Origin: a plasmid
Length of the DNA stretch: 64,000 bases
Sequence record: NZ_CP025192.1
Reading direction: 5' to 3' (one strand)
Shown here: in pieces, positions 1-64,000 of the stretch
Numbering within the stretch: position 1 is the stretch's first letter
Layout of the letters: each line of letters begins with the position of its first letter
Program-made: the position numbers and the translations under genes
Notes under the pieces: generated by a model
Told to the model about the DNA's origin: nothing
What the model saw: only the letters and a program-made list of their open reading frames with translations
Database searches by the model: none

Positions 1-130
1 ATTGACAGGCAACGGCGCGTTGTTCAGCTTCCGGCGCGAAGGCCTGCTGTAGCCGTGGATCAGGCTGGCGCAGGCGCATCGGCCGCCATCGTCCGATCGG
101 AGTGAGCACAGTATGTCGTCGCCAGAGCAA

Positions 131-1132
131 CTATAGAAAGTCTCGCCCCGCGTGCTCCTCGAAGAGCCGCGCGTTGCGAACGTAGCCAGACAGCACCTGG
201 ACGCTCTTGTGCCGTGACTGCTGCTGCATCTGGAAGATGCTCGCCCCGGCGCGCGCCGCCGCGGTGAGGAAGCCCGCGCGTAGGCTGTGCCCGCCGAAGG
301 TGCCGGCGTCGAGGCCCGCCGCGGCGACGCGCGCCTGCACGATGCGCGCGATGGCGCGGTCGCTCATCGGGTCGGCGGTGACGCGTCGGCCGTCGTTGGA
401 GATGCGGCGGAACACGGAGCCCTCGGCGATGCCGGCGCGCGCGAGCCAGGCCTCGAGGTGGCGCACGGGGTGCAGCCGCCGGCCCTCCGGCACGGCGATC
501 TCGGCGCCGCGGCCCTCCTGGTCACCCTTGGAGCGGCGGATGGTGACGCGGTAGCCCTCCGGGACCCGGTGCAGGTCCTCGACGCGTAGCGCGACGAGCT
601 CGCTCCGCCGCAGGCAGGCGGCCATGCCGAAGGCGATGAGCGCGCGGTCGCGCACCTCGCGCAGCCCGCCGCCGCGGATCGCGTGCAGCACGTCGCGCGT
701 GACGTCGGCGTCGGCCGCGGCCTTGCGCGCCGGCGGCCGGCCGTGCGCGCGGCGGACGCCGGCCATGATCTCGTGGATGATCGCGCCCTGCCCGGTTTTC
801 TGCGGCGGCTGGCGGCCGGCCCGGCGGTGGACCCAGCCGATGGCGGCGAGCTGCACCTGCACCCAGGCGGGCGACATGCCGCGGGCGGCCTCGGCGGCGA
901 GCCAGCCGGCGACGACGGCCGGGTGCGCCGGCAGCGGGTCGTGGCCCTGGGCGGCGCACCAGGCGGCGAAGGCGTCCCAGGCGCGCTCGTACTTCAGCCG
1001 GGTGGAGGCGGCGCGCGACGCGGCGGCGTAGCCGCGCGCGGCCTCGACCACCTCCGGGGCGAGCGCGGGCGACCGGTCCGCGGCCTCCGCCGCCGGCACG
1101 AGCGCCCCCGATCCCTCGTCCCCGGCCCCCAT
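131..1132 (-). CDS. Tyrosine-type site-specific integrase (phage integrase family)
   Basis: C-terminal catalytic region HSLRAGF...R..H..SGY typical of tyrosine recombinases. The ORF runs to 1240, but the ATG at 1132 gives a ~334-aa protein. Confidence 0.8.
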   Translation of the reverse strand: MGAGDEGSGALVPAAEAADRSPALAPEVVEAARGYAAASRAASTRLKYERAWDAFAAWCAAQGHDPLPAHPAVVAGWLAAEAARGMSPAWVQVQLAAIGWVHRRAGRQPPQKTGQGAIIHEIMAGVRRAHGRPPARKAAADADVTRDVLHAIRGGGLREVRDRALIAFGMAACLRRSELVALRVEDLHRVPEGYRVTIRRSKGDQEGRGAEIAVPEGRRLHPVRHLEAWLARAGIAEGSVFRRISNDGRRVTADPMSDRAIARIVQARVAAAGLDAGTFGGHSLRAGFLTAAARAGASIFQMQQQSRHKSVQVLSGYVRNARLFEEHAGRDFL

Positions 1133-1159
1133 GAGCCTCCCTGCCCCAGCGCGCGTCCT

Positions 1160-1188
1160 GTGTCCGGAAAAGAGAAGTTTCCGGACAC
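1160..1188. promoter_or_regulatory. Perfect 11-bp inverted repeat GTGTCCGGAAA-N7-TTTCCGGACAC ~30 bp upstream of the integrase start; candidate operator or recombinase-binding site
   Basis: Palindrome read directly from the sequence. A second inverted repeat GGCTTGC-N7-GCAAGCC lies at ~1204-1224. Confidence 0.3.
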
Positions 1189-1382
1189 AGCCACCGTAGC
1201 CGCAGGCTTGCTCCGAGGGCAAGCCTTCTGGCAGCCGCAATGCGGCAGGAGGTGAGCGGTGGTAAGGCCAGTTACCGCTCCTAACGCGGGCGCCGCTTGT
1301 TGCCGTCGCCAGCGACGCGCGTCCACACTCCTAGACAGCAACGAAGATGCTAATAGGCGTGTAGCCGGTAGAGGAGGCAAAG

Positions 1383-3149
1383 TTGTACAAACCGGGGGGC
1401 ACCATCGCCGAGGCACTCAGCCGCATCCAGAACAAGACCTATGTTCTGCCGGCGATCCAGCGCGAATTCGTCTGGAAGCCAGAGCAGATCGAGCGGCTGT
1501 TCGACAGCCTGATGCAGGGCTATCCGTTCGGCACCTTCCTGTTTTGGAAGGTGGAGCCGAGCACCAGCGGCAAGTTCAAGTTTTACGACTTCGTGCTGAA
1601 CTACCATCAGCGCGACGCCGCGCACTGCCCGGAGCTCGGCAAGATGCACCACCAGAGCGTCACGGCAGTGCTCGACGGACAGCAGCGCCTCACTGCCCTC
1701 AACATCGGCCTACGCGGTTCGATGGCGATCAAGCAGCCGAACAAATGGTGGACCAACCCGGACGCATTTCCAAAGCGAACGCTGCGCCTGGACCTGCTCG
1801 CACCGCAGACACCAGACGAGGACGGGGTGGTCTATCGGTTCCGCTTCCTCGACGACGGCCAGGCTGCGCGAGATGAGAAAGCCCACTGGTTCAGTGTGCC
1901 CGAGATCCTAGGCATGGAGGACGGACCGGCCATGTTGTCCGCGCTTATGACGCGCGGGCTGCAAGGTGACGCTCTAAGGGCCGCCTATTCGACCCTCGAC
2001 CGCCTCCACCGAGTCGTCCACTCGCACAACCTGATCAACTACTATGAAGAGGAGACGCAGGACGTCGAGCGCGTACTGAACATCTTCATCCGCCTGAACT
2101 CCGGCGGAACGGTGCTTTCCTATTCCGACCTCCTGCTGAGCATCGCGGTCGCTCAATGGAAGCAGGTGGACGCACGCGCCGAGATCCATGCTCTGGTCGA
2201 CGAGCTGAACCGGATCGGTACGGGCTTCTCATTGAGCCAGGATTTTGTGCTGAAGGCGGGGCTGATGCTGGCCGACATCGCCAGCGTCGGCTTCAAGGTC
2301 GAGAATTTCACCACCGCCAACATGGCCGCGCTCGAGGCGAACTGGCCCGCCATCCGGGCGGCGCTCGTGCGGACGGTCGAGCTGGCGGCCAGCTTTGGCC
2401 TCAACGGTCAAACCCTCCGCGCCGACAGCGCCCTCCTGCCGATCGCCTATCATCTCTATCGCCGGAACGTGCCTGCCAACTATGCCAGCCACAGCCAGTT
2501 CGCGGCAGATCGGGAGGCAATACGGGGTTGGTTGATCCGCTCGCTCCTGAAGGCGTCCGGCATCTGGGGCAGCGGCCTGGACACGCTGCTGACAGCCCTT
2601 CGCGAGGTCGTCCAGCAGCACGGGGCGGATGCCTTCCCGGTCATTCAGCTCAGGCAGGTGATGACGCAACGCGGCAAGTCGCTGACCTTCGAGCCGGCCG
2701 AAGTCGACGACCTTCTGCACATGGAATACGGCGACAAGCGGCTCTTTCCTCTGCTCGCCTTGCTGTTCCCGTTCGTCGACCTCAGGAACAACTTTCATGT
2801 CGATCACGTCTTCCCAATCTCTCGCTTCTCCCGCGCGAAGCTGCTGAAGGCGGGATTCAGCGGGGATCAGGCGGAGGACCTCGCCCGGCACGCGAACCAG
2901 CTGCCCAACCTGCAGCTGCTCGACGGCGCGATTAACAACGAGAAGCGCGCCGCCATGCCCGGCGAGTGGCTGGCCAAACAGTATCCTGATCCATCATCGG
3001 CGCAGCACTATCGAGAGAAGCATCTGCTTGGGAATGTGCCGGACGACCTCACGGGCTTCGCGGCCTTCCACGCGGCGCGGCGGGACCGGTTGCGAACTGT
3101 GCTGACCGGGATGCTGGTAGGACCGGCGCAGGTGTCGGATCAGGGGTAG
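1383..3149 (+). CDS. GmrSD-family type IV restriction endonuclease (DUF262 N-terminal, DUF1524 His-Me nuclease C-terminal); BrxU-like
   Basis: DGQQRLTAL signature of DUF262 and IQREFVW motif. C-terminal HVDHVFPISRF HNH-like motif of DUF1524. TTG start preceded by GAGGAGG. Confidence 0.8.
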   Translation: MYKPGGTIAEALSRIQNKTYVLPAIQREFVWKPEQIERLFDSLMQGYPFGTFLFWKVEPSTSGKFKFYDFVLNYHQRDAAHCPELGKMHHQSVTAVLDGQQRLTALNIGLRGSMAIKQPNKWWTNPDAFPKRTLRLDLLAPQTPDEDGVVYRFRFLDDGQAARDEKAHWFSVPEILGMEDGPAMLSALMTRGLQGDALRAAYSTLDRLHRVVHSHNLINYYEEETQDVERVLNIFIRLNSGGTVLSYSDLLLSIAVAQWKQVDARAEIHALVDELNRIGTGFSLSQDFVLKAGLMLADIASVGFKVENFTTANMAALEANWPAIRAALVRTVELAASFGLNGQTLRADSALLPIAYHLYRRNVPANYASHSQFAADREAIRGWLIRSLLKASGIWGSGLDTLLTALREVVQQHGADAFPVIQLRQVMTQRGKSLTFEPAEVDDLLHMEYGDKRLFPLLALLFPFVDLRNNFHVDHVFPISRFSRAKLLKAGFSGDQAEDLARHANQLPNLQLLDGAINNEKRAAMPGEWLAKQYPDPSSAQHYREKHLLGNVPDDLTGFAAFHAARRDRLRTVLTGMLVGPAQVSDQG

Positions 3150-3330
3150 CTGACTGTCTGGAAACTCTGAGCAGGCGGCGCTTCGCCGGAGCATGGTGCG
3201 CGACATCGCCGCGCAGATCATGCCCCCGAACTTATTGAGAGGGCTTGGGTCATCTTGAACCGTGCGCATGCCCAGCGGGCCTTTCAGCCCTACCCGTGGC
3301 GGCAGCTCTTTCAACTGCACCCGAGCCGGC

Positions 3331-4053
3331 TCAATAAGGGTTCGCCAAGGCCACGACCCGATTGCCCGCACCGTCGCCTCGCACCTCCAAGGCCGGCGAT
3401 GTCGACAGGAGGTAAGCGGCCGAGTCGCCCAGCGCGAACGGGAACATGACCGGGCTCGACGAGATGCCATCGACCGGGAGCGCGCGCCCCGCATACCGCA
3501 GGCACGCTTCGCTGAGCCACGCCGCGACCGGCGAGCCGTGCAGATCGATGGCAGGGGCGCGGGTGATCCGCTTCCCGTTGTCCAACTTCTCGATCGTCCC
3601 CCAGCTCGCCTGCGACTGGAGCACCATGTTCGTCATGCGGCGCGTACCCTCGCGCTCCCCGTAGGTCTCCGCCATCCGCCGGTGGACTTCCGCCGACCTG
3701 CAGTCGCCGTGCAGCGCCGTCAGCCGGCCAACGATCTCAGCCACCCTTCCGAAGAAGCTGTAGGTCGCCAGGGCCATACCCCAGGTCAGCGGGACGGCCG
3801 TCGTGGACGGCGCAGCGCGATAGATTCGCGCCCCGCGCGCGGTGAAGTCGAGGAGGTCCGGGCGCGGCTCGAGCCACAGCCTGTTCAGAACCGTCCGGGT
3901 CTTCTTCTTGGCCGCCGGGCCGGGATGCGCGGCGTCCAGCAACGCCGTCAGCTCGCCGAGGCTCGCCAGCCCGGCGCTCACGCGAAGAGCCGCCTCGGCC
4001 AGCTCGAGCGGGACGAAGCGGTCGAAGCCAATCTGTGCGGCGGCCGTGCTCAT
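3331..4053 (-). CDS. brxA: Putative BrxA-like terminal gene of the BREX type 3 operon (function inferred from position only)
   Basis: 240-aa ORF whose ATG overlaps the pglZ stop (ATGA). It occupies the brxA position of type 3 BREX. I cannot verify sequence similarity. Confidence 0.45.
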   Translation of the reverse strand: MSTAAAQIGFDRFVPLELAEAALRVSAGLASLGELTALLDAAHPGPAAKKKTRTVLNRLWLEPRPDLLDFTARGARIYRAAPSTTAVPLTWGMALATYSFFGRVAEIVGRLTALHGDCRSAEVHRRMAETYGEREGTRRMTNMVLQSQASWGTIEKLDNGKRITRAPAIDLHGSPVAAWLSEACLRYAGRALPVDGISSSPVMFPFALGDSAAYLLSTSPALEVRGDGAGNRVVALANPY

Positions 4054-6044
4054 TGATCGGCGTCCGCAACCTGCACCCGCACGAACGGCACGATGAGCTC
4101 CTCGACCGATGGTCCGCCGTGAGCGACGATCCGCTCCCCCCGCGGCACGAACGCCTTCCGAGTGCCCGCGTACACCGGCAACACTTCTGGAGGTAGCCCG
4201 GGCACGCCGAGACGGAAGGTGTCGAGCTCCGAAGGGACGGACGCCGCCAACGCGTCGCTACGGTATGTCCGAACCCTCTCGCCCTTGACCTCGGACACCA
4301 CGCCCTGGCTGAGCCGCCCGATTCCTTCGGCCTCCACGTTCCCGTGGTCGGCCGTCAGGTAGACCTGGTAGCCGTGCCCGGCGAGCAAGCGGACGAGGCC
4401 TTCGGCAAACCCGGTGTCGCACCAAGCGGCGATTTGGCCGCTGATGCCCCGCTTCCCGAGCATCGCCCCGTGCACCAGCTCGTCGACCATGTCGACGACG
4501 ATCCCGGCCACCTTCATTCCCGGCTTAGATATCGCCACGGCCAAGTCGGCCAGTTGCTCCGTCCGCTTCAACCCCTTCGCGTAGCACACCTCCGAGCTGC
4601 GGAGGCCGTTCTCCTGCCAGAAGCGCGCCCAAAGCTGCGGCTCCTGGGCCGTGGTGTCGATGGAGGTGGGGAACTCGCGCGGGCGGAGGCCGGAGAAGAG
4701 GGCCTGCCGGGAAACGGAGGTCAGGGTCGGAAGCCACGCGAAGCACGCGCCATCGTCCGCGGCGAAGCCGCGGACCCGCGCGGCCAGGTGGTCGCGGACC
4801 TGTAGCCACTGGTCCATGGCCAGGCCGTCGAACACCACGAGCGCAACGCGCACCTCGCCGGCGGCGCGGCGCAGCGCGAGGTACCTCGGCACGTGGTGGA
4901 CCATGACCGGCCCCCTCGCGGCCGGGAGGGACGGAAGGTCCGCGAAATGCGTCGTGACCCAGAGCCTCAGGCGATCGTCGGCGTCGCGCTGTAGTTGACT
5001 CACCTGCTGCTCCAGCGGTTTCGCGGCATCCACGTTCAGGGAGTGGAAGCGGAAGATCAGCTCCCCGAGGCGGCGCGCGAAGTCGGCCCAGTCGCGGTGG
5101 GACGACCCCGTCGAAGGTAGATTGGTGGCAAGCCGCCTGGCCCCCTGGCCCACCAAGTCTGCCTGCGTGTGCGGGTCTTCGACCAACCCCACCCTCACCC
5201 ATTCCGGCACGCCGGCGGGCGGCCTCCCGACGCCGACCGGACGAAGCCCGCCATCGAGGAACAACGTGCCGACGATCGCCCGGACGTCGGGGTGCTCGAA
5301 CGGCACCGCGATGGCAATCGACTCCACGGCTTCCGCGTCCGGGCCGCTGCCAGCGTCGATGCCCTGCTGGAGCAGGAACCGGCGCCAGGCATCCTGCAGG
5401 ACGCGCAACGTGAAGCTCATGGATGAGAGCAGATCGGCGACCGGGAGACCTCCGATCGCGGTGTCCTTCAACAGCTGCGCGACGTGGTCGGCCAGCACCC
5501 TCGGCAGGCTCGATCCGCGGTAGTGCAGGCGCAGCAGCTCCCGCCAGAAGTCCTCCGGGCCGCCCAGCATGTAGGGGCTGATCCGGAAGACGCGGGTGAG
5601 GATGAAGTCCTTGGTCGCCGCCTCGCCCAGCGGCTGCGGCGCATGCCGGTCTTGCGCCTGGAACATCGCCTCGTGATGCTCCGAGGCGATCTGCCTCACC
5701 ACGCTGTAGCTCAGCCTCGGGAAGAGGTCTGCCAAGCTGAGGCTTACCGTGCGAGCCTGACGGATGTAGTCCCACGGCAGCACGTTCACGTCGGTTCCGC
5801 GCAGCTGCAACACCAGCGCTTTTTCCGGTCCCGCCTCCCCCCGGTCCCACGCGTCCCGGTAGCGTTCCTCGAACTCCACGCGGAAGACGACCGGGTCGTC
5901 GAAGGGCAGAACCTCGAAGCCTCTCTCCCGGAGGCTGTGCAGCACGGCCTCGTCCAGTAGCACGTCGTCAGGATCGCAGGCGATCCAGAATCGGGCCAGC
6001 TCGGTGGGGAACTCCCGAAGGATCCGGTCGGTCCACGCGCTCAC
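4050..6044 (-). CDS. pglZ: BREX PglZ (alkaline-phosphatase superfamily PglZ domain)
   Basis: C-terminal TADHGN...HGG phosphatase-like motifs typical of the PglZ domain. Start overlaps the upstream helicase stop (ATGA). Confidence 0.8.
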   Translation of the reverse strand: MSAWTDRILREFPTELARFWIACDPDDVLLDEAVLHSLRERGFEVLPFDDPVVFRVEFEERYRDAWDRGEAGPEKALVLQLRGTDVNVLPWDYIRQARTVSLSLADLFPRLSYSVVRQIASEHHEAMFQAQDRHAPQPLGEAATKDFILTRVFRISPYMLGGPEDFWRELLRLHYRGSSLPRVLADHVAQLLKDTAIGGLPVADLLSSMSFTLRVLQDAWRRFLLQQGIDAGSGPDAEAVESIAIAVPFEHPDVRAIVGTLFLDGGLRPVGVGRPPAGVPEWVRVGLVEDPHTQADLVGQGARRLATNLPSTGSSHRDWADFARRLGELIFRFHSLNVDAAKPLEQQVSQLQRDADDRLRLWVTTHFADLPSLPAARGPVMVHHVPRYLALRRAAGEVRVALVVFDGLAMDQWLQVRDHLAARVRGFAADDGACFAWLPTLTSVSRQALFSGLRPREFPTSIDTTAQEPQLWARFWQENGLRSSEVCYAKGLKRTEQLADLAVAISKPGMKVAGIVVDMVDELVHGAMLGKRGISGQIAAWCDTGFAEGLVRLLAGHGYQVYLTADHGNVEAEGIGRLSQGVVSEVKGERVRTYRSDALAASVPSELDTFRLGVPGLPPEVLPVYAGTRKAFVPRGERIVAHGGPSVEELIVPFVRVQVADADQ

Positions 6045-8854
6045 GACGCGCCGCCCGCCGGGCCGCCAACGCGCAGCATGAGAACGGAGTGGAGGTCGGG
6101 CACGCGGATCTCGGCGGCGTCGAGCCGCGCCATGCGGGTCTCGTGCTCCGCGCGCAGGCGCCTGCGGCGATACTCGCGCACGCTCGGGAGCCCGATGCGG
6201 CCGATGGCCTGATACCTGACTTCGTAGGCGTGGCGGGCGCGGTCGCGCTCCTCCCGGATGCGGGCTGCGTGCTCTTCCGCCAGCTCGGCGAAGACCTGCT
6301 CACCGTTGGAGACGGCCGCACGCTTGGCGTCGTGGAACCACCGGCCCGGGACCTTCTCCGAGGAAAGCCCGACCAGCCGGATGCGCTCCGTGACGAGGAG
6401 ATCCCAGATCCGCCTCGCGGTCGGCATGAACATGCGCCCCTCGTCGCTCACGAAGACCGCCAGGAAGCGCCGCCTGCCGAAGTCCTCGGCCGACAGACCG
6501 ATCTGCCAAAGGGACCACACGCCCCTGACGGTATCGGGCAGCCCGCCGACCTCGACCACCGGGAGCGGCTGACCGTCCACGCAGCGGGGCAGCTCGGTGA
6601 TGACGGCCCGGGCCCGCGCGTCCTCGAGCGTGACCCACTCCACGTCCGGCCGGCTCGCCGCGGTACGCGCGTCGAAGCACGCACCGACAGATTCGCTGCC
6701 GTCGATCCAGCGGAGACGCCACGTATCGCCGTCCTTGATCGCAGCGCCCCCCTTCCCCGGCAGGCCGGTCGTGATCGCCCGCTCGAGCCAGAACTGCGCG
6801 GGGTGGTCCTGCCACTTGCGTGCGCCTTCCGCGTCGAGCTCCTGGTCGCCGGCGAGGAGGTCGACGTTCCTGCGGCTCTCTGCGACTGCCGACCGGAGCT
6901 GCGACGCCACCGCATCGCACTCGGCTTCGATCGCGTCCGGGTTCTGGAGGCCCTGCACGAACAGCTCGTCGAACAGCCCGTCCGCCTCAACCGAGTCCAT
7001 CACGTCCGCCGCCTTGTCGACGCCAAACTCCTCCGCGATGACGGCGAGCTTCGCCTCGAGAACCTCGCGGACCCGGTGCTCGACGGTGTCCTCAAGGACC
7101 AGGTTGATCGCGCGCACCACATGCGGCTGGCCGATGCGATCGACGCGACCGATGCGCTGCTCGACCCGCATGGGGTTCCACGGCATGTCGAAGTTGACGA
7201 TCACGTGGCAGAACTGGAGGTTGAGCCCCTCGCCACCGGCGTCGGTGGAGACGAGAATCCTGACGTCGCGGGCGAACGCCTGCTGCGCCCGCGTGCGGGT
7301 CTCAAGGTCCATGCCGCCGTTGAGCGTTGCGACCGAGAAGCCACGCGCCTCTAGGAGCGCGGCGAGCATGGCCTGCGTCGGCACGAACTCCGTGAAGACG
7401 AGGACCTTCAGCTGCGGGTCCCCTTCCTCCTGCTGGAGTTTGTAGATGAGATCCAGCAGCGCCTCGGCTTTCGCGTCGGTCCCCTGGGCCTCAGTAGAGC
7501 GGGCGAGCTCGAGAAGCACCTTGACCTCCGCCTTCTCCGTCTGCCAGCCCCTCGCCTCGACGGCCAAGTCGATCTGCGCCTGGCCGTCCAGATCCGCCCA
7601 CTCGTCGACGTCGGCGGTCTCGAAAAGGGACGGCTGGAGCTGCGGCTGGTCCAGCATTGCCAGGCGGTTCTCAAGCGTCGCGCGGATAGCCGCGGTGCTC
7701 GACGTCACCAGCCTCTGCATGAGTATCATGAGGAACCCGATGTGCCGCTGCTTCGCGGCCAGCGCCTGGTTGTAGCCGTGGCGGACGTAGTCGGTGATCG
7801 CCTCGTAGAGACTCCTCTGGGCCGCGTGGCGGTCCTGCCATGCTACGGGATGCAGCCTCGTCATCCGCGGCTTGAAGAGGGCCCTGCCTTCCGCGTCGAT
7901 CGCGGCGCGCTTCTCCGTCCGGATCACGAACGGCCGGACGCGGTCGCTCGTCACGCTACTCTCGTCGGGGAAGGAATCGCGGTCGAGCAGCTGCATGAGC
8001 CGGTGGAACTGGTCGGTCTTGCCCTGGTGGGGCGTCGCCGACAGGAGGAGCAGGTAGGGTGCGGCCTCGGCCAGCGCCGCCCCGAGCTTGTACCGCGCGA
8101 CCTGGTCCGTGCTGCCGCCCATGCGGTGCGCTTCGTCGATGATGACCAGGTCCCACGACGCCGAGACCAGGTCCTCGAAGCGCTCCCGGTTGTACGTGCT
8201 GAGCTGCTCGAGGGTCCAGCCGCGGCGCCCGTCCAGGGGCTTTACGGAATCGAGCGAGCAGATCACCTGGTCGTGGAGTCGCCAGAGGTTCTCCTCGTCG
8301 CTGCGCCACTGGCGGAAAGCGGAGAGCTCGGCCGGTTCGACGAATTGGAAGCTCTCGCCGAAGTGCAGCCGCATCTCCGCCTGCCACTGGCGCACGAGCC
8401 CCTTGGGCGCGACGACGAGGATCCGCTTCGCCATGCCGCGGAGCTTCAGCTCGCGTAGGATCAGCCCGGCCTCGATCGTCTTCCCGAGGCCCACCTCGTC
8501 CGCCAGGAGGTAGCGGATCCGGTGGCGCGCCATCGCGCGGTTCAGCGCGTAGAGCTGGTGCGGCAGCGGCACCACGCTGGACTGGACCGGCGCGAGCAGG
8601 AGGTCGTCCTCCAGCGCGTCGAGCAACCTCGCCGCCGCTGCGGTATGCAGGACGTGTTCGACCGTGGGCTGGACGGAGCCGAGCTGCGCGAGATCCTTCT
8701 CGCGGGCGCGTACGACAGCGTCACGGCTAGGCAGCCAAACCCGATAGGCGACCTCGCCCCAGATCTCTTCCCGGTCGATCACCCGGCAGGGTGCGGCATG
8801 TCGTCCGTGCCAACACCAATCGCCTACCGAGTGCCTGCCGCCGAGCTTGTTCAC
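6041..8854 (-). CDS. brxHII: BREX type 3 SNF2-family helicase BrxHII
   Basis: SNF2 motifs LLADEVGLGKTIEAG and LVIIDEAHRMGG (DEAH box) plus a helicase-C region. The ORF extends to 8980, but the GTG at 8854 overlaps the pglX stop (GTGA) and is the likely start. Confidence 0.8.
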   Translation of the reverse strand: MNKLGGRHSVGDWCWHGRHAAPCRVIDREEIWGEVAYRVWLPSRDAVVRAREKDLAQLGSVQPTVEHVLHTAAAARLLDALEDDLLLAPVQSSVVPLPHQLYALNRAMARHRIRYLLADEVGLGKTIEAGLILRELKLRGMAKRILVVAPKGLVRQWQAEMRLHFGESFQFVEPAELSAFRQWRSDEENLWRLHDQVICSLDSVKPLDGRRGWTLEQLSTYNRERFEDLVSASWDLVIIDEAHRMGGSTDQVARYKLGAALAEAAPYLLLLSATPHQGKTDQFHRLMQLLDRDSFPDESSVTSDRVRPFVIRTEKRAAIDAEGRALFKPRMTRLHPVAWQDRHAAQRSLYEAITDYVRHGYNQALAAKQRHIGFLMILMQRLVTSSTAAIRATLENRLAMLDQPQLQPSLFETADVDEWADLDGQAQIDLAVEARGWQTEKAEVKVLLELARSTEAQGTDAKAEALLDLIYKLQQEEGDPQLKVLVFTEFVPTQAMLAALLEARGFSVATLNGGMDLETRTRAQQAFARDVRILVSTDAGGEGLNLQFCHVIVNFDMPWNPMRVEQRIGRVDRIGQPHVVRAINLVLEDTVEHRVREVLEAKLAVIAEEFGVDKAADVMDSVEADGLFDELFVQGLQNPDAIEAECDAVASQLRSAVAESRRNVDLLAGDQELDAEGARKWQDHPAQFWLERAITTGLPGKGGAAIKDGDTWRLRWIDGSESVGACFDARTAASRPDVEWVTLEDARARAVITELPRCVDGQPLPVVEVGGLPDTVRGVWSLWQIGLSAEDFGRRRFLAVFVSDEGRMFMPTARRIWDLLVTERIRLVGLSSEKVPGRWFHDAKRAAVSNGEQVFAELAEEHAARIREERDRARHAYEVRYQAIGRIGLPSVREYRRRRLRAEHETRMARLDAAEIRVPDLHSVLMLRVGGPAGGAS

Positions 8855-11628
8855 CCGCCCCCCTCGGTCCGGGTGAGCGCCTGATCGTACCAGAGGAGGA
8901 GCTTCTCGTCCTCCTGCAGCGCCTCCTCGGGAATCTTCTGGGCGACGTCGATGATGATTTTGTAGTTCTTGGCCGACCAAGCCACCTTGAAGCCCGCGCG
9001 GAGCACTTCAAGACGGAACTCCTTCAGCCGTCGTCCGGGAGCTACTCGATACCCCTCGAACTCTTTTAGCAAAGCCCTCTCACGCTTCTGCTCCAGATCT
9101 TGCGCCTTACCAGGATCCGGCACGAACCAGCGGTCCTTCGCTTTTGCTTTCAACACTGGATCAGATTTCTCGCGATTCCGCATTTCATGATAGTTTGTTG
9201 AAAGATAGTTATGGATTTGGCTGGGCACATCGCTAGATCCATCGTAGCGCAAGAAATTGTCCTCAAGAAGATCGGAAAGTTCGGGGCGTGTTTCGTGCTT
9301 TTTCCAGCCTGCCCCGAGCTGAGTGATGAACTCCGGGTGCAATTCCTGGTAGGTCGATGGCCGCTTCCGGAGAAAATCGGTCAACCAATCGATGGCGCTA
9401 CGTTCGTCTGCAACGAACATTTCCATTTGCGGTGCCTTAGGCACTTGAGCGCGCTTCTTATCATACTCAATGACCTGATCAGGCAAGAATACCATGCCGT
9501 CTCGCTCTGGAAAGCGGCTCCGAAGACCTTCCTGAAACTCTTGGCTGGAAAGAGGCACAGGCACATTGTGCCGGATAAACCACGCCACCATACGGTCAAA
9601 CAGGATGCGGGGATCGCGCTCCGCGATGAACTCGAGCGCGGCAGCCTTCTGTTTTGTCACTGGCAACTGACGAAGATGGGTCTGGACAAAATCCCAGGCT
9701 GACTCCATTGCAGGCTGGTTTTCAAACCGCTGTTCCAATCCGCCATTCGGTTTATATGCCGATATTATGAGATCCTGCTTTACTGCGACGGTAGTGGTAA
9801 CGGACTTGAAACTTCCCTGCTTCTTGTCGAGAGTTGACACATCGGCAACCACGAACCCAGCTTCTTGTAAAGCGGTTTGCAGGCTGTTCCAAACAGACGC
9901 TTGTGTATTCGAAAATACAACAGTCATCCACCGACCTGGTTTGAGGACACGGTAATATTCAGCGAAGCAAGAGGCCATTATTCGACGATAATCATCAAGA
10001 GATTTTTGTGATGCACGATTTTCTTTGGACCGGTCTACAATCGCATCAAGCCGTGCGTCCGTCATAACGCCATGCCATGCCTCAACAAGAAAATTGAGTT
10101 CTGCGTACGGTAGATTTTCTCCGAACGGAGGGTCGGTGAATACATAGTCGATCGAGGAGTCTTCTAGGGGGAGTTTGGCTGCTGTGCCTGTGGTTGTGAT
10201 AGCATTCTGTGATCTAAGCCTGAAGGCGTCGAAAGCCTTCTCAAGACGGCTCAGCTTACCTTCAAGAATATACCACGGACTGCATTCTGCATGCTGCGCT
10301 CCAACATAATAAACGCCAGCCAGATATTGGTTGACTTGCGAAAAGTGAGTTGGCGCATATCGCGCGAGGATGGACATACCCCAAATCGCTTGCTCTACGA
10401 AGTACATCAACATCGATCGAATGCGGCCATCTTTGTAATTACACGCGCTCCGCCACAAAGCTCCCATGCCGTGCGCTGCACGAGACAGAAACATGTCTTG
10501 AACAGACGTAACGCCTTTGTCACGCATTCGTGGAGCTTCCCACATATCGGCATATGGGAAGCCGGTGGTGGGGACCTCTTCTGGAATAGGAAGGTCGTTG
10601 ATTTTCTTGATGAGAGCTAGGTCAGCAGCATCTGGCTTCTTCTCATACCGGGTGCCGCCCACTTTATACGAGATTAACGAAGGCGCGCGCTTGGGGACGC
10701 TTATCGTCTTGCCGGACAGAGCATCAATCTTCGTCTCATAGCGACGATCCAGCTTCTTTTTCGTAAGTGTTGCGCCGCAGTGGGGGCATGGAAATTCGTC
10801 CCGCACTCGCTTAGTCGAATCATCGAGTGCTTCGTCGATGAAATTCACTTCGTCGGCGCAGTCGGGACACGTGAAGAGTTCGCTCCAAACCGTGAACTCA
10901 ATTCGCCCCTTCGTTTTCCGATCTACATGCAATGTTTCATACATCCAGCCAATCTCGCGCTCGACTTCAGCGAGCAACCGCTTCCCGGCGGCGGCAAAGG
11001 CGCCGACATCAAATGGTAGATTATAGTTCGCGGCGATGAAGGTCGCCGCCGGCGACAGGTCGTTCAAAACGACCTTGCGTGCGCCCCATCGGGGCGCTGG
11101 TTGGCCAGCCTTCTTCCACTCCATCTCGAGCTGCTGGCGGTAGGTGGCGGGCGCCGTGCCGCACCATTGTGCCGCCACGCCTGTCATGCCTGACCCAGCA
11201 AAGCCGTCGAGCACGACGTCACCCGGTTCGGTGAAGTGCAGGATAGACGGCACGATGGCCAAGTGCGGCACTTTGGTGTGATAGGAGTGCGCCTTATAGA
11301 TCGGGTCCGTCTTACCGACCGAGACATCAATCGCCATCGGCTCGCGCGCATACTCCTTGGCCGGGTCGTAGGGCTTGCCGCAGTGCTTCACGAAATCGGC
11401 TAGCCAAGGGTTAGGGCAGGCCGTGTAGTAGGGCGGATCCGACATGGCCAGGATCGCCTCGTCGGTCCCCTTCGGGAACCCCTCCTGTGTGCGGAAGGCG
11501 GGGTCCTTCAGCTTCTCGGCCAGCAGCTTCCGGAAATGCTCGCGGCGCGCGTCCTCGTTCGGAAAGGTCAGCCCCAGGCATGTCACCGCACCTGCCGCGC
11601 CAGGGCGAGGGATCAGAGTCTCATTCAT
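8851..11628 (-). CDS. pglX: BREX adenine-specific DNA methyltransferase PglX (type 3 PglXI, N6_N4_Mtase family)
   Basis: 925 aa with DPPY and FTDPPFGENLPY methyltransferase motifs. It sits between brxC and the SNF2 helicase. The central and C-terminal part has markedly lower GC. Confidence 0.85.
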   Translation of the reverse strand: MNETLIPRPGAAGAVTCLGLTFPNEDARREHFRKLLAEKLKDPAFRTQEGFPKGTDEAILAMSDPPYYTACPNPWLADFVKHCGKPYDPAKEYAREPMAIDVSVGKTDPIYKAHSYHTKVPHLAIVPSILHFTEPGDVVLDGFAGSGMTGVAAQWCGTAPATYRQQLEMEWKKAGQPAPRWGARKVVLNDLSPAATFIAANYNLPFDVGAFAAAGKRLLAEVEREIGWMYETLHVDRKTKGRIEFTVWSELFTCPDCADEVNFIDEALDDSTKRVRDEFPCPHCGATLTKKKLDRRYETKIDALSGKTISVPKRAPSLISYKVGGTRYEKKPDAADLALIKKINDLPIPEEVPTTGFPYADMWEAPRMRDKGVTSVQDMFLSRAAHGMGALWRSACNYKDGRIRSMLMYFVEQAIWGMSILARYAPTHFSQVNQYLAGVYYVGAQHAECSPWYILEGKLSRLEKAFDAFRLRSQNAITTTGTAAKLPLEDSSIDYVFTDPPFGENLPYAELNFLVEAWHGVMTDARLDAIVDRSKENRASQKSLDDYRRIMASCFAEYYRVLKPGRWMTVVFSNTQASVWNSLQTALQEAGFVVADVSTLDKKQGSFKSVTTTVAVKQDLIISAYKPNGGLEQRFENQPAMESAWDFVQTHLRQLPVTKQKAAALEFIAERDPRILFDRMVAWFIRHNVPVPLSSQEFQEGLRSRFPERDGMVFLPDQVIEYDKKRAQVPKAPQMEMFVADERSAIDWLTDFLRKRPSTYQELHPEFITQLGAGWKKHETRPELSDLLEDNFLRYDGSSDVPSQIHNYLSTNYHEMRNREKSDPVLKAKAKDRWFVPDPGKAQDLEQKRERALLKEFEGYRVAPGRRLKEFRLEVLRAGFKVAWSAKNYKIIIDVAQKIPEEALQEDEKLLLWYDQALTRTEGGG

Positions 11629-13495
11629 TGTCGGCCTCGTTCGTGGGGCGCGCCGCGGGCTGACGGCCTGCGCGCAGCGCTCGGAGCTTGATGCCGGCCT
11701 CCGTCAGCACATACTGCTGGTTTGGCGACCGAGGTTTGTCCGGTACGGTCATTCGCAGTACGCGCGCCTGCAGAAGCGGCTCGAGGTACTGTGCCATGAA
11801 GTGCGGACGCTGCTTGTAGCCCGCCCGCGCCATGAGATCTGCGAGGCTGCGCGGCACGTCCGCGTGCTCGACGACGCGCCACTGGCCTTCAGTCAACCGA
11901 TCAAGCGACCGAACAAGCTCGGGCTGGCTGTCGGCAGCTTGTTCGGTGGCTTGTTCGGTCGTGGATGACGCCGTTGTCTGGTCCCCGCCCCCTTGGCCCT
12001 GTGGCGCCGCACCGGCCAGCGACGGCCCGTAACGCGAGCGGAGATGGGCGGGCAGCGTGTACTGAGCCCCCCCGGTTTCTAGCGGTGCCACCAGAACCTG
12101 GGCAACCAGGCGCTCGATAACCGCCTTCGCCGCAGCACTGGTCAGGCCCGTGAGCGCCTTGACGTCGGTGAGGTCGATGTGGCCGCGGCGGGTAAGGTAC
12201 GCGAAGACCGCCGCCTCGTGCTCCGACAGGCTGGCCCCGAGGCTCGCCTGAGCCAGGAGCTGCTCCTCGGTGATCAGCTTCTCCTTCCGCATCGTCAGCC
12301 GGAAGGTCTTGTCCGCCTTGTCGTTGTCGATCTCCGGCGGGAGATAGCCGAGGCTCCGCCAGCCGTTGAAGATCGCGCCGACCCCGGTGCCGCCCTGGTC
12401 GGACAGACCGATACGCCGGAAGGCGTTCACGACGCTTGGGTTGCGGACCTCCTTGTCGCCGGGGTCCAGCAGCCTTTCCCTCGGGGAGAACGCATCGCCC
12501 GGATTGAAGAACTCGGTCTGGTTATGGAAGAACCTGATCACCGGGAGCCGTGTGTGGTCAGAGAAGTCCTGGTGGATGAGCAGGTTGATGGCCGCCTCGC
12601 GGAAGGACACGTAATCGGCGGGGTCATCGTCGCGTCTAAAGGTCGCCGCGTCGACCGAGAACGGGCGCTCGCTGTGCTTGAAGTAGAAGCCGACGATGCT
12701 CTGCCAGGTCTGGATCAGGTTCTCTTCGCAGGTCACGCGGTCCGCCCAGCGGACGCTCGGGGAGTAGTCATCCGCGCCGCTCCGATACAGCTGCAGGTCT
12801 ACCGCCATGCGGGGTAGGATTTGACGGAAGTAGCCGTCCGCGCCCAGCGTGAGGATCGCTGCCCGAGTCGGGAGCAGGACGCCGCCGTGCTCGACGACGA
12901 AGCTCCACCTGCGCAGGAAGGCGTCATCGTCGTCGCCCTCGTTCCTCCCTGGGTTGCTGGCGTTGAAGCGTGCCCGGTACCACCGCAGCGATGCTGCGTC
13001 GAAGCACTGTTTGATGTCCAAATCCAACGGCTCAGCATCGAAGCGCTCGGTGGCCCCATCCCGATAGAAGCGGAGCAACTCGTCGGCGGTGCACGTGTCA
13101 TCGCGACCACCCCGACGGATGAATGCCTTGCGCAGATCCCGGTCGATGTAGACCGGCTTAGCGCGACGTTCGGCCTCGGGGATCCAGAAGGCCAGCACCG
13201 TGCCTTCGGGCAGATTGTGCAGGTGAGCGCGGACAGGCAGCCGTACGCTAATCTTGTTCAGATCGCGCAATTGGCCGAGGAAGTCGTTCTGAACATTGTC
13301 CGCCTCGACGACGCCGGTGACCGAGAAGGAGCCGCGCGTCTCCTTGACCCCGAACACGAGGTACCCACCCGACGTATTGGCGAACGCGCTCACCGTGGAG
13401 AAGGCATTGCGCGGCACCATCGTGGCGGCCTCCTTGAACTCCACGTCGTTCCATTCGATGGACTGGAGCTTCGCCAGCAACTCGTCGCGGGTCAT
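11621..13495 (-). CDS. AlbA_2 (Schlafen-like) + HATPase_c_4 + C-terminal wHTH protein inserted in the BREX operon
   Basis: SIEWNDVEFKEA...SAFANTSGGYLVFGV matches the AlbA_2 signature. AINLLIHQDFSDH...FFNPGD matches the HATPase_c_4 signature. The ATG at 13495 lies 2 nt after the brxC stop, and the 3' end overlaps the pglX start by 8 nt. The ORF runs to 13930, but its N-terminal 145 aa are an overlap artefact. Confidence 0.7.
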   Translation of the reverse strand: MTRDELLAKLQSIEWNDVEFKEAATMVPRNAFSTVSAFANTSGGYLVFGVKETRGSFSVTGVVEADNVQNDFLGQLRDLNKISVRLPVRAHLHNLPEGTVLAFWIPEAERRAKPVYIDRDLRKAFIRRGGRDDTCTADELLRFYRDGATERFDAEPLDLDIKQCFDAASLRWYRARFNASNPGRNEGDDDDAFLRRWSFVVEHGGVLLPTRAAILTLGADGYFRQILPRMAVDLQLYRSGADDYSPSVRWADRVTCEENLIQTWQSIVGFYFKHSERPFSVDAATFRRDDDPADYVSFREAAINLLIHQDFSDHTRLPVIRFFHNQTEFFNPGDAFSPRERLLDPGDKEVRNPSVVNAFRRIGLSDQGGTGVGAIFNGWRSLGYLPPEIDNDKADKTFRLTMRKEKLITEEQLLAQASLGASLSEHEAAVFAYLTRRGHIDLTDVKALTGLTSAAAKAVIERLVAQVLVAPLETGGAQYTLPAHLRSRYGPSLAGAAPQGQGGGDQTTASSTTEQATEQAADSQPELVRSLDRLTEGQWRVVEHADVPRSLADLMARAGYKQRPHFMAQYLEPLLQARVLRMTVPDKPRSPNQQYVLTEAGIKLRALRAGRQPAARPTNEADNE

Positions 13496-13497
13496 GG

Positions 13498-16400
13498 CTA
13501 CTCCACCACGAACCGCAGTTTGGTGGTGTCCCTGCCCTTGCACCGGTCGCTCAGGAACGTCTCGAAACGCTTGCGCAGGTCCTCGGGCGTGGCCGGCGAA
13601 CCGCCCTGGAGCAGCGCCTGCTTGATCTCGCCGCCGGTGACTGGGATCTTCTCGAGGCCTGACAGCGCCTCCTGCACCGCCGCGACGAAGTCCGAGCCCA
13701 CCGGATCGGGAAGCGCCTTCGACGCGACGAACCCGTCGACCAGCTTCCGGGTCGCGGGCTTGAGCAGGTCGAAGTTCGCCTGGATTATCGGGTCTTCCAG
13801 GTTGTCCAGCAGCGTCTGCTGCCACCCATCGAGCAGCCGGTCGAGCTCGCCGTCCAGCTGCTTCAGCATGGTCGCTGCCGGCAGCATGTCGCCCTGTTCG
13901 CTCGTCGGCCGGAAGTGGCAGTGTGGGCAAACAGGACTGGCTGCGAGGTCCGCATCCATCAAAGAGTCGCAGCTCTTTAGCTTGCCGAGCTTGTCCTCGA
14001 AGCTGTCGAGCTGGCTGGTGGGCATCAAGGAAATGTTGCGGAGCACTCGCATTGCGATCAGCCGACCGTCCTTGCGCAGAGCTTCCTTACTCTTGTTCTC
14101 CGCCACGCCGAGGCGCGCTCTGCTATGCTGCCCGACGTAGGCAGCAACGTAGTCTTTCTTCAGGCGTGCCAGGATTTGCCGGTACTCGCCTGCGTGCTGC
14201 GCAGTTCGATCGGTTGCGAGCCGCTCAAACACCTGCTTGCGCGCCGCTTGCGCCTGCTGCACCCAGGGATCATCGCCCGTCAGCACCATCTCGGCCTGCG
14301 AGAGGTAGCCGGCCGCGGTGCCCAATTCCGCGACGAGTTCCAGCATGCGTTCGACGGCGTCCAGCGCCTCCAGGTGCTTCTTTTGCGCCGCCACGTCGTC
14401 CGAGCCGACGCGCAGGTTCTTGAGCTTGCCCACCGTGTTGTACGGAGACAGACTCTCCGCGAAGGCCTTCAGCGCATCCAGCTTCGCCCGCCAGTCGGCG
14501 AGCTCGTTCTCGCGCAGGAGCGGCTGCCCCCAGAAGCTCAGCCGTCCCGCCATATCGGTCGTCGCGGCGAGCACGCGCCGCGTCAGCTTCGTGACCTCCT
14601 CCTGCAGCCGCTTGACCGGCTCGTCGGACCCCTGCGCGGCCTGCTGCGCGAGACCGGGCTGGAGGCCGAGCATCTCGAATAGCGCGCGAAGGACGGCGAC
14701 GTTGATCTCCCGCGGGGCCTCGACGTGCTTAAACTGCCGGAGCTCGTCGAGCGGCCGCTCGGCGAGCAGCGCGATCTTGCCAGGATCGATCTTGTCGCCG
14801 GCGACCGCCAGCACGATGTCGCCCGAGTAGACGAGTGCGCCCAGCACCGCGACGAGCAGATCGGGCTCTAGCCGGAACTTGAGCGGCGCGAAGTACTCGA
14901 CGTCGGCGCCGCCGCTCAGCAGCTCGCCGCGGTTCAGCACCTGCCCGTGGCCCTTCGCCTTGAGACGCGAGAGGACCTCCTGCGCGTAGCGGGACCGCTC
15001 CGGGTCGAGGCGATCGCCGTCCAGCATCTCGAGGCCGTCCAGGATGACCACCGCGTCCTTGGTGCGGGGCCCGCCGGCGAGGGCGCGCAGCGCGTTCCCA
15101 ACGAGCTGCTTTCGGTTCGCCTCGGTCAGCAGCGCAGTGAACGTCGGGTACTCGGGCGCCACCTCAGCGAACCGGTTGCCCAGCGCCACGCCGGCGATCA
15201 CGTTCACCACGTCGCGGAAGTTGATGCGCTCGTCGGGCCGCAGCCGCGCCTTGTCGCGCAGCGAGATCCCCTTCGTCCACTCCTGTAGGGTCCGGGCCTT
15301 GCCCTGGTAGGTGACCTCGTAGGCCGCCATTTGCTTTTCCTGCAGCCACTTGCCCATCTCGCGCAGGGCGTCGTTCGCCTTGTCGAGGTAGACGCTTTTG
15401 GCGGCGCCGCTGGCGGTCGACGCGAGGTCCTGCGCAGCGGCGTAGCAGGACAGGTGCCGCCTGATCGCGTCGTCGGGGCCCTTGAGCCGGAAGAACACCT
15501 CGTCGGCCTTGTGCTCGTCGCGAAAGCGCGGCGGCTCGAACGGCTGGATGAAGTAGATGTAGAAGTCGCGCTCGGGCTGCGCCGTCGGCCGGTCGTTCGG
15601 CGCGCCGAAGAAGAGGTAGCCGATGCGCTCGACGCGGCGCTCCTGCCACTCGATCTGGTACTGCCAGATCTGGTGGCCGGCGACGTAGGTGGTCTCGTCC
15701 GTGCGCTCCATGAGCTGGCGGACCGCGCTGAAGTAGGCGCGGTCGAGCGCGTCGTCCGAGAGCGCCTCGGCCCGCTTCTCGATCTGGGCGTCGTAGTCGA
15801 CGTCCTTCTTTAAATCCAGGAAGTACTGGTCGGTGTCGGGCGCCCTGGAGATGAACTGGCCGTTGACGGTCTTCAGCGTCTCGCGGAGGACGGTCTGCAC
15901 CAGGGAAAGCAGGTCGGCGTCGGGCTCGCCGCCCATCGCGTCGATGCCCGGTTGGAACAGGCAGAGCGTGTCCCGCAGTTCGGTGGCGGTTGGCCCCACG
16001 GGCACGTAGATGTCCCCGCCCGTCGTCAGCCGGTGCACCGAGAGGCCGTTGATGATCCGGAGCGCCATTGGCCGGTAGGCGGGACGGGTGAACGCCTTCC
16101 TTACCCGTTCGGACAGAACCTCGGAAACTTTCAGCACCGGCCCGATGCTCGGGTCGGCGCGGAGGACGGAGTTGGCCGTGATCGTGTCCCAGAACCTGTC
16201 GTAGCCGATCAGCCCCGGGCGGTCGCCCGGTACCTCGTCGTCCAGGATGTCCTGGATCTGGTCGCGGAGGGTGACCAGCGCGCCGCGCTTCTCGGCGAAG
16301 ACCAGGCGCTCGAACGTCCCGATGTAGTCGGGGTGCACCGGGAACAGCCGCACGTAGTCGTCCATGCGCTCGTTCATGGACCCGTAAAACTTGGAGAACG

Positions 16401-17253
16401 GCGCCAGGTACGCCCGGATCCGCTCCTGCTGGTCGGCGGTCTTCTTCAGCAGACGCTCCGCCACGACGAAGCTGACGTCCTGCCGGGCGAGCAGGATCTG
16501 CGTGAACCGGTCCTTCACGCGGCGCAGGCTGTCGGCCACGTGCTGGAAGCGGCTGCTGTCGAAGACCGCCTCCTGGACGCCGGCGACGAAGCGGAACCTC
16601 AGGTGCTTCGTGACCTCGCCGATCTCCCGCAGGAAGGACAGGTCGAGGACGAGGTCGTGGTCCCTCCGGGACCGCAGGTACTCGAGGAACTCGTCGACGA
16701 CGAGGAGTACGCCCTGGTTTGGGTGGCGCTCGGCGAAGGCCGCCATCATCTCCTCGAAGGCGGCCTTGTTGTTGATGACCTTGTTGGCCGGCGGGAAGAC
16801 GTAGCTTACCCCGTTCTTCTCTAAGAAGATCTCGAGCTGCTGCGTGACGATGTCCCGCAGGGACATCTGGCTCGAGATCTCGATGCGGTGCACCTTGAAC
16901 TTCCCGGCGATCGCCGCGGCCGCCTCGGCGACCTTAGGATGGCGGATCATCGGGACGTACGCGGCGTCTTCGGCCACCAGCGAGAGTACCGACATGAGGT
17001 GCGACTTGCCGGTGCCGTAGTTCCCGACGACGAGCACCCCCTTGTGGTCCACCGCCTCGTCGAACGAGAGCTGCGGGACGATGAGCTTCGCGATCCGCTC
17101 AGCCATGTCGTCCGAGATCACGTAGGTCGACACCAGCTTCCGCGCCTCGTCCGGGCGGTTGGCGTCCAGAAGTTGGATGACGGACTCGATCGGCTCGAAC
17201 TGGATCAGGTCGCCATAGCGCATCGGCATCCGGTCTTTCCTGCTAACCAACAT
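13498..17253 (-). CDS. brxC: BREX ATPase BrxC/PglY (large P-loop protein)
   Basis: 1251 aa with Walker A GNYGTGKSH near the N-terminus. Size and position match BrxC. Confidence 0.85.
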   Translation of the reverse strand: MLVSRKDRMPMRYGDLIQFEPIESVIQLLDANRPDEARKLVSTYVISDDMAERIAKLIVPQLSFDEAVDHKGVLVVGNYGTGKSHLMSVLSLVAEDAAYVPMIRHPKVAEAAAAIAGKFKVHRIEISSQMSLRDIVTQQLEIFLEKNGVSYVFPPANKVINNKAAFEEMMAAFAERHPNQGVLLVVDEFLEYLRSRRDHDLVLDLSFLREIGEVTKHLRFRFVAGVQEAVFDSSRFQHVADSLRRVKDRFTQILLARQDVSFVVAERLLKKTADQQERIRAYLAPFSKFYGSMNERMDDYVRLFPVHPDYIGTFERLVFAEKRGALVTLRDQIQDILDDEVPGDRPGLIGYDRFWDTITANSVLRADPSIGPVLKVSEVLSERVRKAFTRPAYRPMALRIINGLSVHRLTTGGDIYVPVGPTATELRDTLCLFQPGIDAMGGEPDADLLSLVQTVLRETLKTVNGQFISRAPDTDQYFLDLKKDVDYDAQIEKRAEALSDDALDRAYFSAVRQLMERTDETTYVAGHQIWQYQIEWQERRVERIGYLFFGAPNDRPTAQPERDFYIYFIQPFEPPRFRDEHKADEVFFRLKGPDDAIRRHLSCYAAAQDLASTASGAAKSVYLDKANDALREMGKWLQEKQMAAYEVTYQGKARTLQEWTKGISLRDKARLRPDERINFRDVVNVIAGVALGNRFAEVAPEYPTFTALLTEANRKQLVGNALRALAGGPRTKDAVVILDGLEMLDGDRLDPERSRYAQEVLSRLKAKGHGQVLNRGELLSGGADVEYFAPLKFRLEPDLLVAVLGALVYSGDIVLAVAGDKIDPGKIALLAERPLDELRQFKHVEAPREINVAVLRALFEMLGLQPGLAQQAAQGSDEPVKRLQEEVTKLTRRVLAATTDMAGRLSFWGQPLLRENELADWRAKLDALKAFAESLSPYNTVGKLKNLRVGSDDVAAQKKHLEALDAVERMLELVAELGTAAGYLSQAEMVLTGDDPWVQQAQAARKQVFERLATDRTAQHAGEYRQILARLKKDYVAAYVGQHSRARLGVAENKSKEALRKDGRLIAMRVLRNISLMPTSQLDSFEDKLGKLKSCDSLMDADLAASPVCPHCHFRPTSEQGDMLPAATMLKQLDGELDRLLDGWQQTLLDNLEDPIIQANFDLLKPATRKLVDGFVASKALPDPVGSDFVAAVQEALSGLEKIPVTGGEIKQALLQGGSPATPEDLRKRFETFLSDRCKGRDTTKLRFVVE

Positions 17254-17782
17254 TGAACGGCACCCACCCTTCCGTGCCGTAGTTCTGGTGCTCCGGGTGG
17301 CCCGGCACCGCGTAGACCAGACGCCCGTCCCGCAGCTCTCCCGGCCAAGCGGCGACGACGCGGCGCCCGTGGGAGTGCCGCCTCATCAGGTCCAGGGGAC
17401 TGAGCCGTAGGGTCCAGTCGAAGAGGAGCTCTATGTTGTCCCAGAGCAGCAGGTCACGGCCGACCGTCCCGTCGGCCAGTTCCTTCAGCAGGTCGGGAGC
17501 CATGAGGTGCCGTTGGGACGCGGGCAGCGGGACGAGGAGGCGGCCGAGAGCCTCGCCCAGCCGCATGACGGGGGCATTCCGGCGCGTGGAAAGCTGCCCC
17601 AGCAGCTTGCTCTTGCCGGATCCCGGAGGACCGACGAGGAGCACGAGCTTGCTATTCAAGCCCGCGACGTCTTCGACGAGGCGCTCAAGGATGTCGATCA
17701 CGGTACGCGCCTTGAACAGAGCCGAAGGTTCCGACCTCGAGCCGCATCGAGCGCCGACGCGAGGCTCTCTGGCGGAGGGCAC
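17243..17782 (-). CDS. brxF: BREX type 3 small P-loop ATPase BrxF
   Basis: 179 aa with Walker A LVGPPGSGKSKL. It is the first gene of the operon and overlaps the brxC start by 11 nt. Confidence 0.65.
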   Translation of the reverse strand: MPSAREPRVGARCGSRSEPSALFKARTVIDILERLVEDVAGLNSKLVLLVGPPGSGKSKLLGQLSTRRNAPVMRLGEALGRLLVPLPASQRHLMAPDLLKELADGTVGRDLLLWDNIELLFDWTLRLSPLDLMRRHSHGRRVVAAWPGELRDGRLVYAVPGHPEHQNYGTEGWVPFNVG

Positions 17783-17810
17783 GGAGCGGCTCGATCAGGG
17801 GTGCTCATCG

Positions 17811-18011
17811 TCAGGATTTGGACTGGGCAGGCACAGGGCGGACGGGGGATGAGCGACCCGCCTCGATCGCCTTGAGGCGGTCGAACTCCTCGAAGGCCAT
17901 CACCACGACGACCGGTCGTCCGTGCTTGGCGACGATCAGCGGCTCGATCCGGGCGAGGTCGATCAGCCGACCGAACCCGTACTTCGCCTCCTTGGCGGTC
18001 AGCGTCTTCAT
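17811..18011 (-). CDS. Phd/YefM-family antitoxin-like protein (orphan; possible regulator)
   Basis: MKTLTAKEAKYGFGRLIDLARIEPLIVAKHGRPVVVVMAFEEFDRL matches the Phd/YefM antitoxin fold. The ATG at 18011 has GGAG 6-9 nt upstream. The gene ends 29 bp before brxF. Confidence 0.6.
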   Translation of the reverse strand: MKTLTAKEAKYGFGRLIDLARIEPLIVAKHGRPVVVVMAFEEFDRLKAIEAGRSSPVRPVPAQSKS

Positions 18012-18225
18012 GCTCCACTCCGGATACGAGACGACCATCGGCCAAAATGGCCAAAATTTCAATCTCCGCGGGATGAGCAGACCCGGCACCGCGCCGTGCG
18101 GGCGGGGTGACTTGCCGGTGCAGGGCATGCGGCCCGTTGGCAAGTACTGGTCCGCTCATGGAGATGACGACTGCCAGCAGGATTGCCTGCTCGCGCCGAG
18201 GCAAGCCCACCGCATATCGAATAGA

Positions 18226-18256
18226 TGCTAGCAATTACCTTGTTGGCGCTAGCTTG
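18226..18256. repeat. GCTAGCA-type motifs (ATGCTAGCAA, GCGCTAGCTTG) upstream of parA; candidate centromere or operator sites
   Basis: Member of a recurring GCTAGC(A) motif family. Other copies lie at 18982-18993, 20739-20752 and 21399-21435. Confidence 0.35.
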
Positions 18257-18310
18257 AGGATGCTACGACCTGCGTGATGACGTGCGTCGGTAGGGCCGAA
18301 GGGGGACGGA

Positions 18311-18973
18311 GTGGCTGCGACGGTGCTGACGGTGGCGTCCACAAAGGGCGGCGCCGGCAAGACGACGATCGTGATGGCGCTCGCCGGCACCCTCGCCGCC
18401 GAGGGGCTGCGCGTCGCTGTCGTGGACGCAGACCCGAACCGCGCCTACGCCTCCTGGGCCGAGCAGGCCTACGAGGGCCCCGCCATCGCGGTCCGCGCCG
18501 AGGCAGACGAGGCGCGGCTCGCGGCGGCGATCGACGAGCTATCGCCCCAGGCCGACCTGGTCCTGGTGGACACGGCCGGCTTCGGCAACCGCGCCGCCCT
18601 GCTCGCCATGGCCGCGGCCGACGCCGTGCTCGTGCCCTGCACCCCGAGCCGCGCCGACGTCGAGCAGGCCGCTAAGACACTGGAACTGGTGGATGGCGCC
18701 GCTCGGGCGGCGCGGCGCGCCATCCCCGCGCGCGTTGTTCCATCGCGCCTGAAGCAGGCGACCGCGGTGTCGCGCCATGCGGTGGCCGAGCTCGACGCGG
18801 CCGCCCTCCCCCGCACCGCCGCCGGGGTCGGCGACCGCGTCGCCTTCGCCGAGATGACCTTCTCCGGCCGCGTCCCCGCCGGCGGCGACGCCGGGCAGGA
18901 GGTCGCGAAGCTGGTCGCGGAGCTGCGCAAGCTCGGCTGGTTGCCGCCCAAGCCGAGGGCGGCTCGCGCGTAG
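18311..18973 (+). CDS. parA: ParA-family partition ATPase
   Basis: Deviant Walker A KGGAGKTT. GTG start preceded by GGGGGACGGAG. Confidence 0.85.
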   Translation: MAATVLTVASTKGGAGKTTIVMALAGTLAAEGLRVAVVDADPNRAYASWAEQAYEGPAIAVRAEADEARLAAAIDELSPQADLVLVDTAGFGNRAALLAMAAADAVLVPCTPSRADVEQAAKTLELVDGAARAARRAIPARVVPSRLKQATAVSRHAVAELDAAALPRTAAGVGDRVAFAEMTFSGRVPAGGDAGQEVAKLVAELRKLGWLPPKPRAARA

Positions 18974-18981
18974 CGCCTATA

Positions 18982-18993
18982 TGCTAGCAGGTA
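18982..18993. repeat. TGCTAGCAGGTA motif between parA and the RHH gene
   Basis: Near-identical to AGCTAGCAGGTA at 20739-20752. The two copies bracket the RHH-oriV-repA cassette. Confidence 0.35.
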
Positions 18994-19015
18994 TGAGCAA
19001 GCACGAGGACCTACC

Positions 19016-19363
19016 ATGTCCAGCAAGGGCCTGAAGCCTGCCATTGCCCGTCCCTCCGCGCGGGAAGCACTCGCCGCCGCGGACGCCGTCGCCCAGCAGG
19101 CCGGGCTGCCGCCCGCCGCCCTCTCGCCACGCCCCCCACCCCCTGCCCCGGCTGCTCCTCCCTCGGCGCCGCCCGAAGAGGAACTCGTGCAGGTGAACAT
19201 TCGCGTCCGCCGCGGCCTCGGCGACCAGCTCGCGGATAGGGCGCGGGCGGATGGTACGACGCAGAAGGTGCTGGTCTGCCGGGCGCTCGCGGCCGCCGGC
19301 TTCGACGTGCATCCGGAGGACCTCCGGGCGACCCCCGCGCCGCGCCGCCGCGGCAGCAGCTAG
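19016..19363 (+). CDS. Ribbon-helix-helix centromere-binding protein (ParG/CopG-like)
   Basis: C-terminal VQVNIRVRRGLGDQLADRARADGTTQKVLVCRALAAAGF is an RHH fold. Pro-rich N-terminal tail. Directly downstream of parA. Confidence 0.55.
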   Translation: MSSKGLKPAIARPSAREALAAADAVAQQAGLPPAALSPRPPPPAPAAPPSAPPEEELVQVNIRVRRGLGDQLADRARADGTTQKVLVCRALAAAGFDVHPEDLRATPAPRRRGSS

Positions 19364-19459
19364 CAGCTACGGAGATGGTGTCGGTAGCGTACGAACCGAA
19401 GCGCCATCTCCCCTCCCCCGCCGAGCGCCTTCGGAGCCAAACGCATCACGGGTCGGAAA

Positions 19460-19588
19460 TTCGTACCCTGGTGACGCTCTGGTGCGGACCGATCCGGTAT
19501 CGGTTACCCACAGCCGATTCGTACCTTGGTGACGCCAGTTCGTACCCGACCGACGCAGGACGAGTCGTCCCCCGTACCCTGGTGACGC
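19460..19588. repeat. Iteron array (4 direct repeats of ~TTCGTACCCTGGTGACGC) of a plasmid oriV, followed by an AT-rich stretch and an inverted partial iteron at 19681-19689
   Basis: Repeats at 19460-19477, 19517-19535, 19537-19556 (degenerate) and 19571-19588. AT-rich ATCCAAATATGGATTCAATTAGC at 19589-19612. All lie immediately upstream of repA. Confidence 0.55.
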
Positions 19589-19726
19589 ATCCAAATATGG
19601 ATTCAATTAGCTTTCCTAGGACCGTCAGCAGAGTACGAGCCGGCACAGGGGAAAAACCTCGCCCGGAAGAGGCGTCGGCAGGGTACGAATTGCGCCAGCT
19701 GCCCTGGATGTGCAGCGTGCTCCCGC

Positions 19727-20737
19727 ATGGACGATTCCACCGACACCGCTTGGCCGCTTTCCGTGGGAGCCGACGAGGCCCTTGAAGGGCGCCTGCGCGG
19801 CCGGCTCGAGGTTCTAGGCATCCAGCAGGCGCTCAATCTCGCCCCGACGGCCCTCGACCGGCGCTGCATCGAGGCCATCCACATGGTCCTTACCGACGAG
19901 GATGGTGCGCCCAACTTCGTGCACGCCGGCTTCGCAATGACCGCCCTCCCTCACAAGCGCATCGAGGCAACTGAATGGGTCCGCGACGGCGCCGACATCC
20001 GCCTGCGGATCGAGAGCGGCAAGACCCATGACGGAACGGCGGTCGGGGTACCGTTCGGCTATGTGGCCCGCCTGATCCTCCTCTATCTGCAGACGGAGGC
20101 CATCAAGACCCGCTCCCGTGAGGTCGAGCTCGGCCGCTCCATGCACAGCTGGCTGAAGGCAATGGGCCTGAACAGCGGCGGCAAGGGCTACGAAGCGGTC
20201 CGCGAGCAGAGCCGGCGCCTCAGCCTCTGCCGGCTGACCTTCTATCGGATCGGCGAGGGCGGCGAGGCCGTGATGAACGGCGGCTTCGTCCGGGAGGCGA
20301 TCCTGCCAGGCAGGGACAGCGGCGGCACGCAGCTCTCCCTCTGGCGGGAGACGGTCGTGCTCGACGAGGTGTTCTACGAAAGCCTCATCCGACACCCCCT
20401 CCCCGTCCGCGAGACCGCCATTCGGGCGCTGGCCGGCCGGAGCATGGCGATCGACCTCTACATCTGGCTCGCCTACCGGCTCCACCATTTGGCGAAGCCG
20501 ACTCGGGTACCATGGCCGGCGCTCTACCGACAGTTCGGCGCGGGCTTCGCGCTCCAGCGTCAGTTCAAGGCGCACGCGCGCGAGGCGCTCGCCCTCGCCC
20601 TCTCCGCCTACCCGGAGGCGCAGGTGCGGGTGGACGACGAGGCCATCACCCTCATGCCCTCCCCTGCCCCGGTCCCCGAGCGCGCACGGGCGCCCGCCGC
20701 GAGCGCCGTGCCGAAACGCCTACTGCATAGGCGGTAG
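19727..20737 (+). CDS. repA: Plasmid replication initiator RepA (RPA family, pfam10134-like)
   Basis: 336 aa. Its C-terminal region is homologous to the second (frameshifted) rep gene at 36308-37172. An iteron array lies upstream. Confidence 0.75.
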   Translation: MDDSTDTAWPLSVGADEALEGRLRGRLEVLGIQQALNLAPTALDRRCIEAIHMVLTDEDGAPNFVHAGFAMTALPHKRIEATEWVRDGADIRLRIESGKTHDGTAVGVPFGYVARLILLYLQTEAIKTRSREVELGRSMHSWLKAMGLNSGGKGYEAVREQSRRLSLCRLTFYRIGEGGEAVMNGGFVREAILPGRDSGGTQLSLWRETVVLDEVFYESLIRHPLPVRETAIRALAGRSMAIDLYIWLAYRLHHLAKPTRVPWPALYRQFGAGFALQRQFKAHAREALALALSAYPEAQVRVDDEAITLMPSPAPVPERARAPAASAVPKRLLHRR

Positions 20738-20738
20738 A

Positions 20739-20752
20739 AGCTAGCAGGTAGG
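20739..20752. repeat. AGCTAGCAGGTAGG motif immediately after the repA stop
   Basis: Direct repeat of the 18982 motif. Confidence 0.35.
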
Positions 20753-20878
20753 TGCTGCGGGATTGGCCGGGCGACTCAACAAGAAGGTCCTCCTCCTCAT
20801 CGACGAGTACGGGACCGTCGGCGCCGAGGATCTCTAGCTCGGCGCCGTGGTTGCCCTGGCGCGCGGCGGCCCCGCCCG

Positions 20879-21193
20879 GTGCTCTACGCGGCCGCCGTCG
20901 TCGAGACGGCGAACGCCGGGCTCGCCCGGTTCGGGCGCGAGACGATCGGCAACGTCGACGTCATCACGGACGTGAACCACAACGACGACCACCCTGCCTT
21001 CGAGGCAGAGACCGAGCGGGCGCGGCGCGAGGACGGGTGGTTCCTCGGGGTGAACCGGGTCGCCCGCTTGGCCTCGGCCGCCTCGCGGCTCCTCCAGCTG
21101 ACGGACGTGGTAGCCTACTCACGGAAATGGATTGTGGGCGCCGAGATTAACGCCGCCGGGCTGCGGGAGCGGTTCGGGATCCAGCCGCCCTGA
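20879..21193 (+). CDS. Hypothetical protein
   Basis: 104-aa ORF with protein-like composition. The overlapping 20752 ORF is Arg/Ser-rich junk. GTG start. Confidence 0.3.
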   Translation: MLYAAAVVETANAGLARFGRETIGNVDVITDVNHNDDHPAFEAETERARREDGWFLGVNRVARLASAASRLLQLTDVVAYSRKWIVGAEINAAGLRERFGIQPP

Positions 21194-21398
21194 AACGGCG
21201 AGAGCCGCTCGATGGGGCGGCTCCCGGAAGAGGGTAGGGAGGGTGGCCGACAACCGGGGCTTTCGGTCTCCGGGTGGCCACCGCGCCCGCCCGATACGCA
21301 GCAGGACGGGTCGCACGCAGGGACCCCCTCTTATGACACCATAGGTATCCCCGCCGCTGGCGGGTTTCAAGGAAAAGGGCCGCGCGGCAACGTTTCTT

Positions 21399-21435
21399 GC
21401 TTAGCTTGTAGCACGTAGCAGCAAGCTAGTAACAG
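21399..21435. repeat. GCTTAGCTTGTAGCACGTAGCAGCAAGCTAGTAACAG; cluster of GCTAGC-like motifs upstream of the 21445 start
   Basis: Same motif family as 18226, 18982 and 20739. Confidence 0.3.
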
Positions 21436-21511
21436 ATAGGAGGTATGACCTATACTGCGACGCCGGGCTGCTTCGAGGCGGCGATCCCGATGCTCGACGC
21501 GCCACCAGGCC

Positions 21512-22183
21512 ATGCCCCGACCCTCCACATGTTGTGCGGCAAGGCTGGCCGAAGCGCCCGCCACCGTCGTCGTCGCACAGGATCCCTGGATGGCGGCCCT
21601 CTACCCCGAGGAACTCCGGTCAATCGCCGACTACGTGCGCTTGGTGCCGCGGCTGCGGGCCGCCATGGGGCCGCACGTCGCCGACCTGCTGCGCGCCGGG
21701 CTCTCCGCCGTCCTCGACTGGCCGGCGAACACCAGGACGAGCCGCGCCTGGATGCGGGGCGTCTTCGAGGCGGCGGGGGCCGCCCACCGGCTGCACGTCC
21801 TCGACGTGCCGGACAAGGTCTGCCTCGCCCGGCTGGCGGCCAGGAACGCCGGGGGCATCCACGAGTACCAGGTGAGCGAGGCCGAGTTTGCGGAGCTGGC
21901 GCGCCACTTCGAGCAGCCGGCGCTGGACGAGGGGTTCGACGTCGTGGTGAATCCGCCGCGGTGGCCCGGGCGATGGGGCTCCGCCTCTGGGCGCGGCTTC
22001 GGTCAAGATCCTTCGAAAAGGGGGACGGCCTGGACCGCTCCCTCAGAAGGCCTGTCCAGGGTCAGACGTCGTAGTTCGTCCGGATGGCCTCGATGCAGGT
22101 GGTGCAGCTCAGCATCGCGAGGTGCTCTTCGACACGGCGGGCGAGTTCCCTGTTATTGCGCAGCTTCGCCTGCACGATCCTGA
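21512..22183 (+). CDS. Hypothetical protein with weak resemblance to AAA_33-type P-loop kinases; likely frameshifted (true start probably ATG 21445)
   Basis: A strong RBS TAGGAGGT precedes the ATG at 21445 in frame +1 (MTYTATPG...LHMLCGKAG). Protein-like sequence continues in the 21512 frame (LAEAPATVVVAQD...HRLHVLDVPDKVCLARLAARN). The 3' end overlaps the convergent gene by ~120 bp. Confidence 0.3.
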   Translation: MPRPSTCCAARLAEAPATVVVAQDPWMAALYPEELRSIADYVRLVPRLRAAMGPHVADLLRAGLSAVLDWPANTRTSRAWMRGVFEAAGAAHRLHVLDVPDKVCLARLAARNAGGIHEYQVSEAEFAELARHFEQPALDEGFDVVVNPPRWPGRWGSASGRGFGQDPSKRGTAWTAPSEGLSRVRRRSSSGWPRCRWCSSASRGALRHGGRVPCYCAASPARS

Positions 22184-23144
22184 AGTAGTAGGGAATTTCC
22201 GCCTTGAGGTCCCGGTGGATGCGGTTGAGCGCCGCCGCGATGTAGGGGTCGGGATGCGCGAATGAACTCGTTGGACGGTTGATGACGGACGGATCGAATT
22301 TCTGGGCGCTTGCGAAGTTGCTTTCGATGTCCTTCTTGGCCATGCTGTGCTTTAGGTCGCTCAGCCGCATTTTGGTGAGGTCGAACCGTTCCTCACGCTT
22401 GAGGAAGCCGGTTTCGTCGGTTTCCTCCATCCTGAGTGTTTCCAATTTGATGATACTGTTGATCATCGTCTGAGCGCTGTGGAAGGCGCGCCACCGAAGA
22501 ATTTGGTCGACCTCTTCGTTCTTCTTGGCCTGGTCCAGGTGATCGTTCATGAACTCGAAGAAGGAGGTCTTCCCGAGCTTGGCCGGCGGCGCCTCAAAGG
22601 GCTGAGGTCCCTCGGCGAGCGCGGCTTGAACCCGGCGAATGGCCTCGCCCGGGGTGTTGAAGACGAGCTTTGCCGGCAGGTGCAGCGTGGTGAAGCGCTT
22701 GCCACGCAGGAAGCTGTCGCGCAGGCTGTCCTTCTTGAGGGCTTCCAGGCTGGAGTGGTGGGCGGCGCCGTCGATCTCGACGACCAGCCAGTCGTTGATC
22801 AGGAAGTCGACCCTGTAGAGGCGCCATGCGCCGTTTTTCTCGTACCGCTTAACCTCGACCTGGAGGTTCATGCGGATGCCCGAGCCCACGAGCAGTCCGC
22901 TGGAGGGTTCGAGGGCGTAGGCAGGGATCATCGCCCGCAGGAAAGCCTCCTCCGCCGGCGATTCACAGGCGGCGAGATAGATCGCAAGCCAGTTCGGTGT
23001 GCTCGGGGTTGTGGACTCGCGCGCGTAGAAGCGCGCGTCCGGCCGGTGCTCGGGCTCCTTCTGCTCGGGCTGCCTCTCGTCGCGGGACATGAAGGGCAAG
23101 CTCCCGAGGACTAAGAAGGCAAGCACGACAACGATGATCATCAT
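22062..23144 (-). CDS. Membrane-anchored DUF559 (PD-(D/E)xK endonuclease-like) protein with an uncharacterised C-terminal helical domain; low-GC, candidate defence gene
   Basis: N-terminal TM helix MMIIVVVLAFLVLGSLPF. DUF559-like region YRVDFLINDWLVVEIDGAAHH. The C-terminal ~200 aa have no motif I recognise. GC is ~48-50% in the 3' half. The ORF extends to 23189. Confidence 0.6.
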   Translation of the reverse strand: MMIIVVVLAFLVLGSLPFMSRDERQPEQKEPEHRPDARFYARESTTPSTPNWLAIYLAACESPAEEAFLRAMIPAYALEPSSGLLVGSGIRMNLQVEVKRYEKNGAWRLYRVDFLINDWLVVEIDGAAHHSSLEALKKDSLRDSFLRGKRFTTLHLPAKLVFNTPGEAIRRVQAALAEGPQPFEAPPAKLGKTSFFEFMNDHLDQAKKNEEVDQILRWRAFHSAQTMINSIIKLETLRMEETDETGFLKREERFDLTKMRLSDLKHSMAKKDIESNFASAQKFDPSVINRPTSSFAHPDPYIAAALNRIHRDLKAEIPYYFRIVQAKLRNNRELARRVEEHLAMLSCTTCIEAIRTNYDV

Positions 23145-24098
23145 GGACGTGGTCCTGTTATCCGCACGTTGGGGGCTGACCCGCGACATGCTGCATGAGG
23201 CGAGATGCTCTCGCCTCGTGGTGACGTAATAGCCGTTCGCATGTCGTTGCGCAGGATGGGCGGTCGGCCAGAGTTGAAGCGGATGCGGATGCTCATATGA
23301 TGGACGTGCGCTGACGCTGGGCCGCCAGCGCTAGGCTCTGGCTGCTAAGCTTAGCGACTATCATCTACCAGTCGCGCTGCTCAGCGCGCCGCGCCGATCC
23401 AGACCGGTGGGAGGTCGCAGGCCCGGCGGCCCGCCTGCTCGTAGCCCGTCCGCTCGCAGTGGCGGCGCAGGTACGACACTGAGGTAGGTCGTCCTTGCTG
23501 CATCGCAACAGGCCGGCGCATGGCTCGGATGCGGCAACCTGAACTTTGTCGGGAAATCTCCGCATTTCATTCCGTTTTGCCATTGAAAATGCAGGCCCCA
23601 CTTTCCATATGAGTGGAGGTGAAGCCGGGAGCCTGTCTGTTGCTCTCCGCCTTCCGGGCGCCTGTCGCCCCCCACCTCCCCATCCCATCCTCATCCTGGC
23701 GGACCGATGCGCGCGCCTTCTGGCGGCACGCCGGTCCTGGACCGCGCATCCGGCACTGAGCCGGCCGTCTTCTGCGAACCTCCTGCCCTGCCAGCGGTGG
23801 CAGCCCGATGACCGGGATGGGCCGCCCGGCGCCGCCCCTCGCCCGGGGCCCTGCGCCGGCCCCGCCGCGTGCGCGCGGCGGATCCTCTTCGCTACCCCTT
23901 CGGCTTTCCTTCCCTTCTCCCGGCTTCACCACGCCTTCTCCCGATCCGCCTTCGCGGCTCTCCGGTGATCACCGGCGGGGGGCGCCACACCATCGCGCCC
24001 TCTTTTCCTCCTCCCGTTGTCCCGGCCGGTCTCGGTAGCTCCCAAGCCGACCGTCGCGGCCCTTGAGCAAGGCCGAAACCACCCTTCAGGACACCACG

Positions 24099-24659
24099 AT
24101 GCTCTTCAGCACCGACGTTCCCGACGACGAGGCCGAGCGCCAACGGGCCCGGCTCTTCCGGCATTTCGCCGCCCAGTTCATGCCGGCGACCGCGGTGATG
24201 GAAGCCGGCGATGCCAGCCTTCCGGCGGTGGAGTTCGCGCGCCTGCACCGGCGTCTCGATGTCCTCGAGCGCCACATGGCCGACCTGATGTTCCTCCAGC
24301 TCTCCGCGCAGGACCTCCTGCTTGGCAAGCGGCGCCCCTTCTCGGCCCGCAGCCGCGAGCTCATCGTCGCGGCCCTGCGCCGGACACCCTACCGGGGCCG
24401 CTGCCCCTGCTGCGGCCACGAGCCCGTCCTCGACGAGGCGGGCGCACCGCTGGAGGGGGCCGAGTTCGACCACGCCTTCCACCGCGGGCTGAACCGGCCC
24501 GAGCATGGCTGGCTGGTCTGCCGGCCCTGCCACCGCGAGATGACCCATGGCGGCTATCTCGCGCGCTTCTCGCGCATCCACCAGTTCCGCGCCTTCCAGG
24601 GCGCGGTGCTGGCCGGGTGGGAGCGATCCCGGGCCAAGCCCGCGGACGCCCCGTCCTGA
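24099..24659 (+). CDS. Standalone HNH-type endonuclease domain protein
   Basis: CPCCGHEPV...AEFDHAFHRGLNRPEHGWLVCRPCHREMTHGG gives a CxxC...H...H...CxxCH HNH zinc-finger arrangement. The ORF starts at TTG 24063; ATG 24099 is the more likely start. Confidence 0.55.
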   Translation: MLFSTDVPDDEAERQRARLFRHFAAQFMPATAVMEAGDASLPAVEFARLHRRLDVLERHMADLMFLQLSAQDLLLGKRRPFSARSRELIVAALRRTPYRGRCPCCGHEPVLDEAGAPLEGAEFDHAFHRGLNRPEHGWLVCRPCHREMTHGGYLARFSRIHQFRAFQGAVLAGWERSRAKPADAPS

Positions 24660-24683
24660 CGCTGGCTCCCGCCAGCACACGAA

Positions 24684-24719
24684 GCCCCCGGCCATCACGG
24701 CCGGGGGCTTTTCTCGTTT
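24684..24719 (+). terminator. Rho-independent terminator (GCCCCCGGCC-ATCAC-GGCCGGGGGC + TTTTCTCGTTT)
   Basis: Perfect 10-bp GC stem followed by a T-rich tract, 25 bp after the HNH gene stop. Confidence 0.5.
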
Positions 24720-24890
24720 CCGGGGTCGTTGGATCCGGCGTCACCGGGCCGGAGCCGCGGCCTGTGGCAAACCGGGAACACGGCGCACCTGGGACAAATC
24801 CTGAGACGCACGCGTATCGAAATAACGCATTCGTTGCCTTGATGAGACAAACGTCAGCGGTTACCGCCTTCCCCTGACCTCGGAGGGGAT

Positions 24891-26651
24891 TTGCCAGACG
24901 TGTCCGGAACGCTGCCCACGGTTTCCCTCTTCGTCGCGAAGTCGACCCTGACCGAGGGGGCCGATACGGCCCTGAACGCGATCGTCACCCGCACGCCGTC
25001 CGAGCTGACGAGTTCCGTGACCGTGGAATTCTACATCCCCGTCACCACGCGCAATGTCGCCGGAGCGGACGACTTCGTCGGCGGCCTCGCCCCGAAGGTG
25101 GTGACCTTCGCCCCGGGCGAGACGTCCCAGGCGGTGAGCTGGGGCCTCGTCGACGACAACGTCCCGGAGGTCCCCGGCGCGATCGGCCTGTGGCTGCGCA
25201 ACCCGGTCAATGCCACCGTCAGCACGAATGGCGGAGGATCGGCCGGCGTGGTCATCCAGGACAACGATCCGACCGATACGATGAGCATCGCCGCTGTCGG
25301 CGCCTCGGCCGTGCGGGAGGGCGATGCCTCGGACCAGGGCACGCACAAGCTCACCTTCGACATCGTGCGTGAGGGCAACACCTCCTGGCCGGTCACCGCA
25401 GCGATCGTGATCGAGGCCGACACCTCGGCCGGCGCGCATTCGGCCTCATCCAGTGACATCGTGGGCGGCTTCACCACGCAGTGGGTCTATTTCAATTACG
25501 GCGAGACCCATAAGACCTTCGAGGTCACCATCGCCGGCGACAACCTCCTCGAGGGCAACGAGACCTTCGTGGTCCGTATTAGCAACACCTGGAGCCCGTC
25601 GGGCGCACCGGGCTTCCTGACCGGGATCGGCACCGCCGCGGTCACCGCGACGATCCTCGACGACGATACGCCGGTCGTGCCGGGCACCGCCGGCAACGAC
25701 GTCCTGCACCATGCCGACGGCTCCCACATCTACGACGGCGGGGCCGGCTTCGACGTGCTGGACTACGGTGCCGTGGGCCGCCGCGGCCTCGCCGTGACCC
25801 GCTCCGCCGAGGGCGACGTCGTCATCACCCATGGCGGCCAGACGGACACGCTGCGCTCGGTGGAGGAGGTCCGCCTGGCCGACGGGCGCCTTGTCTTCAA
25901 CGAGGCCGACCCGGCGGCACAGGTGGTGCGGCTCTACCACGCGGCCCTCGACCGCGATCCCGAGCAGCAGGGCCTGAACTTCTGGATCGGCCAGCTCAGG
26001 GAAGGCCATGGCCTGCTCGATCTGGCACAGAGCTTCCTCGCCAGCCCCGAGTTCAACTCACGCTACGGCAGCCTGACGGACAGCCAGTATGTCGACCGCC
26101 TCTACCAGAACGTCCTGGGCCGCGAGGGCGAGGCGGCGGGCAAGGCCTGGTGGCTGTCCCAGCTGGACAGCGGCCACAGCCGTGCCGAGGTGCTGCAGGG
26201 CTTCTCCGAGAGCGCCGAGAACAAGGCCAACACGGCCAGCCTCTGGCAGAACGGCATCTGGGACGTCGACGAGCATGCCCTGCAGGCCGCCCGGCTCTAC
26301 GACACGGTGCTGGGCCGGCTGCCCGACGCCCCGGGCCTGGCGTTCCAGGCCTCGCTGCTCGACAGCGGCGTCGCGCTGAGGGACATCGCCGCGGCCTTCA
26401 CCCGCAGCCCCGAGTTCCAGGCGAAATACGGCACGCTGGATGACCGCCAGTTCGTGTCCAACCTCTACCTGAACACGCTGCACCGCGCCGCCGAGCCGGC
26501 CGGGCTGGAACACTGGGTGGCCCAGATCCAGGGCGGTGCGTCGCGCAGCGACGTGGTGCTGGGTTTCTCCGAGAGCCCGGAGCACATCGCCCTGACCAAC
26601 CCGGACTTCATGTCCGACGATCCGGGCCGCTACGGCATCGCCTTCGCCTGA
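24891..26651 (+). CDS. Secreted Calx-beta / RTX calcium-binding repeat / DUF4214-repeat protein (probable T1SS substrate)
   Basis: N-terminal Calx-beta-like segments, a hemolysin-type GGAGFDVLDYG repeat and three DUF4214 repeats (VVRLYHAALDRDPEQQGLNFWIGQL...). Confidence 0.8.
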   Translation: MPDVSGTLPTVSLFVAKSTLTEGADTALNAIVTRTPSELTSSVTVEFYIPVTTRNVAGADDFVGGLAPKVVTFAPGETSQAVSWGLVDDNVPEVPGAIGLWLRNPVNATVSTNGGGSAGVVIQDNDPTDTMSIAAVGASAVREGDASDQGTHKLTFDIVREGNTSWPVTAAIVIEADTSAGAHSASSSDIVGGFTTQWVYFNYGETHKTFEVTIAGDNLLEGNETFVVRISNTWSPSGAPGFLTGIGTAAVTATILDDDTPVVPGTAGNDVLHHADGSHIYDGGAGFDVLDYGAVGRRGLAVTRSAEGDVVITHGGQTDTLRSVEEVRLADGRLVFNEADPAAQVVRLYHAALDRDPEQQGLNFWIGQLREGHGLLDLAQSFLASPEFNSRYGSLTDSQYVDRLYQNVLGREGEAAGKAWWLSQLDSGHSRAEVLQGFSESAENKANTASLWQNGIWDVDEHALQAARLYDTVLGRLPDAPGLAFQASLLDSGVALRDIAAAFTRSPEFQAKYGTLDDRQFVSNLYLNTLHRAAEPAGLEHWVAQIQGGASRSDVVLGFSESPEHIALTNPDFMSDDPGRYGIAFA

Positions 26652-26710
26652 AAAGGCTTGGTTCCGGGGCGTCGGATGCGTCGCCCCGACGCCGGCAGCC
26701 GCGGCGAACA

Positions 26711-26749
26711 CCCGGGGCCCCAGCCATCGCGGCCGGGAGCTTTTCGCGT
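26711..26749 (+). terminator. Terminator-like hairpin + T-tract, homologous to the 24684 terminator
   Basis: CCCGGGGCCCCAGCCATCGCGGCCGGGAGCTTTTCGCGTT. The stem is imperfect. Its sequence context parallels the 24684 terminator. Confidence 0.3.
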
Positions 26750-26831
26750 TCCGGCCTGTTGGCGGCACAGCCGCGCCCTGCAGAACAGACGGATCAGTGG
26801 CGCGAGGGGGAGGTTTTCCCCTCCCGCCCGG

Positions 26832-27197
26832 TCAGCGCCGTCGCATCCGGATGGCGGCCATGCCCAGCAGGAACAGGGATGCCCCGATCAGGACAAGGCC
26901 CGCCAGAAACAGGAGGTCGGGCCAGCTGTCCGCTTCCGTGGGCGTGAAAGCGGTGCGGCCTCGCACGATACCGGCGAGGATGGAGCCCAGCACGATGCCA
27001 CCGGACGCGGCAAGCACCAGGAGGCTGGCCATTCCCGCGCAAGTCAGCCACACCGGCGGATCCCCGGGCAGCTGCCACCAATGGCTGTTGGCGTGGGCTT
27101 CCTGCCGGCGGAGTTCGCGCAGCATCCGCCTGCGCAGGAGGTCGTTGATCTCCTGGTTCTCGCGCCTGCGCTCCTCGTTCGAGACACCATCGCTCAT
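26832..27197 (-). CDS. Small two-TM membrane protein (TnpC-position gene of the recombinase cassette)
   Basis: 121 aa from ATG 27197, with AAGGAG ~10 nt upstream. A charged coiled N-terminus is followed by two hydrophobic helices. Confidence 0.45.
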   Translation of the reverse strand: MSDGVSNEERRRENQEINDLLRRRMLRELRRQEAHANSHWWQLPGDPPVWLTCAGMASLLVLAASGGIVLGSILAGIVRGRTAFTPTEADSWPDLLFLAGLVLIGASLFLLGMAAIRMRRR

Positions 27198-27388
27198 CGG
27201 AGTATCGCTCCTTCGCCACCCCTCACCTCCGGAGTTGGTCGGGGGCAAGTGGGCCGGCAGTGGAAGGCTTCAGGCGGGCACCACGTGGGATATCCCCGGC
27301 GTCCGCATAGGCCAGAAGCGGACATCCTTCCCGGTCTGCGGCAGGAGCATAGGGGGAGGAGAAGTGGAACAGCAAACCGTGACCGTCC

Positions 27389-28408
27389 TCATCGCACCCT
27401 GTTTCCCTGGCGCCGCCTGCGGATGACCTGGGCGTAGAGGGCGGCGGCGCGGTGCTGGCCCGCATGGTTGTAGCCCTGCGCCACGGCCGGCGTGTTGCCC
27501 ACCACCGCTGCCCCGAAGGCCGACGTCTCCCCCAGCCGCATCGCCGCGGTGGTGACCACGCTGTGGCGGATGCGGTGCGTCCCGAAGCCGATCCCGAAAC
27601 GCTTGCGGGAGAGCCGCTGGATCCGGCTGGTGATACCCTGCGCAGTCAGCGGCGTGCCCTGCCGGGTGATCCACAGCGCCTCCTGCCGCTGCCCCGCCAG
27701 CAGCGCCAGGCGGATCACCGCCAGGTAGTGCCGCATCCACGGCGTGAAGGCCGGATGCAGCTCGAAGCGGTCCGGCCGCTTCGTCTTGGTCTGCGCCGCG
27801 GTCAGCTCGACCCGGAAGCACTCCCCCACCTGGCGCAGCTCGTGACCCGGCCGCAGCAGGCTCACCGAGCGCAACCGCCGGCCGCACAGCGCCAGCAGGA
27901 CGATCAGCAGCCCGTCGCGATAGGCGATCAGGGCCCCGGGGTCGTCCCCCTGTTCCAGCCGCGCCAGCGCCCACTCCATCATCGCGAAGCCCCATTCGGC
28001 GATCACCTGCCCGTCGGGCACCACCAGGTGCCGCCTGTCCTTGGGCAGCAGCGCGTTCACCGACACGCCGTCGGGCCTCTGGATCCAGGCCACGTCCGCC
28101 TCCGGCACGATCACCGACAGCGCCATGGCCAGGTGCCTGAAGCGGCCGATGATGGTGTGGTCCGCGTTGCCGGCCCGGCGCAGCGTGCGGAAATAGGCCC
28201 GCAGCCGTGGGCGCGTGACACGCTCCAGCGGCGGCTCGTCCGGATCGAGCCAGCCGCGGCTGTCGAGGAAGGACAGCCGCGGCCATAGCCCTTGGTCAGC
28301 GTGGCGAGCGAGGCCGCGCGCAGCCGGGTACCGGGGCGGACATCCCGGAAGGGCTCGCCCGGCGTGCAGTGCAGCCGCCAGGCGGCACGGTCGGCCTCGG
28401 GCCAGCAT
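27389..28408 (-). CDS. Tyrosine recombinase (smaller member of a tandem pair)
   Basis: C-terminal GTHRIRHS...RLGE catalytic region and an N-terminal SAM-like core-binding region. The ORF extends to 28555; ATG 28408 is the likely start. Confidence 0.7.
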   Translation of the reverse strand: MLARGRPCRLAAALHAGRALPGCPPRYPAARGLARHADQGLWPRLSFLDSRGWLDPDEPPLERVTRPRLRAYFRTLRRAGNADHTIIGRFRHLAMALSVIVPEADVAWIQRPDGVSVNALLPKDRRHLVVPDGQVIAEWGFAMMEWALARLEQGDDPGALIAYRDGLLIVLLALCGRRLRSVSLLRPGHELRQVGECFRVELTAAQTKTKRPDRFELHPAFTPWMRHYLAVIRLALLAGQRQEALWITRQGTPLTAQGITSRIQRLSRKRFGIGFGTHRIRHSVVTTAAMRLGETSAFGAAVVGNTPAVAQGYNHAGQHRAAALYAQVIRRRRQGNRVR

Positions 28409-28445
28409 GCCAGCGGCCAGCACAGGCGGGATCGCGGGATCGCGC

Positions 28446-30254
28446 TCATCGCCGGCTACCCCGCCGCGTGTCGCGCTGTCCGCCCCCCGGCGTGCCGCCA
28501 CTCCGGCGGCCCATGACGAGGTCCTGGTAGCGGCGCGCGGCCCGGCCCTGCACATTGCCGCTGTAGCGCCTGGTGATCTCGAAGGAGGAATGGCCGAGCA
28601 GCTGGCGCAGCTCCTCGTAGTGGTCGGGGAAGGCTTCCAGGAACAGCGTCGCTGCCAGGTGACGGAACTGGTGCGGCGTCATGTTCACCCCGACATGCGT
28701 GGCGATCGCCCCCTTGATGGCATCGCGCAGGCCCTGATGGCCGATCCGCTCGCCCGGCCTGCCGTACCCCGGGAACAGCCAGCGGCAACCCGGGATGGCG
28801 GGGCGGTAGTCCGCGATCCATTCGCGGATCAGCGCCGAGAGCCCGGCCGGGATCGGCATCCTGATCTCCTTCCTGCCCTTGGTCTCTCCGGGCGGGATCC
28901 ACAGCTCGGTGATGGCACCGCGCCGGGGATCGGGACGGTAGAGGTTCCGGTCCAGATCGAGGCCCGCGAGGTTGGCCAGGCGCAGCGGCAGGTGCGTCAG
29001 GATGGCGATCGCCAACGCCCGCATGGCCAGCGACCGGGCCTGCGGCGGCGCCTCGTCACGCAGCCGTCGCGCGGCGCCCATCAGCACCCCGGGCAGCTCC
29101 AGCAGCGCCGTCAGCTTGTCCGGCTGCAGGATGGCCTGCATCGTGCGCTCGTTGCGCAGGGTCATGCCGTCGTATTTCAGCGCGACCCTGTCCCGCCAAC
29201 CCTGGAGCCGTTCCAGCTGCCGCGGGGACAGCGCCCCATGGTGCTTCGCGATGATGCGCAACACCTCGGCCACGTGGTGGCCGGCCGCCGATGGCCGGCG
29301 TTCCCGCTCGCCCTCGGCGGCCTCGGCGCGGCGGTAGAGGAAGCCGATCGCCGCCTCGATGCGCCCGAAGGGCGACACCAGGTCCCGCAGCGAGGTGATC
29401 TGCTCCATCGGCACCGCGCCGCTGGCCACCAGCGCGCTCGCCGCCCAGCGGGCGTGGTCCACCCGCATCGCCACGGTGGAGGGACGCAGCGGCCGCATGT
29501 CCAGCAGCCTGTTCTCCTCCTCCGCCGATCCGGGCTCGGGCAGGTCGAGCACGTTGCTGCCCAGCCGCCGCCGGAAGGCCTCGAGATCGGCCCGGAAGCT
29601 CGCTGGGAAGGCCTCGGGCGGCAGCACGTAGGCCTTGGGCCGGGCCAGCCGGCCCAGCGGCCGTCCCGGCCAGTCCGCCACCTCGCGGCAGGCACGGTTC
29701 CAGCCGCCGCGGACATCGCCGGCCGTCTTGCGGGGTTTGGGCGTCAGGTTGCGCTCCGTGAGCCAGGCCTCGAAGTCCGCCAGCGCCGCGTCGTCCACCG
29801 CCTCCGGCGCCACGCCCCGGACGCTGCAGAAGCGGGCGAAGGCGATCAGGCCGTAGGGGCGGTAGGCGGGCAGGCCTGCCAGCGCCGCCCGCCAGGCGGG
29901 CGAGAGGGGCGCGTCCGCGGGATCCATCAGGCCCAGGCGCCGCAGCACGTAGCGCAGCGCCGAGCGCAGGGTGCACATGGTCGGGCGCTTGACGCCGTGA
30001 TGGGTGGCGGTGCGGTCGAAGACCCGCTCGCGCAGGAAGACGGGGCTCAGCTCGACGGCCGCGGGCGGCAGGTCCGCCAGCCTGCAGACGCCGCGCAGGG
30101 CGGAGGCGAGGTCGCGCCGGCGGGTGGGGGTGAGGTCGTCCCAGCGGGCGACCTCGGCCAGCGCCATGGCGACGGTGAGCGGGATCCCGGCGGACAGGCC
30201 GGAGGCCTGCTCCAGGGGTGCCGCGGGGGCGGGAGGACGGGCGGAAAGATGCAT
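28446..30254 (-). CDS. Tyrosine recombinase (large, ~600 aa; Tn554 TnpB-like size)
   Basis: HQFRHLAATLFL...LGHSSFEITRRYSG carries the R-H-R-Y catalytic signature. ATG at 30254; the ORF extends to 30359. Confidence 0.75.
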   Translation of the reverse strand: MHLSARPPAPAAPLEQASGLSAGIPLTVAMALAEVARWDDLTPTRRRDLASALRGVCRLADLPPAAVELSPVFLRERVFDRTATHHGVKRPTMCTLRSALRYVLRRLGLMDPADAPLSPAWRAALAGLPAYRPYGLIAFARFCSVRGVAPEAVDDAALADFEAWLTERNLTPKPRKTAGDVRGGWNRACREVADWPGRPLGRLARPKAYVLPPEAFPASFRADLEAFRRRLGSNVLDLPEPGSAEEENRLLDMRPLRPSTVAMRVDHARWAASALVASGAVPMEQITSLRDLVSPFGRIEAAIGFLYRRAEAAEGERERRPSAAGHHVAEVLRIIAKHHGALSPRQLERLQGWRDRVALKYDGMTLRNERTMQAILQPDKLTALLELPGVLMGAARRLRDEAPPQARSLAMRALAIAILTHLPLRLANLAGLDLDRNLYRPDPRRGAITELWIPPGETKGRKEIRMPIPAGLSALIREWIADYRPAIPGCRWLFPGYGRPGERIGHQGLRDAIKGAIATHVGVNMTPHQFRHLAATLFLEAFPDHYEELRQLLGHSSFEITRRYSGNVQGRAARRYQDLVMGRRSGGTPGGGQRDTRRGSRR

Positions 30255-30355
30255 TCGGCAATCTCCGGAAAGATGCGGCGAATCGGGAGCACACAGCACT
30301 CTAATCCCAGGCCGATTGGCGCCCCGGGGTCTCACGACAGGCTCGTAAGGGGTTG

Positions 30356-30808
30356 TCATGACGGAGTTTTCCCGCGGGCCGGCCCACCGGCAGCGGGAGC
30401 ATCGGCACGGCCCTCACGGCTGCCGCCGGAGCGGTCCCGCCGGCTCTCCAGGATGGCCTGGCGCATGCGGCCGCCGAGCAGGGCGCGGACCTCCTCCTCG
30501 CGGAAGTAGACCGCGCGTCCGACGCGCAGCGGCGCGAGGTATCCCCGTCGCACCCAGTCGCGCAGGGCCCGCTCGGAGCGACGGAACACGGCCGCCACCT
30601 CGGCCGCCGTCAGCAGCTTCGGCAGGGATGCGGCGGGGGATCGGTCGGGCGCTGACGGCGTGGTGTCCGCAGCGCCGTCCGGGTGCGAGAAATCCGCCGT
30701 GGCCGGAGGCGCCCGTGGCGGGCGCGGCAGGAGCGGCGAGACGTTGCGTCCCGGTCCAGGATCGGGGCGGCGGGCCGGTGCCGGCCTGCGTTGCGGGTGT
30801 GTGACCAT
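30356..30808 (-). CDS. Excisionase-family (AlpA/Xis-like) helix-turn-helix DNA-binding protein
   Basis: LLTAAEVAAVFRRSERALRDWVRRGYLAPLRVGRAVYFREEEV matches the excisionase-type HTH. It lies directly upstream of the large recombinase. Start uncertain. Confidence 0.5.
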   Translation of the reverse strand: MVTHPQRRPAPARRPDPGPGRNVSPLLPRPPRAPPATADFSHPDGAADTTPSAPDRSPAASLPKLLTAAEVAAVFRRSERALRDWVRRGYLAPLRVGRAVYFREEEVRALLGGRMRQAILESRRDRSGGSREGRADAPAAGGPARGKTPS

Positions 30809-30937
30809 GGACAGGCCACTTGCATCACGACCGCCGCGTTCGTCCGCTGAGTTAATTGAACGTTTGATATCGTAACGAATCAGGCCCGGCCATGTGAGCC
30901 TGGGCGCTGGCCAGATCGGTGCTGCCTGACGCCGGGA

Positions 30938-32017
30938 TCAGCGCGATGTGCGGCGGGTGGCCTTCAGCACGGTGGCGGCGATCCGGCGGTAGTTGCGACG
31001 TTCCGCGTCTGTCATCTCCGCCGGGAATTCCCGGTGATAGGCATGCTCGATGCCGAGAAATCGCCGGCGCAGATCCTCCGCATCCGCCTCGCCCAGGGTG
31101 ACCTGCTCCGGATCCCCTCCCTGCCAGCTCGTGGCCGCCTTCCTGGCGTGCAGGATCTCCTCCTCCGCCACCTCGCGGATCGCATCGCCCAGCCGGTAGC
31201 GGCCACGCCGGACATCGTGCCAGCGGCAGGCCAGCCGGGCGCGGACGGACTGCGCGAGAAGGAACGTATCGCCGCGCGGACGGCCAGGACCGGCGGGCGG
31301 TACCTGGCCGGAAAGCCGGATGGCCTCCGCGCCGAGCTTGGCCAGATCCTGGACATGGCGAAAGTCAGTGGGTGCAAGCTCCCCTTCCCCATCGAGCCAG
31401 CGGGGAAGGCGCCGGAGCAGGTCCTGGATCTCGCGTGCCGCCGCGGCGTTGCCGGAACGGCGCCCGCCTTTGCGTTCGGGAACAGCCACGGAGCGGCCGA
31501 GCCTGCCGATCTCGGCACCGGCCTTCGTGACCAGCAGCAGGGTCTGCAGCGCCGGCAACCCGGCCCATTCGCCACGCCGGAGGGCACGCAGCGTCTCCAG
31601 GACGAGACGCAACAGCCCGTCGCCCGCCGCGACGATCAGGGGGTGCCGGCGGATCTCCTCGAACCGCTGGCGCGATGGCGCGGTTCGGTGAGGATGCGGC
31701 CGTGGAGGTGCGGGCGAGCGCCGCGGCCGCCTGCTGTCCGAGGGCCGGATCCGCCCGCGCCTTGCCGCCTCGAGGAAGTCCGGCAGCGGCCAGGACCAGC
31801 GCTCGTTGGCGGAGGTAAAGCCGCGGACGATGCCGTCCGCGATCCGGGTGATCCTGCGGGTCTCGCCATCCTCCAGGAAGACCGCGCCGGGCCGGACCCA
31901 GGCCGCATGGTCCGCGTCGGGTGGATCGGTTGGGGGAGGCAGCGTGTCCGGCACCGGCGAAGCATCCGATTGTACTTCCCACCGATGCCACCACCCGGAA
32001 TATCTGTCGACGATCAT
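30938..32017 (-). CDS. Hypothetical protein
   Basis: 359-aa ORF with protein-like composition. The overlapping plus-strand ORF 31034-32638 is Arg-rich junk. Confidence 0.45.
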   Translation of the reverse strand: MIVDRYSGWWHRWEVQSDASPVPDTLPPPTDPPDADHAAWVRPGAVFLEDGETRRITRIADGIVRGFTSANERWSWPLPDFLEAARRGRIRPSDSRRPRRSPAPPRPHPHRTAPSRQRFEEIRRHPLIVAAGDGLLRLVLETLRALRRGEWAGLPALQTLLLVTKAGAEIGRLGRSVAVPERKGGRRSGNAAAAREIQDLLRRLPRWLDGEGELAPTDFRHVQDLAKLGAEAIRLSGQVPPAGPGRPRGDTFLLAQSVRARLACRWHDVRRGRYRLGDAIREVAEEEILHARKAATSWQGGDPEQVTLGEADAEDLRRRFLGIEHAYHREFPAEMTDAERRNYRRIAATVLKATRRTSR

Positions 32018-32071
32018 GACGGTGACCGGCCAGGGGACGACAGGCCACCGCCGGCACTTTCCGCTCTCCCC

Positions 32072-32557
32072 TCAGTTTGTTGCGGCCGGCGGTCTCCAGC
32101 AGGCCTGCAGGTCGCGGGCGATGGACCAGGCGATGTATTCGCCGCCGTGGCGAGGAGTCATGGGCAAGGGCCGCAGATGTCCCCGGTTCTCCAGACGCTG
32201 TGCTACCCGCAGCTTGGCCTGCAGGCCGTCGCGTCCCCGGGCAGGGGTCGCGATCAGCGCCTGCTCGACCTCGGAGAGCCAGTCGGTGGCGGCATCGAGC
32301 TCGGGCTTGAGCCGGTCCTCATCGGCGAGGGTCCGTGCCCGCGCCTGCAGCGCTCCCAGGGCGGCGTAGGCATTCCGCCACTCGGCATGGAGGCGCTGGA
32401 GCTTCGTGTCCGGATCACCGGCCGGCCTCATTGCCGATACGGCATTGCGGAAGGCGGCAAGGTTCAGGCTGCCGGCAATCAGTGCGGCAAGCGCGGCACG
32501 ACGGGAAAGGCCGCCTCTGCTTCGGTGGCGGTTTGTGATACGGGCATGCTTAGCCAT
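32072..32557 (-). CDS. Hypothetical exported protein (Tat-like signal)
   Basis: N-terminal RRAALAALIAGSLNLAAF signal-like segment. Confidence 0.5.
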   Translation of the reverse strand: MAKHARITNRHRSRGGLSRRAALAALIAGSLNLAAFRNAVSAMRPAGDPDTKLQRLHAEWRNAYAALGALQARARTLADEDRLKPELDAATDWLSEVEQALIATPARGRDGLQAKLRVAQRLENRGHLRPLPMTPRHGGEYIAWSIARDLQACWRPPAATN

Positions 32558-32712
32558 GGCCGGCTGATCCCTTCAGCAGCTGTGGTCAGGCCGGGCGGGA
32601 GGGGTCCAGCCTCTCGTCCGGTCGCTCTGATATTGTGAAGGTTCCTCCTCACACGTAATGTGTAACCCTACTCATTCAGTTGAACAACTCAATTTGAGTA
32701 AGGTAACTCGTT

Positions 32713-32952
32713 TTGGAAATCACGCCCGCGCAGTGCCGTGCGGCTCGTGCTCTGCTGAATTGGTCGCAGGATCAGCTGGAGACAGCGGCCAAGGTAGCGC
32801 GCAAGACCATCGCCGATTTCGAACGCGAAGTCCGCCGGCCGTACGCGCGGACGCTGGAGGCTCTTCGTGCCGCTCTGGAAGCGGCAGGAGTGGAATTCAT
32901 TCCCGAGAACGGAGGAGGCGCCGGGGTGCGCCTGCGGAAGCAATCCTCGTGA
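32713..32952 (+). CDS. XRE-family helix-turn-helix transcriptional regulator
   Basis: AQCRAARALLNWSQDQLETAAKVARKTIADFE is an HTH_3/XRE signature. TTG start. Confidence 0.7.
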   Translation: MEITPAQCRAARALLNWSQDQLETAAKVARKTIADFEREVRRPYARTLEALRAALEAAGVEFIPENGGGAGVRLRKQSS

Positions 32953-33287
32953 AGGCCTGGATTGTCGCTCCTGGCCTGCTCCTCACCCAGGCGGGCACTG
33001 CCATGGCACAGGCCATCGCCGTCCCGTCCGATCCCCGGGCGCGCTACGAGCTGGTCAGGAAGGTCAGGCGCGACGATGGCCTGGTCGAGATCACCACGCG
33101 CCGCCAGGGCCCGTCCGGTACGTCCTTCGCCCGGCGTGAGGTCGATTGCCGCCGGCGGTTGTTCCGCTACCTCAGTGAGGGTGACACCCTGGAAGAGGCT
33201 AGGCGCCCGGCCCCCAGTCCCGGCAGGATGTCTCCCCTCTTCGACGGCTCCATCTCCGACCACATCGCGCGCTTCGCATGCCGGTAG
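32949..33287 (+). CDS. Small secreted hypothetical protein
   Basis: The GTG start overlaps the XRE gene stop (GTGA). N-terminal signal peptide VKAWIVAPGLLLTQAGTAMAQA. Confidence 0.4.
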   Translation: MKAWIVAPGLLLTQAGTAMAQAIAVPSDPRARYELVRKVRRDDGLVEITTRRQGPSGTSFARREVDCRRRLFRYLSEGDTLEEARRPAPSPGRMSPLFDGSISDHIARFACR

Positions 33288-33628
33288 CCGGTGAGGCGAG
33301 CGCTCCGGCCGGTGCCGTCTATGACGGCGATGGCCGGCTGGTCCTGGGCAGTGGTCCCGCCTTCTCGCTCGGCCTGATCACGGACCGTGCCTTCCAGGCG
33401 GTGCTGCACAACCTGGACGAACCGGGGGATACGATCGAGCCGGAGGACCGCCTCTGGCTCCTGCCCGAAGGGCTGATCCCAGACGCTCCCCTGCACGTCC
33501 TGGCCAGCCTCGCCGCGGTCGTGCGGGCCGGCCGCAAGGTCGTCGTGATGGCGGATAGTGCCGAGGCCGGCAACCGGGCCTGCGAGGCCATCGGGCAGGC
33601 CCTCGATGCGAGGCAGGGCAGCGCCTGA
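33278..33628 (+). CDS. Hypothetical protein
   Basis: 116-aa ORF overlapping the previous stop. No recognisable motif. Confidence 0.3.
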   Translation: MPVAGEASAPAGAVYDGDGRLVLGSGPAFSLGLITDRAFQAVLHNLDEPGDTIEPEDRLWLLPEGLIPDAPLHVLASLAAVVRAGRKVVVMADSAEAGNRACEAIGQALDARQGSA

Positions 33629-33693
33629 GCGCGCGTCACACAGCGTTCTGTCCGGATGGCCAGATCACACCGTCCGGCCGGCCCTCCCCGGCA

Positions 33694-34086
33694 TCAACCG
33701 CGCCGGCTGGCCCGTAGCCACGCCGCGAAGGCCGCTTCGTCCAGCCCACCTTCGACCAGCCGCAGCATCTGCTCCACGGCCCGTGGCGCGGCGACGTCGA
33801 TCTCGACACCGTTGGCCTTGAGGAAGAGCACGCAACAGCCCCAGGCGGTCCGCTTGTTGCCATCGTTGAAAGGATGGTTGGCCGCGAGACCATAGGCATA
33901 AGCCGCGGCCAGATCGAACAGGTCGGGGACGCCGGCATCGGCATAGGCGAGCTTGTTGCCGGGACGGCCCAGCGCGCTGTGCAGCATGCCCTCGTCCTTG
34001 ACGCCCTGGACCCCGCCATACTCCCGCAGGGCTTGGTCGTGCAGGAACAGCACGACATCGGCCTCCAGGAACTCCGGGCCGCTCAA
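33694..34086 (-). CDS. doc: Doc (death-on-curing) family toxin, Fic fold
   Basis: Doc motif HPFNDGNKRTA. Confidence 0.8.
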   Translation of the reverse strand: MSGPEFLEADVVLFLHDQALREYGGVQGVKDEGMLHSALGRPGNKLAYADAGVPDLFDLAAAYAYGLAANHPFNDGNKRTAWGCCVLFLKANGVEIDVAAPRAVEQMLRLVEGGLDEAAFAAWLRASRRG

Positions 34087-34322
34087 CGCCTGGCGAGTTC
34101 CTGCAGCGCGTCGGCCTGCTCGCGCAGGACCTCGCGGGCCAGCTGCATCTGCCGCTCGAGCTTCAGGTTGCGCTTCACCAGCTTCACCCCATCCGCCAGT
34201 TCCACCAGGGTCAGGTCCTGGCCGACCTCCAGCCCCATGCGGATCCTCGTCTCGGCCGGGAACGTCACCCCGACCGAGTTGCCCTGCCGGCGTAGTGTCA
34301 CCGTGGTCATGATGCGCCTCAT
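34083..34322 (-). CDS. AbrB/MazE-fold antitoxin partnered with Doc
   Basis: MTTVTLRRQGNSVGVTFPAE swapped-hairpin N-terminus. Overlaps the doc start by 4 nt. Confidence 0.75.
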   Translation of the reverse strand: MRRIMTTVTLRRQGNSVGVTFPAETRIRMGLEVGQDLTLVELADGVKLVKRNLKLERQMQLAREVLREQADALQELARR

Positions 34323-35039
34323 CCCGTCTTACGTTCAGTAAGACTAGGGCTTGTACTCCGCCCCCTCAAGGGTCATCGACGCCCGCGGATCGTGCGGGCC
34401 GCCATCATGGCCCTCCCCGGGGCGCCCGATGTCCACGCCTTCACCCCTCGCGTTCCGCCGCGAGCGGGCAGCAGGCCTCGGCGGTGACATGGGCCAGCCG
34501 GCTCAGCCGCAGCACCGTGACGCTGCTGCCCGGCACGGCCGCGGCGATGTGCTGCAGCACCGGGATCCGGCCCAGCACCTGCTCGCTCACCGCCTGTGCC
34601 ACCAGGTCGGCCCCCGACACGCCGGCCGGCGTCCACACCGCCCGCCGGGCAAGGTCTCCTCCGCTGCCAGCAGCATCGGCCCGGTCGAAGGAGCGGGAGG
34701 AGTCACCGCTTCTCTCTCCCCCTGCCCTGTCCGTAGTTGTTGCACCAGTTCAGGGACAGCACGGCGCCTACTGAGGCCAACACGCTGGGCAGCAACGCGG
34801 CGGATGGAAGGCCCGACGGTCGGCGGCCGAAACCATAATTTCCAGGTAAGGCTACAAGCCACCTTCACCAGCCGCGTCCTCTACCAGTGTCAAAAGCGCT
34901 GTAGCTTGGCCGGGCTGGCACCAAGCCCCTGGCCGCAGAGCAGCTGAGCCGCACCATGCCATAGCCTGATGCCGAGGCCCTGAACGGCCTGTTCGAGCGG
35001 TACGGCAAGCCGCCGATCGCGCTGGCGGATGCGATAAAG

Positions 35040-35150
35040 CTGACAGCAAACCGTCGTCAGACGGCTGACAGCCACCAGACTGACAACAGCCAGCCAATGG
35101 AGAATAGTGTGCCAACTGTTGTCTATTGACAAACTGACAACAATTTGAGC
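35040..35150. repeat. Cluster of CTGACAGC/CTGACAAC direct repeats and a near-palindrome TTGTCTATTGACAA upstream of the second parA; candidate centromere or operator. It overlaps a C-terminal gene remnant.
   Basis: Four or more TGACA(A/G)C copies plus inverted copies (TGTTGTC) within ~110 bp of lower GC. Confidence 0.3.
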
Positions 35151-35190
35151 TTCTTTCGGAGGGGAAACATCTAATCGAGGGAATCATTCG

Positions 35191-35886
35191 ATGCCGACCA
35201 TATCTCTTGCCAGCTCTAAAGGTGGCGCTGGCAAGTCCACGACAGCCGTCGTCCTGGCGACCGAACTCGCCGCGCGTGGCGCGACCGTCACTCTCATTGA
35301 TGCCGACCCGAACCAGCCGGTCGTCCGATGGAGCCGGAAGGCCGGGAAGCCGGAAGGTGTTATTGTCATCGGCGGCGTCACCGAGGAAACAGTGTCGGAG
35401 GTGATCGATGAGGCTGCCGGCCAGACGCAATTCGTCATTGTTGACCTGGAAGGCACGGCGTCCGTCATGGTCGCCTATGCCATGAGCCGGTCGGATCTGG
35501 TCATCATACCGATGCAGGGGTCGGAACTCGACGGTGTCGAGGCGGCCAAGGTGATCGGCTTCATCAGGCGGCAGGAGAAGGCCTACAAGCTGTCGATCCC
35601 ATACGCTGTCCTGTTCACTAAGACGAACCCGGCCGTCCGGCCGCGGACGCTGAAAGCGCTTGAAGCGGACTTCCTGAAGCAGGGCATCCCCGTTTTCTCG
35701 ACCGCCCTGCATGAACGGGACGCGTTCCGCGCCGTGTTTAGCTTCGGCGGCGGCTTGGCCAGCTTGGCCGACAAGCCTGTCGGCGGATTGAAGCCCGCAG
35801 CCGAGAACGCCCGCGCCCTGATGACCGAAGTCGTAACCCGCCTGGATAAGCAGGCGGCGCCAGCCCAAGCCGCGGAGGTCGCATAA
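35191..35886 (+). CDS. parA: ParA-family partition ATPase (second copy)
   Basis: Deviant Walker A SKGGAGKSTTAV. Confidence 0.85.
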   Translation: MPTISLASSKGGAGKSTTAVVLATELAARGATVTLIDADPNQPVVRWSRKAGKPEGVIVIGGVTEETVSEVIDEAAGQTQFVIVDLEGTASVMVAYAMSRSDLVIIPMQGSELDGVEAAKVIGFIRRQEKAYKLSIPYAVLFTKTNPAVRPRTLKALEADFLKQGIPVFSTALHERDAFRAVFSFGGGLASLADKPVGGLKPAAENARALMTEVVTRLDKQAAPAQAAEVA

Positions 35887-36311
35887 TGTCCAACATACGC
35901 CCCAGCATCTTCGCCGAGGACTCTGACGACGACGTCGACCTTACCCGTTTCGCGCCGAAGGCTCTGAAGCCACCGCCTGTGCCAGCCGCCGACATACGCC
36001 GCCTGTCCGAGGAATCCGGCTTTCCCAGTCGTGCGCCGTCATCTGGCGACAGACAGACAACAGTAGCGCAACTGTCAACTGTTGGCACTTTGCCAGCACC
36101 TGTGCGCCGCCCCGCAAAGACAGGCCGGACCCAGCTGTTGAACGCCCGCGTCACGCCGAAGGCGCTTGAGCGCTATCATGCGATCGTCGCAGCCGAGCAG
36201 CAGCGGTACGAGGCCGGGGAAATCACGCATAAGCCGACGCTCGGTGAGATCGTCGAGATGGCCCTGGCGGCCCTGGAGAGGGAGCGCGCCAAGAAGGGAA
36301 GGGGGGCATGA
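35886..36311 (+). CDS. Ribbon-helix-helix partition/centromere-binding protein (second copy)
   Basis: C-terminal LNARVTPKALERYHAIVAAEQ is RHH-like. Overlaps both the parA stop and the rep start. Confidence 0.55.
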   Translation: MSNIRPSIFAEDSDDDVDLTRFAPKALKPPPVPAADIRRLSEESGFPSRAPSSGDRQTTVAQLSTVGTLPAPVRRPAKTGRTQLLNARVTPKALERYHAIVAAEQQRYEAGEITHKPTLGEIVEMALAALERERAKKGRGA

Positions 36312-37172
36312 GCGGAAAGCGCCCGGTCGTCCGGCCCCAGCTGGACCTGTTTGTCCCGTTCCTGTCCGACATCGATCTGCGCGACCAGATGGAGCTGATG
36401 GAGCGGCCGTTCTTCAGCCTGTCCAAGAACAAGCGGATGAGGGAGATCGACTACAGGAGCCCGGACGGCACAGTCAGCCTCAAGGTGAAGCCGCACCAGG
36501 CCTATGGTATGGCGACGATCTGGGATGCCGACATCCTGATCTGGGCGGCGTCGCAGCTGAGCAGCATGAAGAACAAGGGCGTCAACGACCTGCCCCGCAC
36601 GCTGCACACCCGCACCTATGATCTGTTGAAGGCGATCGGCCGTGGCACGGGCGGCGACCATGCGAAGCTGCTGGTCGTCGGCATCGCTCGCCTTAAATCG
36701 ATGATGATCGAGACGAACATCGGCCGCAAGGACGGAGAAGAGATGGCGATCTTCAGCTGGATCGACGCCGGCGGCGGGACGGCATACTGGTCGGTGACGA
36801 CGATGCCGGGATCTCGATCACGCTGTCGGACTGGTTCTATCGCCGCGTGCTGGACGACCGCGCCCTGCTGACGATCGACCCGGCTTATTTCGCGATCACC
36901 GGCGGCCGCGAACGCTGGCTGTACCGCGTCGCGCGCAAGCATGGCGGCGGCAACGGCGGCAACGGCTTCGCCATCAGCTTCCCAACTCTGTTCGAGAAAT
37001 CCGGTGCCGAGGGCACCTATCGGCGCTTCAAGTTCGAGCTGCTGAAAATCATCGAGCGCAACGCGCTGCCAGGATTCGACCTGTTCCTGGAGACGGGGAG
37101 AGGAGGGGACCCAGCCCTGCGTATGGTGCGCGCGACGGAGCCTAAGGCCGAGCCGGCAGACGATCAGCTCCT
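36308..37172 (+). pseudogene. repA: RepA (RPA-family) replication initiator, frameshifted near 36775 and 3'-truncated by an IS6 insertion
   Basis: Frame A (36308-) reads ...EEMAIFSWIDAGGG and then degenerates. Frame B continues GILVGDDDAGISITLSDWFYRRVLDDRALLTIDPAYFAIT..., homologous to the 19727 RepA. The shift occurs in a GGCGGCGGG run. The ORF then reads into the IS left inverted repeat at 37173. Confidence 0.55.
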
Positions 37173-38006
37173 GGGGCATTGTCACGTTGTTTGGGGACCG
37201 AGCAAGTTTGACCGCGAGGCGGAGTTTGCGTGACCTTACGCCGCCATATGGGCACACGTCTCCTGCCGCCAGATCCGAAAGGCCTTGGAGCGCTCGCGCC
37301 GGTATTGATCGGCGGCCATCAGGTGCCGCCGCGGACGGAAGTGGCCATAGATCATCGCGTGCGCCGACAAAAACCGCTGGGCTTGCCCGGCTGACTTGAA
37401 GCGCTGCATCGCGCGTTCTCGACGTCGGGTCGGCCTATGGGAATTCTCGGCACGATTGTTCAGGTAGCGGCTGGTCCGATGCTGCACACCGGGTAGGACC
37501 TCTCGCTGTGCAACGCCATAGCTGCGGAGCCCATCGGTGACGATCTTGCGGGGTCTATACTGGAGGCCCACCAGCAGGCGCTTGAAGAAGCGTTTGGCGG
37601 CCGTGGCATTGCGGCGCTCCTGCACCAGGATGTCGAGCACGACTCCGTGCTGATCCACCGCGCGCCAGAGATAAAAGAGCTCGCCGTTGATCTTCAGGTA
37701 AACTTCATCCATGTGCCAGGTGTCGCCCGGTCTTGGCCGCCGCTTGCGCAGCTTGGCCGCGAACTCCGTGCCGAAGCGGAGGCACCAGCGACGGATACTC
37801 TCGTAGCTGACCACCACGCCCCGCTCGGCCAGGATCAGCTCGATGTCGCGTAGGCTCAGGCTGAACAGGTGGTAGAGCCAGACAGCATGCTGGATGACCT
37901 CGGCCGGGAAACGGTAGCCGGGGTAGGTGGTGGGCTCGGACGGCATGCCGCCAGCTTCGCCTGACGAGTTCGTTCCAGCCAGAGCTGGCCAACGTGACAA
38001 TGCCCC
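37173..38006 (-). mobile_element. IS6-family insertion sequence (834 bp) with perfect 17-bp terminal inverted repeats GGGGCATTGTCACGTTG
   Basis: Left IR at 37173-37189 and its reverse complement at 37990-38006. A single IS6-family DDE transposase gene lies between them. No target-site duplication (flanks CAGCTCCT vs GGGTCGCA). Confidence 0.7.
37236..37946 (-). CDS. tnp: IS6-family (IS26-like) DDE transposase
   Basis: WHMDEVYLKINGELFYLWRAVDQHG...VTDGLRSY matches the IS6 DDE core. ATG 37946 lies inside the IS; the ORF extension to 38015 would leave the element. Confidence 0.75.
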   Translation of the reverse strand: MPSEPTTYPGYRFPAEVIQHAVWLYHLFSLSLRDIELILAERGVVVSYESIRRWCLRFGTEFAAKLRKRRPRPGDTWHMDEVYLKINGELFYLWRAVDQHGVVLDILVQERRNATAAKRFFKRLLVGLQYRPRKIVTDGLRSYGVAQREVLPGVQHRTSRYLNNRAENSHRPTRRRERAMQRFKSAGQAQRFLSAHAMIYGHFRPRRHLMAADQYRRERSKAFRIWRQETCAHMAA

Positions 38007-38147
38007 GGGTCGCACTGGAGAATGGCCAGGGCGTCACCGAATTCGAGCCCAATCACAGCGCGGCCAATGAGATCAGGGGCGTGTGGAAGTGGTTGAAGAC
38101 CGAACTTGGTATCGCTCGGCAAAGGCAGGAGAGGGCGGCTTAAGAAG

Positions 38148-38528
38148 ATGGCACGACGCAGCAGCGCGATTGCCAACCTGGATATCGAGGCGGAAGGTTT
38201 GGCACAGCCGGATGGCCTGGCGGAACGTCTTCAGCGGAACCGCGAGACCCGAACCACAACGGTATCTGCGATCACCTCTCCGACGAAAGGAGCCGCACAG
38301 CCTGCCGATCCGGCTTCTGCTGTCAACATGCCGCCTGGACGCAGTGGAGGCCGAGGCCGAAATGACTGGCGCAACGGGAAGGCCATGGTCCAGGTGGCTC
38401 TCGATGAGGAGATGCACACCGAACTGAGCATCATCGCCAAGCGTCGAAGGATGACGCTGAGCCAGCTTGCCCGCGAAGCCATGAACCTTTGGCTCGAAAC
38501 CCACGGGCATACCCTTCGCATCCGATGA
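38148..38528 (+). CDS. Ribbon-helix-helix (CopG-like) DNA-binding protein
   Basis: C-terminal MVQVALDEEMHTELSIIAKRRRMTLSQLAREAMNLWLE. The ORF starts at 38106; internal ATG 38148. Confidence 0.4.
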   Translation: MARRSSAIANLDIEAEGLAQPDGLAERLQRNRETRTTTVSAITSPTKGAAQPADPASAVNMPPGRSGGRGRNDWRNGKAMVQVALDEEMHTELSIIAKRRRMTLSQLAREAMNLWLETHGHTLRIR

Positions 38529-38851
38529 AGCTAGACCTCATTACCTCATGAGGTAACTTCATGTCCTCATGGTCTCATGAGGAATATTAACTGCCTTGTC
38601 TGCGGTGGTCCGCAGTCTCCGTCTAGCCATTACGTCCGAACGATAACCGAGCCGGCCGCTACAGCGGCTCGGCGCATTCGTGGTTCCGGACTGCTGGGTA
38701 GGCGGCAAGGACATGAAGTCCCTCACAGCGATTGCCGTTTCCGTTCGCACCGCAGCTGACAATCCTCGAACCGGGCCGGATTGGAGGGCAACGGGTATGA
38801 GAGGACATCTGGGGGGCAGGGAAGATCCGCTACCGCTAGCGTCGGACGCGC

Positions 38852-38960
38852 GACAAGGGTTCGTCGCTGCGCTCCCGCGCCGGGGCAGGCCCCGGCCGCG
38901 CCCTTGTCCCGCCTCCGCCTCGCGGTCGCCGGGTGGAATCCAGGCGAAGGATTCCGGGCG
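38852..38960 (+). repeat. Leader repeat copy 1 (GCAAGGGTTCGTCG...GCGCCCTTGTCC), upstream of the DUF3991/Toprim gene
   Basis: Member of an 8-copy family that ends in an RBS + start codon. Confidence 0.6.
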
Positions 38961-39914
38961 ATGAGTGGGCATGACGAGGAACTGCAGCGGCTGCGCGAGG
39001 GGGTGAACTGTGCAGCCCTGCTTGAACGGTTGACGCCCCCATGGCGGCTGGACAAGGCCGCCAGCACACGGGACTGCCTCAAGTACCGCCGGGGCAAGGG
39101 CGAGATCATCATCGTCAACCATGGCGGCCACGGCTGGTGGGACGCCGGGGGCACCGCCAAGGGCGACGTGTTCGGGCTGGTGCAGCACCTGAACCCCGGA
39201 CTGAGCTTCGGCCATGTCCGCAAGCTGCTGCGGGAGATGATCGGGCTCCAGCCCAGCTTTCCCGAGCACCCTCGGACGGTCAGGGCCGCCGGCGACGGCA
39301 TCCCAGCAGCGGATCGCTGGACCGCGGCCCGTCCTCTCCGCCCGGGCGGCAGGGCCTGGCGCTACCTGACGGAAGCCCGCCGGCTGCCGGGCCCGATCCT
39401 GCGGGCCGCCGTAGCGTCCGATGCGATCCGGGAGGGCGCCTATGGCACGGCCTGGTTCGCTCACCGCGACGAGTTGGGCGCCCTGACCGGCTTCGAGATG
39501 CGGGGCGCGGATTTCCGTGGCTTCGCCAAGGGGGCGGACAAGACCCTGTTCCGGCTGCCCGGTTGGATCCCGTCGCAGCCACGGCGCCCGAGCCGGCTGG
39601 CCGTGGCCGAGGCGCCGATCGACGCCCTCAGCCTCGCGGCCATCGAACGGTTGCGGGGCGACACCCTCTACGTGGCGACGTCCGGAGGCATGGGCCCCGG
39701 AACGGTACGCGGTCTCGCCCTCCTGCTGGCGGACCTGGCCACCTTCCCGGATGCCCTGCTGGCCAGCGCGACCGACAACGATCCGGCTGGCGATCGCTAT
39801 GCCGCCATGCTGGCCGAGCAGGCCGCGGCGGTCGGCGTGCGCTGCGAACGGCTGGCGCCGCCCGCGCCACTGAACGACTGGAACGACGCGCTGACACAGG
39901 GGAGGGGGGCATGA
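38961..39914 (+). CDS. DUF3991 + Toprim domain protein (conjugative-element primase-like)
   Basis: Toprim DxD motif ATDNDPAGD. The N-terminal region is DUF3991-like. ATG at 38961 follows GAAGGA; the ORF extends upstream through the repeat. Confidence 0.7.
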   Translation: MSGHDEELQRLREGVNCAALLERLTPPWRLDKAASTRDCLKYRRGKGEIIIVNHGGHGWWDAGGTAKGDVFGLVQHLNPGLSFGHVRKLLREMIGLQPSFPEHPRTVRAAGDGIPAADRWTAARPLRPGGRAWRYLTEARRLPGPILRAAVASDAIREGAYGTAWFAHRDELGALTGFEMRGADFRGFAKGADKTLFRLPGWIPSQPRRPSRLAVAEAPIDALSLAAIERLRGDTLYVATSGGMGPGTVRGLALLLADLATFPDALLASATDNDPAGDRYAAMLAEQAAAVGVRCERLAPPAPLNDWNDALTQGRGA

Positions 39915-40249
39915 CCGCCTTCACGGAAACCCCGACGACACCTCTCAGCCAGGACGCGGTGGATCTTGCGCGAGCACTGCGCGCTGCCTTCCAGCGCATG
40001 CCCGAGCGCCGGCGACAACGCTGCACGGTCCCGCCCACCGGCGACGCCGGCATCGACCGCCCCGTGCTGGTCGAGGCCTTCGACGGCTCGGACCACTACG
40101 CGGGGGTGATCGTCAGGGGAGAGCGTGACGACGCCGGCGCCTGGCTTCTGGACGAGGCCTTCACTCTGCTCACCCTCGACCACGGTGACGGCGCCGACGC
40201 CGCGCTGGTGGCGTGCAACGGATGGAACTGCCATGTCGAGCGCCTCTGA
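39911..40249 (+). CDS. Hypothetical protein (112 aa)
   Basis: ATGA overlap with the upstream stop. Overlaps the downstream helicase start by 17 nt. Confidence 0.4.
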   Translation: MTAFTETPTTPLSQDAVDLARALRAAFQRMPERRRQRCTVPPTGDAGIDRPVLVEAFDGSDHYAGVIVRGERDDAGAWLLDEAFTLLTLDHGDGADAALVACNGWNCHVERL

Positions 40250-42275
40250 TCTCGCCGTGCAGGGCCGGCCGATCGCCGGTCTGACGCGCACCCAGGCCGA
40301 GGCGGCTTCGCTGACCGGAGCGGTGCTGGTGCTGGCCGGTGCCGGGACCGGCAAGACCAGCACCCTCACCGCCGGCGTCGCGCTGCGCATCGCCGAGCGT
40401 GGCATCCCGGCCGCCCGGATCCTGGCCGTGACCTTCACCAACAAGGCTGCCGGCGAGATGCGGGCGCGCATCGTCGCGCTGCTCGGGGGACAGTCCGCGC
40501 CGTCCTGGATCGGCACCTTCCACGGGCTCGGTGCCCGGCAGCTCCGGCTGGAGCCGGAGATGGCCGGTCTGCGGGCGGATTTCGATGTGCTCGATGCCGA
40601 CGATGCCAGGCGACTGCTCAGGCGCGTCATGAAGGCGTCCGGGACGGAGGCGGGCGAGGACGAGATCATCGGCAAGGACCCCGTCAAGGCGATCGCCGGC
40701 CATATCGGGCGCTTCAAGGAGAACATGGTCACGCCCGCCCAGGCGGCGGTCCGGGTCGAGGCCATGCTGGCCGCCAGTCCGCTGGCCGATGCCTCTGGGC
40801 TGCGCGCCGCAGCGCGCCTCTACCCGGAGTATCAGCGCCGGCTGCGAGACGCCAATGCCGCCGACTTCGGGGACCTCCTGCTCTGGCCCGCCGTGGCGAT
40901 GGCAGCCGACGAGGAGCGCCGCCGCCGCCTTGCCGGCCGCTTCTCCTGCCTGCTCGCCGACGAGTACCAGGACGTGAATGCCGTGCAGTACCGCTGGCTT
41001 CGGCTGATGGCGCAGGACCACGGTGAGATCTTCGCGGTGGGCGACGACGATCAGGCGGTGTTCGGCTGGCGAGGCGCCGATATCGAGTACATCCGGCGCT
41101 TCACGCGGGACTTCCACGGCTCTGCCGTGGTCAAGCTGGAGGAGAACTTCCGCTCCACCGGGCATATCCTCGCCGCGGCCAATGCGGTGATCGCGCGCGA
41201 CGACACTCGGCTCGGCAAGACGCTCCGACCCACGCGCGAGCAGGGCCAGCCGATCGAGGTGGTGAGGTTCCGCAACGACGAGGCCGAGGCCACCGGCCTC
41301 GCCTCGGAGATCCGCAGCCGCCACGCAGAAGGCGTACAATGGCAGGACATGGCCATCCTCTACCGCGCCAACCACCTCTCGCGCGGAATCGAAGACGAGT
41401 TGCTGCGGGCCAAGGTGCCCTACGTCCTCGTCGGCGACGTCGCCTTCTACCAGCGTGCCGAGATCAAGGATGCCCTCGCGCTGCTGCGCCTCGCCAACTC
41501 GCCAGACGACTGCCAGTCCGACGAGGCCTTCCGCCGTGCCTGCAACAACCCGCCCCGTGGCATCGGTCCGAAAGCCCTCGACCTGCTGGAGCGCGACGCG
41601 GAGTGGCGTGGATCGTCCCTGCTGGCGGCGTGCCACACCGCCGACTTGCCGCCCCGGGTCCGGGGCACGGCGGGAACCTTCGCCGATGCCATTCGAGGCG
41701 TCGCGGCCGATTCCACGGCCTCGGTCGCCGACCGGCTCTCCCAGCTGCTCGACCGCACCGGCTATCGCCAGTGGCTCCGCGACAGCAGGGCCGAGACGGT
41801 CGAAGGGAGGCTGGAGAACCTCGCGGAGCTGGTGCAGCTGGCCAGTGGTTTCCATTCCGCGACCGATCTGCTGGAGCATGCCGCCCTGGCCAGCGCAGCT
41901 CCCGGCGAGGAGACCGAAGGGCGGGTGCAACTCCTCACCCTCCACCGGGCCAAGGGCCTGGAGTTCGGGCACGTCTTCCTGCCTGCCTGGAACGACACGA
42001 TCTTTCCGAGCCAGTACGGTGATGCTGCCGAGGAACGGCGCCTGGCCTATGTGGCCCTGACCCGGGGCAAGGAGCGGGTGGCCGTCAGCTACGCCGAGTT
42101 CCGGCGCGGCTACGTCGATCCCTCGCCGTTCCTCGACGACATCCCGGCCGACAACCGCCACGAGGGCTGGCTGCGGCCCGTGGCGCGGCGGCCAGCGCGG
42201 ATCTCGCCCCGTCAGGCCGGTATGGACGCCCTCAACGAGATGGTCGCCGGCCTTCGGTCCCGGCCGACGGCATAG
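40233..42275 (+). CDS. UvrD/Rep-family superfamily 1 DNA helicase
   Basis: Walker A GAGTGKTSTL. UvrD motifs (TFTNKAAGEM; LLADEYQDVN; VGDDDQAVFGWRGA; LTLHRAKGLEF). ATG at 40233. Confidence 0.8.
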   Translation: MSSASDLAVQGRPIAGLTRTQAEAASLTGAVLVLAGAGTGKTSTLTAGVALRIAERGIPAARILAVTFTNKAAGEMRARIVALLGGQSAPSWIGTFHGLGARQLRLEPEMAGLRADFDVLDADDARRLLRRVMKASGTEAGEDEIIGKDPVKAIAGHIGRFKENMVTPAQAAVRVEAMLAASPLADASGLRAAARLYPEYQRRLRDANAADFGDLLLWPAVAMAADEERRRRLAGRFSCLLADEYQDVNAVQYRWLRLMAQDHGEIFAVGDDDQAVFGWRGADIEYIRRFTRDFHGSAVVKLEENFRSTGHILAAANAVIARDDTRLGKTLRPTREQGQPIEVVRFRNDEAEATGLASEIRSRHAEGVQWQDMAILYRANHLSRGIEDELLRAKVPYVLVGDVAFYQRAEIKDALALLRLANSPDDCQSDEAFRRACNNPPRGIGPKALDLLERDAEWRGSSLLAACHTADLPPRVRGTAGTFADAIRGVAADSTASVADRLSQLLDRTGYRQWLRDSRAETVEGRLENLAELVQLASGFHSATDLLEHAALASAAPGEETEGRVQLLTLHRAKGLEFGHVFLPAWNDTIFPSQYGDAAEERRLAYVALTRGKERVAVSYAEFRRGYVDPSPFLDDIPADNRHEGWLRPVARRPARISPRQAGMDALNEMVAGLRSRPTA

Positions 42276-42314
42276 CAGGCCGCTGCTCGATCACATCCCC
42301 ACAGGAAACCAGCG

Positions 42315-43160
42315 ATGCACACCGAAGCCTCCTTCATCCAGCGCCTCGAGCGCTACCGTTCCTCGAACACCGTGCCCCATGCGGTTTGGGTCGCGGACTG
42401 GCAAGCCGAGACCGATCGATGGAGCGATCCCGTGCTCCTGCCCCGCAGCAACGTCGAGCCGGCCCTCGCGGCGGCCGAATTCGTGCAGAGCCTGGACCGG
42501 GAGATGGACCGTCAGGCCGCGGACAGGTTCTTCTCCGCCTGGGGCGGTCGCGTGGCATGGTTCTTCTGCCGCCGGGAGGGGGACGTCGCGGTCGCCTACC
42601 TTCGTCAGGCCGTGGGACATCATTCTCCCATCCTTATGGGCTGGACGGACAGGGTGGAGAACAAGATCCAGGACGTGGCGCACGCCCATCCGCTCCTGGC
42701 ACGCTTCCTGGGCATGAGAGAGTACAGTTGGGACACCCCGGAGTACCGGACCCTGTGTGCCGACCTCGGCCTCGATCCGGACTTCCAGCGGCCCTGTCCC
42801 CTGCCGGAGCATGCGGAGATGGGCGGCCAGCTGATCCGCTGGCTCGGCAAGCAACTCAACATCCTGGGTGTCATCGGGCCGGCGATGGACGATCCGCGGT
42901 GGGTGTACCTGAACTTGGGGAGGGACATGGTCACGGCCCTGCTACCCGAGGGCCGTGAACGCCCCTGGACCATCCGCGAGATCCTCGGGCGTCTCAAGGC
43001 GGTGCCCCCGCATGCCGTGCCATGCCGTGACGAGTTCCTGCGGGCCTTCGCAGACGTTCCTGCCGCCGAGCCGGGAGAGCGGCCGTGGCGGCCAGTTCCG
43101 CCGCCGAGCTTTTTCGCCCGTGTCGAGGCACTGCTGAGGCGTCCCGTGCAAGGGCGCTGA
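42315..43160 (+). CDS. Hypothetical protein
   Basis: 281-aa ORF, protein-like, downstream of the helicase. Confidence 0.5.
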   Translation: MHTEASFIQRLERYRSSNTVPHAVWVADWQAETDRWSDPVLLPRSNVEPALAAAEFVQSLDREMDRQAADRFFSAWGGRVAWFFCRREGDVAVAYLRQAVGHHSPILMGWTDRVENKIQDVAHAHPLLARFLGMREYSWDTPEYRTLCADLGLDPDFQRPCPLPEHAEMGGQLIRWLGKQLNILGVIGPAMDDPRWVYLNLGRDMVTALLPEGRERPWTIREILGRLKAVPPHAVPCRDEFLRAFADVPAAEPGERPWRPVPPPSFFARVEALLRRPVQGR

Positions 43161-43189
43161 GGAGCGTCGAAGGAAAGGGAGGTGGAGTG

Positions 43190-43337
43190 GCAGGAGGCCC
43201 TGCCACCCTCGCCCGGTGCGCAGCAAGGGTTCGTCGGCTGGTGCCTCCCGCCGCTGCGCGGCGCCCTTGTCTCGCCCCGGATCGGGGCGGCTGCGGGGAG
43301 GGGTCTTCAAGAAGAAGACCAGCAGGAGATTCCACCC
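43190..43337 (+). repeat. Leader repeat copy 2
   Basis: GCAGCAAGGGTTCGTCGGCTGGTGCCTCCCGCCGCTGCGCGGCGCCCTTGTCTCGCCCCGG...AAGAAGAAGACCAGCAGGAGATTCCACCC followed by GTG. Confidence 0.6.
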
Positions 43338-45095
43338 GTGCCCCACATCACCCCCGTCTCACCTAACCCCTGTGTTCCCGTCACCCGGATCCGCGGCGCC
43401 CTGGGCGACAAGGTGCTGCGCAAGAGCCCGGAACTGTTCAACCAGGGTTTGCCTACCGTGCTGGCCGAGGTGCTTCAGAACGCCCGCCGCGCCGGCGCCA
43501 CCCGCGTCGGGATCGAGCTCCTCGGCGAGGAGGGCCGCGCCACCCTGGCAGTGCGCGACGACGGCCATGGCATCACCGACATGGCCAGGCTGGTGACCTT
43601 CGGTGCTTCCGCCTGGGACGAGCGCACCGACCTCGTGGAGAACGCCGCCGGCATGGGGGTGTTCTCGCTGGCCTCGCGCGGCGTCACTGTGCGCTCGCGC
43701 GGGCAGCGGGTGACGCTGAGTCGGGCTGTGTTCTGCGGTGAGGCCGAGGCCGCCGTGCTACCCGACCCGGAGATGGTGGTGGGCACCGAGCTACTGTTCC
43801 CGGTGGTCGAGCGGGCGGTCGAGCGGGCGTGCCGCTTCTACCCCCTGCCGGTGACGCTGAACGGCCGGCCGCAGCCGCAGCCGGGTTTCCTGGAAGGCGC
43901 CGAGCACGTCGTGGAATGGCAGGGGCTGCGGCTGGGCGTCTTCCGGGAGGTCGGCCCCAAGGTGCTGGACCTGTTCGACAGGCACCGCGGCTGGGACAGG
44001 CGCCTCTACCTGAACTTCCATGGCCATGTCGTGGAGTGCGGAGCGGCTGTCGCGCTTGCCGAGGTTGGCGGACCGACCCGTAACGTCTTCGTGGACGTGG
44101 TCTCGGCGCCGGACCTGCGGCTGGTGCTCCCGGTGCGGAACGAACCGATCGACAACGACTTCTTCCGAGCCATGCGGGCCCGCGCCGAGCGAGCGCTGCT
44201 GGAAGCCGTCGCTCTTGGAACCACGCACTCGTTGCCCTTCGACGATGCCCGTCGGGCAAAGGCGATGGGTATCGAGCTTCCGTCTGTGCGGATCCCGCTC
44301 ACACCCTGGCGTCTGAACACCGACGTCACACGCCACCGTATCGAGGAGCTTCCCGGACCTGTCGTGCTTGGCACGCCGGGTACGGAGGTGCTGTTGACCG
44401 ACGCACTCGGCATCGAACAATGCAGTGCAATGAACCTCGATCTGATTCTGCGCGGATGGTCGGACAGGCCGCGGGTGGTCGTGGCGGATTCCAGATTCGA
44501 GGGCTATCGCGAGTATGACACCCTGCGCGTGGTGCGCGCGATCTCGGCGGTTGCGACCGATGCCGAAGGATCTGACGAGGAATTTCCGGGCTCGACGATA
44601 CGGTCCGGAAGCGCGCCGCAGGACGCCGAGTACCAGGTGGTCGAGACGCTTTCCGCACGCCTCATGGTAGCGGCGGATGCCAGGAAATGGGCACAGCCCG
44701 CCGTAATGCACGAGGCGGCGGTTCCGTTCTTCTTCACCGATGAGCCGTCGTTCGATGGCATGCCGAGCTTCGTGGTTGTGCGCGGCACCGAGCCCGGGGA
44801 CCTTTCGGACGCCTTGGTCGAGGGGTTCTTCGCGGAAAACGAGGACGTCGGCAACGACAGCAGCGATCGCCAGCTGGAAGCCTTCTCGGCCGAGGCCCGC
44901 GACCTCTCTCGCACCCTCCTCCTGGACGGCGACGCGGCCACGGCGGCCCGCATTGTCGAGCATCTGCGCAACATTCGCTGGGAGCTGCGTAGCCTTCAGA
45001 AGGGTAGCATCGAACTGCACATCGTGGAGGACCAGATCGGCAGCACGATCCGTATCGTCGGTCCAAGCGGCCGGGAAGTGACCGCGATCCTCTGA
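43338..45095 (+). CDS. GHKL-superfamily ATPase (HATPase_c) with a ~450-aa uncharacterised C-terminal region
   Basis: VLQNARRAGATRVGIELL...VRDDGHGI gives the N-box and G1 box. GTG at 43338 with AGGAG 8 nt upstream. Confidence 0.7.
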   Translation: MPHITPVSPNPCVPVTRIRGALGDKVLRKSPELFNQGLPTVLAEVLQNARRAGATRVGIELLGEEGRATLAVRDDGHGITDMARLVTFGASAWDERTDLVENAAGMGVFSLASRGVTVRSRGQRVTLSRAVFCGEAEAAVLPDPEMVVGTELLFPVVERAVERACRFYPLPVTLNGRPQPQPGFLEGAEHVVEWQGLRLGVFREVGPKVLDLFDRHRGWDRRLYLNFHGHVVECGAAVALAEVGGPTRNVFVDVVSAPDLRLVLPVRNEPIDNDFFRAMRARAERALLEAVALGTTHSLPFDDARRAKAMGIELPSVRIPLTPWRLNTDVTRHRIEELPGPVVLGTPGTEVLLTDALGIEQCSAMNLDLILRGWSDRPRVVVADSRFEGYREYDTLRVVRAISAVATDAEGSDEEFPGSTIRSGSAPQDAEYQVVETLSARLMVAADARKWAQPAVMHEAAVPFFFTDEPSFDGMPSFVVVRGTEPGDLSDALVEGFFAENEDVGNDSSDRQLEAFSAEARDLSRTLLLDGDAATAARIVEHLRNIRWELRSLQKGSIELHIVEDQIGSTIRIVGPSGREVTAIL

Positions 45096-45132
45096 GGAGG
45101 ACGGGGAAGGGCGAATGAGCAGGACGGGGGAG

Positions 45133-45275
45133 GGCGCTGCCACCCTCTCCCGGCGCGCGGCAAGGGTTCGTCGGCTCACGCCTCCCGCCGCTCCGCGGCG
45201 CCCTTGCCCCACCCCGGCAGGGGCGGCCGGCGGGCTGGGTCTTCGGGAAGAAGACTCAGCAGAAGGATGAGATCC
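45133..45275 (+). repeat. Leader repeat copy 3
   Basis: Near-identical to copy 2. Ends in AGAAGGATGAGATCC followed by ATG. Confidence 0.6.
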
Positions 45276-45449
45276 ATGGATCTCCACGAACGGCTCGCCA
45301 GGCGCCAGGGACGTCACGAGGACATGAAGGCCATCGCCGGCCTCGCCCTGATCGTCTGCATCCTCCTTGCAGGCGCCATGCTGCCTGGCTTCCTGGCAGA
45401 TCACGCCTCCACTGTCCGTGTGCCTGCCCAGCAGGAGGCCCGCCGATGA
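45276..45449 (+). CDS. Small single-TM membrane protein (57 aa)
   Basis: AGAAGGA RBS. Hydrophobic AIAGLALIVCILLAGAMLPGFL. ATGA-coupled to the next ORF. Confidence 0.4.
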   Translation: MDLHERLARRQGRHEDMKAIAGLALIVCILLAGAMLPGFLADHASTVRVPAQQEARR

Positions 45450-45793
45450 GCAGGATCACGCCGCTCACCGACGGCCAGGACCTCTCCATCCTGGTGCTGG
45501 AGGATGTGGTGTCAGACGGTTACGGCCTTATCAGGACCGAAGCCAGCCCCGCGACACAGGTGGCCGTTGCCCATGACGGAACACTCCGCGGCACGGAGCA
45601 GGCCAAGGCCTATGTCGCGCTCCTCGCGCGTGCTCCGGCCATGCGCCGTCTCCTCGACCAGGCGCTGATCTTCGAGGCCGACGCCTTCGACGCCGACGAG
45701 CCGGTATCGGGCGCCGACCTCGTCGAATGGTTTGCCTTCTGGCGGCTGGAGGTTCGGACCGCGCTATCGCGGCCGGCGCTCGCCGCCTCGTAG
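45446..45793 (+). CDS. Hypothetical protein (115 aa)
   Basis: Coupled to the upstream small membrane ORF. Confidence 0.45.
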   Translation: MSRITPLTDGQDLSILVLEDVVSDGYGLIRTEASPATQVAVAHDGTLRGTEQAKAYVALLARAPAMRRLLDQALIFEADAFDADEPVSGADLVEWFAFWRLEVRTALSRPALAAS

Positions 45794-45867
45794 GACGCCC
45801 TGCCTGCCTGAGGGAGCAACACGTCCATCCGGTTGCCCGATCCATCACGATCCACAGGATCCGAGAC

Positions 45868-46458
45868 ATGCCTCATCCGGCACATCTTCCGCGCTTCCTC
45901 GTAGTGCGGCCCTATCTGGGCCATGCCTCGCGAGAGGGCGCCTACGCACATCTCGAAGCTCTGGTCATGTACTCGCGTGGCGACGTGCAACCCACACGGT
46001 ACGGCGACCTGCGGCCACTGCTTCGCTGGGACGATACGCCGCGTCCGATCCTGCACGAGGGGCTGCGTTGGTCGTGCCAGATCGACGACCGCACCCCCGA
46101 GGTCTACGGCATCCATTACGGCTACACGTCCGAGCACGCCGACATCTTCACCGCGGCGGACCTCGCCCGCTACGGCAGGTCGATCCCTGCCCTTCGCAGG
46201 GCCATGGATCGGCTGCAGGAACGCGACGGGCCGGCCGGACACGTTGCCGTGCTGCTGCTCCGGCTGGCCCGGGTCCTGAAGGTGCGCGGCATCGCACTGC
46301 TCGAACCCCGGCTCGGCGAAGCCTTCTTTGCCGACGACCATCGCTTCCGGCGGCTGGAGATAGTGCCCGACTACGGCCCCGTGTTCGCCGAGATTGGCAA
46401 CGTGGCGGCGGAACTGCACCGTCACTGTGCCGCGCGATGCGGCCGTGCGGCGGCCTGA
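45868..46458 (+). CDS. Hypothetical protein
   Basis: ATG at 45868. The ORF extends upstream to 45727. Confidence 0.5.
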   Translation: MPHPAHLPRFLVVRPYLGHASREGAYAHLEALVMYSRGDVQPTRYGDLRPLLRWDDTPRPILHEGLRWSCQIDDRTPEVYGIHYGYTSEHADIFTAADLARYGRSIPALRRAMDRLQERDGPAGHVAVLLLRLARVLKVRGIALLEPRLGEAFFADDHRFRRLEIVPDYGPVFAEIGNVAAELHRHCAARCGRAAA

Positions 46459-46461
46459 GCC

Positions 46462-47244
46462 GTGACCCCGATCCAGCCCGCCCTATGCCAGCACTGCGGG
46501 GAGCCGTCGGTACTGGAGATCGCGGAGGCGTGGTCCGACCACGCCTTCCTGCTCGATACCTGTTGCCTGGCCGCCCACGAGGAGGTCTGCGCCGGCATGG
46601 CTGACGATCCGGCCTGGGCACGCGACCTGCTGCGGCATCTAGGTGCCGAGGAAATGCTCGGCCACCGCCTCCGGCGCATCGCCGACACCGGCTGCGGCCA
46701 GTTGCTGCTCGACTGGAAGCTGGCGATCCGGCCGGTGAGCTTCGCGGCAGCGGCGGGGTTCGTGCGTCGCCACCACGCCCATAACGCGGCACCGACCGTC
46801 TGGCGCTATGGGGCCGCCATCGCGAATGGCCCGACGTGGCTGGGCGTGGTGATGGTGGGAAATCCCGTTGCGAGGGGGTTGATGGGACGGGGCATCGTCG
46901 AGGTGAACCGGCTGTGCCTGCGCCGCGATGTGCCACGCGCCCTGGCCTGGAACGCCTGCTCACAGCTTTACGGCTGGGCTGCCCGCGAAGCCGCCGCGCG
47001 GGGCTTCACGGGCATCGTCACCTACACCCGCGAAGACGAGGACGGTGGCAGCCTGACGGCCGCCGGCTGGTCTCTCGAGACCCGCATCCGTGGACGCTCG
47101 TGGAGCAGCGGAAGCCGCGTCCGCGTCGATCGGGGACCGCCGGTCGACAAAAACCGCTGGAGCCGCTCGCTCAGGCCACTCACCAAAGTCCAGAAGCGCT
47201 CGGCACCGCCGGCCATGATGCCGCTTACCCTGGGCACCGATTGA
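46462..47244 (+). CDS. Hypothetical protein, possibly GNAT-fold (XF1762-like) acetyltransferase-related
   Basis: GTG start 4 nt after the previous stop. GIVEVNRLCLRRD...GFTGIVTY is weakly GNAT-like. Confidence 0.45.
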   Translation: MTPIQPALCQHCGEPSVLEIAEAWSDHAFLLDTCCLAAHEEVCAGMADDPAWARDLLRHLGAEEMLGHRLRRIADTGCGQLLLDWKLAIRPVSFAAAAGFVRRHHAHNAAPTVWRYGAAIANGPTWLGVVMVGNPVARGLMGRGIVEVNRLCLRRDVPRALAWNACSQLYGWAAREAAARGFTGIVTYTREDEDGGSLTAAGWSLETRIRGRSWSSGSRVRVDRGPPVDKNRWSRSLRPLTKVQKRSAPPAMMPLTLGTD

Positions 47245-47329
47245 GGGGGCGGCCGCCGACGGTCCGATGAAGGGAAGAGTCGAGAAAGAGGTGTGAACCG
47301 GATACCGCGGAACGGGGCGGGAGGGGTGC

Positions 47330-47446
47330 CGCACCCCGTCCTCCGCCGCAAGGGCAAGGGCCTGGCGGCCCGCCGCGATGCGGCGCCCCTGCCCCGGAGG
47401 AACGGCGCCGCGGCGGCCTGGGAGTTGTTCGGAAAGGAACATCCCC
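47330..47446 (+). repeat. Leader repeat copy 8 (degenerate)
   Basis: CGCAAGGGCAAGGGCCTGGCGGCCCGCCGCGATGCGGCGCCCCTGCCCCGG...GAAAGGAACATCCCC followed by ATG. Confidence 0.45.
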
Positions 47447-47782
47447 ATGGAAATCCGCCGCCTCGCTCCCCGGGCACCCGCCGCGCTCTCCCGATCGCTT
47501 CCACTGGCCGATGCCGGCGAGGCGCTCGCCTGCACCCGCTGCGGCAGTGCCTACCAGGGCGACCCCACCCTGCTGGTGGCCTGCCCGGTGTGCTTCGTCG
47601 CGCCGGGCGTTCCCTGCTGCAAGCCCGATCATGGCCGGGTCCGGCAGTCGCACCTCTCCCGAAGCCGCGATGCCCTGGCGGCAGGGCGCATGCCGGCCTG
47701 CGGCGCCCTGACCTGGGACGGGCTGCACGCCTTCGCGGTGCCGGTGCCGGCCGCGCCTCGACACGTCTCCAGCTCGATCTGA
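47447..47782 (+). CDS. Small zinc-ribbon protein (CxxC...CxxC)
   Basis: CTRCGSAY...CPVCFVAPGVPCC. Strong RBS AAAGGAA. Confidence 0.45.
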   Translation: MEIRRLAPRAPAALSRSLPLADAGEALACTRCGSAYQGDPTLLVACPVCFVAPGVPCCKPDHGRVRQSHLSRSRDALAAGRMPACGALTWDGLHAFAVPVPAAPRHVSSSI

Positions 47783-47792
47783 GGGCGATCCG

Positions 47793-48128
47793 ATGACCCA
47801 TGTTCGCCGCTTCCTCGACCTGTCCACCGCCCACCTCGCGCTGGAGGACCGCACCTGCCTGATCGGCGCGGCCCAGGCCGGGGTGCGCGGCGAGGTGTGC
47901 TGCGGCGCGATGCCCTATGGCTGGTTCGTCTACGCCCATGACGAGCGCCCGGACATCGCCGATACGCTCTGGGCCCTCATGGTCGAAGCCCGCCGACAGG
48001 GTTGCGAGTACCTGCTGTTCGACGCCGACGGCCCGGCCCTCCCGGATTTCCCTTGCTTCGACTGGGATGAGCCTTCGGCATCGCCCTTCGTCGCCGAGGT
48101 GGCGCGACGCCCGGACGGATCACCCTGA
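47793..48128 (+). CDS. Hypothetical protein (111 aa)
   Basis: ORF with protein-like composition. Confidence 0.5.
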   Translation: MTHVRRFLDLSTAHLALEDRTCLIGAAQAGVRGEVCCGAMPYGWFVYAHDERPDIADTLWALMVEARRQGCEYLLFDADGPALPDFPCFDWDEPSASPFVAEVARRPDGSP

Positions 48129-48254
48129 GAATCCGGACCGAACGTCCGAGCGCCGGACATCGAGTACATCTGGAGATCAGGAAAGCGGGCAACCACGAAA
48201 TCGGGAAAGTAGGAGATCAGGAGAGCGGGAGAGGAGAGGCCGTTCCGCACCGGT

Positions 48255-48365
48255 CCGGCCGCCGCAAGGGTTCGTCGCTGCGCTCCCGCGCTCCGCGCGC
48301 CCTTGCCCCGGCCCGCCCGGATGCGGGGCTGGGGAGGTGTTCCGAGAAGATGAAAGGGAACACCG
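48255..48365 (+). repeat. Leader repeat copy 4
   Basis: CCGCAAGGGTTCGTCGCTGCGCTCCCGCGCTCCGCGCGCCCTTGCCCCGG...GAAAGGGAACACCG followed by ATG. Confidence 0.6.
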
Positions 48366-49331
48366 ATGGCTCAGCCTCGCCGTCAGACCGCCGATCGCCC
48401 GGCTCCCCGCGACCATTACGCCGAGATCACCAGCCAGATCGTGGAGGCCCTGGAGGCCGGCACGGTGCCGTGGCGCCGGCCCTGGGACCAGGACAAGGCC
48501 GGTGCCGGTCCGCTGTCGCCCCGCAACGGGGTCACCGGGCGCCGCTACCACGGGATCAATGTGCTGCTGCTGGGCATGACCGGCCTGGCCTTCGCCGGCA
48601 CGGATCCCCGCTGGCTCACCTACAGGCAGGCCGAGGAGAAGGGGTGGCAGGTCCGCCGCGGCGAGCGCGGCAGCCGCGTCTTCTTCTTCCGCAAGCTGAC
48701 CCTGCGGGACGGCGACGCCGCACCCGAGGCGGGAGGCGAGGGCACCCGCACCGTGCCGGTGCTTCGTGCGTACACGGTGTTCCACGCGAGCCAGGTGGAG
48801 GGCATCCCGAGCTTCGAGGCCCCGTCCACCGAGAAGGCCTCCTGGCGCACGCCCGAGGCGGCCGAGACGATCATGCGCAACAGCGGCGTGGCGTTCCGGG
48901 AAGGAGGCGACCGCGCCTACTACTGGCCGGCGACGGACCACATCCAGATGCCGCCGCGCGCGGCCTTCGCCACGCCGGAGGGCTACTGCGCCACGGGCCT
49001 GCACGAGCTGGCTCACGCCTCCGGCGCGAAGCACCGCCTCGACCGTGACCTGACGGGTCGCTTCGGCAGCCACGCCTATGCCCAGGAGGAGCTCCGTGCC
49101 GAGCTGACATCCTGCTTCGTCGGCGCCGAGCTGGGCCTGCCCTGCGACATCCCGAACCACGCCAGCTACGTCTCATCGTGGCTCAGGACGCTTCGGCAGG
49201 ACAAGCGCGAGATCTTCCGCGCCGCGGCCGAGGCCCAGCGCATGGCCGACTACCTGCTCGGCTTCCATCCCGGGCACGCCCGACGGGCGGCCGAGGAGGC
49301 GCGGCGCGACGAGGCCGCGGAGGCGGCGTGA
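48366..49331 (+). CDS. ardC: ArdC-family antirestriction protein (DUF1738 ssDNA-binding + zincin-like metalloprotease domain)
   Basis: ITSQIVEALEAGTVPWRRPW N-terminal signature. HELAHA metalloprotease motif. Confidence 0.85.
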   Translation: MAQPRRQTADRPAPRDHYAEITSQIVEALEAGTVPWRRPWDQDKAGAGPLSPRNGVTGRRYHGINVLLLGMTGLAFAGTDPRWLTYRQAEEKGWQVRRGERGSRVFFFRKLTLRDGDAAPEAGGEGTRTVPVLRAYTVFHASQVEGIPSFEAPSTEKASWRTPEAAETIMRNSGVAFREGGDRAYYWPATDHIQMPPRAAFATPEGYCATGLHELAHASGAKHRLDRDLTGRFGSHAYAQEELRAELTSCFVGAELGLPCDIPNHASYVSSWLRTLRQDKREIFRAAAEAQRMADYLLGFHPGHARRAAEEARRDEAAEAA

Positions 49332-50341
49332 GCGCCGCCCTGCTGCCCGGCGCGGCGGCGCTGGCCCCGGAGCTGCGCTCCTACGACCACGTCATCCTGT
49401 TCACCTCGGGGGGCAAGGACGCCACGGCCTGCCTGGTCGAGCTGCTGGAGCGCGGCGTGCCGCCCGCGCGCATCGAGCTGCACCACCACGAGGTGGATGG
49501 CCGCGGCGAGGCCTCCATGGACTGGCCCGTGACCGGCGCCTACGTCGCGGCACAGGCGGCGGCGTTCGGGCTGCCGCTCTACCGCTCCTGGCGCGAGGGC
49601 GGCTTCGAGCGGGAGATGCTGCGCCAGGATGCACCGACGGCGCCGATCCTGTTCGAGACCCCTCATGGCCTCATGAGGACAGGAGGGGCCGGACCGCGCA
49701 ACACCCGGCTGCTGTTCCCGCAGGTCTCGGCCGACCTGTCGGTGCGCTGGTGGTGCTCGGCGGCCCTCAAGATCGGCGTCGGCGCGGCCGCCATCGCCGG
49801 CCAGGCCCGCTTCCTCGGGCGCCGGACCCTGGTCGTGACCGGCGAGCGGGCGCAGGAGAGCCCGGCCCGGGCGCGCTACGCCATCTTCGAGCCGCACCGT
49901 ACCGACACGCGCGGCGGCTCGCGCCGGTCCCGCCACGTCGATCACTGGCGACCGGTCCATGGCTGGGACGAGGTGCGGGTCTGGGACGCGCTGCGGCGTC
50001 ACGGCGTGCGGCCGCACCCGGCCTACGAGCTGGGCTGGTCGCGGCTGTCCTGCATGTCCTGCATCTTCGGGTCGGCCTCGCAGTGGGCGACGATCCGCCT
50101 GATCGCGCCGGTCCTGTTCGAGCGCATCGCGGCCTACGAGGAGCGCTTCGGCCGCACCATCCAGCGCGCCCGCTCCGTTCGCGCGCTGGCCGATCTCGGC
50201 CGCCCCTATCCCGCCGCCCTCGCGCGACCCGATCTCGTCTCCCTCGCCCTGAGCACGCTCTGGGACCTGCCGATCCTCGGCCCGCCCGCAGGCTGGACGC
50301 ATCCGGCCGGCGCCTTCGGCGAGGCCGCCGGCCCGACCTGA
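49328..50341 (+). CDS. PAPS-reductase-family (PP-loop) protein, IbrA-like
   Basis: PP-loop ILFTSGGKDATAC. The GTG start overlaps the ardC stop. Confidence 0.75.
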   Translation: MSAALLPGAAALAPELRSYDHVILFTSGGKDATACLVELLERGVPPARIELHHHEVDGRGEASMDWPVTGAYVAAQAAAFGLPLYRSWREGGFEREMLRQDAPTAPILFETPHGLMRTGGAGPRNTRLLFPQVSADLSVRWWCSAALKIGVGAAAIAGQARFLGRRTLVVTGERAQESPARARYAIFEPHRTDTRGGSRRSRHVDHWRPVHGWDEVRVWDALRRHGVRPHPAYELGWSRLSCMSCIFGSASQWATIRLIAPVLFERIAAYEERFGRTIQRARSVRALADLGRPYPAALARPDLVSLALSTLWDLPILGPPAGWTHPAGAFGEAAGPT

Positions 50342-50410
50342 ACCCTGCACGGGCGGCCGCACCCGGCTCCGCGCGATGCCACCACCCCGACCGAACACAA
50401 AGGAGGCCCC

Positions 50411-51025
50411 ATGGGCTGGCTCGTTTCCGATCGCCCGCTCGTCCGCGAGACGCCGGCAGAGCACCTGACACGCGACTACACGACCGACGACGAGCACGGC
50501 CGCACCGAGGTCCTGGCCGCATCGCAGGTCGGCCGCGCGGTCTACATGGCGGTACGCCGGACGGAGAAGGCCGGTCCGCGTGCCGGCCGTCCCTATGTCT
50601 TCGCCGCCGTGATCCTGGTGTTCAACAACGCCCGGGACGGCTTCGGCCGCAAGGACATGGACGAGACCGCTGGCCCCTGCGAGGTGGCCTGCCCACCCCG
50701 CATCATGGCGCTCCTTTCCCCGGTCGAGGAGCTGCCATCGCCCGGCTACGCGGCCGACTGGCGCGCGCGGGTGGACTCAGCCCGGCTGGAGCGGCGCGGG
50801 GTCGCCGCCAGCAGGAAGCATCTGCTCCCGGGTCAGCGGGTGCGGCTGACCGAGCCCCTGAGTTTCTGCAAGGGCGCCGTGGTCGCCACCGAGTTCGAGG
50901 TGGTGCCGACGCCCGCCGGACGGCGAGGCCCGATCTTCCGGCCGGTCGGGCATGCTTTCCTGTGCCGCCTGCCCTCGCGCCTCCTGACCGTGGCCATGAC
51001 GGTCCCGGCCCCGGCGGTGACGTGA
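50411..51025 (+). CDS. Hypothetical protein
   Basis: 204-aa ORF. RBS AAAGGAGG. Confidence 0.5.
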   Translation: MGWLVSDRPLVRETPAEHLTRDYTTDDEHGRTEVLAASQVGRAVYMAVRRTEKAGPRAGRPYVFAAVILVFNNARDGFGRKDMDETAGPCEVACPPRIMALLSPVEELPSPGYAADWRARVDSARLERRGVAASRKHLLPGQRVRLTEPLSFCKGAVVATEFEVVPTPAGRRGPIFRPVGHAFLCRLPSRLLTVAMTVPAPAVT

Positions 51026-51164
51026 TCCCCAGGGAGGATGCACCGGACCCGGTGCCGGGACCGGGGCCGCATCCCCTCGACAGCTGCGAGGACCGCTGTC
51101 GCCTGCGGCTGACGCTGCGCGACGGCCGCGTGATCGAAGGCCTGCACAATGCCGTCCCCCCGAG

Positions 51165-51488
51165 GTGCGGACCGACCCGTTCTCGGTCCCGAACATGCTC
51201 GCCGCGCTGCTCGGGCGGGGCCTCAAGGCACAAATCACCCGATTGGGTGACCCGTCGCATCAGCGCGGCCACATCCAGGTGGAGATGCCCGTGAAGGGCC
51301 GGGCGCGCTTCGTGCTGATCGGGGAGCCACGCCACGGCACGATCGGCTGGCGGGCGGTCTGGGACGGCAACGACAGCAAGCCCGGCCTTCGGCGGCGGCG
51401 ACTGTCCGAGGCGACCGAGGCCTACCGCCGGATGCTCGCGGCCATGCGGGAGGGGTGCCGCTCCGTCCAACCGGACCTGTTCGGCTGA
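51165..51488 (+). CDS. Hypothetical protein; possibly the 3' part of a frameshifted longer gene
   Basis: Protein-like text begins upstream in another frame (...RLRLTLRDGRVIEGLHNAVPP) and switches frame at a C6 run near 51165. Confidence 0.3.
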   Translation: MRTDPFSVPNMLAALLGRGLKAQITRLGDPSHQRGHIQVEMPVKGRARFVLIGEPRHGTIGWRAVWDGNDSKPGLRRRRLSEATEAYRRMLAAMREGCRSVQPDLFG

Positions 51489-51575
51489 ACCATACCCTCC
51501 TGTGCTCATGGGCGCCTGTCCTCATGAACACATGAGGGAATGAGGAAAGGAGGGGAGACGGGGCAGGACGAGGAG

Positions 51576-51718
51576 ATGGGCGCTGCCACCGCGCTCCGGG
51601 GCGCGGCAAGGGTGCGTCGGCTACCGCCTCCCGCCGCTGCGCGGCGCCCTTGCCCCGCCCCGGACCGGGCGGCCGGCTCGGAAGTGTCTTGAGAGACAGG
51701 ATACGAGGAGAGCAGGGC
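51576..51718 (+). repeat. Leader repeat copy 5
   Basis: GCGGCAAGGGTGCGTCGGCTACCGCCTCCCGCCGCTGCGCGGCGCCCTTGCCCCGCCCCGG...GATACGAGGAGAGCAGGGC followed by ATG. Confidence 0.6.
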
Positions 51719-51985
51719 ATGAGGCAGCGATACAGGGTCTGGCTGGAGGGGCTGGACGAGCGCAGCCGGGCGCTGGTGCGCCTCGGCGGTGCCTGGTCCC
51801 AGCGCCACTGGGCCAACACCGGCTTCTTCGACGTTCCCGGCCAGGTGATGCGGGATCTGGTCGCGGCAGGCTACGCCGAGAGCCGCAAGCCATCCCCGAA
51901 TTGCCCCACCGAGTACCGTGGGCTGCCGCCGGCGGTGTTCGCCGCGCAGCCGATCAAGCGGACCAGCCCCGCCTTCGGCACCTGA
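51719..51985 (+). CDS. Hypothetical protein (88 aa)
   Basis: ATG with GAGGAGAG upstream. The ORF listing extends into the repeat. Confidence 0.45.
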   Translation: MRQRYRVWLEGLDERSRALVRLGGAWSQRHWANTGFFDVPGQVMRDLVAAGYAESRKPSPNCPTEYRGLPPAVFAAQPIKRTSPAFGT

Positions 51986-52116
51986 GCCGCTGACGGGCGC
52001 CTGAGCGCCCGGACCGCGGACCCTACGAACCCCCACCACGCAGAACGCCGCCGCGCCAACCCGGTCGCCCCTTCGGGCCACCGGGCGCTCGCGCGTGCGC
52101 GCACGGAGCCGATCCC

Positions 52117-55100
52117 ATGGCCAAGGCCGCCCCGTCCTCCCAGCTCAGCCTGTTCGATACCACCGCGCTCTCCTCGCCCTTCTCGCTGTTCGGCGACGGC
52201 GGCGGCGGCCTCCTGCCTGCCGCGGGAGGCGAGGACGACGAGGAGGAGAGCGCGTCGGCGCCGCTCGCGCCCGCCATCCCGCGCGTGGTGGCCCGGGACT
52301 TCCGACTCACCACCGAACGCGGCCTCGCCGCCGGCTGGAAGGCCCGCGCGGCCGACAACCTGGCCGCCATCCGGCTGATGCAGCGGATCGAGGGCGAGAC
52401 CCGGCCGGCCACGGCCGAGGAGCAGGCGATCCTGGCGCGCTTCGTCGGCTACGGGGCAGGCGATCTCGCCAACACCCTGTTCCGCCGCCCTGGCGAGGAC
52501 TGGCGCGACGGCTGGGCCGAGCAGGGGGATGGGCTGGAGCAGGCAGTGTCGGCCAGCGAGCACGCCTCTCTCAGCCGCTGCACGCAATATGCCCACTTCA
52601 CCCCGGAATACATCGTGCGGGCAGTCTGGGCCGGCCTGGGCCGCATGGGCTTCCGGCGCGGTGCCATCCTGGAGCCGGGCTGCGGCACCGGCCAGTTCCT
52701 GGCCCTGCGCCCGGATGGGATCGAGGACTGCTCGGCCGTCACCGGCATCGAGATGGACCCGGTGACCGCCCGCATCGCGGCGTTGCTGTATCCGAAGGCC
52801 TGGATCCGCAACGAGGATTTCTGCCGCGCGAAGCTGGTCGAGAATTACGACCTCGCCATCGGCAACCCGCCCTTCTCGGACCGCACCGTGCGCGCCGAGG
52901 ACCCGGCTGGCCGGCTCGGCCTCAAGCTGCACGACTACTTCATCGCCCGCGCCGTGGAGCGCCTGCGGCCGGGTGGGCTGGCCGCCTTCGTCACCAGCCA
53001 CGGCACCCTGGACAAGGTGGACCCGAAGGCACGCGAGCACATCGCCGGCATGGCCGACCTGGTGGGCGCCATCCGTCTGCCGGCGGGTTCTTTCGCGGCG
53101 GCGGCCGGCACGGACGTGGTGGTGGACATCCTGTTCCTGCAGCGTCGCGAGCGCGGCGCCGCCCCGAACGGGGTGGAGTGGGTGCATCTCGCCGAGGTGG
53201 TCCCGGCCACCGACGGCGAGGCCGCCATCCACGCCAACGCCTGGTTCGCGACGCACCCGGAGATGGTGCTGGGCCGCCACGGGTGGACCAGCGGGCCGTT
53301 CGGCCTTGCCTACGACTGCGCCCGCGACGGCCGCGACCTCGACGCCGCCCTGGCCGAGGCCATCGCCCGACTGCCCGAAGGCATCCACCAGCCCCCGGCC
53401 ACCGCCGCGGCGCCCGTGCGGGCCGCGAAGCCCACCGTGCAGGTCGGCACCGCCGCCGAGGGCGCCACGATCAAGGAGGGGTCCTATCTGCTCGGCCAGG
53501 GCGGCACGCTCCTGCAGGTGGTGGACGGTCGCGCCGAGGAGGTGGCGGTGAAGTCCGGCAAGGGCACCGTCGGCCTCTTCGCCAAGCACGCCCGCATCAT
53601 CCGCGGCCTGATCCCGGTCCGTGACGCCGTGCGCGAGGTGATCCGCGCCCAGGAGGCGGACGAGCCGTTCGGCGCCGCCCAGGTGCGGCTGCGCGCCGCC
53701 TACGGCAGCTTCGTGCGCGCCTTCGGCCCGATCAACCTGACCACCGTCTCCACCTCCACCGACGAGGCGACGGGGGAGGTGCGCGAGAGCGTGCGGCGGC
53801 CCAACCTGCAGCCCTTCCTCGACGATCCGGACAGCTGGCTTGTCTCCTCCATCGAGGAATACGACCTGGAGACGGGCACGGCGAGCCGGGGCCCGATCTT
53901 CACCGACCGGGTGATCCACGCCCCGGCCGAGCCGGTCATCGTCTCGGCGGCCGATGCCTTGGCGGTGACGCTGGCCGAGCGCGGGACCGTGGACCTCGAC
54001 CACATCGCCGAGCTGCTCGGCCGCGACCGGGCGACGGTGCTGGCCGAGCTCGGCGAGACCGTGTTCCTCGATCCCGGCCTGACCACGGGGGGCTTCGAGG
54101 CCTGGCAGACCGCCGACGAGTACCTGTCGGGCCATGTCCGCCGCAAGCTCGCGGCCGCGCGGGCCGCCGCCGTGCTGGACGAACGGTATGCCCGCAACGT
54201 CGTGGCGCTGGAGCGGGTGCAGCCGGAGGACCTGCGCCCCTCCGACATCACCGCCCGCCTCGGTGCTCCGTGGATTCCGGCCAGCGACGTCGCCAGCTTC
54301 ATCGAGGAAGTGATGGGGGTCCGGACCGTGGTGCGGCACACCGTGGAGGTGGCGCACTGGAGCATCGAGGTCCACCGCTTCGCGGGCGAGGCGTCCGCCA
54401 CCTCGGAATGGGGCACGCACCGCCGCCATGCCGGCGAGCTGCTGGACGATGCCCTGAACGCCGCCATCCCGCAGATCTGGGACGTCTGGCGCGACGAGAA
54501 CGGCGAGCACCGCCAGCTGAACGCCAAGGAGACCGAGGCCGCCAAGGACAAGCTGGCCAGGATCAAGGGCGCCTTCGAGCGTTGGGTCTGGACCGACGGC
54601 GATCGCGCCGAGCGGCTGGTGCGCGTCTACAACGATGCCTTCAACAGCCTGATGCCGCGGCACTTCTCGGGCGAGCACCTGCAACTGCCCGGCGCCTCCA
54701 CGGCGATCCAGCTGCGCGCCCACCAGAAGCGCGTGGTTTGGCGCATCATCGCCTCCGGCCAGACCTACATCGCCCACGCCGTGGGGGCCGGCAAGACCTT
54801 CACCATCGCCGCCGCGATCATGGAACAGAAGCGCCTCGGCCTGATCTCCAAGGCGATGCTGACGGTGCCCGGCCACTGCCTGGCGCAGGCCTCGCGGGAG
54901 TTCCTGCAGCTCTATCCGGGCGCCCGCATCCTGGTGGCCGACGAGACCAACTTCAGCAAGGACAAGCGCGGCCGCTTCCTGGCCCGGGCGGCGACCGCCA
55001 ACTGGGACTGCATCATCATCACCCATTCGGCGTTCAAGTTCATCGCCTCGCCGGCGGAGTTCGAGCGCGGCCTGGTGCAGGCACAGCTCGACGCCTACTC

Positions 55101-57198
55101 GGCCCTGTTGAGCCGGCTCGACGGTGAGGACCGCATCGCCCGCAAGCGCATCGAGCGCATGAAGGAGGGCATGCAGGAGAAGCTGGAAGGCCTGTCCAGC
55201 ACCAAGGACGACATGCTGACCATCGCCGAGATGGGCGTGGACCAGCTGATCGCCGACGAGGCGCAGGAGTTCCGCAAGCTGTCCTTCGCCACCAACATGG
55301 GCGGCCTCAAGGGCATCGCCCCGGACGGCTCGCAGCGGGCCTGGGACCTGTTCGTGAAGTCGCGCTTCGTGGCGACCGTCAATCCTGGCCGGGCGCTGGT
55401 GCTGGCCTCGGGCACGCCCATCACCAACACCCTGGGCGAGATGTTCACCCTGCAGCGCTTCATGCAGCCGGAGATGCTGGAGGAGCGTGGCATCCAGGAG
55501 TTCGACGCCTGGGCGTCCAATTTCGGCGATACCCGCACCGAGCTGGAACTGCAGCCCTCCGGCCTCTACAAGCCGGTGACGCGCTTCTCCGAGTTCGTCA
55601 ACGTGGCCGACCTGATCGCCATGTTCCGCTCCGTCGCGGACGTGGTGCTGAAGGACGACCTGCGGCAGTACCTGCGGCTGCCCGCGATCACGGGCGGCAA
55701 GCGCCAGATCGTCACCGCCCCCGCCAGCCCGGCCTTCAAGGCCTACCAACGCCACCTGGCCGAGCGCATCAAGGCGATCGAGGCGCGAAAGGGTAAGCCC
55801 GAGAAGGGCCAGGACATCCTGCTCTCCGTCATTACCGACGGCCGGCACGCCGCGATCGACCTGCGCTTCGTGGTGCCCGAGCAGGACAACGAGCCGCAGA
55901 ACAAGCTCAACCTGCTGATCGGGAACGCCTTCCGCATCTGGCAGGAGACCCGGGACCGGCGCTACCGCAGGCCGGACGGCACGCCGCACCCGGTGCCGGG
56001 CGCCGCGCAGATGATCTTCTCGGACCTGGGCACCGAGGGGGCGCTCGCCACGCGGGGCTTCTCGGCCTATCGCTGGATCCGCGAGCGCCTGATCGCCCTC
56101 GGCGTGCCGGCCGAGCGCATTGCCTTCATGCAGGACTACAAGAAGGCGGAAGCCAAGCAGTCGCTGTTCAACGCCCTGAACAACGGCCAGATGGACTTCG
56201 TGCTGGGCTCCTCGGCCACCATGGGGACCGGCGTGAACGCCCAGCGCCGGCTCGCCGCTCTGCACCACCTCGACGTGCCCTGGCTACCGTCCGAGATCGA
56301 GCAGCGCGAGGGCCGCATCGAGCGGCAGGGCAACCAGAACGAGGAGATCGGTCTCTACGCCTACGCCACCCTGGGCTCCATGGATGCCCAGATGTGGCAG
56401 AACAACGAGCGCAAGGCGCGCTTCATCGCGGCGGCGCTGGGCGGGGACCGCTCGATCCGCCGGCTGGAGGACCTCGGCAGCCAGGCCAACCAGTTCGCCA
56501 TGGCCAAGGCCATCGCGTCGGGCGACCCGCGGCTGATGCAGAAGGCCGGGCTGGAGGCCGAGCTTGCCCGGCTGGAACGACAGCACGCCGCGCATTTCGA
56601 CGACCAGCACGCCGTCCGGCGGCGCATCGCGGAGGCCCGCTCGGCGGTCGGCCGGGCGACCCAGGCGATCACCGACACCGAGGCCGACCTGGCGCGGCGG
56701 GTGTCCACCCGGGGCGAGGCGTTCCACATGGAGGTGGAGGACAGGACCTTCACCGAGCGCAAGCCGGCTGGCGCCGCGCTGCTGAAGTTCATCCGGACCG
56801 TGCAGTTCGAGGGCCGCAAGGGCGATTGGGACCTCGGGACCATCGGCGGCTTCCCGCTGAAGCTGGAGGCACGTCGCTACCAGCAAGGCGCCAAGCTGGA
56901 AGTCCACCTCCTGCTCGCGCGCACCGGCGGGGAGCAGGAAATCCAGATCGAGGACGACCTCACCGCCATGGGGCTGGTCTCGCGCCTGGAATACGACCTC
57001 GGGCGCTTCGAGGCGGAACTGGCCGAGCACCGGCGCCGTCTGGCTGAAGCCAAGCGGCAACTGCCGGCCTACGAGGCACGGCTCGCAGCAGGCTTCGAGT
57101 TCGCGGACGAGCTGGAGGCCAAGCGGGCCGAGATGAAGCGGCTGGAAGAGGACCTGGCTCAGACAGGGAAGGAGGAAGAACTGCCCGCCGCAGCTTGA
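52117..57198 (+). CDS. Large N6-adenine DNA methyltransferase + SNF2/DEAD-like helicase fusion protein (conjugative-element Sno-like methylase-helicase)
   Basis: Methyltransferase motifs EPGCGTGQF and AIGNPPFSD. Helicase motifs AHAVGAGKT and LIADEAQEF. 1693 aa. The antisense 1465-aa ORF is spurious. Confidence 0.85.
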   Translation: MAKAAPSSQLSLFDTTALSSPFSLFGDGGGGLLPAAGGEDDEEESASAPLAPAIPRVVARDFRLTTERGLAAGWKARAADNLAAIRLMQRIEGETRPATAEEQAILARFVGYGAGDLANTLFRRPGEDWRDGWAEQGDGLEQAVSASEHASLSRCTQYAHFTPEYIVRAVWAGLGRMGFRRGAILEPGCGTGQFLALRPDGIEDCSAVTGIEMDPVTARIAALLYPKAWIRNEDFCRAKLVENYDLAIGNPPFSDRTVRAEDPAGRLGLKLHDYFIARAVERLRPGGLAAFVTSHGTLDKVDPKAREHIAGMADLVGAIRLPAGSFAAAAGTDVVVDILFLQRRERGAAPNGVEWVHLAEVVPATDGEAAIHANAWFATHPEMVLGRHGWTSGPFGLAYDCARDGRDLDAALAEAIARLPEGIHQPPATAAAPVRAAKPTVQVGTAAEGATIKEGSYLLGQGGTLLQVVDGRAEEVAVKSGKGTVGLFAKHARIIRGLIPVRDAVREVIRAQEADEPFGAAQVRLRAAYGSFVRAFGPINLTTVSTSTDEATGEVRESVRRPNLQPFLDDPDSWLVSSIEEYDLETGTASRGPIFTDRVIHAPAEPVIVSAADALAVTLAERGTVDLDHIAELLGRDRATVLAELGETVFLDPGLTTGGFEAWQTADEYLSGHVRRKLAAARAAAVLDERYARNVVALERVQPEDLRPSDITARLGAPWIPASDVASFIEEVMGVRTVVRHTVEVAHWSIEVHRFAGEASATSEWGTHRRHAGELLDDALNAAIPQIWDVWRDENGEHRQLNAKETEAAKDKLARIKGAFERWVWTDGDRAERLVRVYNDAFNSLMPRHFSGEHLQLPGASTAIQLRAHQKRVVWRIIASGQTYIAHAVGAGKTFTIAAAIMEQKRLGLISKAMLTVPGHCLAQASREFLQLYPGARILVADETNFSKDKRGRFLARAATANWDCIIITHSAFKFIASPAEFERGLVQAQLDAYSALLSRLDGEDRIARKRIERMKEGMQEKLEGLSSTKDDMLTIAEMGVDQLIADEAQEFRKLSFATNMGGLKGIAPDGSQRAWDLFVKSRFVATVNPGRALVLASGTPITNTLGEMFTLQRFMQPEMLEERGIQEFDAWASNFGDTRTELELQPSGLYKPVTRFSEFVNVADLIAMFRSVADVVLKDDLRQYLRLPAITGGKRQIVTAPASPAFKAYQRHLAERIKAIEARKGKPEKGQDILLSVITDGRHAAIDLRFVVPEQDNEPQNKLNLLIGNAFRIWQETRDRRYRRPDGTPHPVPGAAQMIFSDLGTEGALATRGFSAYRWIRERLIALGVPAERIAFMQDYKKAEAKQSLFNALNNGQMDFVLGSSATMGTGVNAQRRLAALHHLDVPWLPSEIEQREGRIERQGNQNEEIGLYAYATLGSMDAQMWQNNERKARFIAAALGGDRSIRRLEDLGSQANQFAMAKAIASGDPRLMQKAGLEAELARLERQHAAHFDDQHAVRRRIAEARSAVGRATQAITDTEADLARRVSTRGEAFHMEVEDRTFTERKPAGAALLKFIRTVQFEGRKGDWDLGTIGGFPLKLEARRYQQGAKLEVHLLLARTGGEQEIQIEDDLTAMGLVSRLEYDLGRFEAELAEHRRRLAEAKRQLPAYEARLAAGFEFADELEAKRAEMKRLEEDLAQTGKEEELPAAA

Positions 57199-57486
57199 CG
57201 TCCAACCAGGACAGAGCGGAGGGCATACGAGGATGGCGGCGATCGGTAAGCCGAGAAGGGGCGGGAGAGAGAGCGGTCGCACCCGGCCGCGCCCCGTCAC
57301 CGCTGCGCTCCACGGCCGCCTGCGCAGCCCTGCCCCGCTTGGCCGCACCCCGCTGCGCGGGCCGCGTCCCGCGCCGGGGCAGGGCCGCTCGCCCGCCGTG
57401 GTGCCGGCGCCCGCCCGGGCGCCGTCGGGGAGGGGTCAGCCCAGGGATAGGGCGGACAGGAACCCCTCGGAGCGAGCCCGACCCCC

Positions 57487-59253
57487 ATGAAGCTGATCGA
57501 GACCGACCCCAAGAAGCTGCGCAACAACCCGGCCAATCCCCGCCTGACCCCGGCTGGACCTGACGCCGACGCTGTGCTGCTGGCCAACATCAAATCCGTC
57601 GGCATCCTGCAGCCGCCGACCGCTCGCGAGGTCGAAGGCGAGCTCGTGCTGATCGCCGGCCATCGCCGCCGCGACGCCGCCATCAAGGCCGGCCTCCGGA
57701 GCATCCACGTCCTGGTGCGCGAGGACGGTGACGAGGCCGGCGCCGACCAGGTGCGGGCCCTGGCCGAGAACACGGTGCGGGCGGGCATGAACCCGGTCGA
57801 CCAGTGGCGCAAGATTGAGGCCCTGGTCAGCGAGGACTGGACCGAGGAGGCCATCGCCAGCGCCCTGAACCTCACCGTCCGGCGGGTCCGGATGCTCCGG
57901 CACATGAGCCACATCCTGCCCGCCATGCTGACCCAGATGGCCCGCGGCGACATGCCGAACGAGCAGCAGCTGCGCACCATCGGCCTCGCCACGGCGGAGG
58001 AGCAGGCGGCGGTCTGGAAGTCGAACAGGCCCAAGCGGAACGAGCGGGCCAGCTGGCACATGATCGCCCACGGCCTCGACCGGCGCCGGATCCCGTTCAC
58101 CCGGGCGAAGTTCGGGCCGGCCGAGGCCGAGGCCTTCGGCATCGTCTGGCACGATGACCTGTTCGCACCCGGCGACACCGATCCCCGCTACACCACGCAG
58201 ACCGACGCATTCATCCAGGCGCAACAGGCCTGGCTGGAGAACAACCTCCCCGAGGGCGGTGTCCTGCTGGGGCTCGACGAGTACGAGCGGCCGGTGCTGC
58301 CGAAGGGCGCGCAGTCGCTCTACTACCGCCAGCCCGGGCCGGACGACACGGTGGGCTACTATGTCGACCGGCGTTCCTGCGAGGTCGAGACCTCGATCTT
58401 CCGGATGCCCGTGCGGACCGAGCCCCGCTCCTCAGGCGCCCGCAACGATACGACCGGCGCCACGATGCCCAAGGCGGCCCGCCCCGATCTGACGCAGAAG
58501 GGCGAGACCATGGTGGGCGACCTGCGGACCGAGGCGCTGCACACTGCCTTCGCCGAGGCTGAGATCCCCGACGACACGCTGATCGGCCTGCTCGTCCTGG
58601 CCCTGGCGGGGCGGAACGTCAGCGTACGTTCCGGCGCGAGGGGCGACGACCTCTACGCCGGGCACCGCGCGGAACTGGCCGCCTCCATCACCGAGGGCGG
58701 CGTCATCACCAGCGATCCGGCCGCGCTGCGCGCCGCCGCCCGTGGGATGCTCCGTCAGGCGCTGTCCTGCCGGGTCGGCTTTTCGTCCTCGGGGATGGTC
58801 GGGCGCATCGCGGGCTTGGCCGTGGAGGCCGACAGCTACCTGCCGACCACGGCGACGGAGGAATTCCTTGCCAACCTGAGCAAGGCGGCCATCGAACGCA
58901 CCGCCAGCGCCAACAATGTCCTGCCCCGGCAAACCGGCAAGGCCACACGCGCGGCGATCGTGGAACAGATGAAGAACCGGATCTTCCTGCACCCGCTGGT
59001 ACGCTTCGGGTTCACCGACGAGGAGCGCCGCAAGGCCGCCGCGGACCGGACGCGCGCCGCGGAGCTGGCCGCCTTCCGCAAAGGGGGCTGCGGCACCGAG
59101 GACGCGAGCATCGAGGGCGAGGAGATCCCGGAGGAGGACGAGGAGGCGGAGCCGTCGCAGCCGGACGAGGGTGAGGACGAGACGGAGGGGGACGGGAACG
59201 GCGCCCCGCCACCCCCAGGCCAGGGCAGCGCCCCCGTCGCGCACGCGCCCTGA
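57487..59253 (+). CDS. ParB-like nuclease domain protein (ParB/Srx N-terminus) with an acidic C-terminal tail
   Basis: LIAGHRRRDAAIKAGL ParB box. Poly-Glu/Asp tail. Confidence 0.8.
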   Translation: MKLIETDPKKLRNNPANPRLTPAGPDADAVLLANIKSVGILQPPTAREVEGELVLIAGHRRRDAAIKAGLRSIHVLVREDGDEAGADQVRALAENTVRAGMNPVDQWRKIEALVSEDWTEEAIASALNLTVRRVRMLRHMSHILPAMLTQMARGDMPNEQQLRTIGLATAEEQAAVWKSNRPKRNERASWHMIAHGLDRRRIPFTRAKFGPAEAEAFGIVWHDDLFAPGDTDPRYTTQTDAFIQAQQAWLENNLPEGGVLLGLDEYERPVLPKGAQSLYYRQPGPDDTVGYYVDRRSCEVETSIFRMPVRTEPRSSGARNDTTGATMPKAARPDLTQKGETMVGDLRTEALHTAFAEAEIPDDTLIGLLVLALAGRNVSVRSGARGDDLYAGHRAELAASITEGGVITSDPAALRAAARGMLRQALSCRVGFSSSGMVGRIAGLAVEADSYLPTTATEEFLANLSKAAIERTASANNVLPRQTGKATRAAIVEQMKNRIFLHPLVRFGFTDEERRKAAADRTRAAELAAFRKGGCGTEDASIEGEEIPEEDEEAEPSQPDEGEDETEGDGNGAPPPPGQGSAPVAHAP

Positions 59254-59317
59254 GCCTCCTGGACCCGGCCATCCGGCCGGGTCCCTCCCCGCCAACGTCA
59301 CCCACGAGGCAAGCCCC

Positions 59318-59608
59318 ATGGCCTTCATCGACGTCGCCGCGCGCGGCTCGGCCAGCGAACCGTTCCAGCTCGCCGGTAAGAATCCGATCCTGCACACGCC
59401 CGGCCTGCGGGACGATCACGACCGCCTGTTCGAGTATGCGGACGGCCATCTGGGCTTCTACGGCTTCCTGCGCGTGGCCCATGCCCGCATCGCCAGGAGG
59501 ATCATGGTCGGGCTGATGGATCTGCCCGACCGCCTGTGGCGCGACGCCTATGACGATGGCGCCCACCCGGCCGAGGAGGCCGATGCCGCCCTGGAGGATG
59601 ACGAGTAA
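59318..59608 (+). CDS. Hypothetical protein (96 aa)
   Basis: ATG 59318. The ORF listing starts at 59171. Confidence 0.45.
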   Translation: MAFIDVAARGSASEPFQLAGKNPILHTPGLRDDHDRLFEYADGHLGFYGFLRVAHARIARRIMVGLMDLPDRLWRDAYDDGAHPAEEADAALEDDE

Positions 59609-59689
59609 ACCGCATTATCGCTCTATCCGGAGGGGTAGGCCGGTCCACGAAGCGAGAGGGCCAGGAGAGCGCGGTGGCGTGCGCGTTTC

Positions 59690-59789
59690 CCTGGGCACAA
59701 GGGTCCGTCGCTCCGCTCCCTCACTCCGTTCGCCCTTGTCACCCGGGAAACGGCACGCCCTGTCCGGAGGTGGTTGAGGAGAACCGGAC
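59690..59789 (+). repeat. Leader repeat copy 6
   Basis: CACAAGGGTCCGTCGCTCCGCTCCCTCACTCCGTTCGCCCTTGTCACCCGG...GAGGAGAACCGGAC followed by ATG. Confidence 0.5.
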
Positions 59790-59984
59790 ATGGAAATGGA
59801 TCAACGCACCGAGAAGCTCTGGAAGGCCTGCGAGGAACAAGTGGCCTTGCTGGAGGAGGCACTCTATTCGGCCAACCCGCGCGACTACGACGACGCATGC
59901 GAGAAACTCGACGAAATGCTGTTTGATCTCGAGGAGATGTCCACGGCCGTGAGAGCGCATTTCGCCACCCTGCACCAACAGTAA
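59790..59984 (+). CDS. Small acidic hypothetical protein (64 aa)
   Basis: RBS GAGGAGAA. Composition is protein-like. Confidence 0.4.
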   Translation: MEMDQRTEKLWKACEEQVALLEEALYSANPRDYDDACEKLDEMLFDLEEMSTAVRAHFATLHQQ

Positions 59985-60224
59985 GCAGGAACGGCGTGCC
60001 GGCGCGAATGCATTTCCCGTTCGCGCCACATCTTTCGACAATGACGGCGTCGGCCAGTCCCCCGGCTGGCCCCGTCGGATCGAAGGAACTCTCCATGCCC
60101 TCCATCAGAGACATCTTGCGCCCCAGCCGCTCCACCTGGATCGCCTGACACCGCCGCCGGCCCGGGTGAACAGGGGTGAGGGGAGAAGGCGGGTGGAGGC
60201 GGGCGAAGAAGCCCTGCCGCGCCC

Positions 60225-60380
60225 GCCCCCCGGCGGCAAGGGGCTGTCGCTGCGCTCCCTCGCTCCGCTCGCCCTTGCCCCCGGCGGCCTGGACCGCGCC
60301 CACGGGGGAGGGGTCGGGGGCGAAAGACCAGAAGGCGAAAGCCCGTCCGCGACGAACCGCGACAATCCGGAGTTGATCCC
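60225..60380 (+). repeat. Leader repeat copy 7
   Basis: GGCAAGGGGCTGTCGCTGCGCTCCCTCGCTCCGCTCGCCCTTGCCCCCGG...CCGGAGTTGATCCC followed by ATG. Confidence 0.5.
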
Positions 60381-61070
60381 ATGACGACCCTCCTCGAGCG
60401 CGTGCTGCGCTCGGCGGCCGAGGATCTCGGCCTCTCGCCCCAGGGCTGGACCGCCCTGGACGGCGATCTCCTGAACGGACAGAGCTTCCGGCACCCGGAC
60501 AGGCCCTCGCTCGTCATCGAGGTCGTCTGCGACGGACAGGCCTGGTCCTGGTCGACCGGGGGCTCCGATCGTGACGAACGGCCGGTGCTGCTGACGGCAA
60601 GCGGCCAACCCTGGGCCTGCGTCCATGATCTCGCCATCGGTCTCCACGCCGATGCCCGCGCCGCGCTGCTCGCCGCCCTGGCGGTCGCCGGCGACGACCT
60701 CCGCGAAGCGCGCCTGTGCTCGACCGCGATGCTGCACACGCGCCTGGCCGCGGTGACGGGCCGCCGGGGCACCGACGTCTTCGTGGCGCCGGTGAAGGTG
60801 GTTCCGGGACGGGAAACGGCGCCGGCGGCACCTCGGGCGCTGGTCTGGGACTACCGGGGCGTGATTCCGGACGGCACCGAGGTGTCCGGCACCGTGGTCG
60901 CCACCGACGAGGTGACGGCCGAGGATCTTGCCGTCCACACCTGTCCGGTCCTGCACCTGATCTCCCTGCGCCCGCGTCTCGCCGGCCTTTCGCCGCTGCC
61001 GCAGATACAGGCCGGCGCCGCCCTGGAACTGCTCTTTCCGGCCTCCGGCGACATCGCGGCCTCCCGGTAG
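60381..61070 (+). CDS. Hypothetical protein (229 aa)
   Basis: ORF downstream of repeat copy 7. Antisense ORFs are Arg-rich junk. Confidence 0.5.
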   Translation: MTTLLERVLRSAAEDLGLSPQGWTALDGDLLNGQSFRHPDRPSLVIEVVCDGQAWSWSTGGSDRDERPVLLTASGQPWACVHDLAIGLHADARAALLAALAVAGDDLREARLCSTAMLHTRLAAVTGRRGTDVFVAPVKVVPGRETAPAAPRALVWDYRGVIPDGTEVSGTVVATDEVTAEDLAVHTCPVLHLISLRPRLAGLSPLPQIQAGAALELLFPASGDIAASR

Positions 61071-61192
61071 CGCGGCGACCGCCGCCTGACGACCCGGCGC
61101 CGGAACACGCGCCACCTCTTCCATCGACCATCGCCATCACGAACGGCAGGACCTCCCGGTCCTGCCGTTCGCGTTTCCGGAGACCCACGCCC

Positions 61193-63001
61193 ATGCTCAC
61201 CGAGAGCGGCCACGCCACCATCCTGCACGCCCACCTCTTCGCCGGCCTCGGCGGCGGGGCGCGCGGGTTCAACCGGGCCACCTCCCGGGTCGGCAACCTC
61301 ACCGCGAGCTTCCGCTGCCTCGGCGGCATCGACGTGGACGCCGCCGCGATCCGCGACTTCGGCCGCCTCGCCGGCGTGCCCGGCACCTGCCTGGACCTGT
61401 TCGACCGCGAGCAGTACCGCGACTTCCACGGCCAGGAGCCGCCCGCCGGCTGGCGCGAGGCCACCGTGGACGACGTGCGCGCGGCCTTCGGCCACGAGCG
61501 CCCGCATGTCCTGTTCACCTCGCCCCCCTGCAAGGGCTTCTCCGGCCTGCTCAGCGAGACCAAGAGCCGGACCCGGAAGTACCAGGCGCTGAACCGCTTG
61601 ACGCTGCGCGGCATCTGGCTGGCGCTGGAGGCCTACCGGGACGATCCGGTGGAGCTGATCCTGCTGGAGAACGTGCCCCGCATCGCCTCGCGCGGCCGGC
61701 CGCTGCTGGACCAGATCGGCGGCCTGCTGCGGGCCTACGGCTACGCCGTGGCCGAGACGACGCATGACTGCGGGGAGCTGGGCGGGCTGGCGCAGTCGCG
61801 CCGCCGCTTCCTGCTGGTCGCCCGCCACACCGCCAAGGTGAAGCCATTCCTCTACGAGCCACCGAAGCGCTCGCTGCACGGCGTCGGTGACGTCCTCTCC
61901 CGCATGCCCCTGCCCGGCGATCCGGCGGCGGGGCCGATGCACCGGGTGCCGATGCTCCACTGGGCGACCTGGGTCCGGCTCGCCTTCGTCGAGGCCGGGT
62001 CCGACTGGCGCTCGCTGGGCCGGCTCGCGGTCGAGGACGGGCTGCTGCGCGACTATGCCCTCGCCCCTTGCGGCGAGTGGCGCGGCGGTGTGCTGGGCGT
62101 CAACCACTGGGAGGAGCCGGCCGGCACCGTGGCGGGCCGGTCCGGCCCCTCGAATGGCGCCTACAGCGTCGCCGACCCCCGGCGTGCCGACGGGGTGGCC
62201 GCCTTCGGCCAGTACGGCGTCAAGCGGTTCGACCAGCCCTCCCAGGTCGTGATCGGCAAGGCCGCGGTCGGCGCCGGCGGCTTCGCCGTGGCGGATCCCC
62301 GCCACACCGGCCCGGCGAAGCACTCCAACGAGTTCCGCATCGTGCCCTGGGACGGCGCCGGCCGGGCCGTGACGGGGGCCCACGGCACCGGGCAGTGCGT
62401 GGCCGATCCACGGGGTGAGGTCCGCCGCTCGGGCGCGCTGGGCGTCGTGCCCTGGGACGCCGCCGCCGGCACGGTGGCCGGCGAGAGCCTGCCCTCCAAC
62501 GGCACCTTCGCGGTGGCCGACCCCCGGCCCCGGCTGGAGCGCGAGAAGGGCGACGACTACTACGGCGCCGGCCACTACGGCGTGGTGCCGTGGCAGGCTT
62601 CCACCGGCGCGGTGAGCGCAGCGGCCGGCTACGACAACGGCCGCTGGAGCGTCGCCGACCCGCGCCCGGCGCTGCCGCAGGCCTCGGACCGGGTGGTGGC
62701 GCGCATCCGCGCCCTGGATGGGACCTGGCACCGGCCCTTCACCACTGCCGAGCTCTGCGCGCTGCAATCACTGATCGAGCCGGAGGAACAGGCCGAGCTG
62801 GACGGGCTGAGCGATGCCGACTGGCGCGAGCGCATCGGCAATGCCGTACCGCCCGACGCCGCTCAGGCCATCGCCGAAACCATGGGCCGGACGCTGCTGC
62901 TCGCCTGGTCGGGGGAGGGCTTCATGCTCTCGGCTCTCCCGATCTGGGTGCGGCCGATGGCTGTCGCGCTCTCGGTACGCCAACCACAGGACGCAGCGTA
63001 A
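61193..63001 (+). CDS. DNA (cytosine-5) methyltransferase with an expanded repeat-containing variable region (candidate multispecific orphan MTase)
   Basis: Motif I FAGLGGG, motif IV SPPCKGFS, motif VI LLENVP, motif VIII QSRRRFLLVA, motif X GNAVPP. Five tandem ~40-aa repeats ending in VADPR lie between motifs VIII and IX. Confidence 0.8.
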   Translation: MLTESGHATILHAHLFAGLGGGARGFNRATSRVGNLTASFRCLGGIDVDAAAIRDFGRLAGVPGTCLDLFDREQYRDFHGQEPPAGWREATVDDVRAAFGHERPHVLFTSPPCKGFSGLLSETKSRTRKYQALNRLTLRGIWLALEAYRDDPVELILLENVPRIASRGRPLLDQIGGLLRAYGYAVAETTHDCGELGGLAQSRRRFLLVARHTAKVKPFLYEPPKRSLHGVGDVLSRMPLPGDPAAGPMHRVPMLHWATWVRLAFVEAGSDWRSLGRLAVEDGLLRDYALAPCGEWRGGVLGVNHWEEPAGTVAGRSGPSNGAYSVADPRRADGVAAFGQYGVKRFDQPSQVVIGKAAVGAGGFAVADPRHTGPAKHSNEFRIVPWDGAGRAVTGAHGTGQCVADPRGEVRRSGALGVVPWDAAAGTVAGESLPSNGTFAVADPRPRLEREKGDDYYGAGHYGVVPWQASTGAVSAAAGYDNGRWSVADPRPALPQASDRVVARIRALDGTWHRPFTTAELCALQSLIEPEEQAELDGLSDADWRERIGNAVPPDAAQAIAETMGRTLLLAWSGEGFMLSALPIWVRPMAVALSVRQPQDAA

Positions 63002-63023
63002 GGCTGTATCCGGTGGACCGGCG

Positions 63024-63575
63024 CTAGCCCGCCGCGCCGCGGATGCGGCCGAGGTCGAGTACGCCCTTCGCGCCCCAGCCCTTGGCACCGGCCGAGACTT
63101 CCGGCCGGAAGCGCTCGTAGAGACGGAATCCCACCCGGTTCAACTCATCCGGCGCCAGCGAGCCGGCCAGCATCTCCATCGCCGCCCTCACGGCGCCGAG
63201 GTCCTCGCCGAACGCCCGCTCGACGTAGCCGGCCGCGGCGGCAGGCGACGCCGGCTTATCGTGATCCATCGCGCGCAGCGTGCCGTTCTCCTCCACGACG
63301 GGCACGTCGCGGCCCAGCAGATGCACGGCCCGTGGCCGCTGCGTCCGCTCCCCTTCCTGCCGGCGCGCGGCGTCGCGCAGGTCGCCGCCCTCGTGCCCGT
63401 CCCCGGCGATGCCGATGGCCTTCGCCTTGGCGCGCGCGCTGGAGCCGGCCACAGCCCGCCCCAGCGTGATCGCGGTCTCACGGTCGTGGCCCAGGCATTC
63501 GGCCACCACCGCCGCCCAGAGCGTCAGCACGGGCGCCCGGTTCACCTTGATCGCCTTTCCGCCTGCCGCCGCCAT
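63024..63575 (-). CDS. Hypothetical protein
   Basis: 184 aa from ATG 63575, convergent with the MTase gene. Composition moderately protein-like. Confidence 0.4.
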   Translation of the reverse strand: MAAAGGKAIKVNRAPVLTLWAAVVAECLGHDRETAITLGRAVAGSSARAKAKAIGIAGDGHEGGDLRDAARRQEGERTQRPRAVHLLGRDVPVVEENGTLRAMDHDKPASPAAAAGYVERAFGEDLGAVRAAMEMLAGSLAPDELNRVGFRLYERFRPEVSAGAKGWGAKGVLDLGRIRGAAG

Positions 63576-63700
63576 CGCGCTGCCTCCGCCCACCGTGGCC
63601 GTCCAACGGTCCAAGTGATGACGGGATGCGTGTGGCGCTCCATGTCACCCGGGTCAGCCGCCGGGCCGGCGCCTCGCGGGATCCGGGGCAGGACACCACC

Positions 63701-64000
63701 ATGAAGATCGAGCTTCGCAACGTCGCCTACAGCACGGCCCTGAGCGAGGAGACCAGCAACTTTCACGCCGATATCTGGATCGACGGAAAAAAGGAAGGGT
63801 ACGCGCAGAACCACGGGACCGGCGGGGCTACGACCGTGCGGCCCGACGCCCTGCGGCTGCGCCTCGACGAGTACGGAAGAACGCTGCCGCCGGTGGATGT
63901 CGGCACGCCGACGGGCGACGCACCGCGCATGATCGTCCAGGATGCCGAGTGGATCGTCGATCAACTGCTGACCGACTGGATCGTGCGCCGCGACCTGAAG
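63701..64000 (+). CDS. Hypothetical protein, 3'-partial (runs off the window end)
   Basis: ATG 63701 preceded by AGGACA. MKIELRNVAYSTALSEETSNFHADIWIDGKKEGY... shows no stop within the window. It is absent from the ORF table for that reason. Confidence 0.35.
   Translation, partial: MKIELRNVAYSTALSEETSNFHADIWIDGKKEGYAQNHGTGGATTVRPDALRLRLDEYGRTLPPVDVGTPTGDAPRMIVQDAEWIVDQLLTDWIVRRDLK

Follow-up and report, generated by a model that had tools for sequence, protein, structure and literature searches.

Strand-biased circularizing integrative elements, or SEs (IntA, Tfp, IntB and Srap), and the GInts (GinABCD) carry at one element end an operon of several recombinase-fold proteins and a small accessory protein, and these operons include one large and one ordinary active recombinase (PMC5385486, PMC10214605). 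GInt cargo starts at the stop codon of the last operon gene (PMC5385486, PMC10214605), and a survey of SEs found no SE or GInt synteny blocks in Alphaproteobacteria (PMC10214605). Tn554, from Staphylococcus and Enterococcus, encodes TnpA (361 aa), TnpB (630 aa) and TnpC (125 aa). Long and short recombinases are also paired on actinobacterial plasmids, where a protein of 611–828 aa, with a >400-aa N-terminal extension lacking any recognisable domain and a C-terminal catalytic motif, is encoded beside one of ~350 aa, in some cases without a TnpC partner (Van Houdt et al., 2012; PMC3414803). RIT elements carry three consecutive tyrosine recombinases (RitA, RitB, RitC) and inverted repeats of ~34 bp at their termini, and the standard example of a paralogous pair of tyrosine recombinases sharing one asymmetric site is XerC/XerD.

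Here we describe a three-gene recombinase module that is widespread yet undescribed, is predicted to rearrange DNA, and is Tn554-like in layout only. It was recognised in a plasmid of Roseomonas mucosa (NZ_CP025192.1), of which a 64,000-nucleotide stretch, the window, was analysed. A first-pass annotation had flagged four ORFs on the minus strand, encoding a helix-turn-helix (HTH) protein, a ~600-aa and a ~340-aa tyrosine recombinase, and a small membrane protein, and all four are present where it had placed them.

The long recombinase gene (28446–30254, minus strand) is called by PGAP as 602 aa, and its ORF extends to an ATG at 30359, which would give 637 aa. Residues 448–600 match Pfam Phage_integrase (E = 3e-13; 50.3 bits against a cut-off of 27.1). 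Within the family R425, R531, H532 and Y564 are invariant and K459 nearly so, and the catalytic R/K/H/R/H/Y residues are present in 53–56 of 56 members. The R-K-H-R-(H/W)-Y signature and the Phage_integrase match thus place the protein, by sequence, in the tyrosine recombinase superfamily, as the earlier reading had it. A ~420-residue all-helical N-terminal region precedes the C-terminal catalytic domain. In an AlphaFold2 model (pLDDT 82), the end of the helical region and the catalytic domain appear to resemble Xer proteins, and the best solved matches, XerH and XerA, cover the C-terminal part only. The family comprises 2,523 clusters at 50% identity (E <= 1e-30), the best 150 of which are mostly near full length.

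The short recombinase gene (27389–28449, minus strand) is damaged. Its native frame starts at 28449 in an ATGA overlap with the stop codon of the long gene, and DNA and protein alignment with three homologous Roseomonas genes (loci L002, L003 and L004) shows that one T of a Trp codon is missing between 28279 and 28278. This single-nucleotide deletion ends the native frame after ~57 codons; PGAP annotates the remainder (27389–28408) as a 339-aa 'hypothetical protein', and the two ORF pieces match positions 1–57 and 5–352 of the family profile. The identical deletion is found in an independent assembly (CP099475.1), so the lesion is very probably genuine, and the gene in the window reads as a pseudogene whose intact form would encode ~353 aa. 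The suggestion of a ~340-aa recombinase abutting or overlapping the long gene was therefore right about the enzyme class and the overlap, but the gene is frameshifted rather than intact. Its Phage_integrase score (24.6 bits) falls just under the cut-off (27.1 as quoted for the long protein). The catalytic R/K/H/R/Y residues are retained in 58–59 of 59 homologues, the third His alone not being conserved, and by these residues the short family is assigned to the tyrosine recombinases.

The first gene of the operon (30356–30808, minus strand) encodes a 150-aa protein with a Pfam HTH_17 domain at residues 65–111 (E = 2.9e-10; 40.7 bits against a cut-off of 27). We predict it to be an HTH_17 (excisionase/MerR-like) DNA-binding protein, and to this extent its description as Xis/AlpA-like holds. 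The match to the TIGR01764 'excise' model is weak, however (19.3 bits, under the cut-off of 28.8), so an excisionase role would be an inference and not a family assignment. The N-terminal half, which is Pro-rich, is found in Roseomonas alone, and more distant homologues measure 78–147 aa; most loci have an HTH ORF upstream of the long recombinase, and the proteins at this position can be aligned with one another. Between the HTH stop codon and the ATG of the long recombinase lies a spacer of ~100 nt (30255–30355), conserved at 80–85% all-four identity among four Roseomonas modules, the remainder of which is mostly 50–80% identical. More distant loci have a gap of 77–164 nt at this position, and no further copies of the spacer sequence were found elsewhere in plasmids. 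Either the spacer is coding, extending the long recombinase by 35 codons at its N-terminus through an ATGA overlap with the HTH gene at 30359, or it is a non-coding site of control or recombination.

The genes on either side of the trio are less constant. The 121-aa ORF (26832–27197, minus strand) does have the two hydrophobic stretches, predicted to be helical, and the ribosome-binding site (AAGGAG, ~10 nt 5' of the ATG) first ascribed to it, but it belongs neither to the module nor with TnpC. Its only homologue is a 126-aa ORF in L003 (84% nucleotide identity), two of the three related Roseomonas modules, L002 and L004, lack it, Pfam searches with it and its homologue gave no match, and BLASTP found no similarity to Tn554 TnpC. 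It is variable cargo beside the module and no constant part of it. Upstream of the HTH gene, a 359-aa hypothetical gene (30938–32017, minus strand) is 95% identical in L003 and 81% in L002; an unrelated gene replaces it in L004 and in plasmid p4-HV1, and other loci have an unrelated gene of 216–281 aa there. The gene falls within the swappable segment described below, and its position is conserved, its sequence not.

Of 68 genome loci from different species, mostly Alphaproteobacteria, about 65 have the genes in the order HTH, long recombinase, short recombinase, and so do further metagenome and plasmid loci. The genes have the same orientation, with stop and start codons overlapping or abutting, and the pairwise identities of the long and short proteins are correlated (rho = 0.58). 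The pairing is far beyond chance, and these comparisons show that the HTH_17 protein and the two recombinases form a conserved operon, one linked unit, as had been surmised from the window. On plasmids the module adjoins ParA/Rep genes, and on chromosomes its neighbours are a second integrase and a tRNA gene. A large serine recombinase, usually operon-fused, is the neighbour in 33 chromosomal loci, and its gene overlaps a tRNA-Met gene in 19 of the 29 loci scanned for tRNAs; in other chromosomal loci a classical integrase adjoining a tRNA takes this place, and in L052 and L072 a tRNA gene directly follows the short recombinase. The 8–10 kb flanks of the chromosomal loci showed no distal copy of a tRNA att repeat. 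Since another integrase lies between module and tRNA in most of them, the module may not be what integrates those islands. One metagenome-assembled genome has two 4.8-kb copies of the module (L032 and L046), 92% identical and with unrelated flanks. Homology among relatives ends sharply at the stop codon of the short recombinase, beyond which lie variable or defence genes; defence-type genes directly downstream in several loci include BREX, PRTase-CE with a reverse transcriptase, and a nuclease with a helicase. An association of the module with mobile DNA is thereby supported. A literature search found no experimentally tested member of the family.

In the window, the module sits within a swappable 5.3-kb segment (26753–32094), delimited by blastn against the sister plasmid p4-HV1 and by junction alignments, which starts just past the DUF4214 terminator and reaches the last ~7 codons of a 161-aa gene. 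At the same place p4-HV1 carries a homologous module of 35% identity between flanks that are 92–95% identical to those in the window. The right junction (32091–32105) recurs in the comparison with L004, and the DUF4214 stop codon of L002 is immediately adjacent to the module. Junction positions vary among Roseomonas plasmids, a pattern that fits homologous or illegitimate exchange as well as site-specific insertion. Inverted repeats within 26400–32800 are 17–31 nt long and 70–94% complementary, and none lies at the segment ends. Around the module, neither the window nor L009 yielded a recombination site, a terminal repeat or a target duplication, and repeat searches and comparison with related plasmids defined neither element ends nor att sites nor flanking repeats. 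The surrounding backbone contains p3/p4-HV1-like maintenance genes (XRE, Doc/AbrB, ParA, RepA), among which the RepA adjacent to the module carries a frameshift and is cut short beside a copy of IS6. With this lesion and the frameshift in the short recombinase, the window module is a decayed copy and probably inactive. The proposal of a discrete site-specific element inserted in the replicon thus gains a discrete segment swapped between conserved flanks but no ends or att sites, and, the copy being decayed, a mobile element here is plausible, yet unproven.

What might the module do? We favour, with somewhat better than even confidence, the reading that it would integrate, excise or move its own DNA as an analogue of the Tn554, SE and GInt type, and that the window holds a decayed, probably inactive copy. 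The long and short recombinases could form a hetero-oligomer that works on an asymmetric site, with one strand pair exchanged by each partner, as XerC/XerD do and as has been proposed for TnpA and TnpB of Tn554. With the HTH protein as an architectural or regulatory factor, the three would integrate, excise or in some other way move the stretch of mobile DNA in which they are encoded. The main competitor, which we think rather unlikely, is a stability role in which an Xer-like heterodimer resolves multimers or cointegrates of plasmids or excised islands at its own dif/cer-like site, with the HTH protein as accessory or regulator. The par/rep-adjacent position on plasmids, where toxin-antitoxin genes are also found, fits such a role equally well and to that degree tells against mobility, and the closest named or solved relatives of the recombinases are XerC, XerD, XerA and XerH. 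Roseomonas plasmid cointegrates do occur (a 127-kb FDAARGOS_362 plasmid has three backbone copies), and upstream of the long recombinase, a frequent place of res-type sites, there is the conserved spacer of ~100 nt. The co-resident plasmids p3-HV1 and p4-HV1 have strongly diverged modules in 92–95% identical backbones, the pattern that a need to keep replicons from cross-reacting would produce. Against resolution, most of the family members found are not on plasmids but in long contigs of chromosomes, with a tRNA and another integrase as neighbours, and one genome has the 4.8-kb copy at two places whose flanks are unrelated. Known resolution systems, too, rely on a single recombinase or on the Xer proteins of the host, and the repeat search found no dif-like inverted repeat.

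The sharp end of homology at the short recombinase stop codon, with different DNA beyond it in every plasmid and defence-type genes immediately downstream in several loci, could also be read as the work of a shufflon- or integron-like inversion or cassette-exchange switch, rearranging variable DNA (defence genes included) after the short recombinase. This is distinctly improbable, as no arrays of inverted or direct repeats and no cassette-like units were found beside the module, and many loci have a fixed serine recombinase or integrase next instead of variable cargo. That two unrelated integrases, each with its own att site, lie side by side by chance is scarcely credible: nothing speaks for it beyond both proteins being tyrosine recombinases, and the same adjacent, ordered pair, with overlapping or abutting codons, occurs in more than 60 loci of different species, with the two proteins co-varying. 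The synteny data refute this explanation, and the separation into independent integrases that the first-pass annotation had named as contrary evidence was not observed.

The preferred reading, a module that moves its own DNA, invites direct comparison with Tn554. In both systems one ordinary and one long recombinase (602 aa and, frameshift-corrected, ~353 aa in the window) are adjacent and co-oriented, both with catalytic residues, and are co-transcribed with a small accessory protein, and cargo directly follows the recombination genes. That the module is a true Tn554 family member with rearranged tnpB-tnpA-tnpC homologues could draw on the similar sizes (about 600, 350 and 121 aa), on the catalytic residues, and on the Tn554-related long and short pairs, including ones on Novosphingobium plasmids, described by Van Houdt et al. 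(2012; PMC3414803). We nevertheless find membership highly improbable. Profile comparison was made with single sequences from one real copy of Tn554 (L083), which limits its sensitivity; in it, columns 505–658 of the long-family profile align only with residues 356–504 of TnpB (probability 93), no better in kind than the match of its catalytic domain alone to TnpA (89), and its ~420-residue N-terminal extension aligns with neither. The short family, against the same single sequences, matches TnpB (92; core-binding and catalytic domains only) and not TnpA (9.6). The TnpB catalytic domain lies mid-protein (residues 330–505 of 630, with a C-terminal tail), whereas that of the long protein is at the extreme C-terminus, and with Phage_integrase TnpA and TnpB reach 160 bits, the window proteins 50 and 25. 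TnpC is recognised as DUF6262 (E = 8e-15), no DUF6262/TnpC protein is present in the module, hhalign found nothing between the HTH protein and TnpC, and neither that protein nor the 121-aa ORF is related to it. The order is accessory, long, short in the module, with an upstream HTH_17 accessory and alphaproteobacterial hosts, and short, long, accessory in Tn554, with a downstream DUF6262 accessory and Staphylococcus and Enterococcus hosts. The Tn554 family is also marked by a specific target site, defined ends and a footprint of 6 bp. For the module, no terminal or flanking repeats were found, and its junctions with the conserved backbone differ between plasmids. Membership, and with it the kinship first suggested, is largely refuted: with homology limited to core-binding and catalytic domains, no TnpC and a different order, the module is best classed as an analogue of Tn554 and not a member of its family.

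The other described systems are likewise matched in part. With RIT elements, to which the locus had also been likened, the comparison is closest at L032 and L038, where a 4–5-gene unit (HTH, two tyrosine and one serine recombinase) is similarly compact, but the resemblance fails in that the module has two tyrosine recombinases, one of them ~600 aa, rather than three; the ORFs flanking the pair encode HTH_17 and hypothetical proteins with no integrase domain, and no terminal inverted repeats were found at the segment ends. XerC/XerD, XerA and XerH are the closest named or solved relatives of both catalytic domains, although the long protein scores only 39.3 bits against the XerC NCBIfam equivalog (cut-off 335) and the short one reaches 23.9 bits, far below the Xer family cut-offs, the ~420-residue N-terminal region is matchless beyond its Xer-like core-binding part, and the module genes lie on mobile DNA, adjacent in an operon with an HTH gene. 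Likeness to the actinobacterial long and short pairs rests on their published description, since in tblastn of the long protein against plasmids actinobacterial records match only the catalytic domain (residues ~387–565). SEs and GInts share the recombinase operon with a small accessory protein. Their descriptions set the module apart: their third recombinase-fold protein (Tfp, GinC) lacks catalytic residues, and no counterpart gene was found in the module loci, and their accessory (Srap, GinD) is a downstream coiled-coil protein, whereas the module has two catalytically complete recombinases and an upstream HTH_17 protein. In functional terms, the module would nonetheless be an analogue of the Tn554, SE and GInt multi-recombinase type.

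The 7 kb around the module are 100% identical to plasmid unnamed2 of Roseomonas mucosa HV2 (NZ_CP025063.1, 183,675 bp, circular). In the RefSeq annotation the region starts with a DUF4214 protein (plus strand), followed on the minus strand by hypothetical proteins of 121 and 339 aa, a site-specific integrase of 602 aa, an HTH protein of 150 aa and hypothetical proteins of 359 and 161 aa; then come an XRE regulator (plus strand), a Doc/AbrB toxin-antitoxin, ParA, replication initiator protein A as two CDS and an IS6 transposase. All four minus-strand ORFs described in the first-pass annotation are present. The large tyrosine recombinase was correctly identified, with a Phage_integrase domain at the C-terminus only (residues 448–600 of the 637-aa ORF). 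In an AlphaFold2 model (pLDDT 82), residues ~28 to 420 of this long protein are entirely helical and lead into the catalytic domain; among solved structures, XerH, XerA and XerD match the C-terminal part only. The supposed excisionase-like protein of 150 aa does contain a Pfam HTH_17 domain (E = 2.9e-10), but its score for the 'excise' model is below the cut-off.

The small recombinase of about 340 aa retains similarity to Phage_integrase, at 24.6 bits just under the curated cut-off of 27.1, but its gene is disrupted. Aligned with homologous genes from three Roseomonas modules, it lacks a T in a Trp codon, between 28279 and 28278. The native start lies at 28449, where the ATG overlaps the stop of the long gene as ATGA, and the native N-terminus and the remainder of the gene are in different frames. 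The same lesion is present in a near-identical plasmid of another strain, assembled independently (pTT14-4, CP099475.1). Relative to the window, pTT14-4 also has a 2-nt deletion in the long recombinase gene (28883–28884) and a 1-nt insertion in the spacer (30330), and both recombinase genes would thus be disrupted in that strain, unless these are sequencing errors. The spacer itself, about 100 nt from the HTH stop to the annotated long-recombinase start (30255–30355), is nearly invariant in four diverged Roseomonas modules and could be read, in frame, as 35 extra codons of the long recombinase. Since more distant homologues start at 'MH' codons, it may instead be a control or recombination site that does not code for protein. 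The 121-aa ORF (26832–27197, minus strand) has the two hydrophobic helices and the good ribosome-binding site ascribed to it, but it is not a conserved part of the module: it has no family match and, among three related Roseomonas modules, is found only in L003, being missing from those of p3-HV1 (L002) and R. gilardii plasmid 2 (L004). Unconserved and without similarity to TnpC, it was ruled out as a TnpC analogue and is irrelevant to the module. The upstream 359-aa gene was also ruled out as a conserved fourth component, its position being kept and its sequence not.

Homologues of the long protein stay full-length (~560–640 aa) to identities as low as about 30%. When 1.84 billion representative proteins were searched with a profile, 2,523 clusters at 50% identity matched (E <= 1e-30), and most of the top 150 approach full length. 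Synteny was examined in 68 loci from species-representative genomes, together with further plasmid and metagenome loci. The 68 are mostly from Alphaproteobacteria (Acetobacteraceae, Rhodospirillales, Hyphomicrobiales), with a few from Beta- and Gammaproteobacteria, Gemmatimonadota, Planctomycetota and Blastocatellia. The order HTH_17, long, short is kept in about 65 of them; as a rule the stop codon of one gene overlaps or abuts the start codon of the next. Pairwise identities among the long proteins also track those among the short ones (rho = 0.58). The idea of a linked recombinase pair on mobile DNA is supported by the strict linkage of the two recombinases to each other and to the HTH_17 protein and by their location on mobile DNA. 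Catalytic R, K, H, R, H and Y are kept in 53–56 of 56 members of the long family, and R, K, H, R and Y in 58–59 of 59 members of the short family, in which the third His position alone is unconserved. With these residues kept, both families are expected to be active recombinases.

Plasmid copies adjoin partition and replication genes, as seen in Roseomonas and R. haemaphysalidis, in Pukyongiella p4, where ParA, a stability gene and Rep come after the module, and on a metagenomic contig, where ParA and RepA_C do. On long chromosomal contigs, the usual neighbours of the module are a tRNA gene and a second integrase. A large serine recombinase with Resolvase, Recombinase and Zn-ribbon domains lies 3' of the short recombinase in 33 loci (for example L032 7559–12324, L038 6353–12224 and L028 7983–12458), mostly as part of one operon; it accompanies the module in roughly half the chromosomal loci that were found. 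Its start is within 16 nt of the short recombinase stop in 20 of 30 loci, seven of which show an ATGA overlap, and in 19 of 29 loci scanned its last ~44 nt overlap, on the opposite strand, the 3' half of a tRNA-Met(CAT) gene. Most of these 19 tRNAs have the C1·A72 mismatch typical of initiator tRNA; in L028 the tRNA sits at the end of an rRNA operon, after 16S, tRNA-Ile, tRNA-Ala, 23S and 5S. In Paracoccus, a serine-recombinase prophage is known to integrate into tRNA-Met (PMC6536676). Five further loci have, in place of the serine recombinase, a classical tyrosine integrase of ~385 aa adjoining tRNA-Lys or tRNA-Met, and in two a tRNA gene lies directly 3' of the short recombinase. Identities of the serine recombinase correlate weakly with those of the tyrosine pair (rho = 0.36–0.42), with clear cases of shuffling, and cargo separates it from the short recombinase in L006 and L018; judged by these comparisons it is a separable partner. 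No description of a mixed tyrosine/serine recombinase operon was found in the literature searched. Several loci have defence-type genes directly 3' of the short recombinase (L085 4549–13354; L006 13056–15673; L014 6925–11700), in sets comprising BREX (PglZ, BrxC/PglY, helicase), PRTase-CE with a reverse transcriptase, and an HD protein with a DEAD-box helicase and a nuclease. The window contains no tRNA genes, tRNA-fMet remnants or serine recombinase, and 26000–33000 has no Rfam family matches.

Related Roseomonas plasmids have in common the module and the backbone on its HTH side (hypothetical genes, XRE, toxin-antitoxin, ParA), with homology ending within ~30 nt of the short recombinase stop and different DNA beyond it in each plasmid. 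The most informative comparison is with p4-HV1, which resides together with p3-HV1 in strain HV1. Its flanks are 92–95% identical to the window up to 26752 and again from about 32091–32095, whereas between them it carries a homologous module with a long recombinase only 35% identical and an unrelated upstream gene. The ParA (35191–35853) and RepA of the window are 97–99% identical to those of a p3-like backbone copy on the plasmid of Roseomonas sp. FDAARGOS_362 (ParA 99%), while its recombinases are only ~68–70% identical to their p3-type counterparts. From these contrasts, the module behaves as a swappable cassette within a conserved backbone. The left junction with p4-HV1 lies just past the DUF4214 terminator. 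The right one falls within the final ~7 codons of the 161-aa gene, and R. gilardii plasmid 2, when compared with the window, shows it again. The junction nucleotide differs between plasmids, since the module of p3-HV1 directly adjoins the stop codon of DUF4214. Terminal or flanking repeats around the window segment (26753–32094) are at chance level, and neither the HTH-recombinase spacer nor the DNA just 3' of the short recombinase has a second copy elsewhere in plasmids. An 8-nt repeat at both p4-HV1 junctions, CGCGTTCC, was rejected as an att core, being unmatched in the window and at odds with the differing left junction of L002. Given the differing junctions and the lack of flanking repeats or second site copies, site-specific insertion of different elements at a single place and allele exchange by ordinary recombination would explain the swap equally well.

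Next to the module, the RepA gene carries a frameshift at about 36757–36775 and ends at residue 295 of 349 (37173), just before an IS6 copy (37236–37946). The p3/p4-like block looks like a decaying remnant of a once separate plasmid of ~50 kb fused into the 183-kb replicon, a picture which the frameshifted short recombinase fits. Elsewhere in the window, 9001–11000 has a low GC content (0.51, against about 0.69 in the rest) and is possibly a separately acquired insert. The FDAARGOS_362 plasmid (NZ_CP024584.1, 127.6 kb; L088–L090) holds three copies of backbone plus module (4691–8041, 58176–60593 and 111134–114556), two p4-HV1-like (99.4–99.8% identical, one of them with its recombinase genes split in the annotation) and one p3-HV1-like, and is either a cointegrate of plasmids that are separate in strain HV1 or an assembly artefact. 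An apparent breakpoint between its HTH and long genes proved to be an annotation artefact, both p4-like copies being 99.4–99.8% identical to p4-HV1 over the full length.

Evidence on mobility comes from the chromosomal form. A 4.8-kb unit of HTH, long, short and serine recombinase genes occurs twice in one metagenome-assembled genome (L032 and L046), the copies being 92% identical with unrelated flanks on both sides. Remnants of tRNA-fMet lie 3' of the serine recombinase at L029 12348–12442, L032 12302–12345 and L046 ~12137–12149, comprising only the 3' half (anticodon loop to CCA) in L029 and L032 and only the last 13 nt in L046; at none of the three places is there a tRNA-fMet gene. Two copies with unrelated flanks, and tRNA-fMet 3' halves outside tRNA-fMet genes, argue that this four-gene unit moves, and suggest that the element brings the tRNA-like segment along and can land at secondary sites. 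No distal att repeats of the tRNA were found within 8–10 kb of flank, and around the compact chromosomal copy L009 terminal or flanking repeats gave chance-level matches only. A KilA-N-domain gene (76% nucleotide identity) lies 3' of the module in Dankookia (L015 7333–12318) and 5' of it, in the same orientation, in Falsiroseomonas (L016 689–6432); the two blocks are circular permutations of each other, as might arise through a circular intermediate or by simple rearrangement. A phage origin was ruled out: isolated phages match the catalytic domain only and IMG/VR yielded one distant relative. The family is essentially absent from phages and is not a phage module.

We lean, by a modest margin of confidence, towards integration/excision or transposition-like movement of the carrying DNA as the likeliest activity, with the window copy inactive. 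The conservation boundary is sharp at the operon end. The long and short proteins would assemble as a heteromer on an asymmetric site, each exchanging one strand pair, a division of labour established for XerC/XerD and proposed for Tn554 TnpA/TnpB, and the HTH protein would bend DNA or control expression. The main rival, which we consider unlikely, is a role in multimer or cointegrate resolution. In its favour are catalytic domains that resemble those of Xer, the neighbouring par/rep genes and modules that diverge between co-resident plasmids; the copies with unrelated flanks stand against it. If shown to be active, the module would count as a new recombination system and, where the serine recombinase accompanies it, as an unusual case of both recombinase types sharing an operon. 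For the window plasmid the message is smaller, namely that this copy is broken and lies within an apparent decaying remnant of a ~50-kb plasmid.

A 2023 survey recognised five groups of tyrosine-recombinase mobile elements in prokaryotes (ICE/IME, SE, GInt, RIT and Tn554), with SE and GInt synteny blocks not found in Alphaproteobacteria (PMC10214605). The proposed kinship with Tn554 was compared against a real copy (L083), located with a TnpA sequence that served only as a probe (99.7% match), and membership did not hold up, the similarity to the L083 proteins being generic to recombinase domains. The long protein aligns by its catalytic domain alone, about equally to TnpA and TnpB; the short protein resembles the core-binding and catalytic domains of TnpB, not TnpA; nothing in the module matches TnpC/DUF6262; and both gene order and the position of the catalytic domain within the long protein differ. 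Nor does the suggested RIT resemblance survive, since RIT elements have three recombinases and 34-bp inverted repeats and the module has neither. GInt and SE elements encode an inactive recombinase-fold protein and a downstream coiled-coil protein, both lacking here; SE Tfp and GInt GinC are inactive, whereas both module recombinases keep their catalytic residues and are expected to be active. Actinobacterial long-plus-short recombinase pairs are similar in overall design (Van Houdt et al., PMC3414803), a likeness drawn from their description, and the window long protein matches actinobacterial plasmids over the catalytic domain only. We found no paper describing either the HTH_17-long-short module or its fusion with the serine recombinase. 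Tentatively, and with somewhat less assurance than for movement, the window may hold a decayed representative of a sixth, so far undescribed, kind of multi-recombinase mobile module (HTH_17, long, short), which with the serine recombinase would form a mixed tyrosine/serine machine, a ~5–6 kb element of almost only recombinases. The module, of which the window has a decayed example, fits best as a variant among the multi-recombinase mobile modules; it is common in Alphaproteobacteria on plasmids and chromosomes alike and has an architecture of its own.

Follow-up and report, generated by a model that had tools for sequence, protein, structure and literature searches.

The window analysed here, a 64,000-nucleotide stretch of a Roseomonas plasmid (NZ_CP025192.1), carries a leading-region-type gene module in the order imuB/dnaE2 – Toprim – UvrD – ... 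– ArdC – methylases – ParB_N – ... – ssb, whose first operon encodes the Toprim and UvrD proteins. Copies of a structured repeat precede eight of the plasmid's anti-defence or establishment operons (Table 1), upstream of genes for a DUF3991-Toprim protein, a GHKL ATPase, a 57-aa ORF, a Zn-ribbon ORF, ArdC and ORFs of 88, 64 and 229 aa; the 88-aa ORF is followed by a 1693-aa methylase-helicase gene. The initial annotation had located all eight copies and named the downstream genes as we find them, and its proposal of a non-coding structured cis element common to at least eight operons of such a module is supported. It had called the copy near 47330 degenerate; this copy (copy 4) instead represents a conserved third subtype, with P2 as GGGCC/GGCCC and orthologues in four other plasmids.

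A covariance model (CM) of the core, applied without filters to the full window, returned exactly these eight matches, all on the plus strand, at 42.3–66.3 bits, scores that are partly given by construction because all eight copies were in the training set; the lack of further matches in the window is, unlike those scores, no artefact of that set. The best non-copy score, 18.5 bits, came from the reverse strand of a true copy, and within the window the CM placed no copy outside the module. In ~0.73 Mb of unrelated GC-rich DNA containing the loose motif there was no match at E < 0.001. All eight copies in the window are intergenic. A search of Rfam returned no family matching the element, even at E ≤ 10, in agreement with the earlier remark that it was not recognised as a described RNA family.

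In total, 88 copies were collected across 33 sources, from related plasmids of Acetobacteraceae and Methylocystaceae/Beijerinckiaceae. In the annotated plasmids every copy is carried by the gene-sense strand, ~50–110 nt 5′ of a start codon. P1 precedes this codon at a tight distance (mostly 47–73 nt, with a second mode at 96–109); the distance between the upstream stop codon and the element is broad (37–328), and 32 of 81 copies have no same-strand upstream ORF. Copy classes are orthologous together with their genes across genera, and plasmids differ in the ‘element + gene’ units that they have gained or lost.

The GCAAGGG/CCCTTGC stem first reported is present; the simple loop that it was thought to close is not. 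The stem is the neck (P1, CAAGGG/CCCTTG) of a three-way junction with two variable hairpins, P2 and P3, and this junction caps a much longer, imperfect hairpin of ~100 nt. The full unit, originally given as ~110–140 bp, can be delimited to ~125–135 nt, from a conserved C-T-R-C-C-G-C motif ~20 nt 5′ of the core to a small hairpin (P4) before the RBS. Pairing holds for 96% of core cells, with double changes in 9 of 15 pairs, while slid controls reach 37–58%. The extended structure of the Toprim class, assessed on an unfitted MAFFT alignment, is 95.6% paired with compensatory changes in 11 of 27 pairs (slid controls 28–45%), values reached in none of 500 shuffles. P1 is almost invariant despite its base pairing. 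In P2, P3 and the outer stem, base changes that compensate each other imply selection on intramolecular pairing.

Table 1 Positions of the element copies in the window. A(−11), conserved A of the minus strand, with the plus-strand coordinate opposite it; CM, covariance-model score; minus fold, predicted energy of the minus strand.
Copy	Feature	Position	Strand	Context and details
1	Main hairpin	38826–38932	−	5′ of DUF3991-Toprim (start 38961); CM 55.8 bits; minus-strand DNA fold −41.8 kcal/mol, A(−11) unpaired; outer-stem ends approximate
1	P1	38854–38859/38901–38906		A(−11) opposite 38831
1	P4	38935–38955	+	GGAATCC-AGGCGAA-GGATTCC, adjoining RBS and start codon; read from sequence; predicted +1 (11 nt past position opposite −11 A) 3 nt inside stem
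2	Main hairpin	43196–43303	−	5′ of GHKL ATPase (GTG 43338); CM 65.8 bits; folded
2	P1	43224–43229/43264–43269		A(−11) opposite 43201
2	P4	43302–43320	+	GGTCTTC-AAGAA-GAAGACC
3	Main hairpin	45133–45234	−	5′ of 57-aa ORF (45276–45449); CM 65.7 bits; minus fold −40.4, A(−11) a single-base bulge
3	P1	45161–45166/45201–45206		A(−11) opposite 45138
3	P4	45238–45256	+	GGTCTTC-GGGAA-GAAGACT; closing pair G·U on plus strand
4	Main hairpin	47322–47418	−	5′ of Zn-ribbon ORF (47447–47782); CM 42.3 bits; minus fold −37.9
4	P1	5′ strand from 47349; 3′ strand to 47391		3′ strand CCCCTG; A(−11) opposite 47327
4	P4	47426–47441	+	TGTTC-GGAAAG-GAACA; SD-like loop
5	Main hairpin	48238–48329	−	5′ of ardC (48366–49331); CM 66.3 bits; minus fold −37.7
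5	P1	48265–48270/48300–48305		A(−11) opposite 48243, inside AAC bulge
5	P4	48336–48364	+	GGTGTTCC-(14-nt purine-rich loop)-GGAACACC; ends 1 nt 5′ of ATG
6	Main hairpin	51579–51680	−	5′ of 88-aa ORF (51719–51985); CM 63.4 bits; minus fold −46.4
6	P1	51607–51612/51647–51652		A(−11) opposite 51584
6	P4	51684–51704	+	GTGTCTTG-AGAGA-CAGGATAC; two G·U pairs on plus strand
7	Main hairpin	59670–59760	−	5′ of 64-aa ORF (59790–59984); CM 47.3 bits; minus fold −28.3
7	P1	59698–59703/59733–59738		A(−11) opposite 59675
7	P4	59762–59789	+	GTCCGG-(16-nt loop with GAGGAG)-CCGGAC; ends at ATG
8	Main hairpin	60210–60300	−	5′ of 229-aa ORF (60381–61070); CM 49.7 bits; folded, outer stem less clear; longer start-codon spacer (103 nt)
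8	P1	60237–60242/60272–60277		A(−11) opposite 60215
8	P4-like	60312–60329	+	GGTC-GGGGGCGAAA-GACC; read from sequence; weakest of the eight

Folding models point to the template strand, opposite to the mRNA sense, as the strand to which the folded form belongs. With DNA parameters the minus strand is the more stable in 78 of 81 copies, which are not 78 independent events because the copies are phylogenetically related; with RNA parameters it is so in 59 of 81. Compared with dinucleotide shuffles, its excess is −7.6 kcal/mol, versus −4.8 kcal/mol for the plus strand, and is the larger in 69 of 81 copies. RNAalifold favoured it in five of five orthologue classes; in the best-sampled, the Toprim class, the values are −35.6 for minus and −13.6 for plus, with 25 G·U against 5 A·C, while the ArdC and Zn-ribbon classes show a small asymmetry of about 2–4 kcal/mol, with G·U counts that are not decisive. 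Where mismatches are conserved, the minus strand has tandem G·A/A·G and the plus strand T·C/C·T, which by nearest-neighbour rules argues for the former. The core helices P1–P3 are Watson-Crick on both strands; on the plus strand the core holds 14 A·C versus 6 G·U, and taken alone with RNA parameters it shows a slight plus preference (49 versus 31, not significant). P4 has the opposite asymmetry, its plus strand being the more stable in 66 of 80 copies.

No oriT was found in the window, and its transferred strand (T-strand) is therefore deduced from relatives. R. mucosa pSKB0092-2 encodes a TrwC relaxase and carries an R388-like IR+nick motif and a gene block in the stb position; since this arrangement is exactly that of R388, the module genes point to oriT and have the T-strand as their template. 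The nick motif also occurs in two Methylosinus plasmids, in the same relative orientation as in pSKB0092-2, and in these three related plasmids the R388-like oriT nick motif marks the hairpin-forming strand as the transferred one. Two copies in non-T orientation lie in an IS-riddled duplicate fragment of pSKB0092-2. Judged by these relatives, the folding strand is probably the one that enters the new cell first, the same strand and orientation logic as in plasmid F.

The 3′ arm of the folded strand presents, from tip to base, C-T-T-G, a spacer of 17–18 nt, G(−16)YGG, then Y(−12), which is paired, and A(−11), which is invariant and usually unpaired. These positions are post hoc, having been spotted by inspection and quantified afterwards: the spacer is 17–19 nt in 76 of 76 scorable copies (17 or 18 in 69), and A(−11) is present in 76 of 76, given how the motif was located, with P(unpaired) of 0.76; at −16 to −12 this probability is 0.10–0.25. 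An A at the −11-equivalent occurs in the minus-strand arm of 72 of 80 copies and in the plus-strand arm of 2 of 80. In the minimum-free-energy fold of copy 2, the −10-like motif sits in a separate small hairpin. 3′ of the hairpin, the folded strand continues into a structure-free polypyrimidine tail, which cannot pair with the template flank because that flank is equally pyrimidine-rich. In six window copies, read by hand, the predicted +1 is at most ~3 nt away from the base at which P4 begins. The CTTG-spacer-Y(−12)A(−11) arrangement resembles a fork-junction promoter, and it fits the consensus ttGnnn/nAtnnn reported for Gluconobacter (Acetobacteraceae), in which t is roughly as frequent as c at the first −10 position (PMC5756330), a match of little weight by itself because that consensus is so lax. 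The ‘−10’ agreement is confined to −12/−11; positions −10 to −7 are G/C-rich and T(−7) is absent. On double-stranded DNA the motif would read as a leftward (antisense) promoter, a point against the ssDNA-promoter reading.

As the fold lies on the strand that probably enters first, the copies are most likely single-stranded-DNA (ssDNA) promoters, most likely of a type not yet described in Alphaproteobacteria; that they form a new class, analogous to Frpo/ssp of F and IncI plasmids, we judge an even call. For pESBL and F, a separate ssDNA-promoter hairpin is described at each of six leading-region operons, and the hairpins fall into three unrelated classes (PMC12672017). R388 differs, in that ordinary double-stranded promoters under ArdK repression drive its establishment genes (PMC9723621). 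Each copy is a stem-loop of the template strand of its operon, the presumed T-strand, and most likely acts there as a promoter only when single-stranded. Host RNA polymerase would recognise a −35 element in and around P1 and take the paired −12/unpaired −11 A as a pre-melted fork junction, start ~11 nt beyond the −11 A, at the first bases of P4, which would thus form the 5′ end of the mRNA, and transcribe the operon while the complementary strand is still absent. Once double-stranded, the promoter would be off, because the gene-directed strand has no A at −11. The initial annotation had offered a protein operator or an RNA structure in the 5′ UTR; neither mechanism is supported, and ssDNA lies outside both.

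The same hairpins could additionally provide primers for the synthesis of the complementary strand, or delay it, as has been described for Frpo and ssp2 of plasmid F. It is rather unlikely that this, and not transcription, is the main task of the T-strand structure, either as a priming site (ssi) used by the module's DUF3991-Toprim protein or a host primase, with a start on the polypyrimidine tract, or as a roadblock that keeps the island single-stranded until a UvrD helicase resolves the hairpin. All the strand and orientation evidence applies equally here, the tract offers a structure-free template in a layout similar to that of RSF1010 ssiA, Toprim and UvrD are encoded in the first operon, and the invariant P1, together with the junction and its G·A mismatches, has the look of a surface recognised by a protein. 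There is also precedent, in that Frpo RNA serves as a primer for DNA synthesis and conversion is held up at the GC-rich ssp2 until UvrD acts (bioRxiv 10.64898/2026.01.09.698686). Yet such a role needs no fixed 50–70 nt distance to the start codon, no tie to P4 and the RBS and no occurrence once per operon; it leaves the conserved CTTG-17/18-YA spacing and the absence of the A from the other arm unexplained, and no solved or named relative marks the Toprim protein as a primase. It is compatible with the promoter role rather than exclusive of it.

A structured 5′-UTR RNA on the gene-sense strand, whether a leader recognised by a protein or small RNA or an element with a stabilising or translational role, with transcription starting further upstream (e.g. 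in or before the polypurine tract), is unlikely. The location directly 5′ of start codons, the co-conservation with P4 and the RBS, the plus-strand preference of P4 and the strand-neutral core would all suit it, as would the GGA-rich loops near the SD, which resemble binding sites of translational regulators. However, the thermodynamic and mismatch asymmetry points to the template strand and thus disfavours this RNA: the long outer stem is supported on the minus strand only, the core of the plus strand has more A·C than G·U, and the conserved tandem mismatches become U·C/C·U in RNA. Only the small RBS-side hairpin prefers the mRNA strand. The lack of any Rfam match and of a convincing plus-strand promoter upstream of the copies also counts against it.

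Quite improbable is a double-stranded regulatory module, in which an ordinary promoter with an operator for a plasmid repressor would give zygotic induction through absence of the repressor, as in the CUP repeats of IncN and the ArdK/KorA regulon of IncW and IncP. A conserved repeat before several leading-region operons is just what the CUP and ArdK systems show (PMC6294495, PMC9723621), and the near-invariance of P1 despite pairing suggests sequence-specific recognition. In R388, a 650-bp repeat (95% identical) precedes ardC and orf12 and holds a weak look-alike, CAAGGGTACG...GCTGCGCTCC...GCGCCCTTGCCC (13.7 bits, E 0.18). A protein operator is nevertheless unlikely because the half-sites lie 27–60 nt apart, at variable distance, across an interval with compensatory base-pair changes, and strand asymmetry would be meaningless for a duplex. 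We found no TTGACA-N4-TTGACA operators near the copies, no CM match in the R46 CUP region and no recognisable KorA/ArdK-like gene among the module ORFs scanned.

Very doubtful, too, is a minus-strand RNA, namely a cis-antisense transcript over each RBS, with hairpin and pyrimidine tail as terminator, or a leftward double-stranded promoter. The minus-strand preference does hold with RNA parameters, the post-hairpin tail is T-rich in lower-GC relatives and CTTG-17/18-YA points leftward on duplex DNA, but the Roseomonas tail is C-rich and a poor terminator, a terminator scan at the Roseomonas copies found none, a promoter for such RNAs is not evident inside the genes, transcripts running leftward would enter co-directional genes at their 3′ ends in antisense, and the link to oriT orientation stays unexplained. 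A mobile or recombinational repeat (an integron attC-like single-stranded site or a REP/MITE-type intergenic repeat) is largely refuted and hardly credible: one-strand imperfect hairpins with unpaired bases and variable terminal structure between co-oriented genes, the gain and loss of ‘element + gene’ units and the tyrosine recombinases encoded elsewhere in the window recall one, but RYYYAAC/GTTRRRY core sites are absent, the element is anchored to the downstream gene and not to a cassette 3′ end, its classes are orthologous with their genes, and there is neither an adjacent integron integrase nor a copy outside the module.

Coordinated switching through a shared element was suggested originally, and it is plausible that the element allows coordinated early expression. 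If the ssDNA-promoter reading is true, the element would give transient early expression, in the new host, of ArdC, methylases, ParB-like, Toprim/UvrD and small unknown proteins.

A scan of the whole window recovered all eight copies of the repeat listed in the initial annotation, each at its place. A covariance model (CM) of the 61-position core, run without filters, scored copies 1–8 at 42–66 bits, all on the plus strand, and the next-best score (18.5 bits) belonged to the reverse strand of a true copy. Because these copies trained the CM, the informative part is the absence of other matches: nothing else in the 64 kb resembles them, coding DNA and the other strand included, and ~0.73 Mb of unrelated GC-rich sequence carrying the loose seed motif gave no match at E<0.001. 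Every window copy is intergenic, in agreement with the non-coding character proposed for the element. Its assignment to no described RNA family also stands, as Rfam 15 returned zero matches at the gathering threshold across the whole window and nothing overlapping the copies even at E<=10. Copy 4, which had been called degenerate, is actually a conserved third subtype. The window has a G+C content of 68.7%. Across the whole of 38–64 kb it matches a plasmid of Roseomonas sp. FDAARGOS_362 at ~97% identity, and from 43228 onward it is identical to the Roseomonas mucosa plasmid pTT14-4. In pTT14-4 the module has lost its Toprim-UvrD part to an IS6 element (window 43228 vs CP099475.1 16180–16239), so the window, otherwise 100% identical, represents another replicon or an ancestral form.

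Genes behind the eight copies and positions of other features in the window and in related plasmids
Feature	Replicon	Coordinates	Strand
Defence-type cluster	window	1386–17250	
GmrSD	window	1386–3149	+
PglZ	window	4050–6041	-
SNF2-family helicase	window	6041–8977	-
DUF6079 AAA protein, 1250 aa	window	13498–17250	-
Gene behind copy 1: DUF3991-Toprim, then UvrD	window		
Gene behind copy 2: GHKL ATPase	window		
Gene behind copy 3: 57-aa ORF	window		
Gene behind copy 4: Zn-ribbon ORF, then DUF5983	window		
Gene behind copy 5: ArdC, then PAPS-reductase-like gene and DUF6927	window		
Gene behind copy 6: 88-aa ORF, then 1693-aa methylase-helicase	window		
Gene behind copy 7: 64-aa ORF	window		
Gene behind copy 8: 229-aa ORF, then C5 methylase	window		
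Variable 'element + gene' unit	window	48128–48366	
Variable 'element + gene' unit	Roseomonas plasmid L003	25327–25824	
Variable 'element + gene' unit	Roseomonas plasmid L005	24608–25662	
Region upstream of ParB_N	window	57255–57445	
Direct repeats in C5 cytosine methylase gene (71% identity, 97 nt)	window	62087–62183 / 62432–62528	
Further direct repeats in C5 cytosine methylase gene	window	62337–62376 / 62442–62481	
R388-like IR and nick motif	R. mucosa pSKB0092-2 (L134)	24882–24907	
Inverted copies	R. mucosa pSKB0092-2 (L134)	11763–11834, 17371–17432	
Nick motif	Methylosinus pMSC49b (L126)	34309	-
Nick motif	Methylosinus plasmid L133	6501	+
Long inverted repeat	Methylosinus pMSC49b (L126)	~28550–28850	
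Two ~650-bp repeats	R388 (L138)	12406–13099, 16336–17069	

The element is ~100 nt long (-30 to -46 kcal/mol), with a polypurine tract upstream. The GCAAGGG/CCCTTGC stem, originally read as closing a loop, is instead the neck (P1, CAAGGG/CCCTTG) of a three-way junction. Along the sense strand the order is P1, a linker NNCGTC, a variable hairpin P2, TCCC, a second variable hairpin P3, and P1 again. P2 ranges from GC-NNN-GC up to GGGCGGC-TGGC-GCCGCCC, and P3 occurs as CGCCGC/GCGGCG, CGCGC/GCGCG, GTCC/GGAC, GCCTGC/GCAGGC, GTGC/GCAC or GGGC/GCCC. Over 80 distinct copies, in an alignment fitted to the CM, 96% of core cells are paired, against 37–58% in slid controls, and both-sided changes occur in 9 of the 15 core pairs. 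Around P1, imperfect pairing continues for another 20–25 positions, as far as a conserved motif ~20 nt upstream, C-T-R-C-C-G-C, and the G-C-G-G-Y with which it pairs, ~15 nt downstream. For the best-sampled class of orthologues (22 sequences in a plain MAFFT alignment), pairing over the extended structure amounts to 95.6% (slid controls 28–45%), and 11 of its 27 pairs are compensatory; 0 of 500 shuffles did as well.

Relatives were found by BLAST of one copy and by a genome-wide pattern scan, followed by the CM filter; the pattern scan was too loose, most of its 120 loci being chance matches that were filtered out. The covariation-supported family comprises at least 88 members and was seen in two groups only: Acetobacteraceae (plasmids and some large contigs of Roseomonas, Acidocella, Acidiphilium, Rhodopila, Gluconacetobacter, Komagataeibacter, Kozakia and Lichenicola) and Methylocystaceae/Beijerinckiaceae (Methylosinus, Methylocystis, Methylocella, Methylocapsa and Rhodoblastus). 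The suggestion that copies always sit 5' of a gene was borne out in ten annotated plasmid stretches, where every match lies on the sense strand of the next gene and none overlies an annotated feature. P1 keeps a narrow distance to the start codon (mostly 47–73 nt, with a second cluster at 96–109), its distance from the preceding stop codon is broad (37–328 nt), 32 of 81 copies have no same-strand ORF upstream, and each copy class keeps its own gene across genera. The narrow start distance, the broad stop distance and the class–gene linkage indicate that the element belongs to the operon 5' end; it is neither a terminator nor a mobile repeat. Units of element plus gene vary between otherwise collinear plasmids: L003, L005 and a further locus (L130) have a DUF4326 unit headed by a copy of the element, and the window lacks this unit. 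Homologous recombination may use the repeats as joints and in this way reshuffle the establishment genes.

Both strands of each copy were folded with 26-nt flanks. The complement, that is the minus or template strand, folded better in 78 of 81 copies under DNA parameters (by 4.8 kcal/mol on average, of which base composition accounts for ~2 kcal/mol) and in 59 of 81 under RNA parameters; as the copies are related, these counts are not independent trials. The excess over dinucleotide shuffles was -7.6 kcal/mol for the complement vs -4.8 kcal/mol for the sense strand, and was larger for the complement in 69 of 81. Consensus folding favoured the complement in all five orthologue classes (complement/sense energies -35.6/-13.6, -45.7/-36.8, -35.0/-33.1, -41.7/-33.3 and -71.9/-67.7), the difference being only 2–4 kcal/mol in two of them. 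The conserved P2 mismatches (GTCG opposite CTCC) give tandem T·C/C·T on the sense strand and tandem G·A/A·G on the complement, as does the common P3 variant CTCGC...GCTCG; in nearest-neighbour terms, tandem G·A/A·G is a stable and often conserved motif. Core cells on the sense strand hold 14 A·C vs 6 G·T, and A·C becomes G·T on the complement. The first orthologue class has 25 G·U against 5 A·C, and wobble counts in the smaller classes are not decisive. The preference is reversed in the segment containing P4, a small hairpin just before the RBS, and the RBS itself, where the sense strand is the more stable in 66 of 80 copies. The earlier proposal of a shared regulatory leader was thus right in spirit and wrong as to molecule and strand, since the complement folds better. 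A sense-strand RNA is possible, with the P4–RBS segment folding better in that sense and the remainder on the complement. An antisense RNA is possible too, with the complement ahead under RNA parameters, in fewer copies than under DNA parameters.

The window has no relaxase or oriT, and its first 38 kb carry replication, partition, integrase and defence-type genes. In R388, the nicked-strand oligonucleotide maps between the trwABC and stbABC blocks. There trwABC lies on the strand opposite the nicked strand, and stbABC, followed by ssb, ardC and others, is also opposite to the nicked strand and points back toward oriT; the F plasmid follows the same polarity logic. R. mucosa pSKB0092-2 carries the window's module, the leading-region-type gene island behind the copies, with eight copies, and a TrwC-type relaxase gene (Pfam 2e-40) on the strand of the module genes. 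Beside TrwC, an AT-richer intergenic region contains an R388-like IR and nick, GCACC-ATT-GGTGCAATGGTGT|ATGG (general form GCACC-N3-GGTGCAATGGTGT|AT); past this motif lie six genes in the stb position and then the module, ssb end first. An R388-like oriT-proximal architecture is present in this plasmid. Two Methylosinus plasmids have the nick motif as well, 'downstream' of the module genes and on the opposite strand, and among the 17 loci searched it occurs elsewhere solely at the true R388 oriT. In these three related plasmids, judged by the IR and nick motif and the TrwC operon orientation, the module genes use the T-strand, the strand transferred in conjugation, as template and point toward oriT, so that the better-folding strand is the predicted T-strand in all three. 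The gene content downstream of the copies (ArdC, methylases, ParB_N and Toprim/UvrD, with ssb in relatives) is of the leading-region kind. In these relatives the module is a leading region with imuB/dnaE2 as its distal bound, and anti-defence islands with such a distal bound have been described (PMC11541004).

Two findings are contrary to this polarity. Two inverted copies in an IS-riddled duplicate fragment of pSKB0092-2 have a non-T orientation, and a MobA/MobL gene adjoins ssb in two Methylosinus plasmids, which would imply the opposite polarity if its product were the acting relaxase; in the analogous RSF1010, the nicked strand runs into mobC and mobA enters last. The inverted copies precede a second Toprim gene and a truncated methylase within an IS21/IS5-riddled fragment on the far side of the relaxase, probably a decayed module duplicate. 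A search for an RSF1010-like nick core near the Methylosinus MobA/MobL gene gave only a non-conserved chance match. The MobA/MobL-based polarity was dropped because the R388-like motif in the same plasmids fits the module orientation, and MobA/MobL is thus probably not the relevant relaxase there. The Kozakia plasmid beyond ssb is cargo and uninformative on polarity. MOB-suite types the nick-motif plasmids of Roseomonas and Methylosinus as 'mobilizable', with MOBP or MOBQ relaxases. L003–L005, Roseomonas plasmids typed 'non-mobilizable', carry the leading-region module, with no nick motif in the stretches searched; typing may have misjudged how mobile these replicons are.

From junction to base, the 3' arm of the folding strand reads C-T-T-G, which ends P1, a spacer, G(-16)-Y-G(-14)-G(-13)-Y(-12)-A(-11), and a pyrimidine tract. 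Measured from the TTGnnn hexamer, the spacer is 17 nt in 24, 18 nt in 45 and 19 nt in 7 of the 76 copies with a locatable motif, and A(-11) is present in all 76. Past it lie ~3 weakly paired positions and then a tract of at least 85% pyrimidine. Ensemble folding pairs positions -16 to -12 (P unpaired 0.10–0.25), leaves A(-11) unpaired (0.76) and keeps the tail open; because the template flank that faces the tail is pyrimidine-rich too, tail and flank cannot zip up. An A equivalent to -11 occurs on the folding-strand arm in 72 of 80 copies and on the sense arm in 2 of 80, and a gene-directed '-35 ... -11A' therefore exists solely in the folded strand. The one promoter survey found for Acetobacteraceae gave ttGnnn / nAtnnn, the first -10 position being t as often as c (PMC5756330). 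Position -12 here (C 44, T 23) fits this Gluconobacter consensus, itself weak and lax, and the element has no TATAAT-like hexamer. A simple match count recovered no canonical -35/-10 boxes even in F Frpo, a proven example. Counting 11 nt from the position opposite the A places the predicted +1 at most ~3 nt from where P4 begins in six copies of the window; the coincidence was read by eye in these six, as automatic detection of the first paired base of P4 was confounded by longer-range pairs. On duplex DNA, CTTG-17/18-YA in all copies resembles a leftward promoter directed at the 3' end of the co-directional gene before it; at the first copy in some plasmids, the leftward motif faces a divergent WGR-domain gene.

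Fork-junction DNA, duplex to -12 with the non-template strand single from -11, is an in vitro substrate of the sigma70 holoenzyme. The geometry predicted here is the same, with pairing from -16 to -12, an open A(-11) and a tail that is rich in pyrimidines and has no complement opposite. The fork-junction probe is artificial, whereas the element's junction would form naturally by the folding of one strand and is a putative binding site. From this geometry we infer that RNA polymerase could bind and start at the site. The element would then be a natural fork-junction promoter that works on the single strand as it enters and falls silent when the duplex forms. One hairpin arm would supply the -35 element and the unpaired -11 adenine to the template arm, and the operon would be transcribable solely before the complementary strand is made. 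P4 would form the 5'-terminal stem-loop of the mRNA, from the predicted +1, which is consistent with its sense-strand preference. The three-way-junction cap with its tandem G·A pairs may have a second function, e.g. polymerase, primase or helicase loading, or a roadblock.

The ssDNA promoters of F and pESBL are the functionally closest known systems. Frpo/ssi (class 1) and ssp2/ssp3 (classes 2 and 3) are ssDNA promoters of IncF and IncI1 plasmids (Masai & Arai 1997; PMC9849209; PMC12672017; bioRxiv 10.64898/2026.01.09.698686). F and pESBL have six leading-region operons, each with a T-strand hairpin, in three unrelated classes and with mapped start sites (PMC12672017), and one GC-rich class stalls complementary-strand synthesis until UvrD acts (bioRxiv 10.64898/2026.01.09.698686). 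Like these, the element is a repeated, non-coding, GC-enriched stem-loop of a leading region, here in the predicted T-strand; each operon has one, ahead of genes for ssb, anti-restriction, methylase and ParB-like functions that face oriT, the island is bounded by error-prone polymerase genes, a putative -35/-10 pair lies within the stem at promoter-like spacing, and there is a link to UvrD. Unlike Frpo (~300 nt, ~-100 kcal/mol), it is three times shorter and less stable (-30 to -46 kcal/mol); unlike Frpo/ssp in general, its cap is a conserved three-way junction containing tandem G·A pairs, and it offers TTG and -12/-11 only, without canonical boxes, resides in Alphaproteobacteria and has a predicted function. 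On the F leading region the CM reached at best 13.7 bits (E 0.14), with no sequence similarity there. So far, ssDNA promoters are known only from enterobacterial plasmids of the F-like and IncI types, where they are recognised by eye or from sequence similarity; our literature search found none described for Alphaproteobacteria. One study reported that those enterobacterial promoters are barely induced in an alphaproteobacterial recipient (PMC12672017).

A duplex operator is possible; for such a double-stranded alternative the models are the CUP repeats of IncN and the R388 promoters under ArdK control. As in CUP (pKM101/R46) and R388, conserved repeats stand ahead of several establishment operons; the oriT-stbABC-(ssb, ard...) architecture is that of IncN/IncW, and ardC and ssb have the same orientation as in R388. 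The CUP/R388 regions are double-stranded promoter/operators of 400–650 bp with TTGACA direct repeats bound by ArdK (PMC6294495, PMC9723621), whereas the conserved features of the element are intramolecular pairs with a strand preference. No ArdK-type TTGACA-N4-TTGACA, allowing up to 2 mismatches, is found in the window at 38–64 kb, and the CM gives no match in R46. R388 has two 95%-identical ~650-bp repeats, upstream of orf12 and ardC, with two identical weak CM matches (13.7 bits, E 0.18) and shared CAAGGGTACG / GCTGCGCTCC / GCGCCCTTGCCC blocks. Each repeat holds a T-strand hairpin and a weak core look-alike, ~380 nt from the ardC start; the look-alike may be a distant relative, a lead and not a finding.

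A priming or roadblock role in the transferred strand is a less likely alternative to the promoter. The element resembles the RSF1010 sites ssiA/ssiB in being an ssDNA hairpin with initiation on the 3' flank and a plasmid Toprim/primase gene nearby. Unlike the element, the ssi sites are 40-nt features of oriV, one on each strand, with no coupling to gene starts, and to our knowledge they share no sequence similarity with it. PDB and NCBIfam searches with the Toprim protein found nothing. A scan of 38–52.5 kb for E. coli-type sigma70 promoters gave one irrelevant match. The readings rejected are sigma54 (by inspection, the GG-N10-GC spacing of the GGCAC/GGCAG motif fits copy 4 only), an integron attC (conserved ends CAAGGG/CCCTTG, not RYYYAAC / GTTRRRY core sites; anchoring to the downstream start, not 3' of a cassette; no intI beside the array) and REP/MITE.

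Other features were noted nearby. The 290 nt upstream of the ParB_N gene (start 57487) have no CAAGGG core and no CM match. This region shares a polypurine lead and a GGGGAGGGGTC motif with the copies, has a different long inverted repeat, CAGCCCTGCCCCG...CGGGGCAGGGCCG, and folds as DNA at -71.4 (minus) vs -65.2 (plus), with a z of only -1.0; it may represent a second hairpin class. The Methylosinus ParB_N gene has a canonical copy. In pMSC49b, a long inverted repeat with an AT core, GGCAGACGCCAATTTTTTT...AAAAAAATTGGCGTCTTGCC, is a candidate hairpin of a different class; it lies immediately 5' of the first small gene next to the MobA/MobL intergenic region. The window's defence-type cluster shares its replicon with the anti-defence module, and the direct repeats within the C5 methylase gene suggest a duplicated domain segment.

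The best-supported conclusion, which we consider probable, is that the element has some function in the transferred single strand. Within that function a promoter is the most likely role, ahead of priming or a roadblock, and we put its chance at about even. More tentative still, at slightly under even, is the proposal of an undescribed class of promoter, active solely on ssDNA through a folded T-strand arm carrying the -35 and the unpaired -11A, and the first outside enterobacterial plasmids. The element is of real interest to the plasmid-establishment field and directly testable, and the possible R388 relative would open it to tests in a standard E. coli system. If the proposal is true, the family of at least 88 members could be the basis of the first search model that finds ssDNA promoters of GC-rich bacteria by their structure, one that would mark leading regions and T-strand polarity in plasmids typed as 'non-mobilisable'. 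About a dozen small unknown genes, one per copy, would become candidate anti-defence or establishment factors, and early expression from the incoming strand would be a general plasmid strategy with independently evolved solutions.

What the first reader, a model, noticed from the sequence alone, without database searches (positions are those of the whole stretch)
62095..62680. Five tandem ~40-aa VADPR repeats fill the variable region of the C5 cytosine methyltransferase: candidate multispecific orphan MTase
Between conserved motif VIII (QSRRRFLLVA) and the C-terminal motifs (GNAVPP) the protein carries five tandem repeats. Each has the pattern [VI]VPW..A.GTV.G.S.PSNG.[FYW][AS]VADPR: ...GAYSVADPRRADG, GGFAVADPRHTGP, GQCVADPRGEV, GTFAVADPRPRLE, GRWSVADPRPALP. 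Phage multispecific C5 MTases (SPR, phi3T) stack several ~40-aa target-recognition modules in exactly this position. A plasmid/ICE-borne version would protect transferred DNA against several host restriction systems at once. No cognate restriction gene is adjacent.
Basis: partly seen in the sequence, partly recalled or inferred. Interest (0 to 1): 0.6.

Follow-up and report, generated by a model that had tools for sequence, protein, structure and literature searches.

The report
Plasmid cytosine methylase with swappable modules
A Roseomonas plasmid gene encodes a DNA cytosine methylase whose DNA-reading region is a string of five related ~40-residue modules that relatives gain, lose and swap like cassettes, so it probably marks several different DNA sequences at once to shield the plasmid from many restriction enzymes, though no methylation data exist yet.

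Summary
ORF 61193-63001(+) is a 602-aa C5 cytosine methyltransferase with motifs I, IV, VI, VIII and X. Between motifs VIII and IX lie five contiguous modules of 34-46 aa, each ending in VADPR (62081-62665).

The modules behave as cassettes, not as a fixed structural repeat:
- Homologues carry about 3 to 12 modules.
- Modules fall into at least 24-50 discrete types. Mean identity is 67% within a type and 36% between types.
- No protein holds two modules of one type at a 60% identity threshold.
- Relatives with about 80% identical cores differ by replacement, insertion or deletion of whole modules.

The family is very large (more than 7,000 clusters at 90% identity). It occurs on proteobacterial and Bacillota plasmids (including pWW0), in chromosomal copies and in Pseudomonas temperate phages. 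Members often sit beside ssb and anti-restriction genes such as ArdC and ArdR. No conserved restriction partner was seen.

This matches the logic of the multispecific Bacillus phage enzymes (SPR, phi3T), but I found no detectable sequence homology to them.

Direct tests were inconclusive. Two AlphaFold runs left the module region at low confidence, and profile searches found no known target-recognition domain. I found no prior description in the papers searched.

Verdict: a probable new variant of multispecific orphan methyltransferase, confidence about 0.6. Methylome data are needed.

The parts
61193..63001 (+). C5 cytosine DNA methyltransferase gene (602 aa plus stop), an orphan with no adjacent restriction gene detected
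   Evidence: ORF list. It is 100% identical to the annotated CDS of CP099475.1. PF00145 scores 44.2 bits against a cutoff of 22, over aa 15-222. Foldseek matches the model's catalytic domain to DNMT1, MET1, M.HaeIII and M.HhaI at E 1e-8 to 1e-10.
61238..61258 (+). Motif I, FAGLGGG (AdoMet binding)
   Evidence: the glycines are invariant in the family alignment
61523..61543 (+). Motif IV, PPCKGFS (catalytic Cys113; Lys in place of the usual Gln)
   Evidence: P112 C113 K114 G115 S117 are invariant in 68 homologues
61667..61675 (+). Motif VI, ENV
61793..61807 (+). Motif VIII, QSRRR
62081..62182 (+). Module 1 (aa 297-330, RGGVLGVNHWEEPAGTVAGRSGPSNGAYSVADPR). This type is nearly always the first module in homologues.
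62183..62302 (+). Module 2 (aa 331-370, ...FGQYGVKRFDQPSQVVIGKAAVGAGGFAVADPR). An optional cassette type, present in 37 of 120 top homologues.
62303..62413 (+). Module 3 (aa 371-407, HTGPAKHSNEFRIVPWDGAGRAVTGAHGTGQCVADPR). An optional cassette type with 79% within-type identity. It is 86% identical in an Azospira protein whose core is only 71% identical.
62414..62527 (+). Module 4 (aa 408-445, ...SGALGVVPWDAAAGTVAGESLPSNGTFAVADPR). An optional cassette type found at ordinal positions 1 to 6 in homologues.
62528..62665 (+). Module 5 (aa 446-491, ...KGDDYYGAGHYGVVPWQASTGAVSAAAGYDNGRWSVADPR). This type is last in 115 of 121 Proteobacteria-dominated homologues.
62726..62773 (+). Motif IX-like segment, WHRPFTTAELCALQSL
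   Evidence: Equating it with the canonical R.LT.RE..LQ.F motif is my own reading of the sequence.
62837..62854 (+). Motif X, GNAVPP
61140..61171 (.). Perfect inverted repeat (14-nt arms, 4-nt loop) ending 21 nt before the start codon. It could be an operator or the terminator of the upstream gene.
   Evidence: function not tested
48366..49331 (+). ArdC anti-restriction gene in the same-strand gene block
   Evidence: Pfam ArdcN E 3.6e-35 and MPTase-PolyVal E 8.9e-49
52117..57198 (+). 1693-aa ORF combining an N6 DNA methylase domain with SNF2/ResIII helicase domains; a second orphan methylase in the block
   Evidence: Pfam N6_Mtase, ResIII, SNF2-rel_dom and Helicase_C; ORF list
57487..59253 (+). 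ParB N-terminal-domain protein (588 aa), 2 kb upstream of the methylase

Best explanation
The gene most likely encodes an orphan, multispecific C5 cytosine methyltransferase carried by a plasmid.

One catalytic core (motifs I-VIII, plus IX-X at the C-terminus) is combined with an array of five homologous ~40-aa recognition modules inserted where single-specificity enzymes have one target-recognition domain.

Each module has a shared scaffold (V..W, V.G, G, VADPR). It also has two segments that are strongly conserved within a module type but differ between types. I infer these are the DNA-contacting loops. I also infer that each module, or at least each optional internal one, directs the shared active site to its own short target sequence. 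The enzyme would then methylate several motifs.

The array evolves by insertion, deletion and exchange of whole modules at the invariant VADPR junctions.

Inferred biological role: the element methylates its own DNA in the donor cell or lysogen. The transferred or packaged DNA then arrives already protected (hemimethylated after complementary-strand synthesis) against several Type II restriction systems. This works alongside ArdC and the neighbouring N6 methylase-helicase.

Shown: the anatomy, the cassette behaviour, the intact catalytic residues and the mobile-element context.
Inferred: that modules are target-recognition domains, that each gives a separate specificity, and the protective role.

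The nearly constant first and last modules may provide family-wide specificities, or may serve as a scaffold.
For: 1. Position. The modules fill the interval between motif VIII with its canonical lead-in and the motif IX-like segment. This is where the SPR-family enzymes carry their block-indel target-recognition domains.

2. Copy number. Among the top 120 homologues the VADPR-unit count ranges from 3 to 10, although the lowest counts reflect degenerate anchors and one truncated protein. Protein length rises by about 40 aa per unit. A module-profile search of 1.84 billion representative proteins hit 549 clusters, with up to 12 modules per protein.

3. Discrete types. There are 24 types at a 50% identity threshold and 50 at 60%. 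Mean identity is 0.67 within a type and 0.36 between types. Modules within one protein average 0.36 identity. At the 60% threshold, 0 of 653 modules are redundant within a protein.

4. Mosaicism.
- P0007 has an 80% identical core but modules 2 and 4 are replaced (best matches 45% and 53%).
- P0006 has all five window types plus one inserted module.
- P0013 has a 72% identical core yet carries window module 4 at 87% identity, in position 6.
- A Pseudomonas lineage shows a series of 3, 4, 5 and 6 modules that mostly differ by one added module per step.
- A co-resident plasmid of the same strain carries a six-module paralogue. It shares three types with the window protein and differs in three.

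5. Column analysis. Columns 13-16 and 32-44 have high entropy overall (about 2.3-3.5 bits for most) but low entropy within a type (0.3-0.8). Scaffold columns are near-invariant.

6. Catalytic residues are invariant across homologues, and the fold of the core is confirmed.

7. Context.
- The window holds ArdC, a ParB_N protein and an N6 methylase-helicase; ssb lies about 6 kb downstream in the matching record.
- In pPHE101 and pWW0 the homologue lies in a same-strand block with ssb, and in pPHE101 also with ArdR, stbB and the MOBF relaxase.
- Homologues also occur in P2-like and F116-like Pseudomonas temperate phages.
- No neighbouring restriction-enzyme domain was found, and no neighbour is conserved across loci.
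Against: - No methylation data were found for any member (literature).
- The module profile does not match any solved methyltransferase at E up to 10. hhalign against the SPR-family alignment gives probability 0.15%.
- Pfam does not score the C-terminal half better when single modules are spliced in.
- AlphaFold2 gave pLDDT below 50 for the whole module region, both in the window protein and in a natural 3-module relative with a 148-sequence alignment. A target-recognition-domain-like fold is therefore not shown.
- The first and last module types are nearly constant, which fits a scaffold role as well as a specificity role.
- The modules are rich in Gly and Ala (17% and 16%), as flexible linkers can be.
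- The oriT position and the transfer direction of this plasmid were not determined. PLSDB types the plasmid as non-mobilizable.
Confidence: 0.6

Rival explanations
1. The enzyme has one specificity, or a relaxed low specificity. The repeat array would be a structural or DNA-holding element such as a flexible beta-rich clamp, spacer or non-specific DNA-binding tail. Its length would vary, but its units would not each define a target.
For: - There is no detectable similarity of modules to known target-recognition domains.
- AlphaFold gives low confidence over the array in both models.
- The composition is rich in Gly and Ala.
- The first and last modules are nearly constant.
Against: - Linkers and generic binding repeats do not normally keep about 50 discrete sequence types at 67% within-type identity across bacterial classes.
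- They would not be expected to avoid repeating a type within one protein (0 of 653).
- They would not be expected to conserve a module better than the catalytic core (87% against 72%).
- The type-specific conserved segments point to selection on module-specific function.
Confidence: 0.2
2. Only some of the units are target-recognition domains. Either the constant first and last units together form one conventional recognition domain and the optional internal units modulate it, or the reverse. The number of specificities would then be well below the number of modules.
For: - The first and last types are present in nearly all Proteobacteria-dominated homologues, whereas internal types come and go.
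- The smallest natural member still has the first type, one internal type and a degenerate last module.
Against: - The Bacillus licheniformis and Paenibacillus plasmid relatives lack the proteobacterial last-module type yet keep 3-4 modules ending in DPR or a degenerate variant of it.
- All modules share the same scaffold, so there is no sequence reason to treat the end modules as a different kind.
Confidence: 0.12
3. The modules recognise something other than double-stranded DNA sequence. Candidates are single-stranded transferred DNA, a partner protein of the conjugation or replication machinery, or host defence proteins for which they act as decoys.
For: - Plasmid methylases that act on single-stranded DNA during conjugation are known for adenine methylases (PMC7736820, abstract seen).
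- The gene sits among ssb and ParB-like genes.
Against: - The same family sits in temperate phages that do not transfer single strands.
- The modules have near-neutral net charge, so they do not look like acidic DNA mimics.
- They occupy the exact recognition-domain slot of a C5 methylase.
Confidence: 0.05

Closest known systems
Multispecific C5 cytosine methyltransferases of Bacillus temperate phages (M.SPRI, M.Phi3TI, M.Rho11sI, M.SPBetaI, M.H2I)
   Same: Both have one catalytic core and an enlarged variable region between motifs VIII and IX built of contiguous ~40-50-aa units. Relatives differ by presence or absence of whole units; this is seen for the Bacillus phage enzymes and for this family. 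Both are orphan enzymes on mobile elements. Their accepted role is protection against several restriction systems at once (PMC12707154).
   Different: - There is no detectable homology of modules or core beyond the general C5 methylase motifs.
- Here the modules are clearly homologous to each other, with an invariant VADPR end and a V..W..V.G scaffold. By my reading of the alignment and by recollection, the Bacillus phage domains share only a T-[LIV]-type dipeptide.
- Arrays reach about 12 units, against 2-4 recognised targets in the phage enzymes (recollection).
- Hosts are mainly Proteobacteria, and carriers include conjugative plasmids and chromosomal copies (presumably integrated elements).
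- Specificities are unknown.
M.BssHII and the prophage M.(phi)BssHII, multispecific C5 methylases of Bacillus stearothermophilus (recalled from the literature, not retrieved here)
   Same: One polypeptide methylates several related targets through multiple recognition domains.
   Different: As I recall it, those domains are few and one enzyme has them at separated locations. No repeat family with a common anchor motif is described.
Orphan methylases of plasmid leading regions, such as M.EcoGIX and M.BceJIII (PMC7736820), and the methylase families enriched in leading regions (PMC11541004)
   Same: They are plasmid-borne, lack a restriction partner, and are found near ssb and anti-restriction genes. 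Their presumed role is escape from recipient restriction.
   Different: As I recall, the characterised ones are adenine methylases with relaxed specificity acting on single strands. This is a C5 methylase, and its breadth would come from stacking modules rather than from degenerate recognition.
Ordinary single-specificity Type II C5 methylases (M.HaeIII, M.HhaI, Dcm)
   Same: They share the catalytic fold and motif order. A single module resembles the canonical W-x-x-P-x-x-T-[IV] segment of such enzymes, for example RVRQWNEPAFTVQASG in M.HaeIII. That sequence is recalled from memory and the resemblance is not statistically supported here.
   Different: They have one recognition region and are usually paired with a restriction enzyme. 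No profile-level match to the modules was found. NCBIfam dcm scores 31.8 bits, far below its cutoff of 100.65.

Membership tests
C5 cytosine DNA methyltransferase (Pfam PF00145) | Motif I, F.G.GG, for AdoMet binding | tested here: met
   FAGLGGG at aa 16-22; invariant glycines
C5 cytosine DNA methyltransferase (Pfam PF00145) | Motif IV Pro-Cys with the catalytic cysteine | tested here: met
   PPCKGFS at aa 111-117. The Cys is invariant. Lys replaces the usual Gln throughout the family.
C5 cytosine DNA methyltransferase (Pfam PF00145) | Motifs VI (ENV), VIII (Q.R.R) and X (GN.V) in canonical order | tested here: met
   ENV at 159-161, QSRRR at 201-205, GNAVPP at 549-554
C5 cytosine DNA methyltransferase (Pfam PF00145) | Profile score above the curated cutoff | tested here: met
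   PF00145 scores 44.2 bits against 22, N-terminal half only. NCBIfam TIGR00675 dcm scores 31.8 against 100.65, so that stricter model is not met.
C5 cytosine DNA methyltransferase (Pfam PF00145) | Catalytic-domain fold | tested here: met
   Foldseek against PDB matches DNMT1, MET1, M.HaeIII (1dct) and M.HhaI at E 1e-8 to 1e-10. The model's N-terminal domain has pLDDT of about 90.
C5 cytosine DNA methyltransferase (Pfam PF00145) | 5-methylcytosine-forming activity | not testable with these tools
   Needs expression and methylation mapping.
Multispecific C5 methyltransferases (SPR/phi3T type) | One catalytic core, with several contiguous ~40-50-aa units in the variable region between motifs VIII and IX | tested here: met
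   Five units of 34-46 aa at aa 297-491. The reference architecture is seen.
Multispecific C5 methyltransferases (SPR/phi3T type) | Related enzymes differ by gain, loss or exchange of whole units | tested here: met
Multispecific C5 methyltransferases (SPR/phi3T type) | Each unit independently determines one target, so deleting it removes only that specificity | not testable with these tools
   An experimental criterion. Only indirect support is available: non-redundant types and type-specific conserved segments.
Multispecific C5 methyltransferases (SPR/phi3T type) | Sequence homology to the Bacillus phage enzymes or their recognition domains | tested here: not met
   hhalign of the module profile against the SPR, rho11s, H2 and SPbeta alignment gives probability 0.15%. 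This is therefore an analogue, or a very distant relative, and not a member of that lineage.
Multispecific C5 methyltransferases (SPR/phi3T type) | Orphan enzyme on a mobile element, with no cognate restriction enzyme | tested here: met
   No restriction-enzyme domain in the flanking ORFs. Neighbours are not conserved across loci. Carriers are plasmids and phages.
Plasmid leading-region anti-defence genes | Located in the first-transferred region next to oriT, oriented for early expression | tested here: inconclusive
   - In pPHE101 the homologue lies in a same-strand block with ssb and ArdR, about 7.5 kb from stbB and about 10.5 kb from the MOBF relaxase gene.
- In this plasmid ArdC, the ParB_N protein, the methylase and ssb share a strand, and a relaxase gene lies about 16.5 kb downstream.
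- oriT and the transfer polarity were not determined, and PLSDB types the plasmid as non-mobilizable.

The most novel reading that the evidence does not exclude
The family is a natural plug-and-play recognition system. Dozens of ~40-aa module types would each be sufficient to direct a shared C5 methylase core to a different short sequence. They would be joined at an invariant VADPR junction that lets modules be inserted, deleted and exchanged, giving single polypeptides with up to about 12 specificities.

This would make these the most multispecific DNA methyltransferases known. It would also be a widespread anti-restriction strategy, unrecognised in the papers I searched, of proteobacterial plasmids (including pWW0), integrated elements and temperate phages. 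The many natural module combinations would allow a module-to-motif code to be read off by methylome association.
Probability: 0.45. Interest if true: 0.78.

Novelty: new variant of a known kind. Interest (0 to 1): 0.62.

Why it matters
If each module is a separate target-recognition domain, three things follow.

1. One small gene would give plasmids, integrated elements and phages of Pseudomonas, Burkholderia, Roseomonas and many others protection against a whole panel of restriction systems. That would help explain broad-host-range spread, including of resistance and catabolic plasmids such as pWW0 and VIM-carrying Pseudomonas plasmids.

2. Multispecific methylases, so far described in the papers I searched only for a handful of Bacillus phage enzymes studied in the 1980s-90s, would turn out to be common. 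They would have a far larger and cleaner natural module library: at least 50 types and hundreds of combinations. That library is well suited to working out how ~40 residues specify a DNA sequence, and to engineering methylases with chosen target sets.

3. It would affect the interpretation of bacterial 5mC methylomes, where many motifs might trace to one orphan gene.

If the modules are not independent recognition domains, the finding is still a large, unexplained repeat architecture inside a very common plasmid gene.

Tried and rejected
- Tandem repeat search on DNA found nothing in the gene, so the repeats are protein-level only.
- Pfam and NCBIfam see only the N-terminal half.
- Splicing single modules between the conserved flanks and rescanning Pfam gave no score gain (46 bits in all constructs). 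Only the module 1 construct aligned end to end, so this was uninformative.
- The module profile (100 modules) against PDB sequences gave only chance NF-kB hits at E of about 0.2.
- phmmer with the lead-in, module 1 and C-terminus gave no hits. The full-family profile against PDB gave no hits at E 0.01 or better.
- hhalign of the module profile against the SPR-family alignment gave no match.
- AlphaFold2 on the window protein with 68 homologues gave pLDDT below 50 for aa 239-522.
- AlphaFold2 on a natural 3-module relative with 148 homologues gave pLDDT below 50 for aa 286-432. No fold comparison of modules was therefore possible. Foldseek informed only on the catalytic core.
- A homologue search with the module region alone returned only fragments of 355 aa or less and was not useful.
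- PHROGs gives only generic DNA methyltransferase families, and nothing for the module region alone.
- Promoter and terminator consensus scans around the gene found nothing.
- Literature searches for a plasmid-borne or proteobacterial multi-domain C5 methylase, and for F116-phage or pWW0 methylase characterisation, found none. A 2025 review cites only Bacillus phages for stacked recognition domains. The key 1996 EMBO J paper was not available. REBASE could not be consulted.
- I rejected a closed propeller or solenoid of fixed size, because copy number ranges from about 3 to 12. I rejected an acidic DNA mimic, because module net charge is -1 to +2.
Full report
**Observation**

The window's right end holds a + strand ORF (60716-63001). 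Its biologically sensible start is ATG 61193, 9 nt after a GGAGA, and this is also the annotated start in GenBank. The 602-aa product has the C5 cytosine methyltransferase motifs in canonical order:
- FAGLGGG (I)
- PPCKGFS (IV)
- ENV (VI)
- QSRRR (VIII)
- a motif IX-like WHRPFTTAELCALQSL
- GNAVPP (X)

Pfam PF00145 matches the N-terminal half above its threshold. The stricter NCBIfam dcm model does not reach its cutoff. Between motif VIII and the motif IX-like segment, VADPR occurs five times. In 5000 shuffles no 4-mer reached five copies. VADPR closes five contiguous units of 34-46 aa (nt 62081-62665). The DNA itself shows no tandem repeat. Units are 28-63% identical at the protein level, so the duplications are ancient.

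**Where it comes from**

The protein is 100% identical to a CDS of Roseomonas mucosa TT14 plasmid pTT14-4 (CP099475.1, 146.5 kb). The window differs from that record by 1-3-nt offsets upstream.

On the same strand upstream lie:
- ArdC (48366-49331)
- a 1693-aa N6 methylase fused to SNF2/ResIII helicase domains (52117-57198)
- a ParB_N protein (57487-59253)

Downstream in the GenBank record are a UvrD-like helicase, ssb and, about 16.5 kb away, a relaxase-domain gene. None of the small flanking ORFs has a recognisable restriction-enzyme domain.

**The family**

More than 7,600 clusters at 90% identity match the whole protein. On annotated plasmids it is found in Pseudomonas (91 records), Burkholderia, Roseomonas and others, and more distantly in Bacillus and Paenibacillus. 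Some contexts:
- In the TOL plasmid pWW0 and the IncP-9-like pPHE101, the gene lies in a same-strand block with ssb and a DUF932 gene.
- In pPHE101 that block also holds ArdR, and stbB and the MOBF relaxase follow.
- The family is also in Pseudomonas temperate phages: F116-like H66 and LKA5, Dobby, and a P2-like phage-plasmid.
- Neighbours differ from locus to locus, so there is no conserved restriction partner.

**The decisive comparative result**

The number of VADPR units varies among close homologues, and protein length tracks it at about 40 aa per unit. A profile of 100 modules searched against 1.84 billion representative proteins hit 549 clusters, with up to 12 modules per protein.

Clustering 566 distinct modules from 121 proteins gives discrete types: 24 at a 50% identity threshold and 50 at 60%.
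- Mean identity within a type is 0.67, and between types it is 0.36.
- Modules inside one protein average 0.36 identity.
- At the 60% threshold no protein contains the same type twice (0 of 653 modules).
- One type is nearly always first and one is last in 115 of 121 proteins. The internal ones occur in more than 50 different orders and combinations.

Close relatives are mosaics:
- P0007 shares an 80% identical core and modules 1, 3 and 5, but modules 2 and 4 are replaced.
- P0006 has all five window types plus one inserted.
- P0013 has a 72% core but carries the window's module 4 type at 87% identity, in position 6.
- An Azospira protein with a 71% core has module 3 at 86%.

A Pseudomonas lineage forms a series of 3, 4, 5 and 6 modules that mostly differ by one added module per step. 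A second plasmid of the same Roseomonas strain carries a six-module paralogue, directly upstream of an ArdC-like gene. It shares three types with the window protein and has three others.

Column statistics separate two classes of position:
- A near-invariant scaffold: V, W, V.G, G, VADPR.
- Two segments that are highly variable between types but conserved within a type (most at about 2.3-3.5 bits overall against 0.3-0.8 within a type).

This is what one expects of interchangeable functional cassettes under type-specific selection. It is not what one expects of a linker or a fixed structural repeat.

**Comparison with the known multispecific enzymes**

I retrieved SPR, rho11s, H2 and SPbeta methylases from the phage collection. 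Their alignment shows block indels of ~40-80 aa between motifs VIII and IX in otherwise 72-81% identical proteins. This is the same evolutionary behaviour at the same position. [quoted passage not shown]

The present family is not detectably homologous to them. hhalign of the module profile against their alignment finds nothing. So it works like an SPR-type enzyme, by inference, but it is not a member of that lineage. It also differs in having mutually homologous modules with a common anchor, and in much larger arrays.

**Direct tests of "module = target-recognition domain"**

These were inconclusive.
- Profile and sequence searches of PDB chains gave no methyltransferase hit for modules or for the C-terminal half.
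- Spliced mini-constructs did not improve the Pfam score.
- AlphaFold2 modelled the catalytic domain well, and Foldseek matched it to DNMT1, MET1, M.HaeIII and M.HhaI.
- The module region stayed below pLDDT 50 in both the window protein and a natural 3-module relative with a deeper alignment.

A resemblance of single modules to the canonical W..P..T[IV] segment of enzymes such as M.HaeIII is my own recollection and is not statistically supported here.

**Mechanism proposed**

Shown:
- an intact C5 methylase core
- a cassette array in the recognition-domain slot
- orphan status
- a mobile-element and anti-restriction neighbourhood

Inferred:
- each module, certainly the optional internal ones, pairs with the shared active site to methylate its own short motif
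- the element's DNA is methylated in the donor or lysogen and so enters new hosts pre-protected, hemimethylated after second-strand synthesis
- this complements ArdC and the neighbouring N6 methylase-helicase
- the cost would be exposure to methylation-dependent nucleases

I put this at about 0.6. The rivals are:
- a structural or non-specific DNA-holding repeat with one or relaxed specificity (about 0.2)
- only a subset of units being true recognition domains (about 0.12)
- recognition of something other than double-stranded DNA sequence (about 0.05)

**Novelty**

I found no description of this family as multispecific, nor any functional characterisation of a member, in the held literature. 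REBASE could not be checked. I rate it a new variant of a known kind: multispecific orphan methylase, but a different lineage with homologous anchored modules, much larger arrays and plasmid carriage. The claim is directly testable by methylome mapping of the natural module series.

Noticed in passing
window 52117-57198 (+): An intact 1693-aa ORF combines an N6 DNA methylase domain with ResIII/SNF2/Helicase_C domains, making it a second orphan methylase in the same gene block. No CDS is listed for this stretch in the gene table shown for CP099475.1. That record differs from the window by 1-3-nt offsets here, so the gene may be frameshifted in that assembly.
   Followed up: partly
window 48366-49331 (+): An ArdC anti-restriction gene (ArdcN plus zincin metallopeptidase domains) lies on the same strand about 12 kb upstream of the methylase.
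   Followed up: yes
window 61140-61171: A perfect inverted repeat, CGAACGGCAGGACC / GGTCCTGCCGTTCG, with a 4-nt loop ends 21 nt before the methylase start codon. It could be an operator for regulated expression or a terminator without a T-run. Conservation was not checked.
   Followed up: no
window 61523-61543: Motif IV reads PPCKGFS. Lys follows the catalytic Cys instead of the usual Gln, and this is invariant across the family alignment.
   Followed up: no
relatives P0124 (1203 aa) and P0221 (1057 aa), not in the window: Two family members carry a ~400-aa intein-like insertion at the catalytic Cys of motif IV (SAPC|LPANG ... ATHN|CKGLSG). I judged this by eye; no domain scan was run.
   Followed up: no
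relative P0131 (614 aa), not in the window: To my eye, a GcrA-like N-terminus is followed directly by about eight modules with no methylase catalytic domain, and the C-terminus looks frameshifted. It could be an assembly artefact or a real fusion that reuses the module array.
   Followed up: no
L009 (CP099474.1 133424-135856), plasmid pTT14-3 of the same strain: A co-resident plasmid carries a six-module paralogue directly upstream of an ArdC-like gene. It shares three module types with the window protein and has three different ones. Its motif I region looks disrupted and the gene is not listed as annotated, so it may be a pseudogene or a sequencing frameshift. A third plasmid of the strain (CP099473.1) has a 97.7% identical copy split into two pieces.
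   Followed up: partly
L011 (pWW0, NC_003350.1 14385-16067), L008 (pPHE101) and L010 (p716811-VIM): Family members sit on well-studied or clinically relevant Pseudomonas plasmids: the TOL plasmid pWW0, IncP-9-like pPHE101 and a VIM plasmid. On pWW0 and pPHE101 they lie in same-strand blocks with ssb and DUF932. I found no functional characterisation.
   Followed up: partly
L012 and L013 (Bacillus licheniformis and Paenibacillus polymyxa plasmids): Distant Bacillota relatives (37-42% identity) have 3-4 modules, most ending in DPR. They lack the proteobacterial last-module type, and their modules look closer to the canonical W-[DE]-K-P..T-[IV]-T-G pattern.
   Followed up: partly
window 60851-62767 (-) and other long ORFs overlapping the gene: Several long ORFs on other frames and on the opposite strand, such as a 638-aa ORF on the minus strand, overlap the methylase gene. 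In 69% G+C DNA these are most likely spurious.
   Followed up: no
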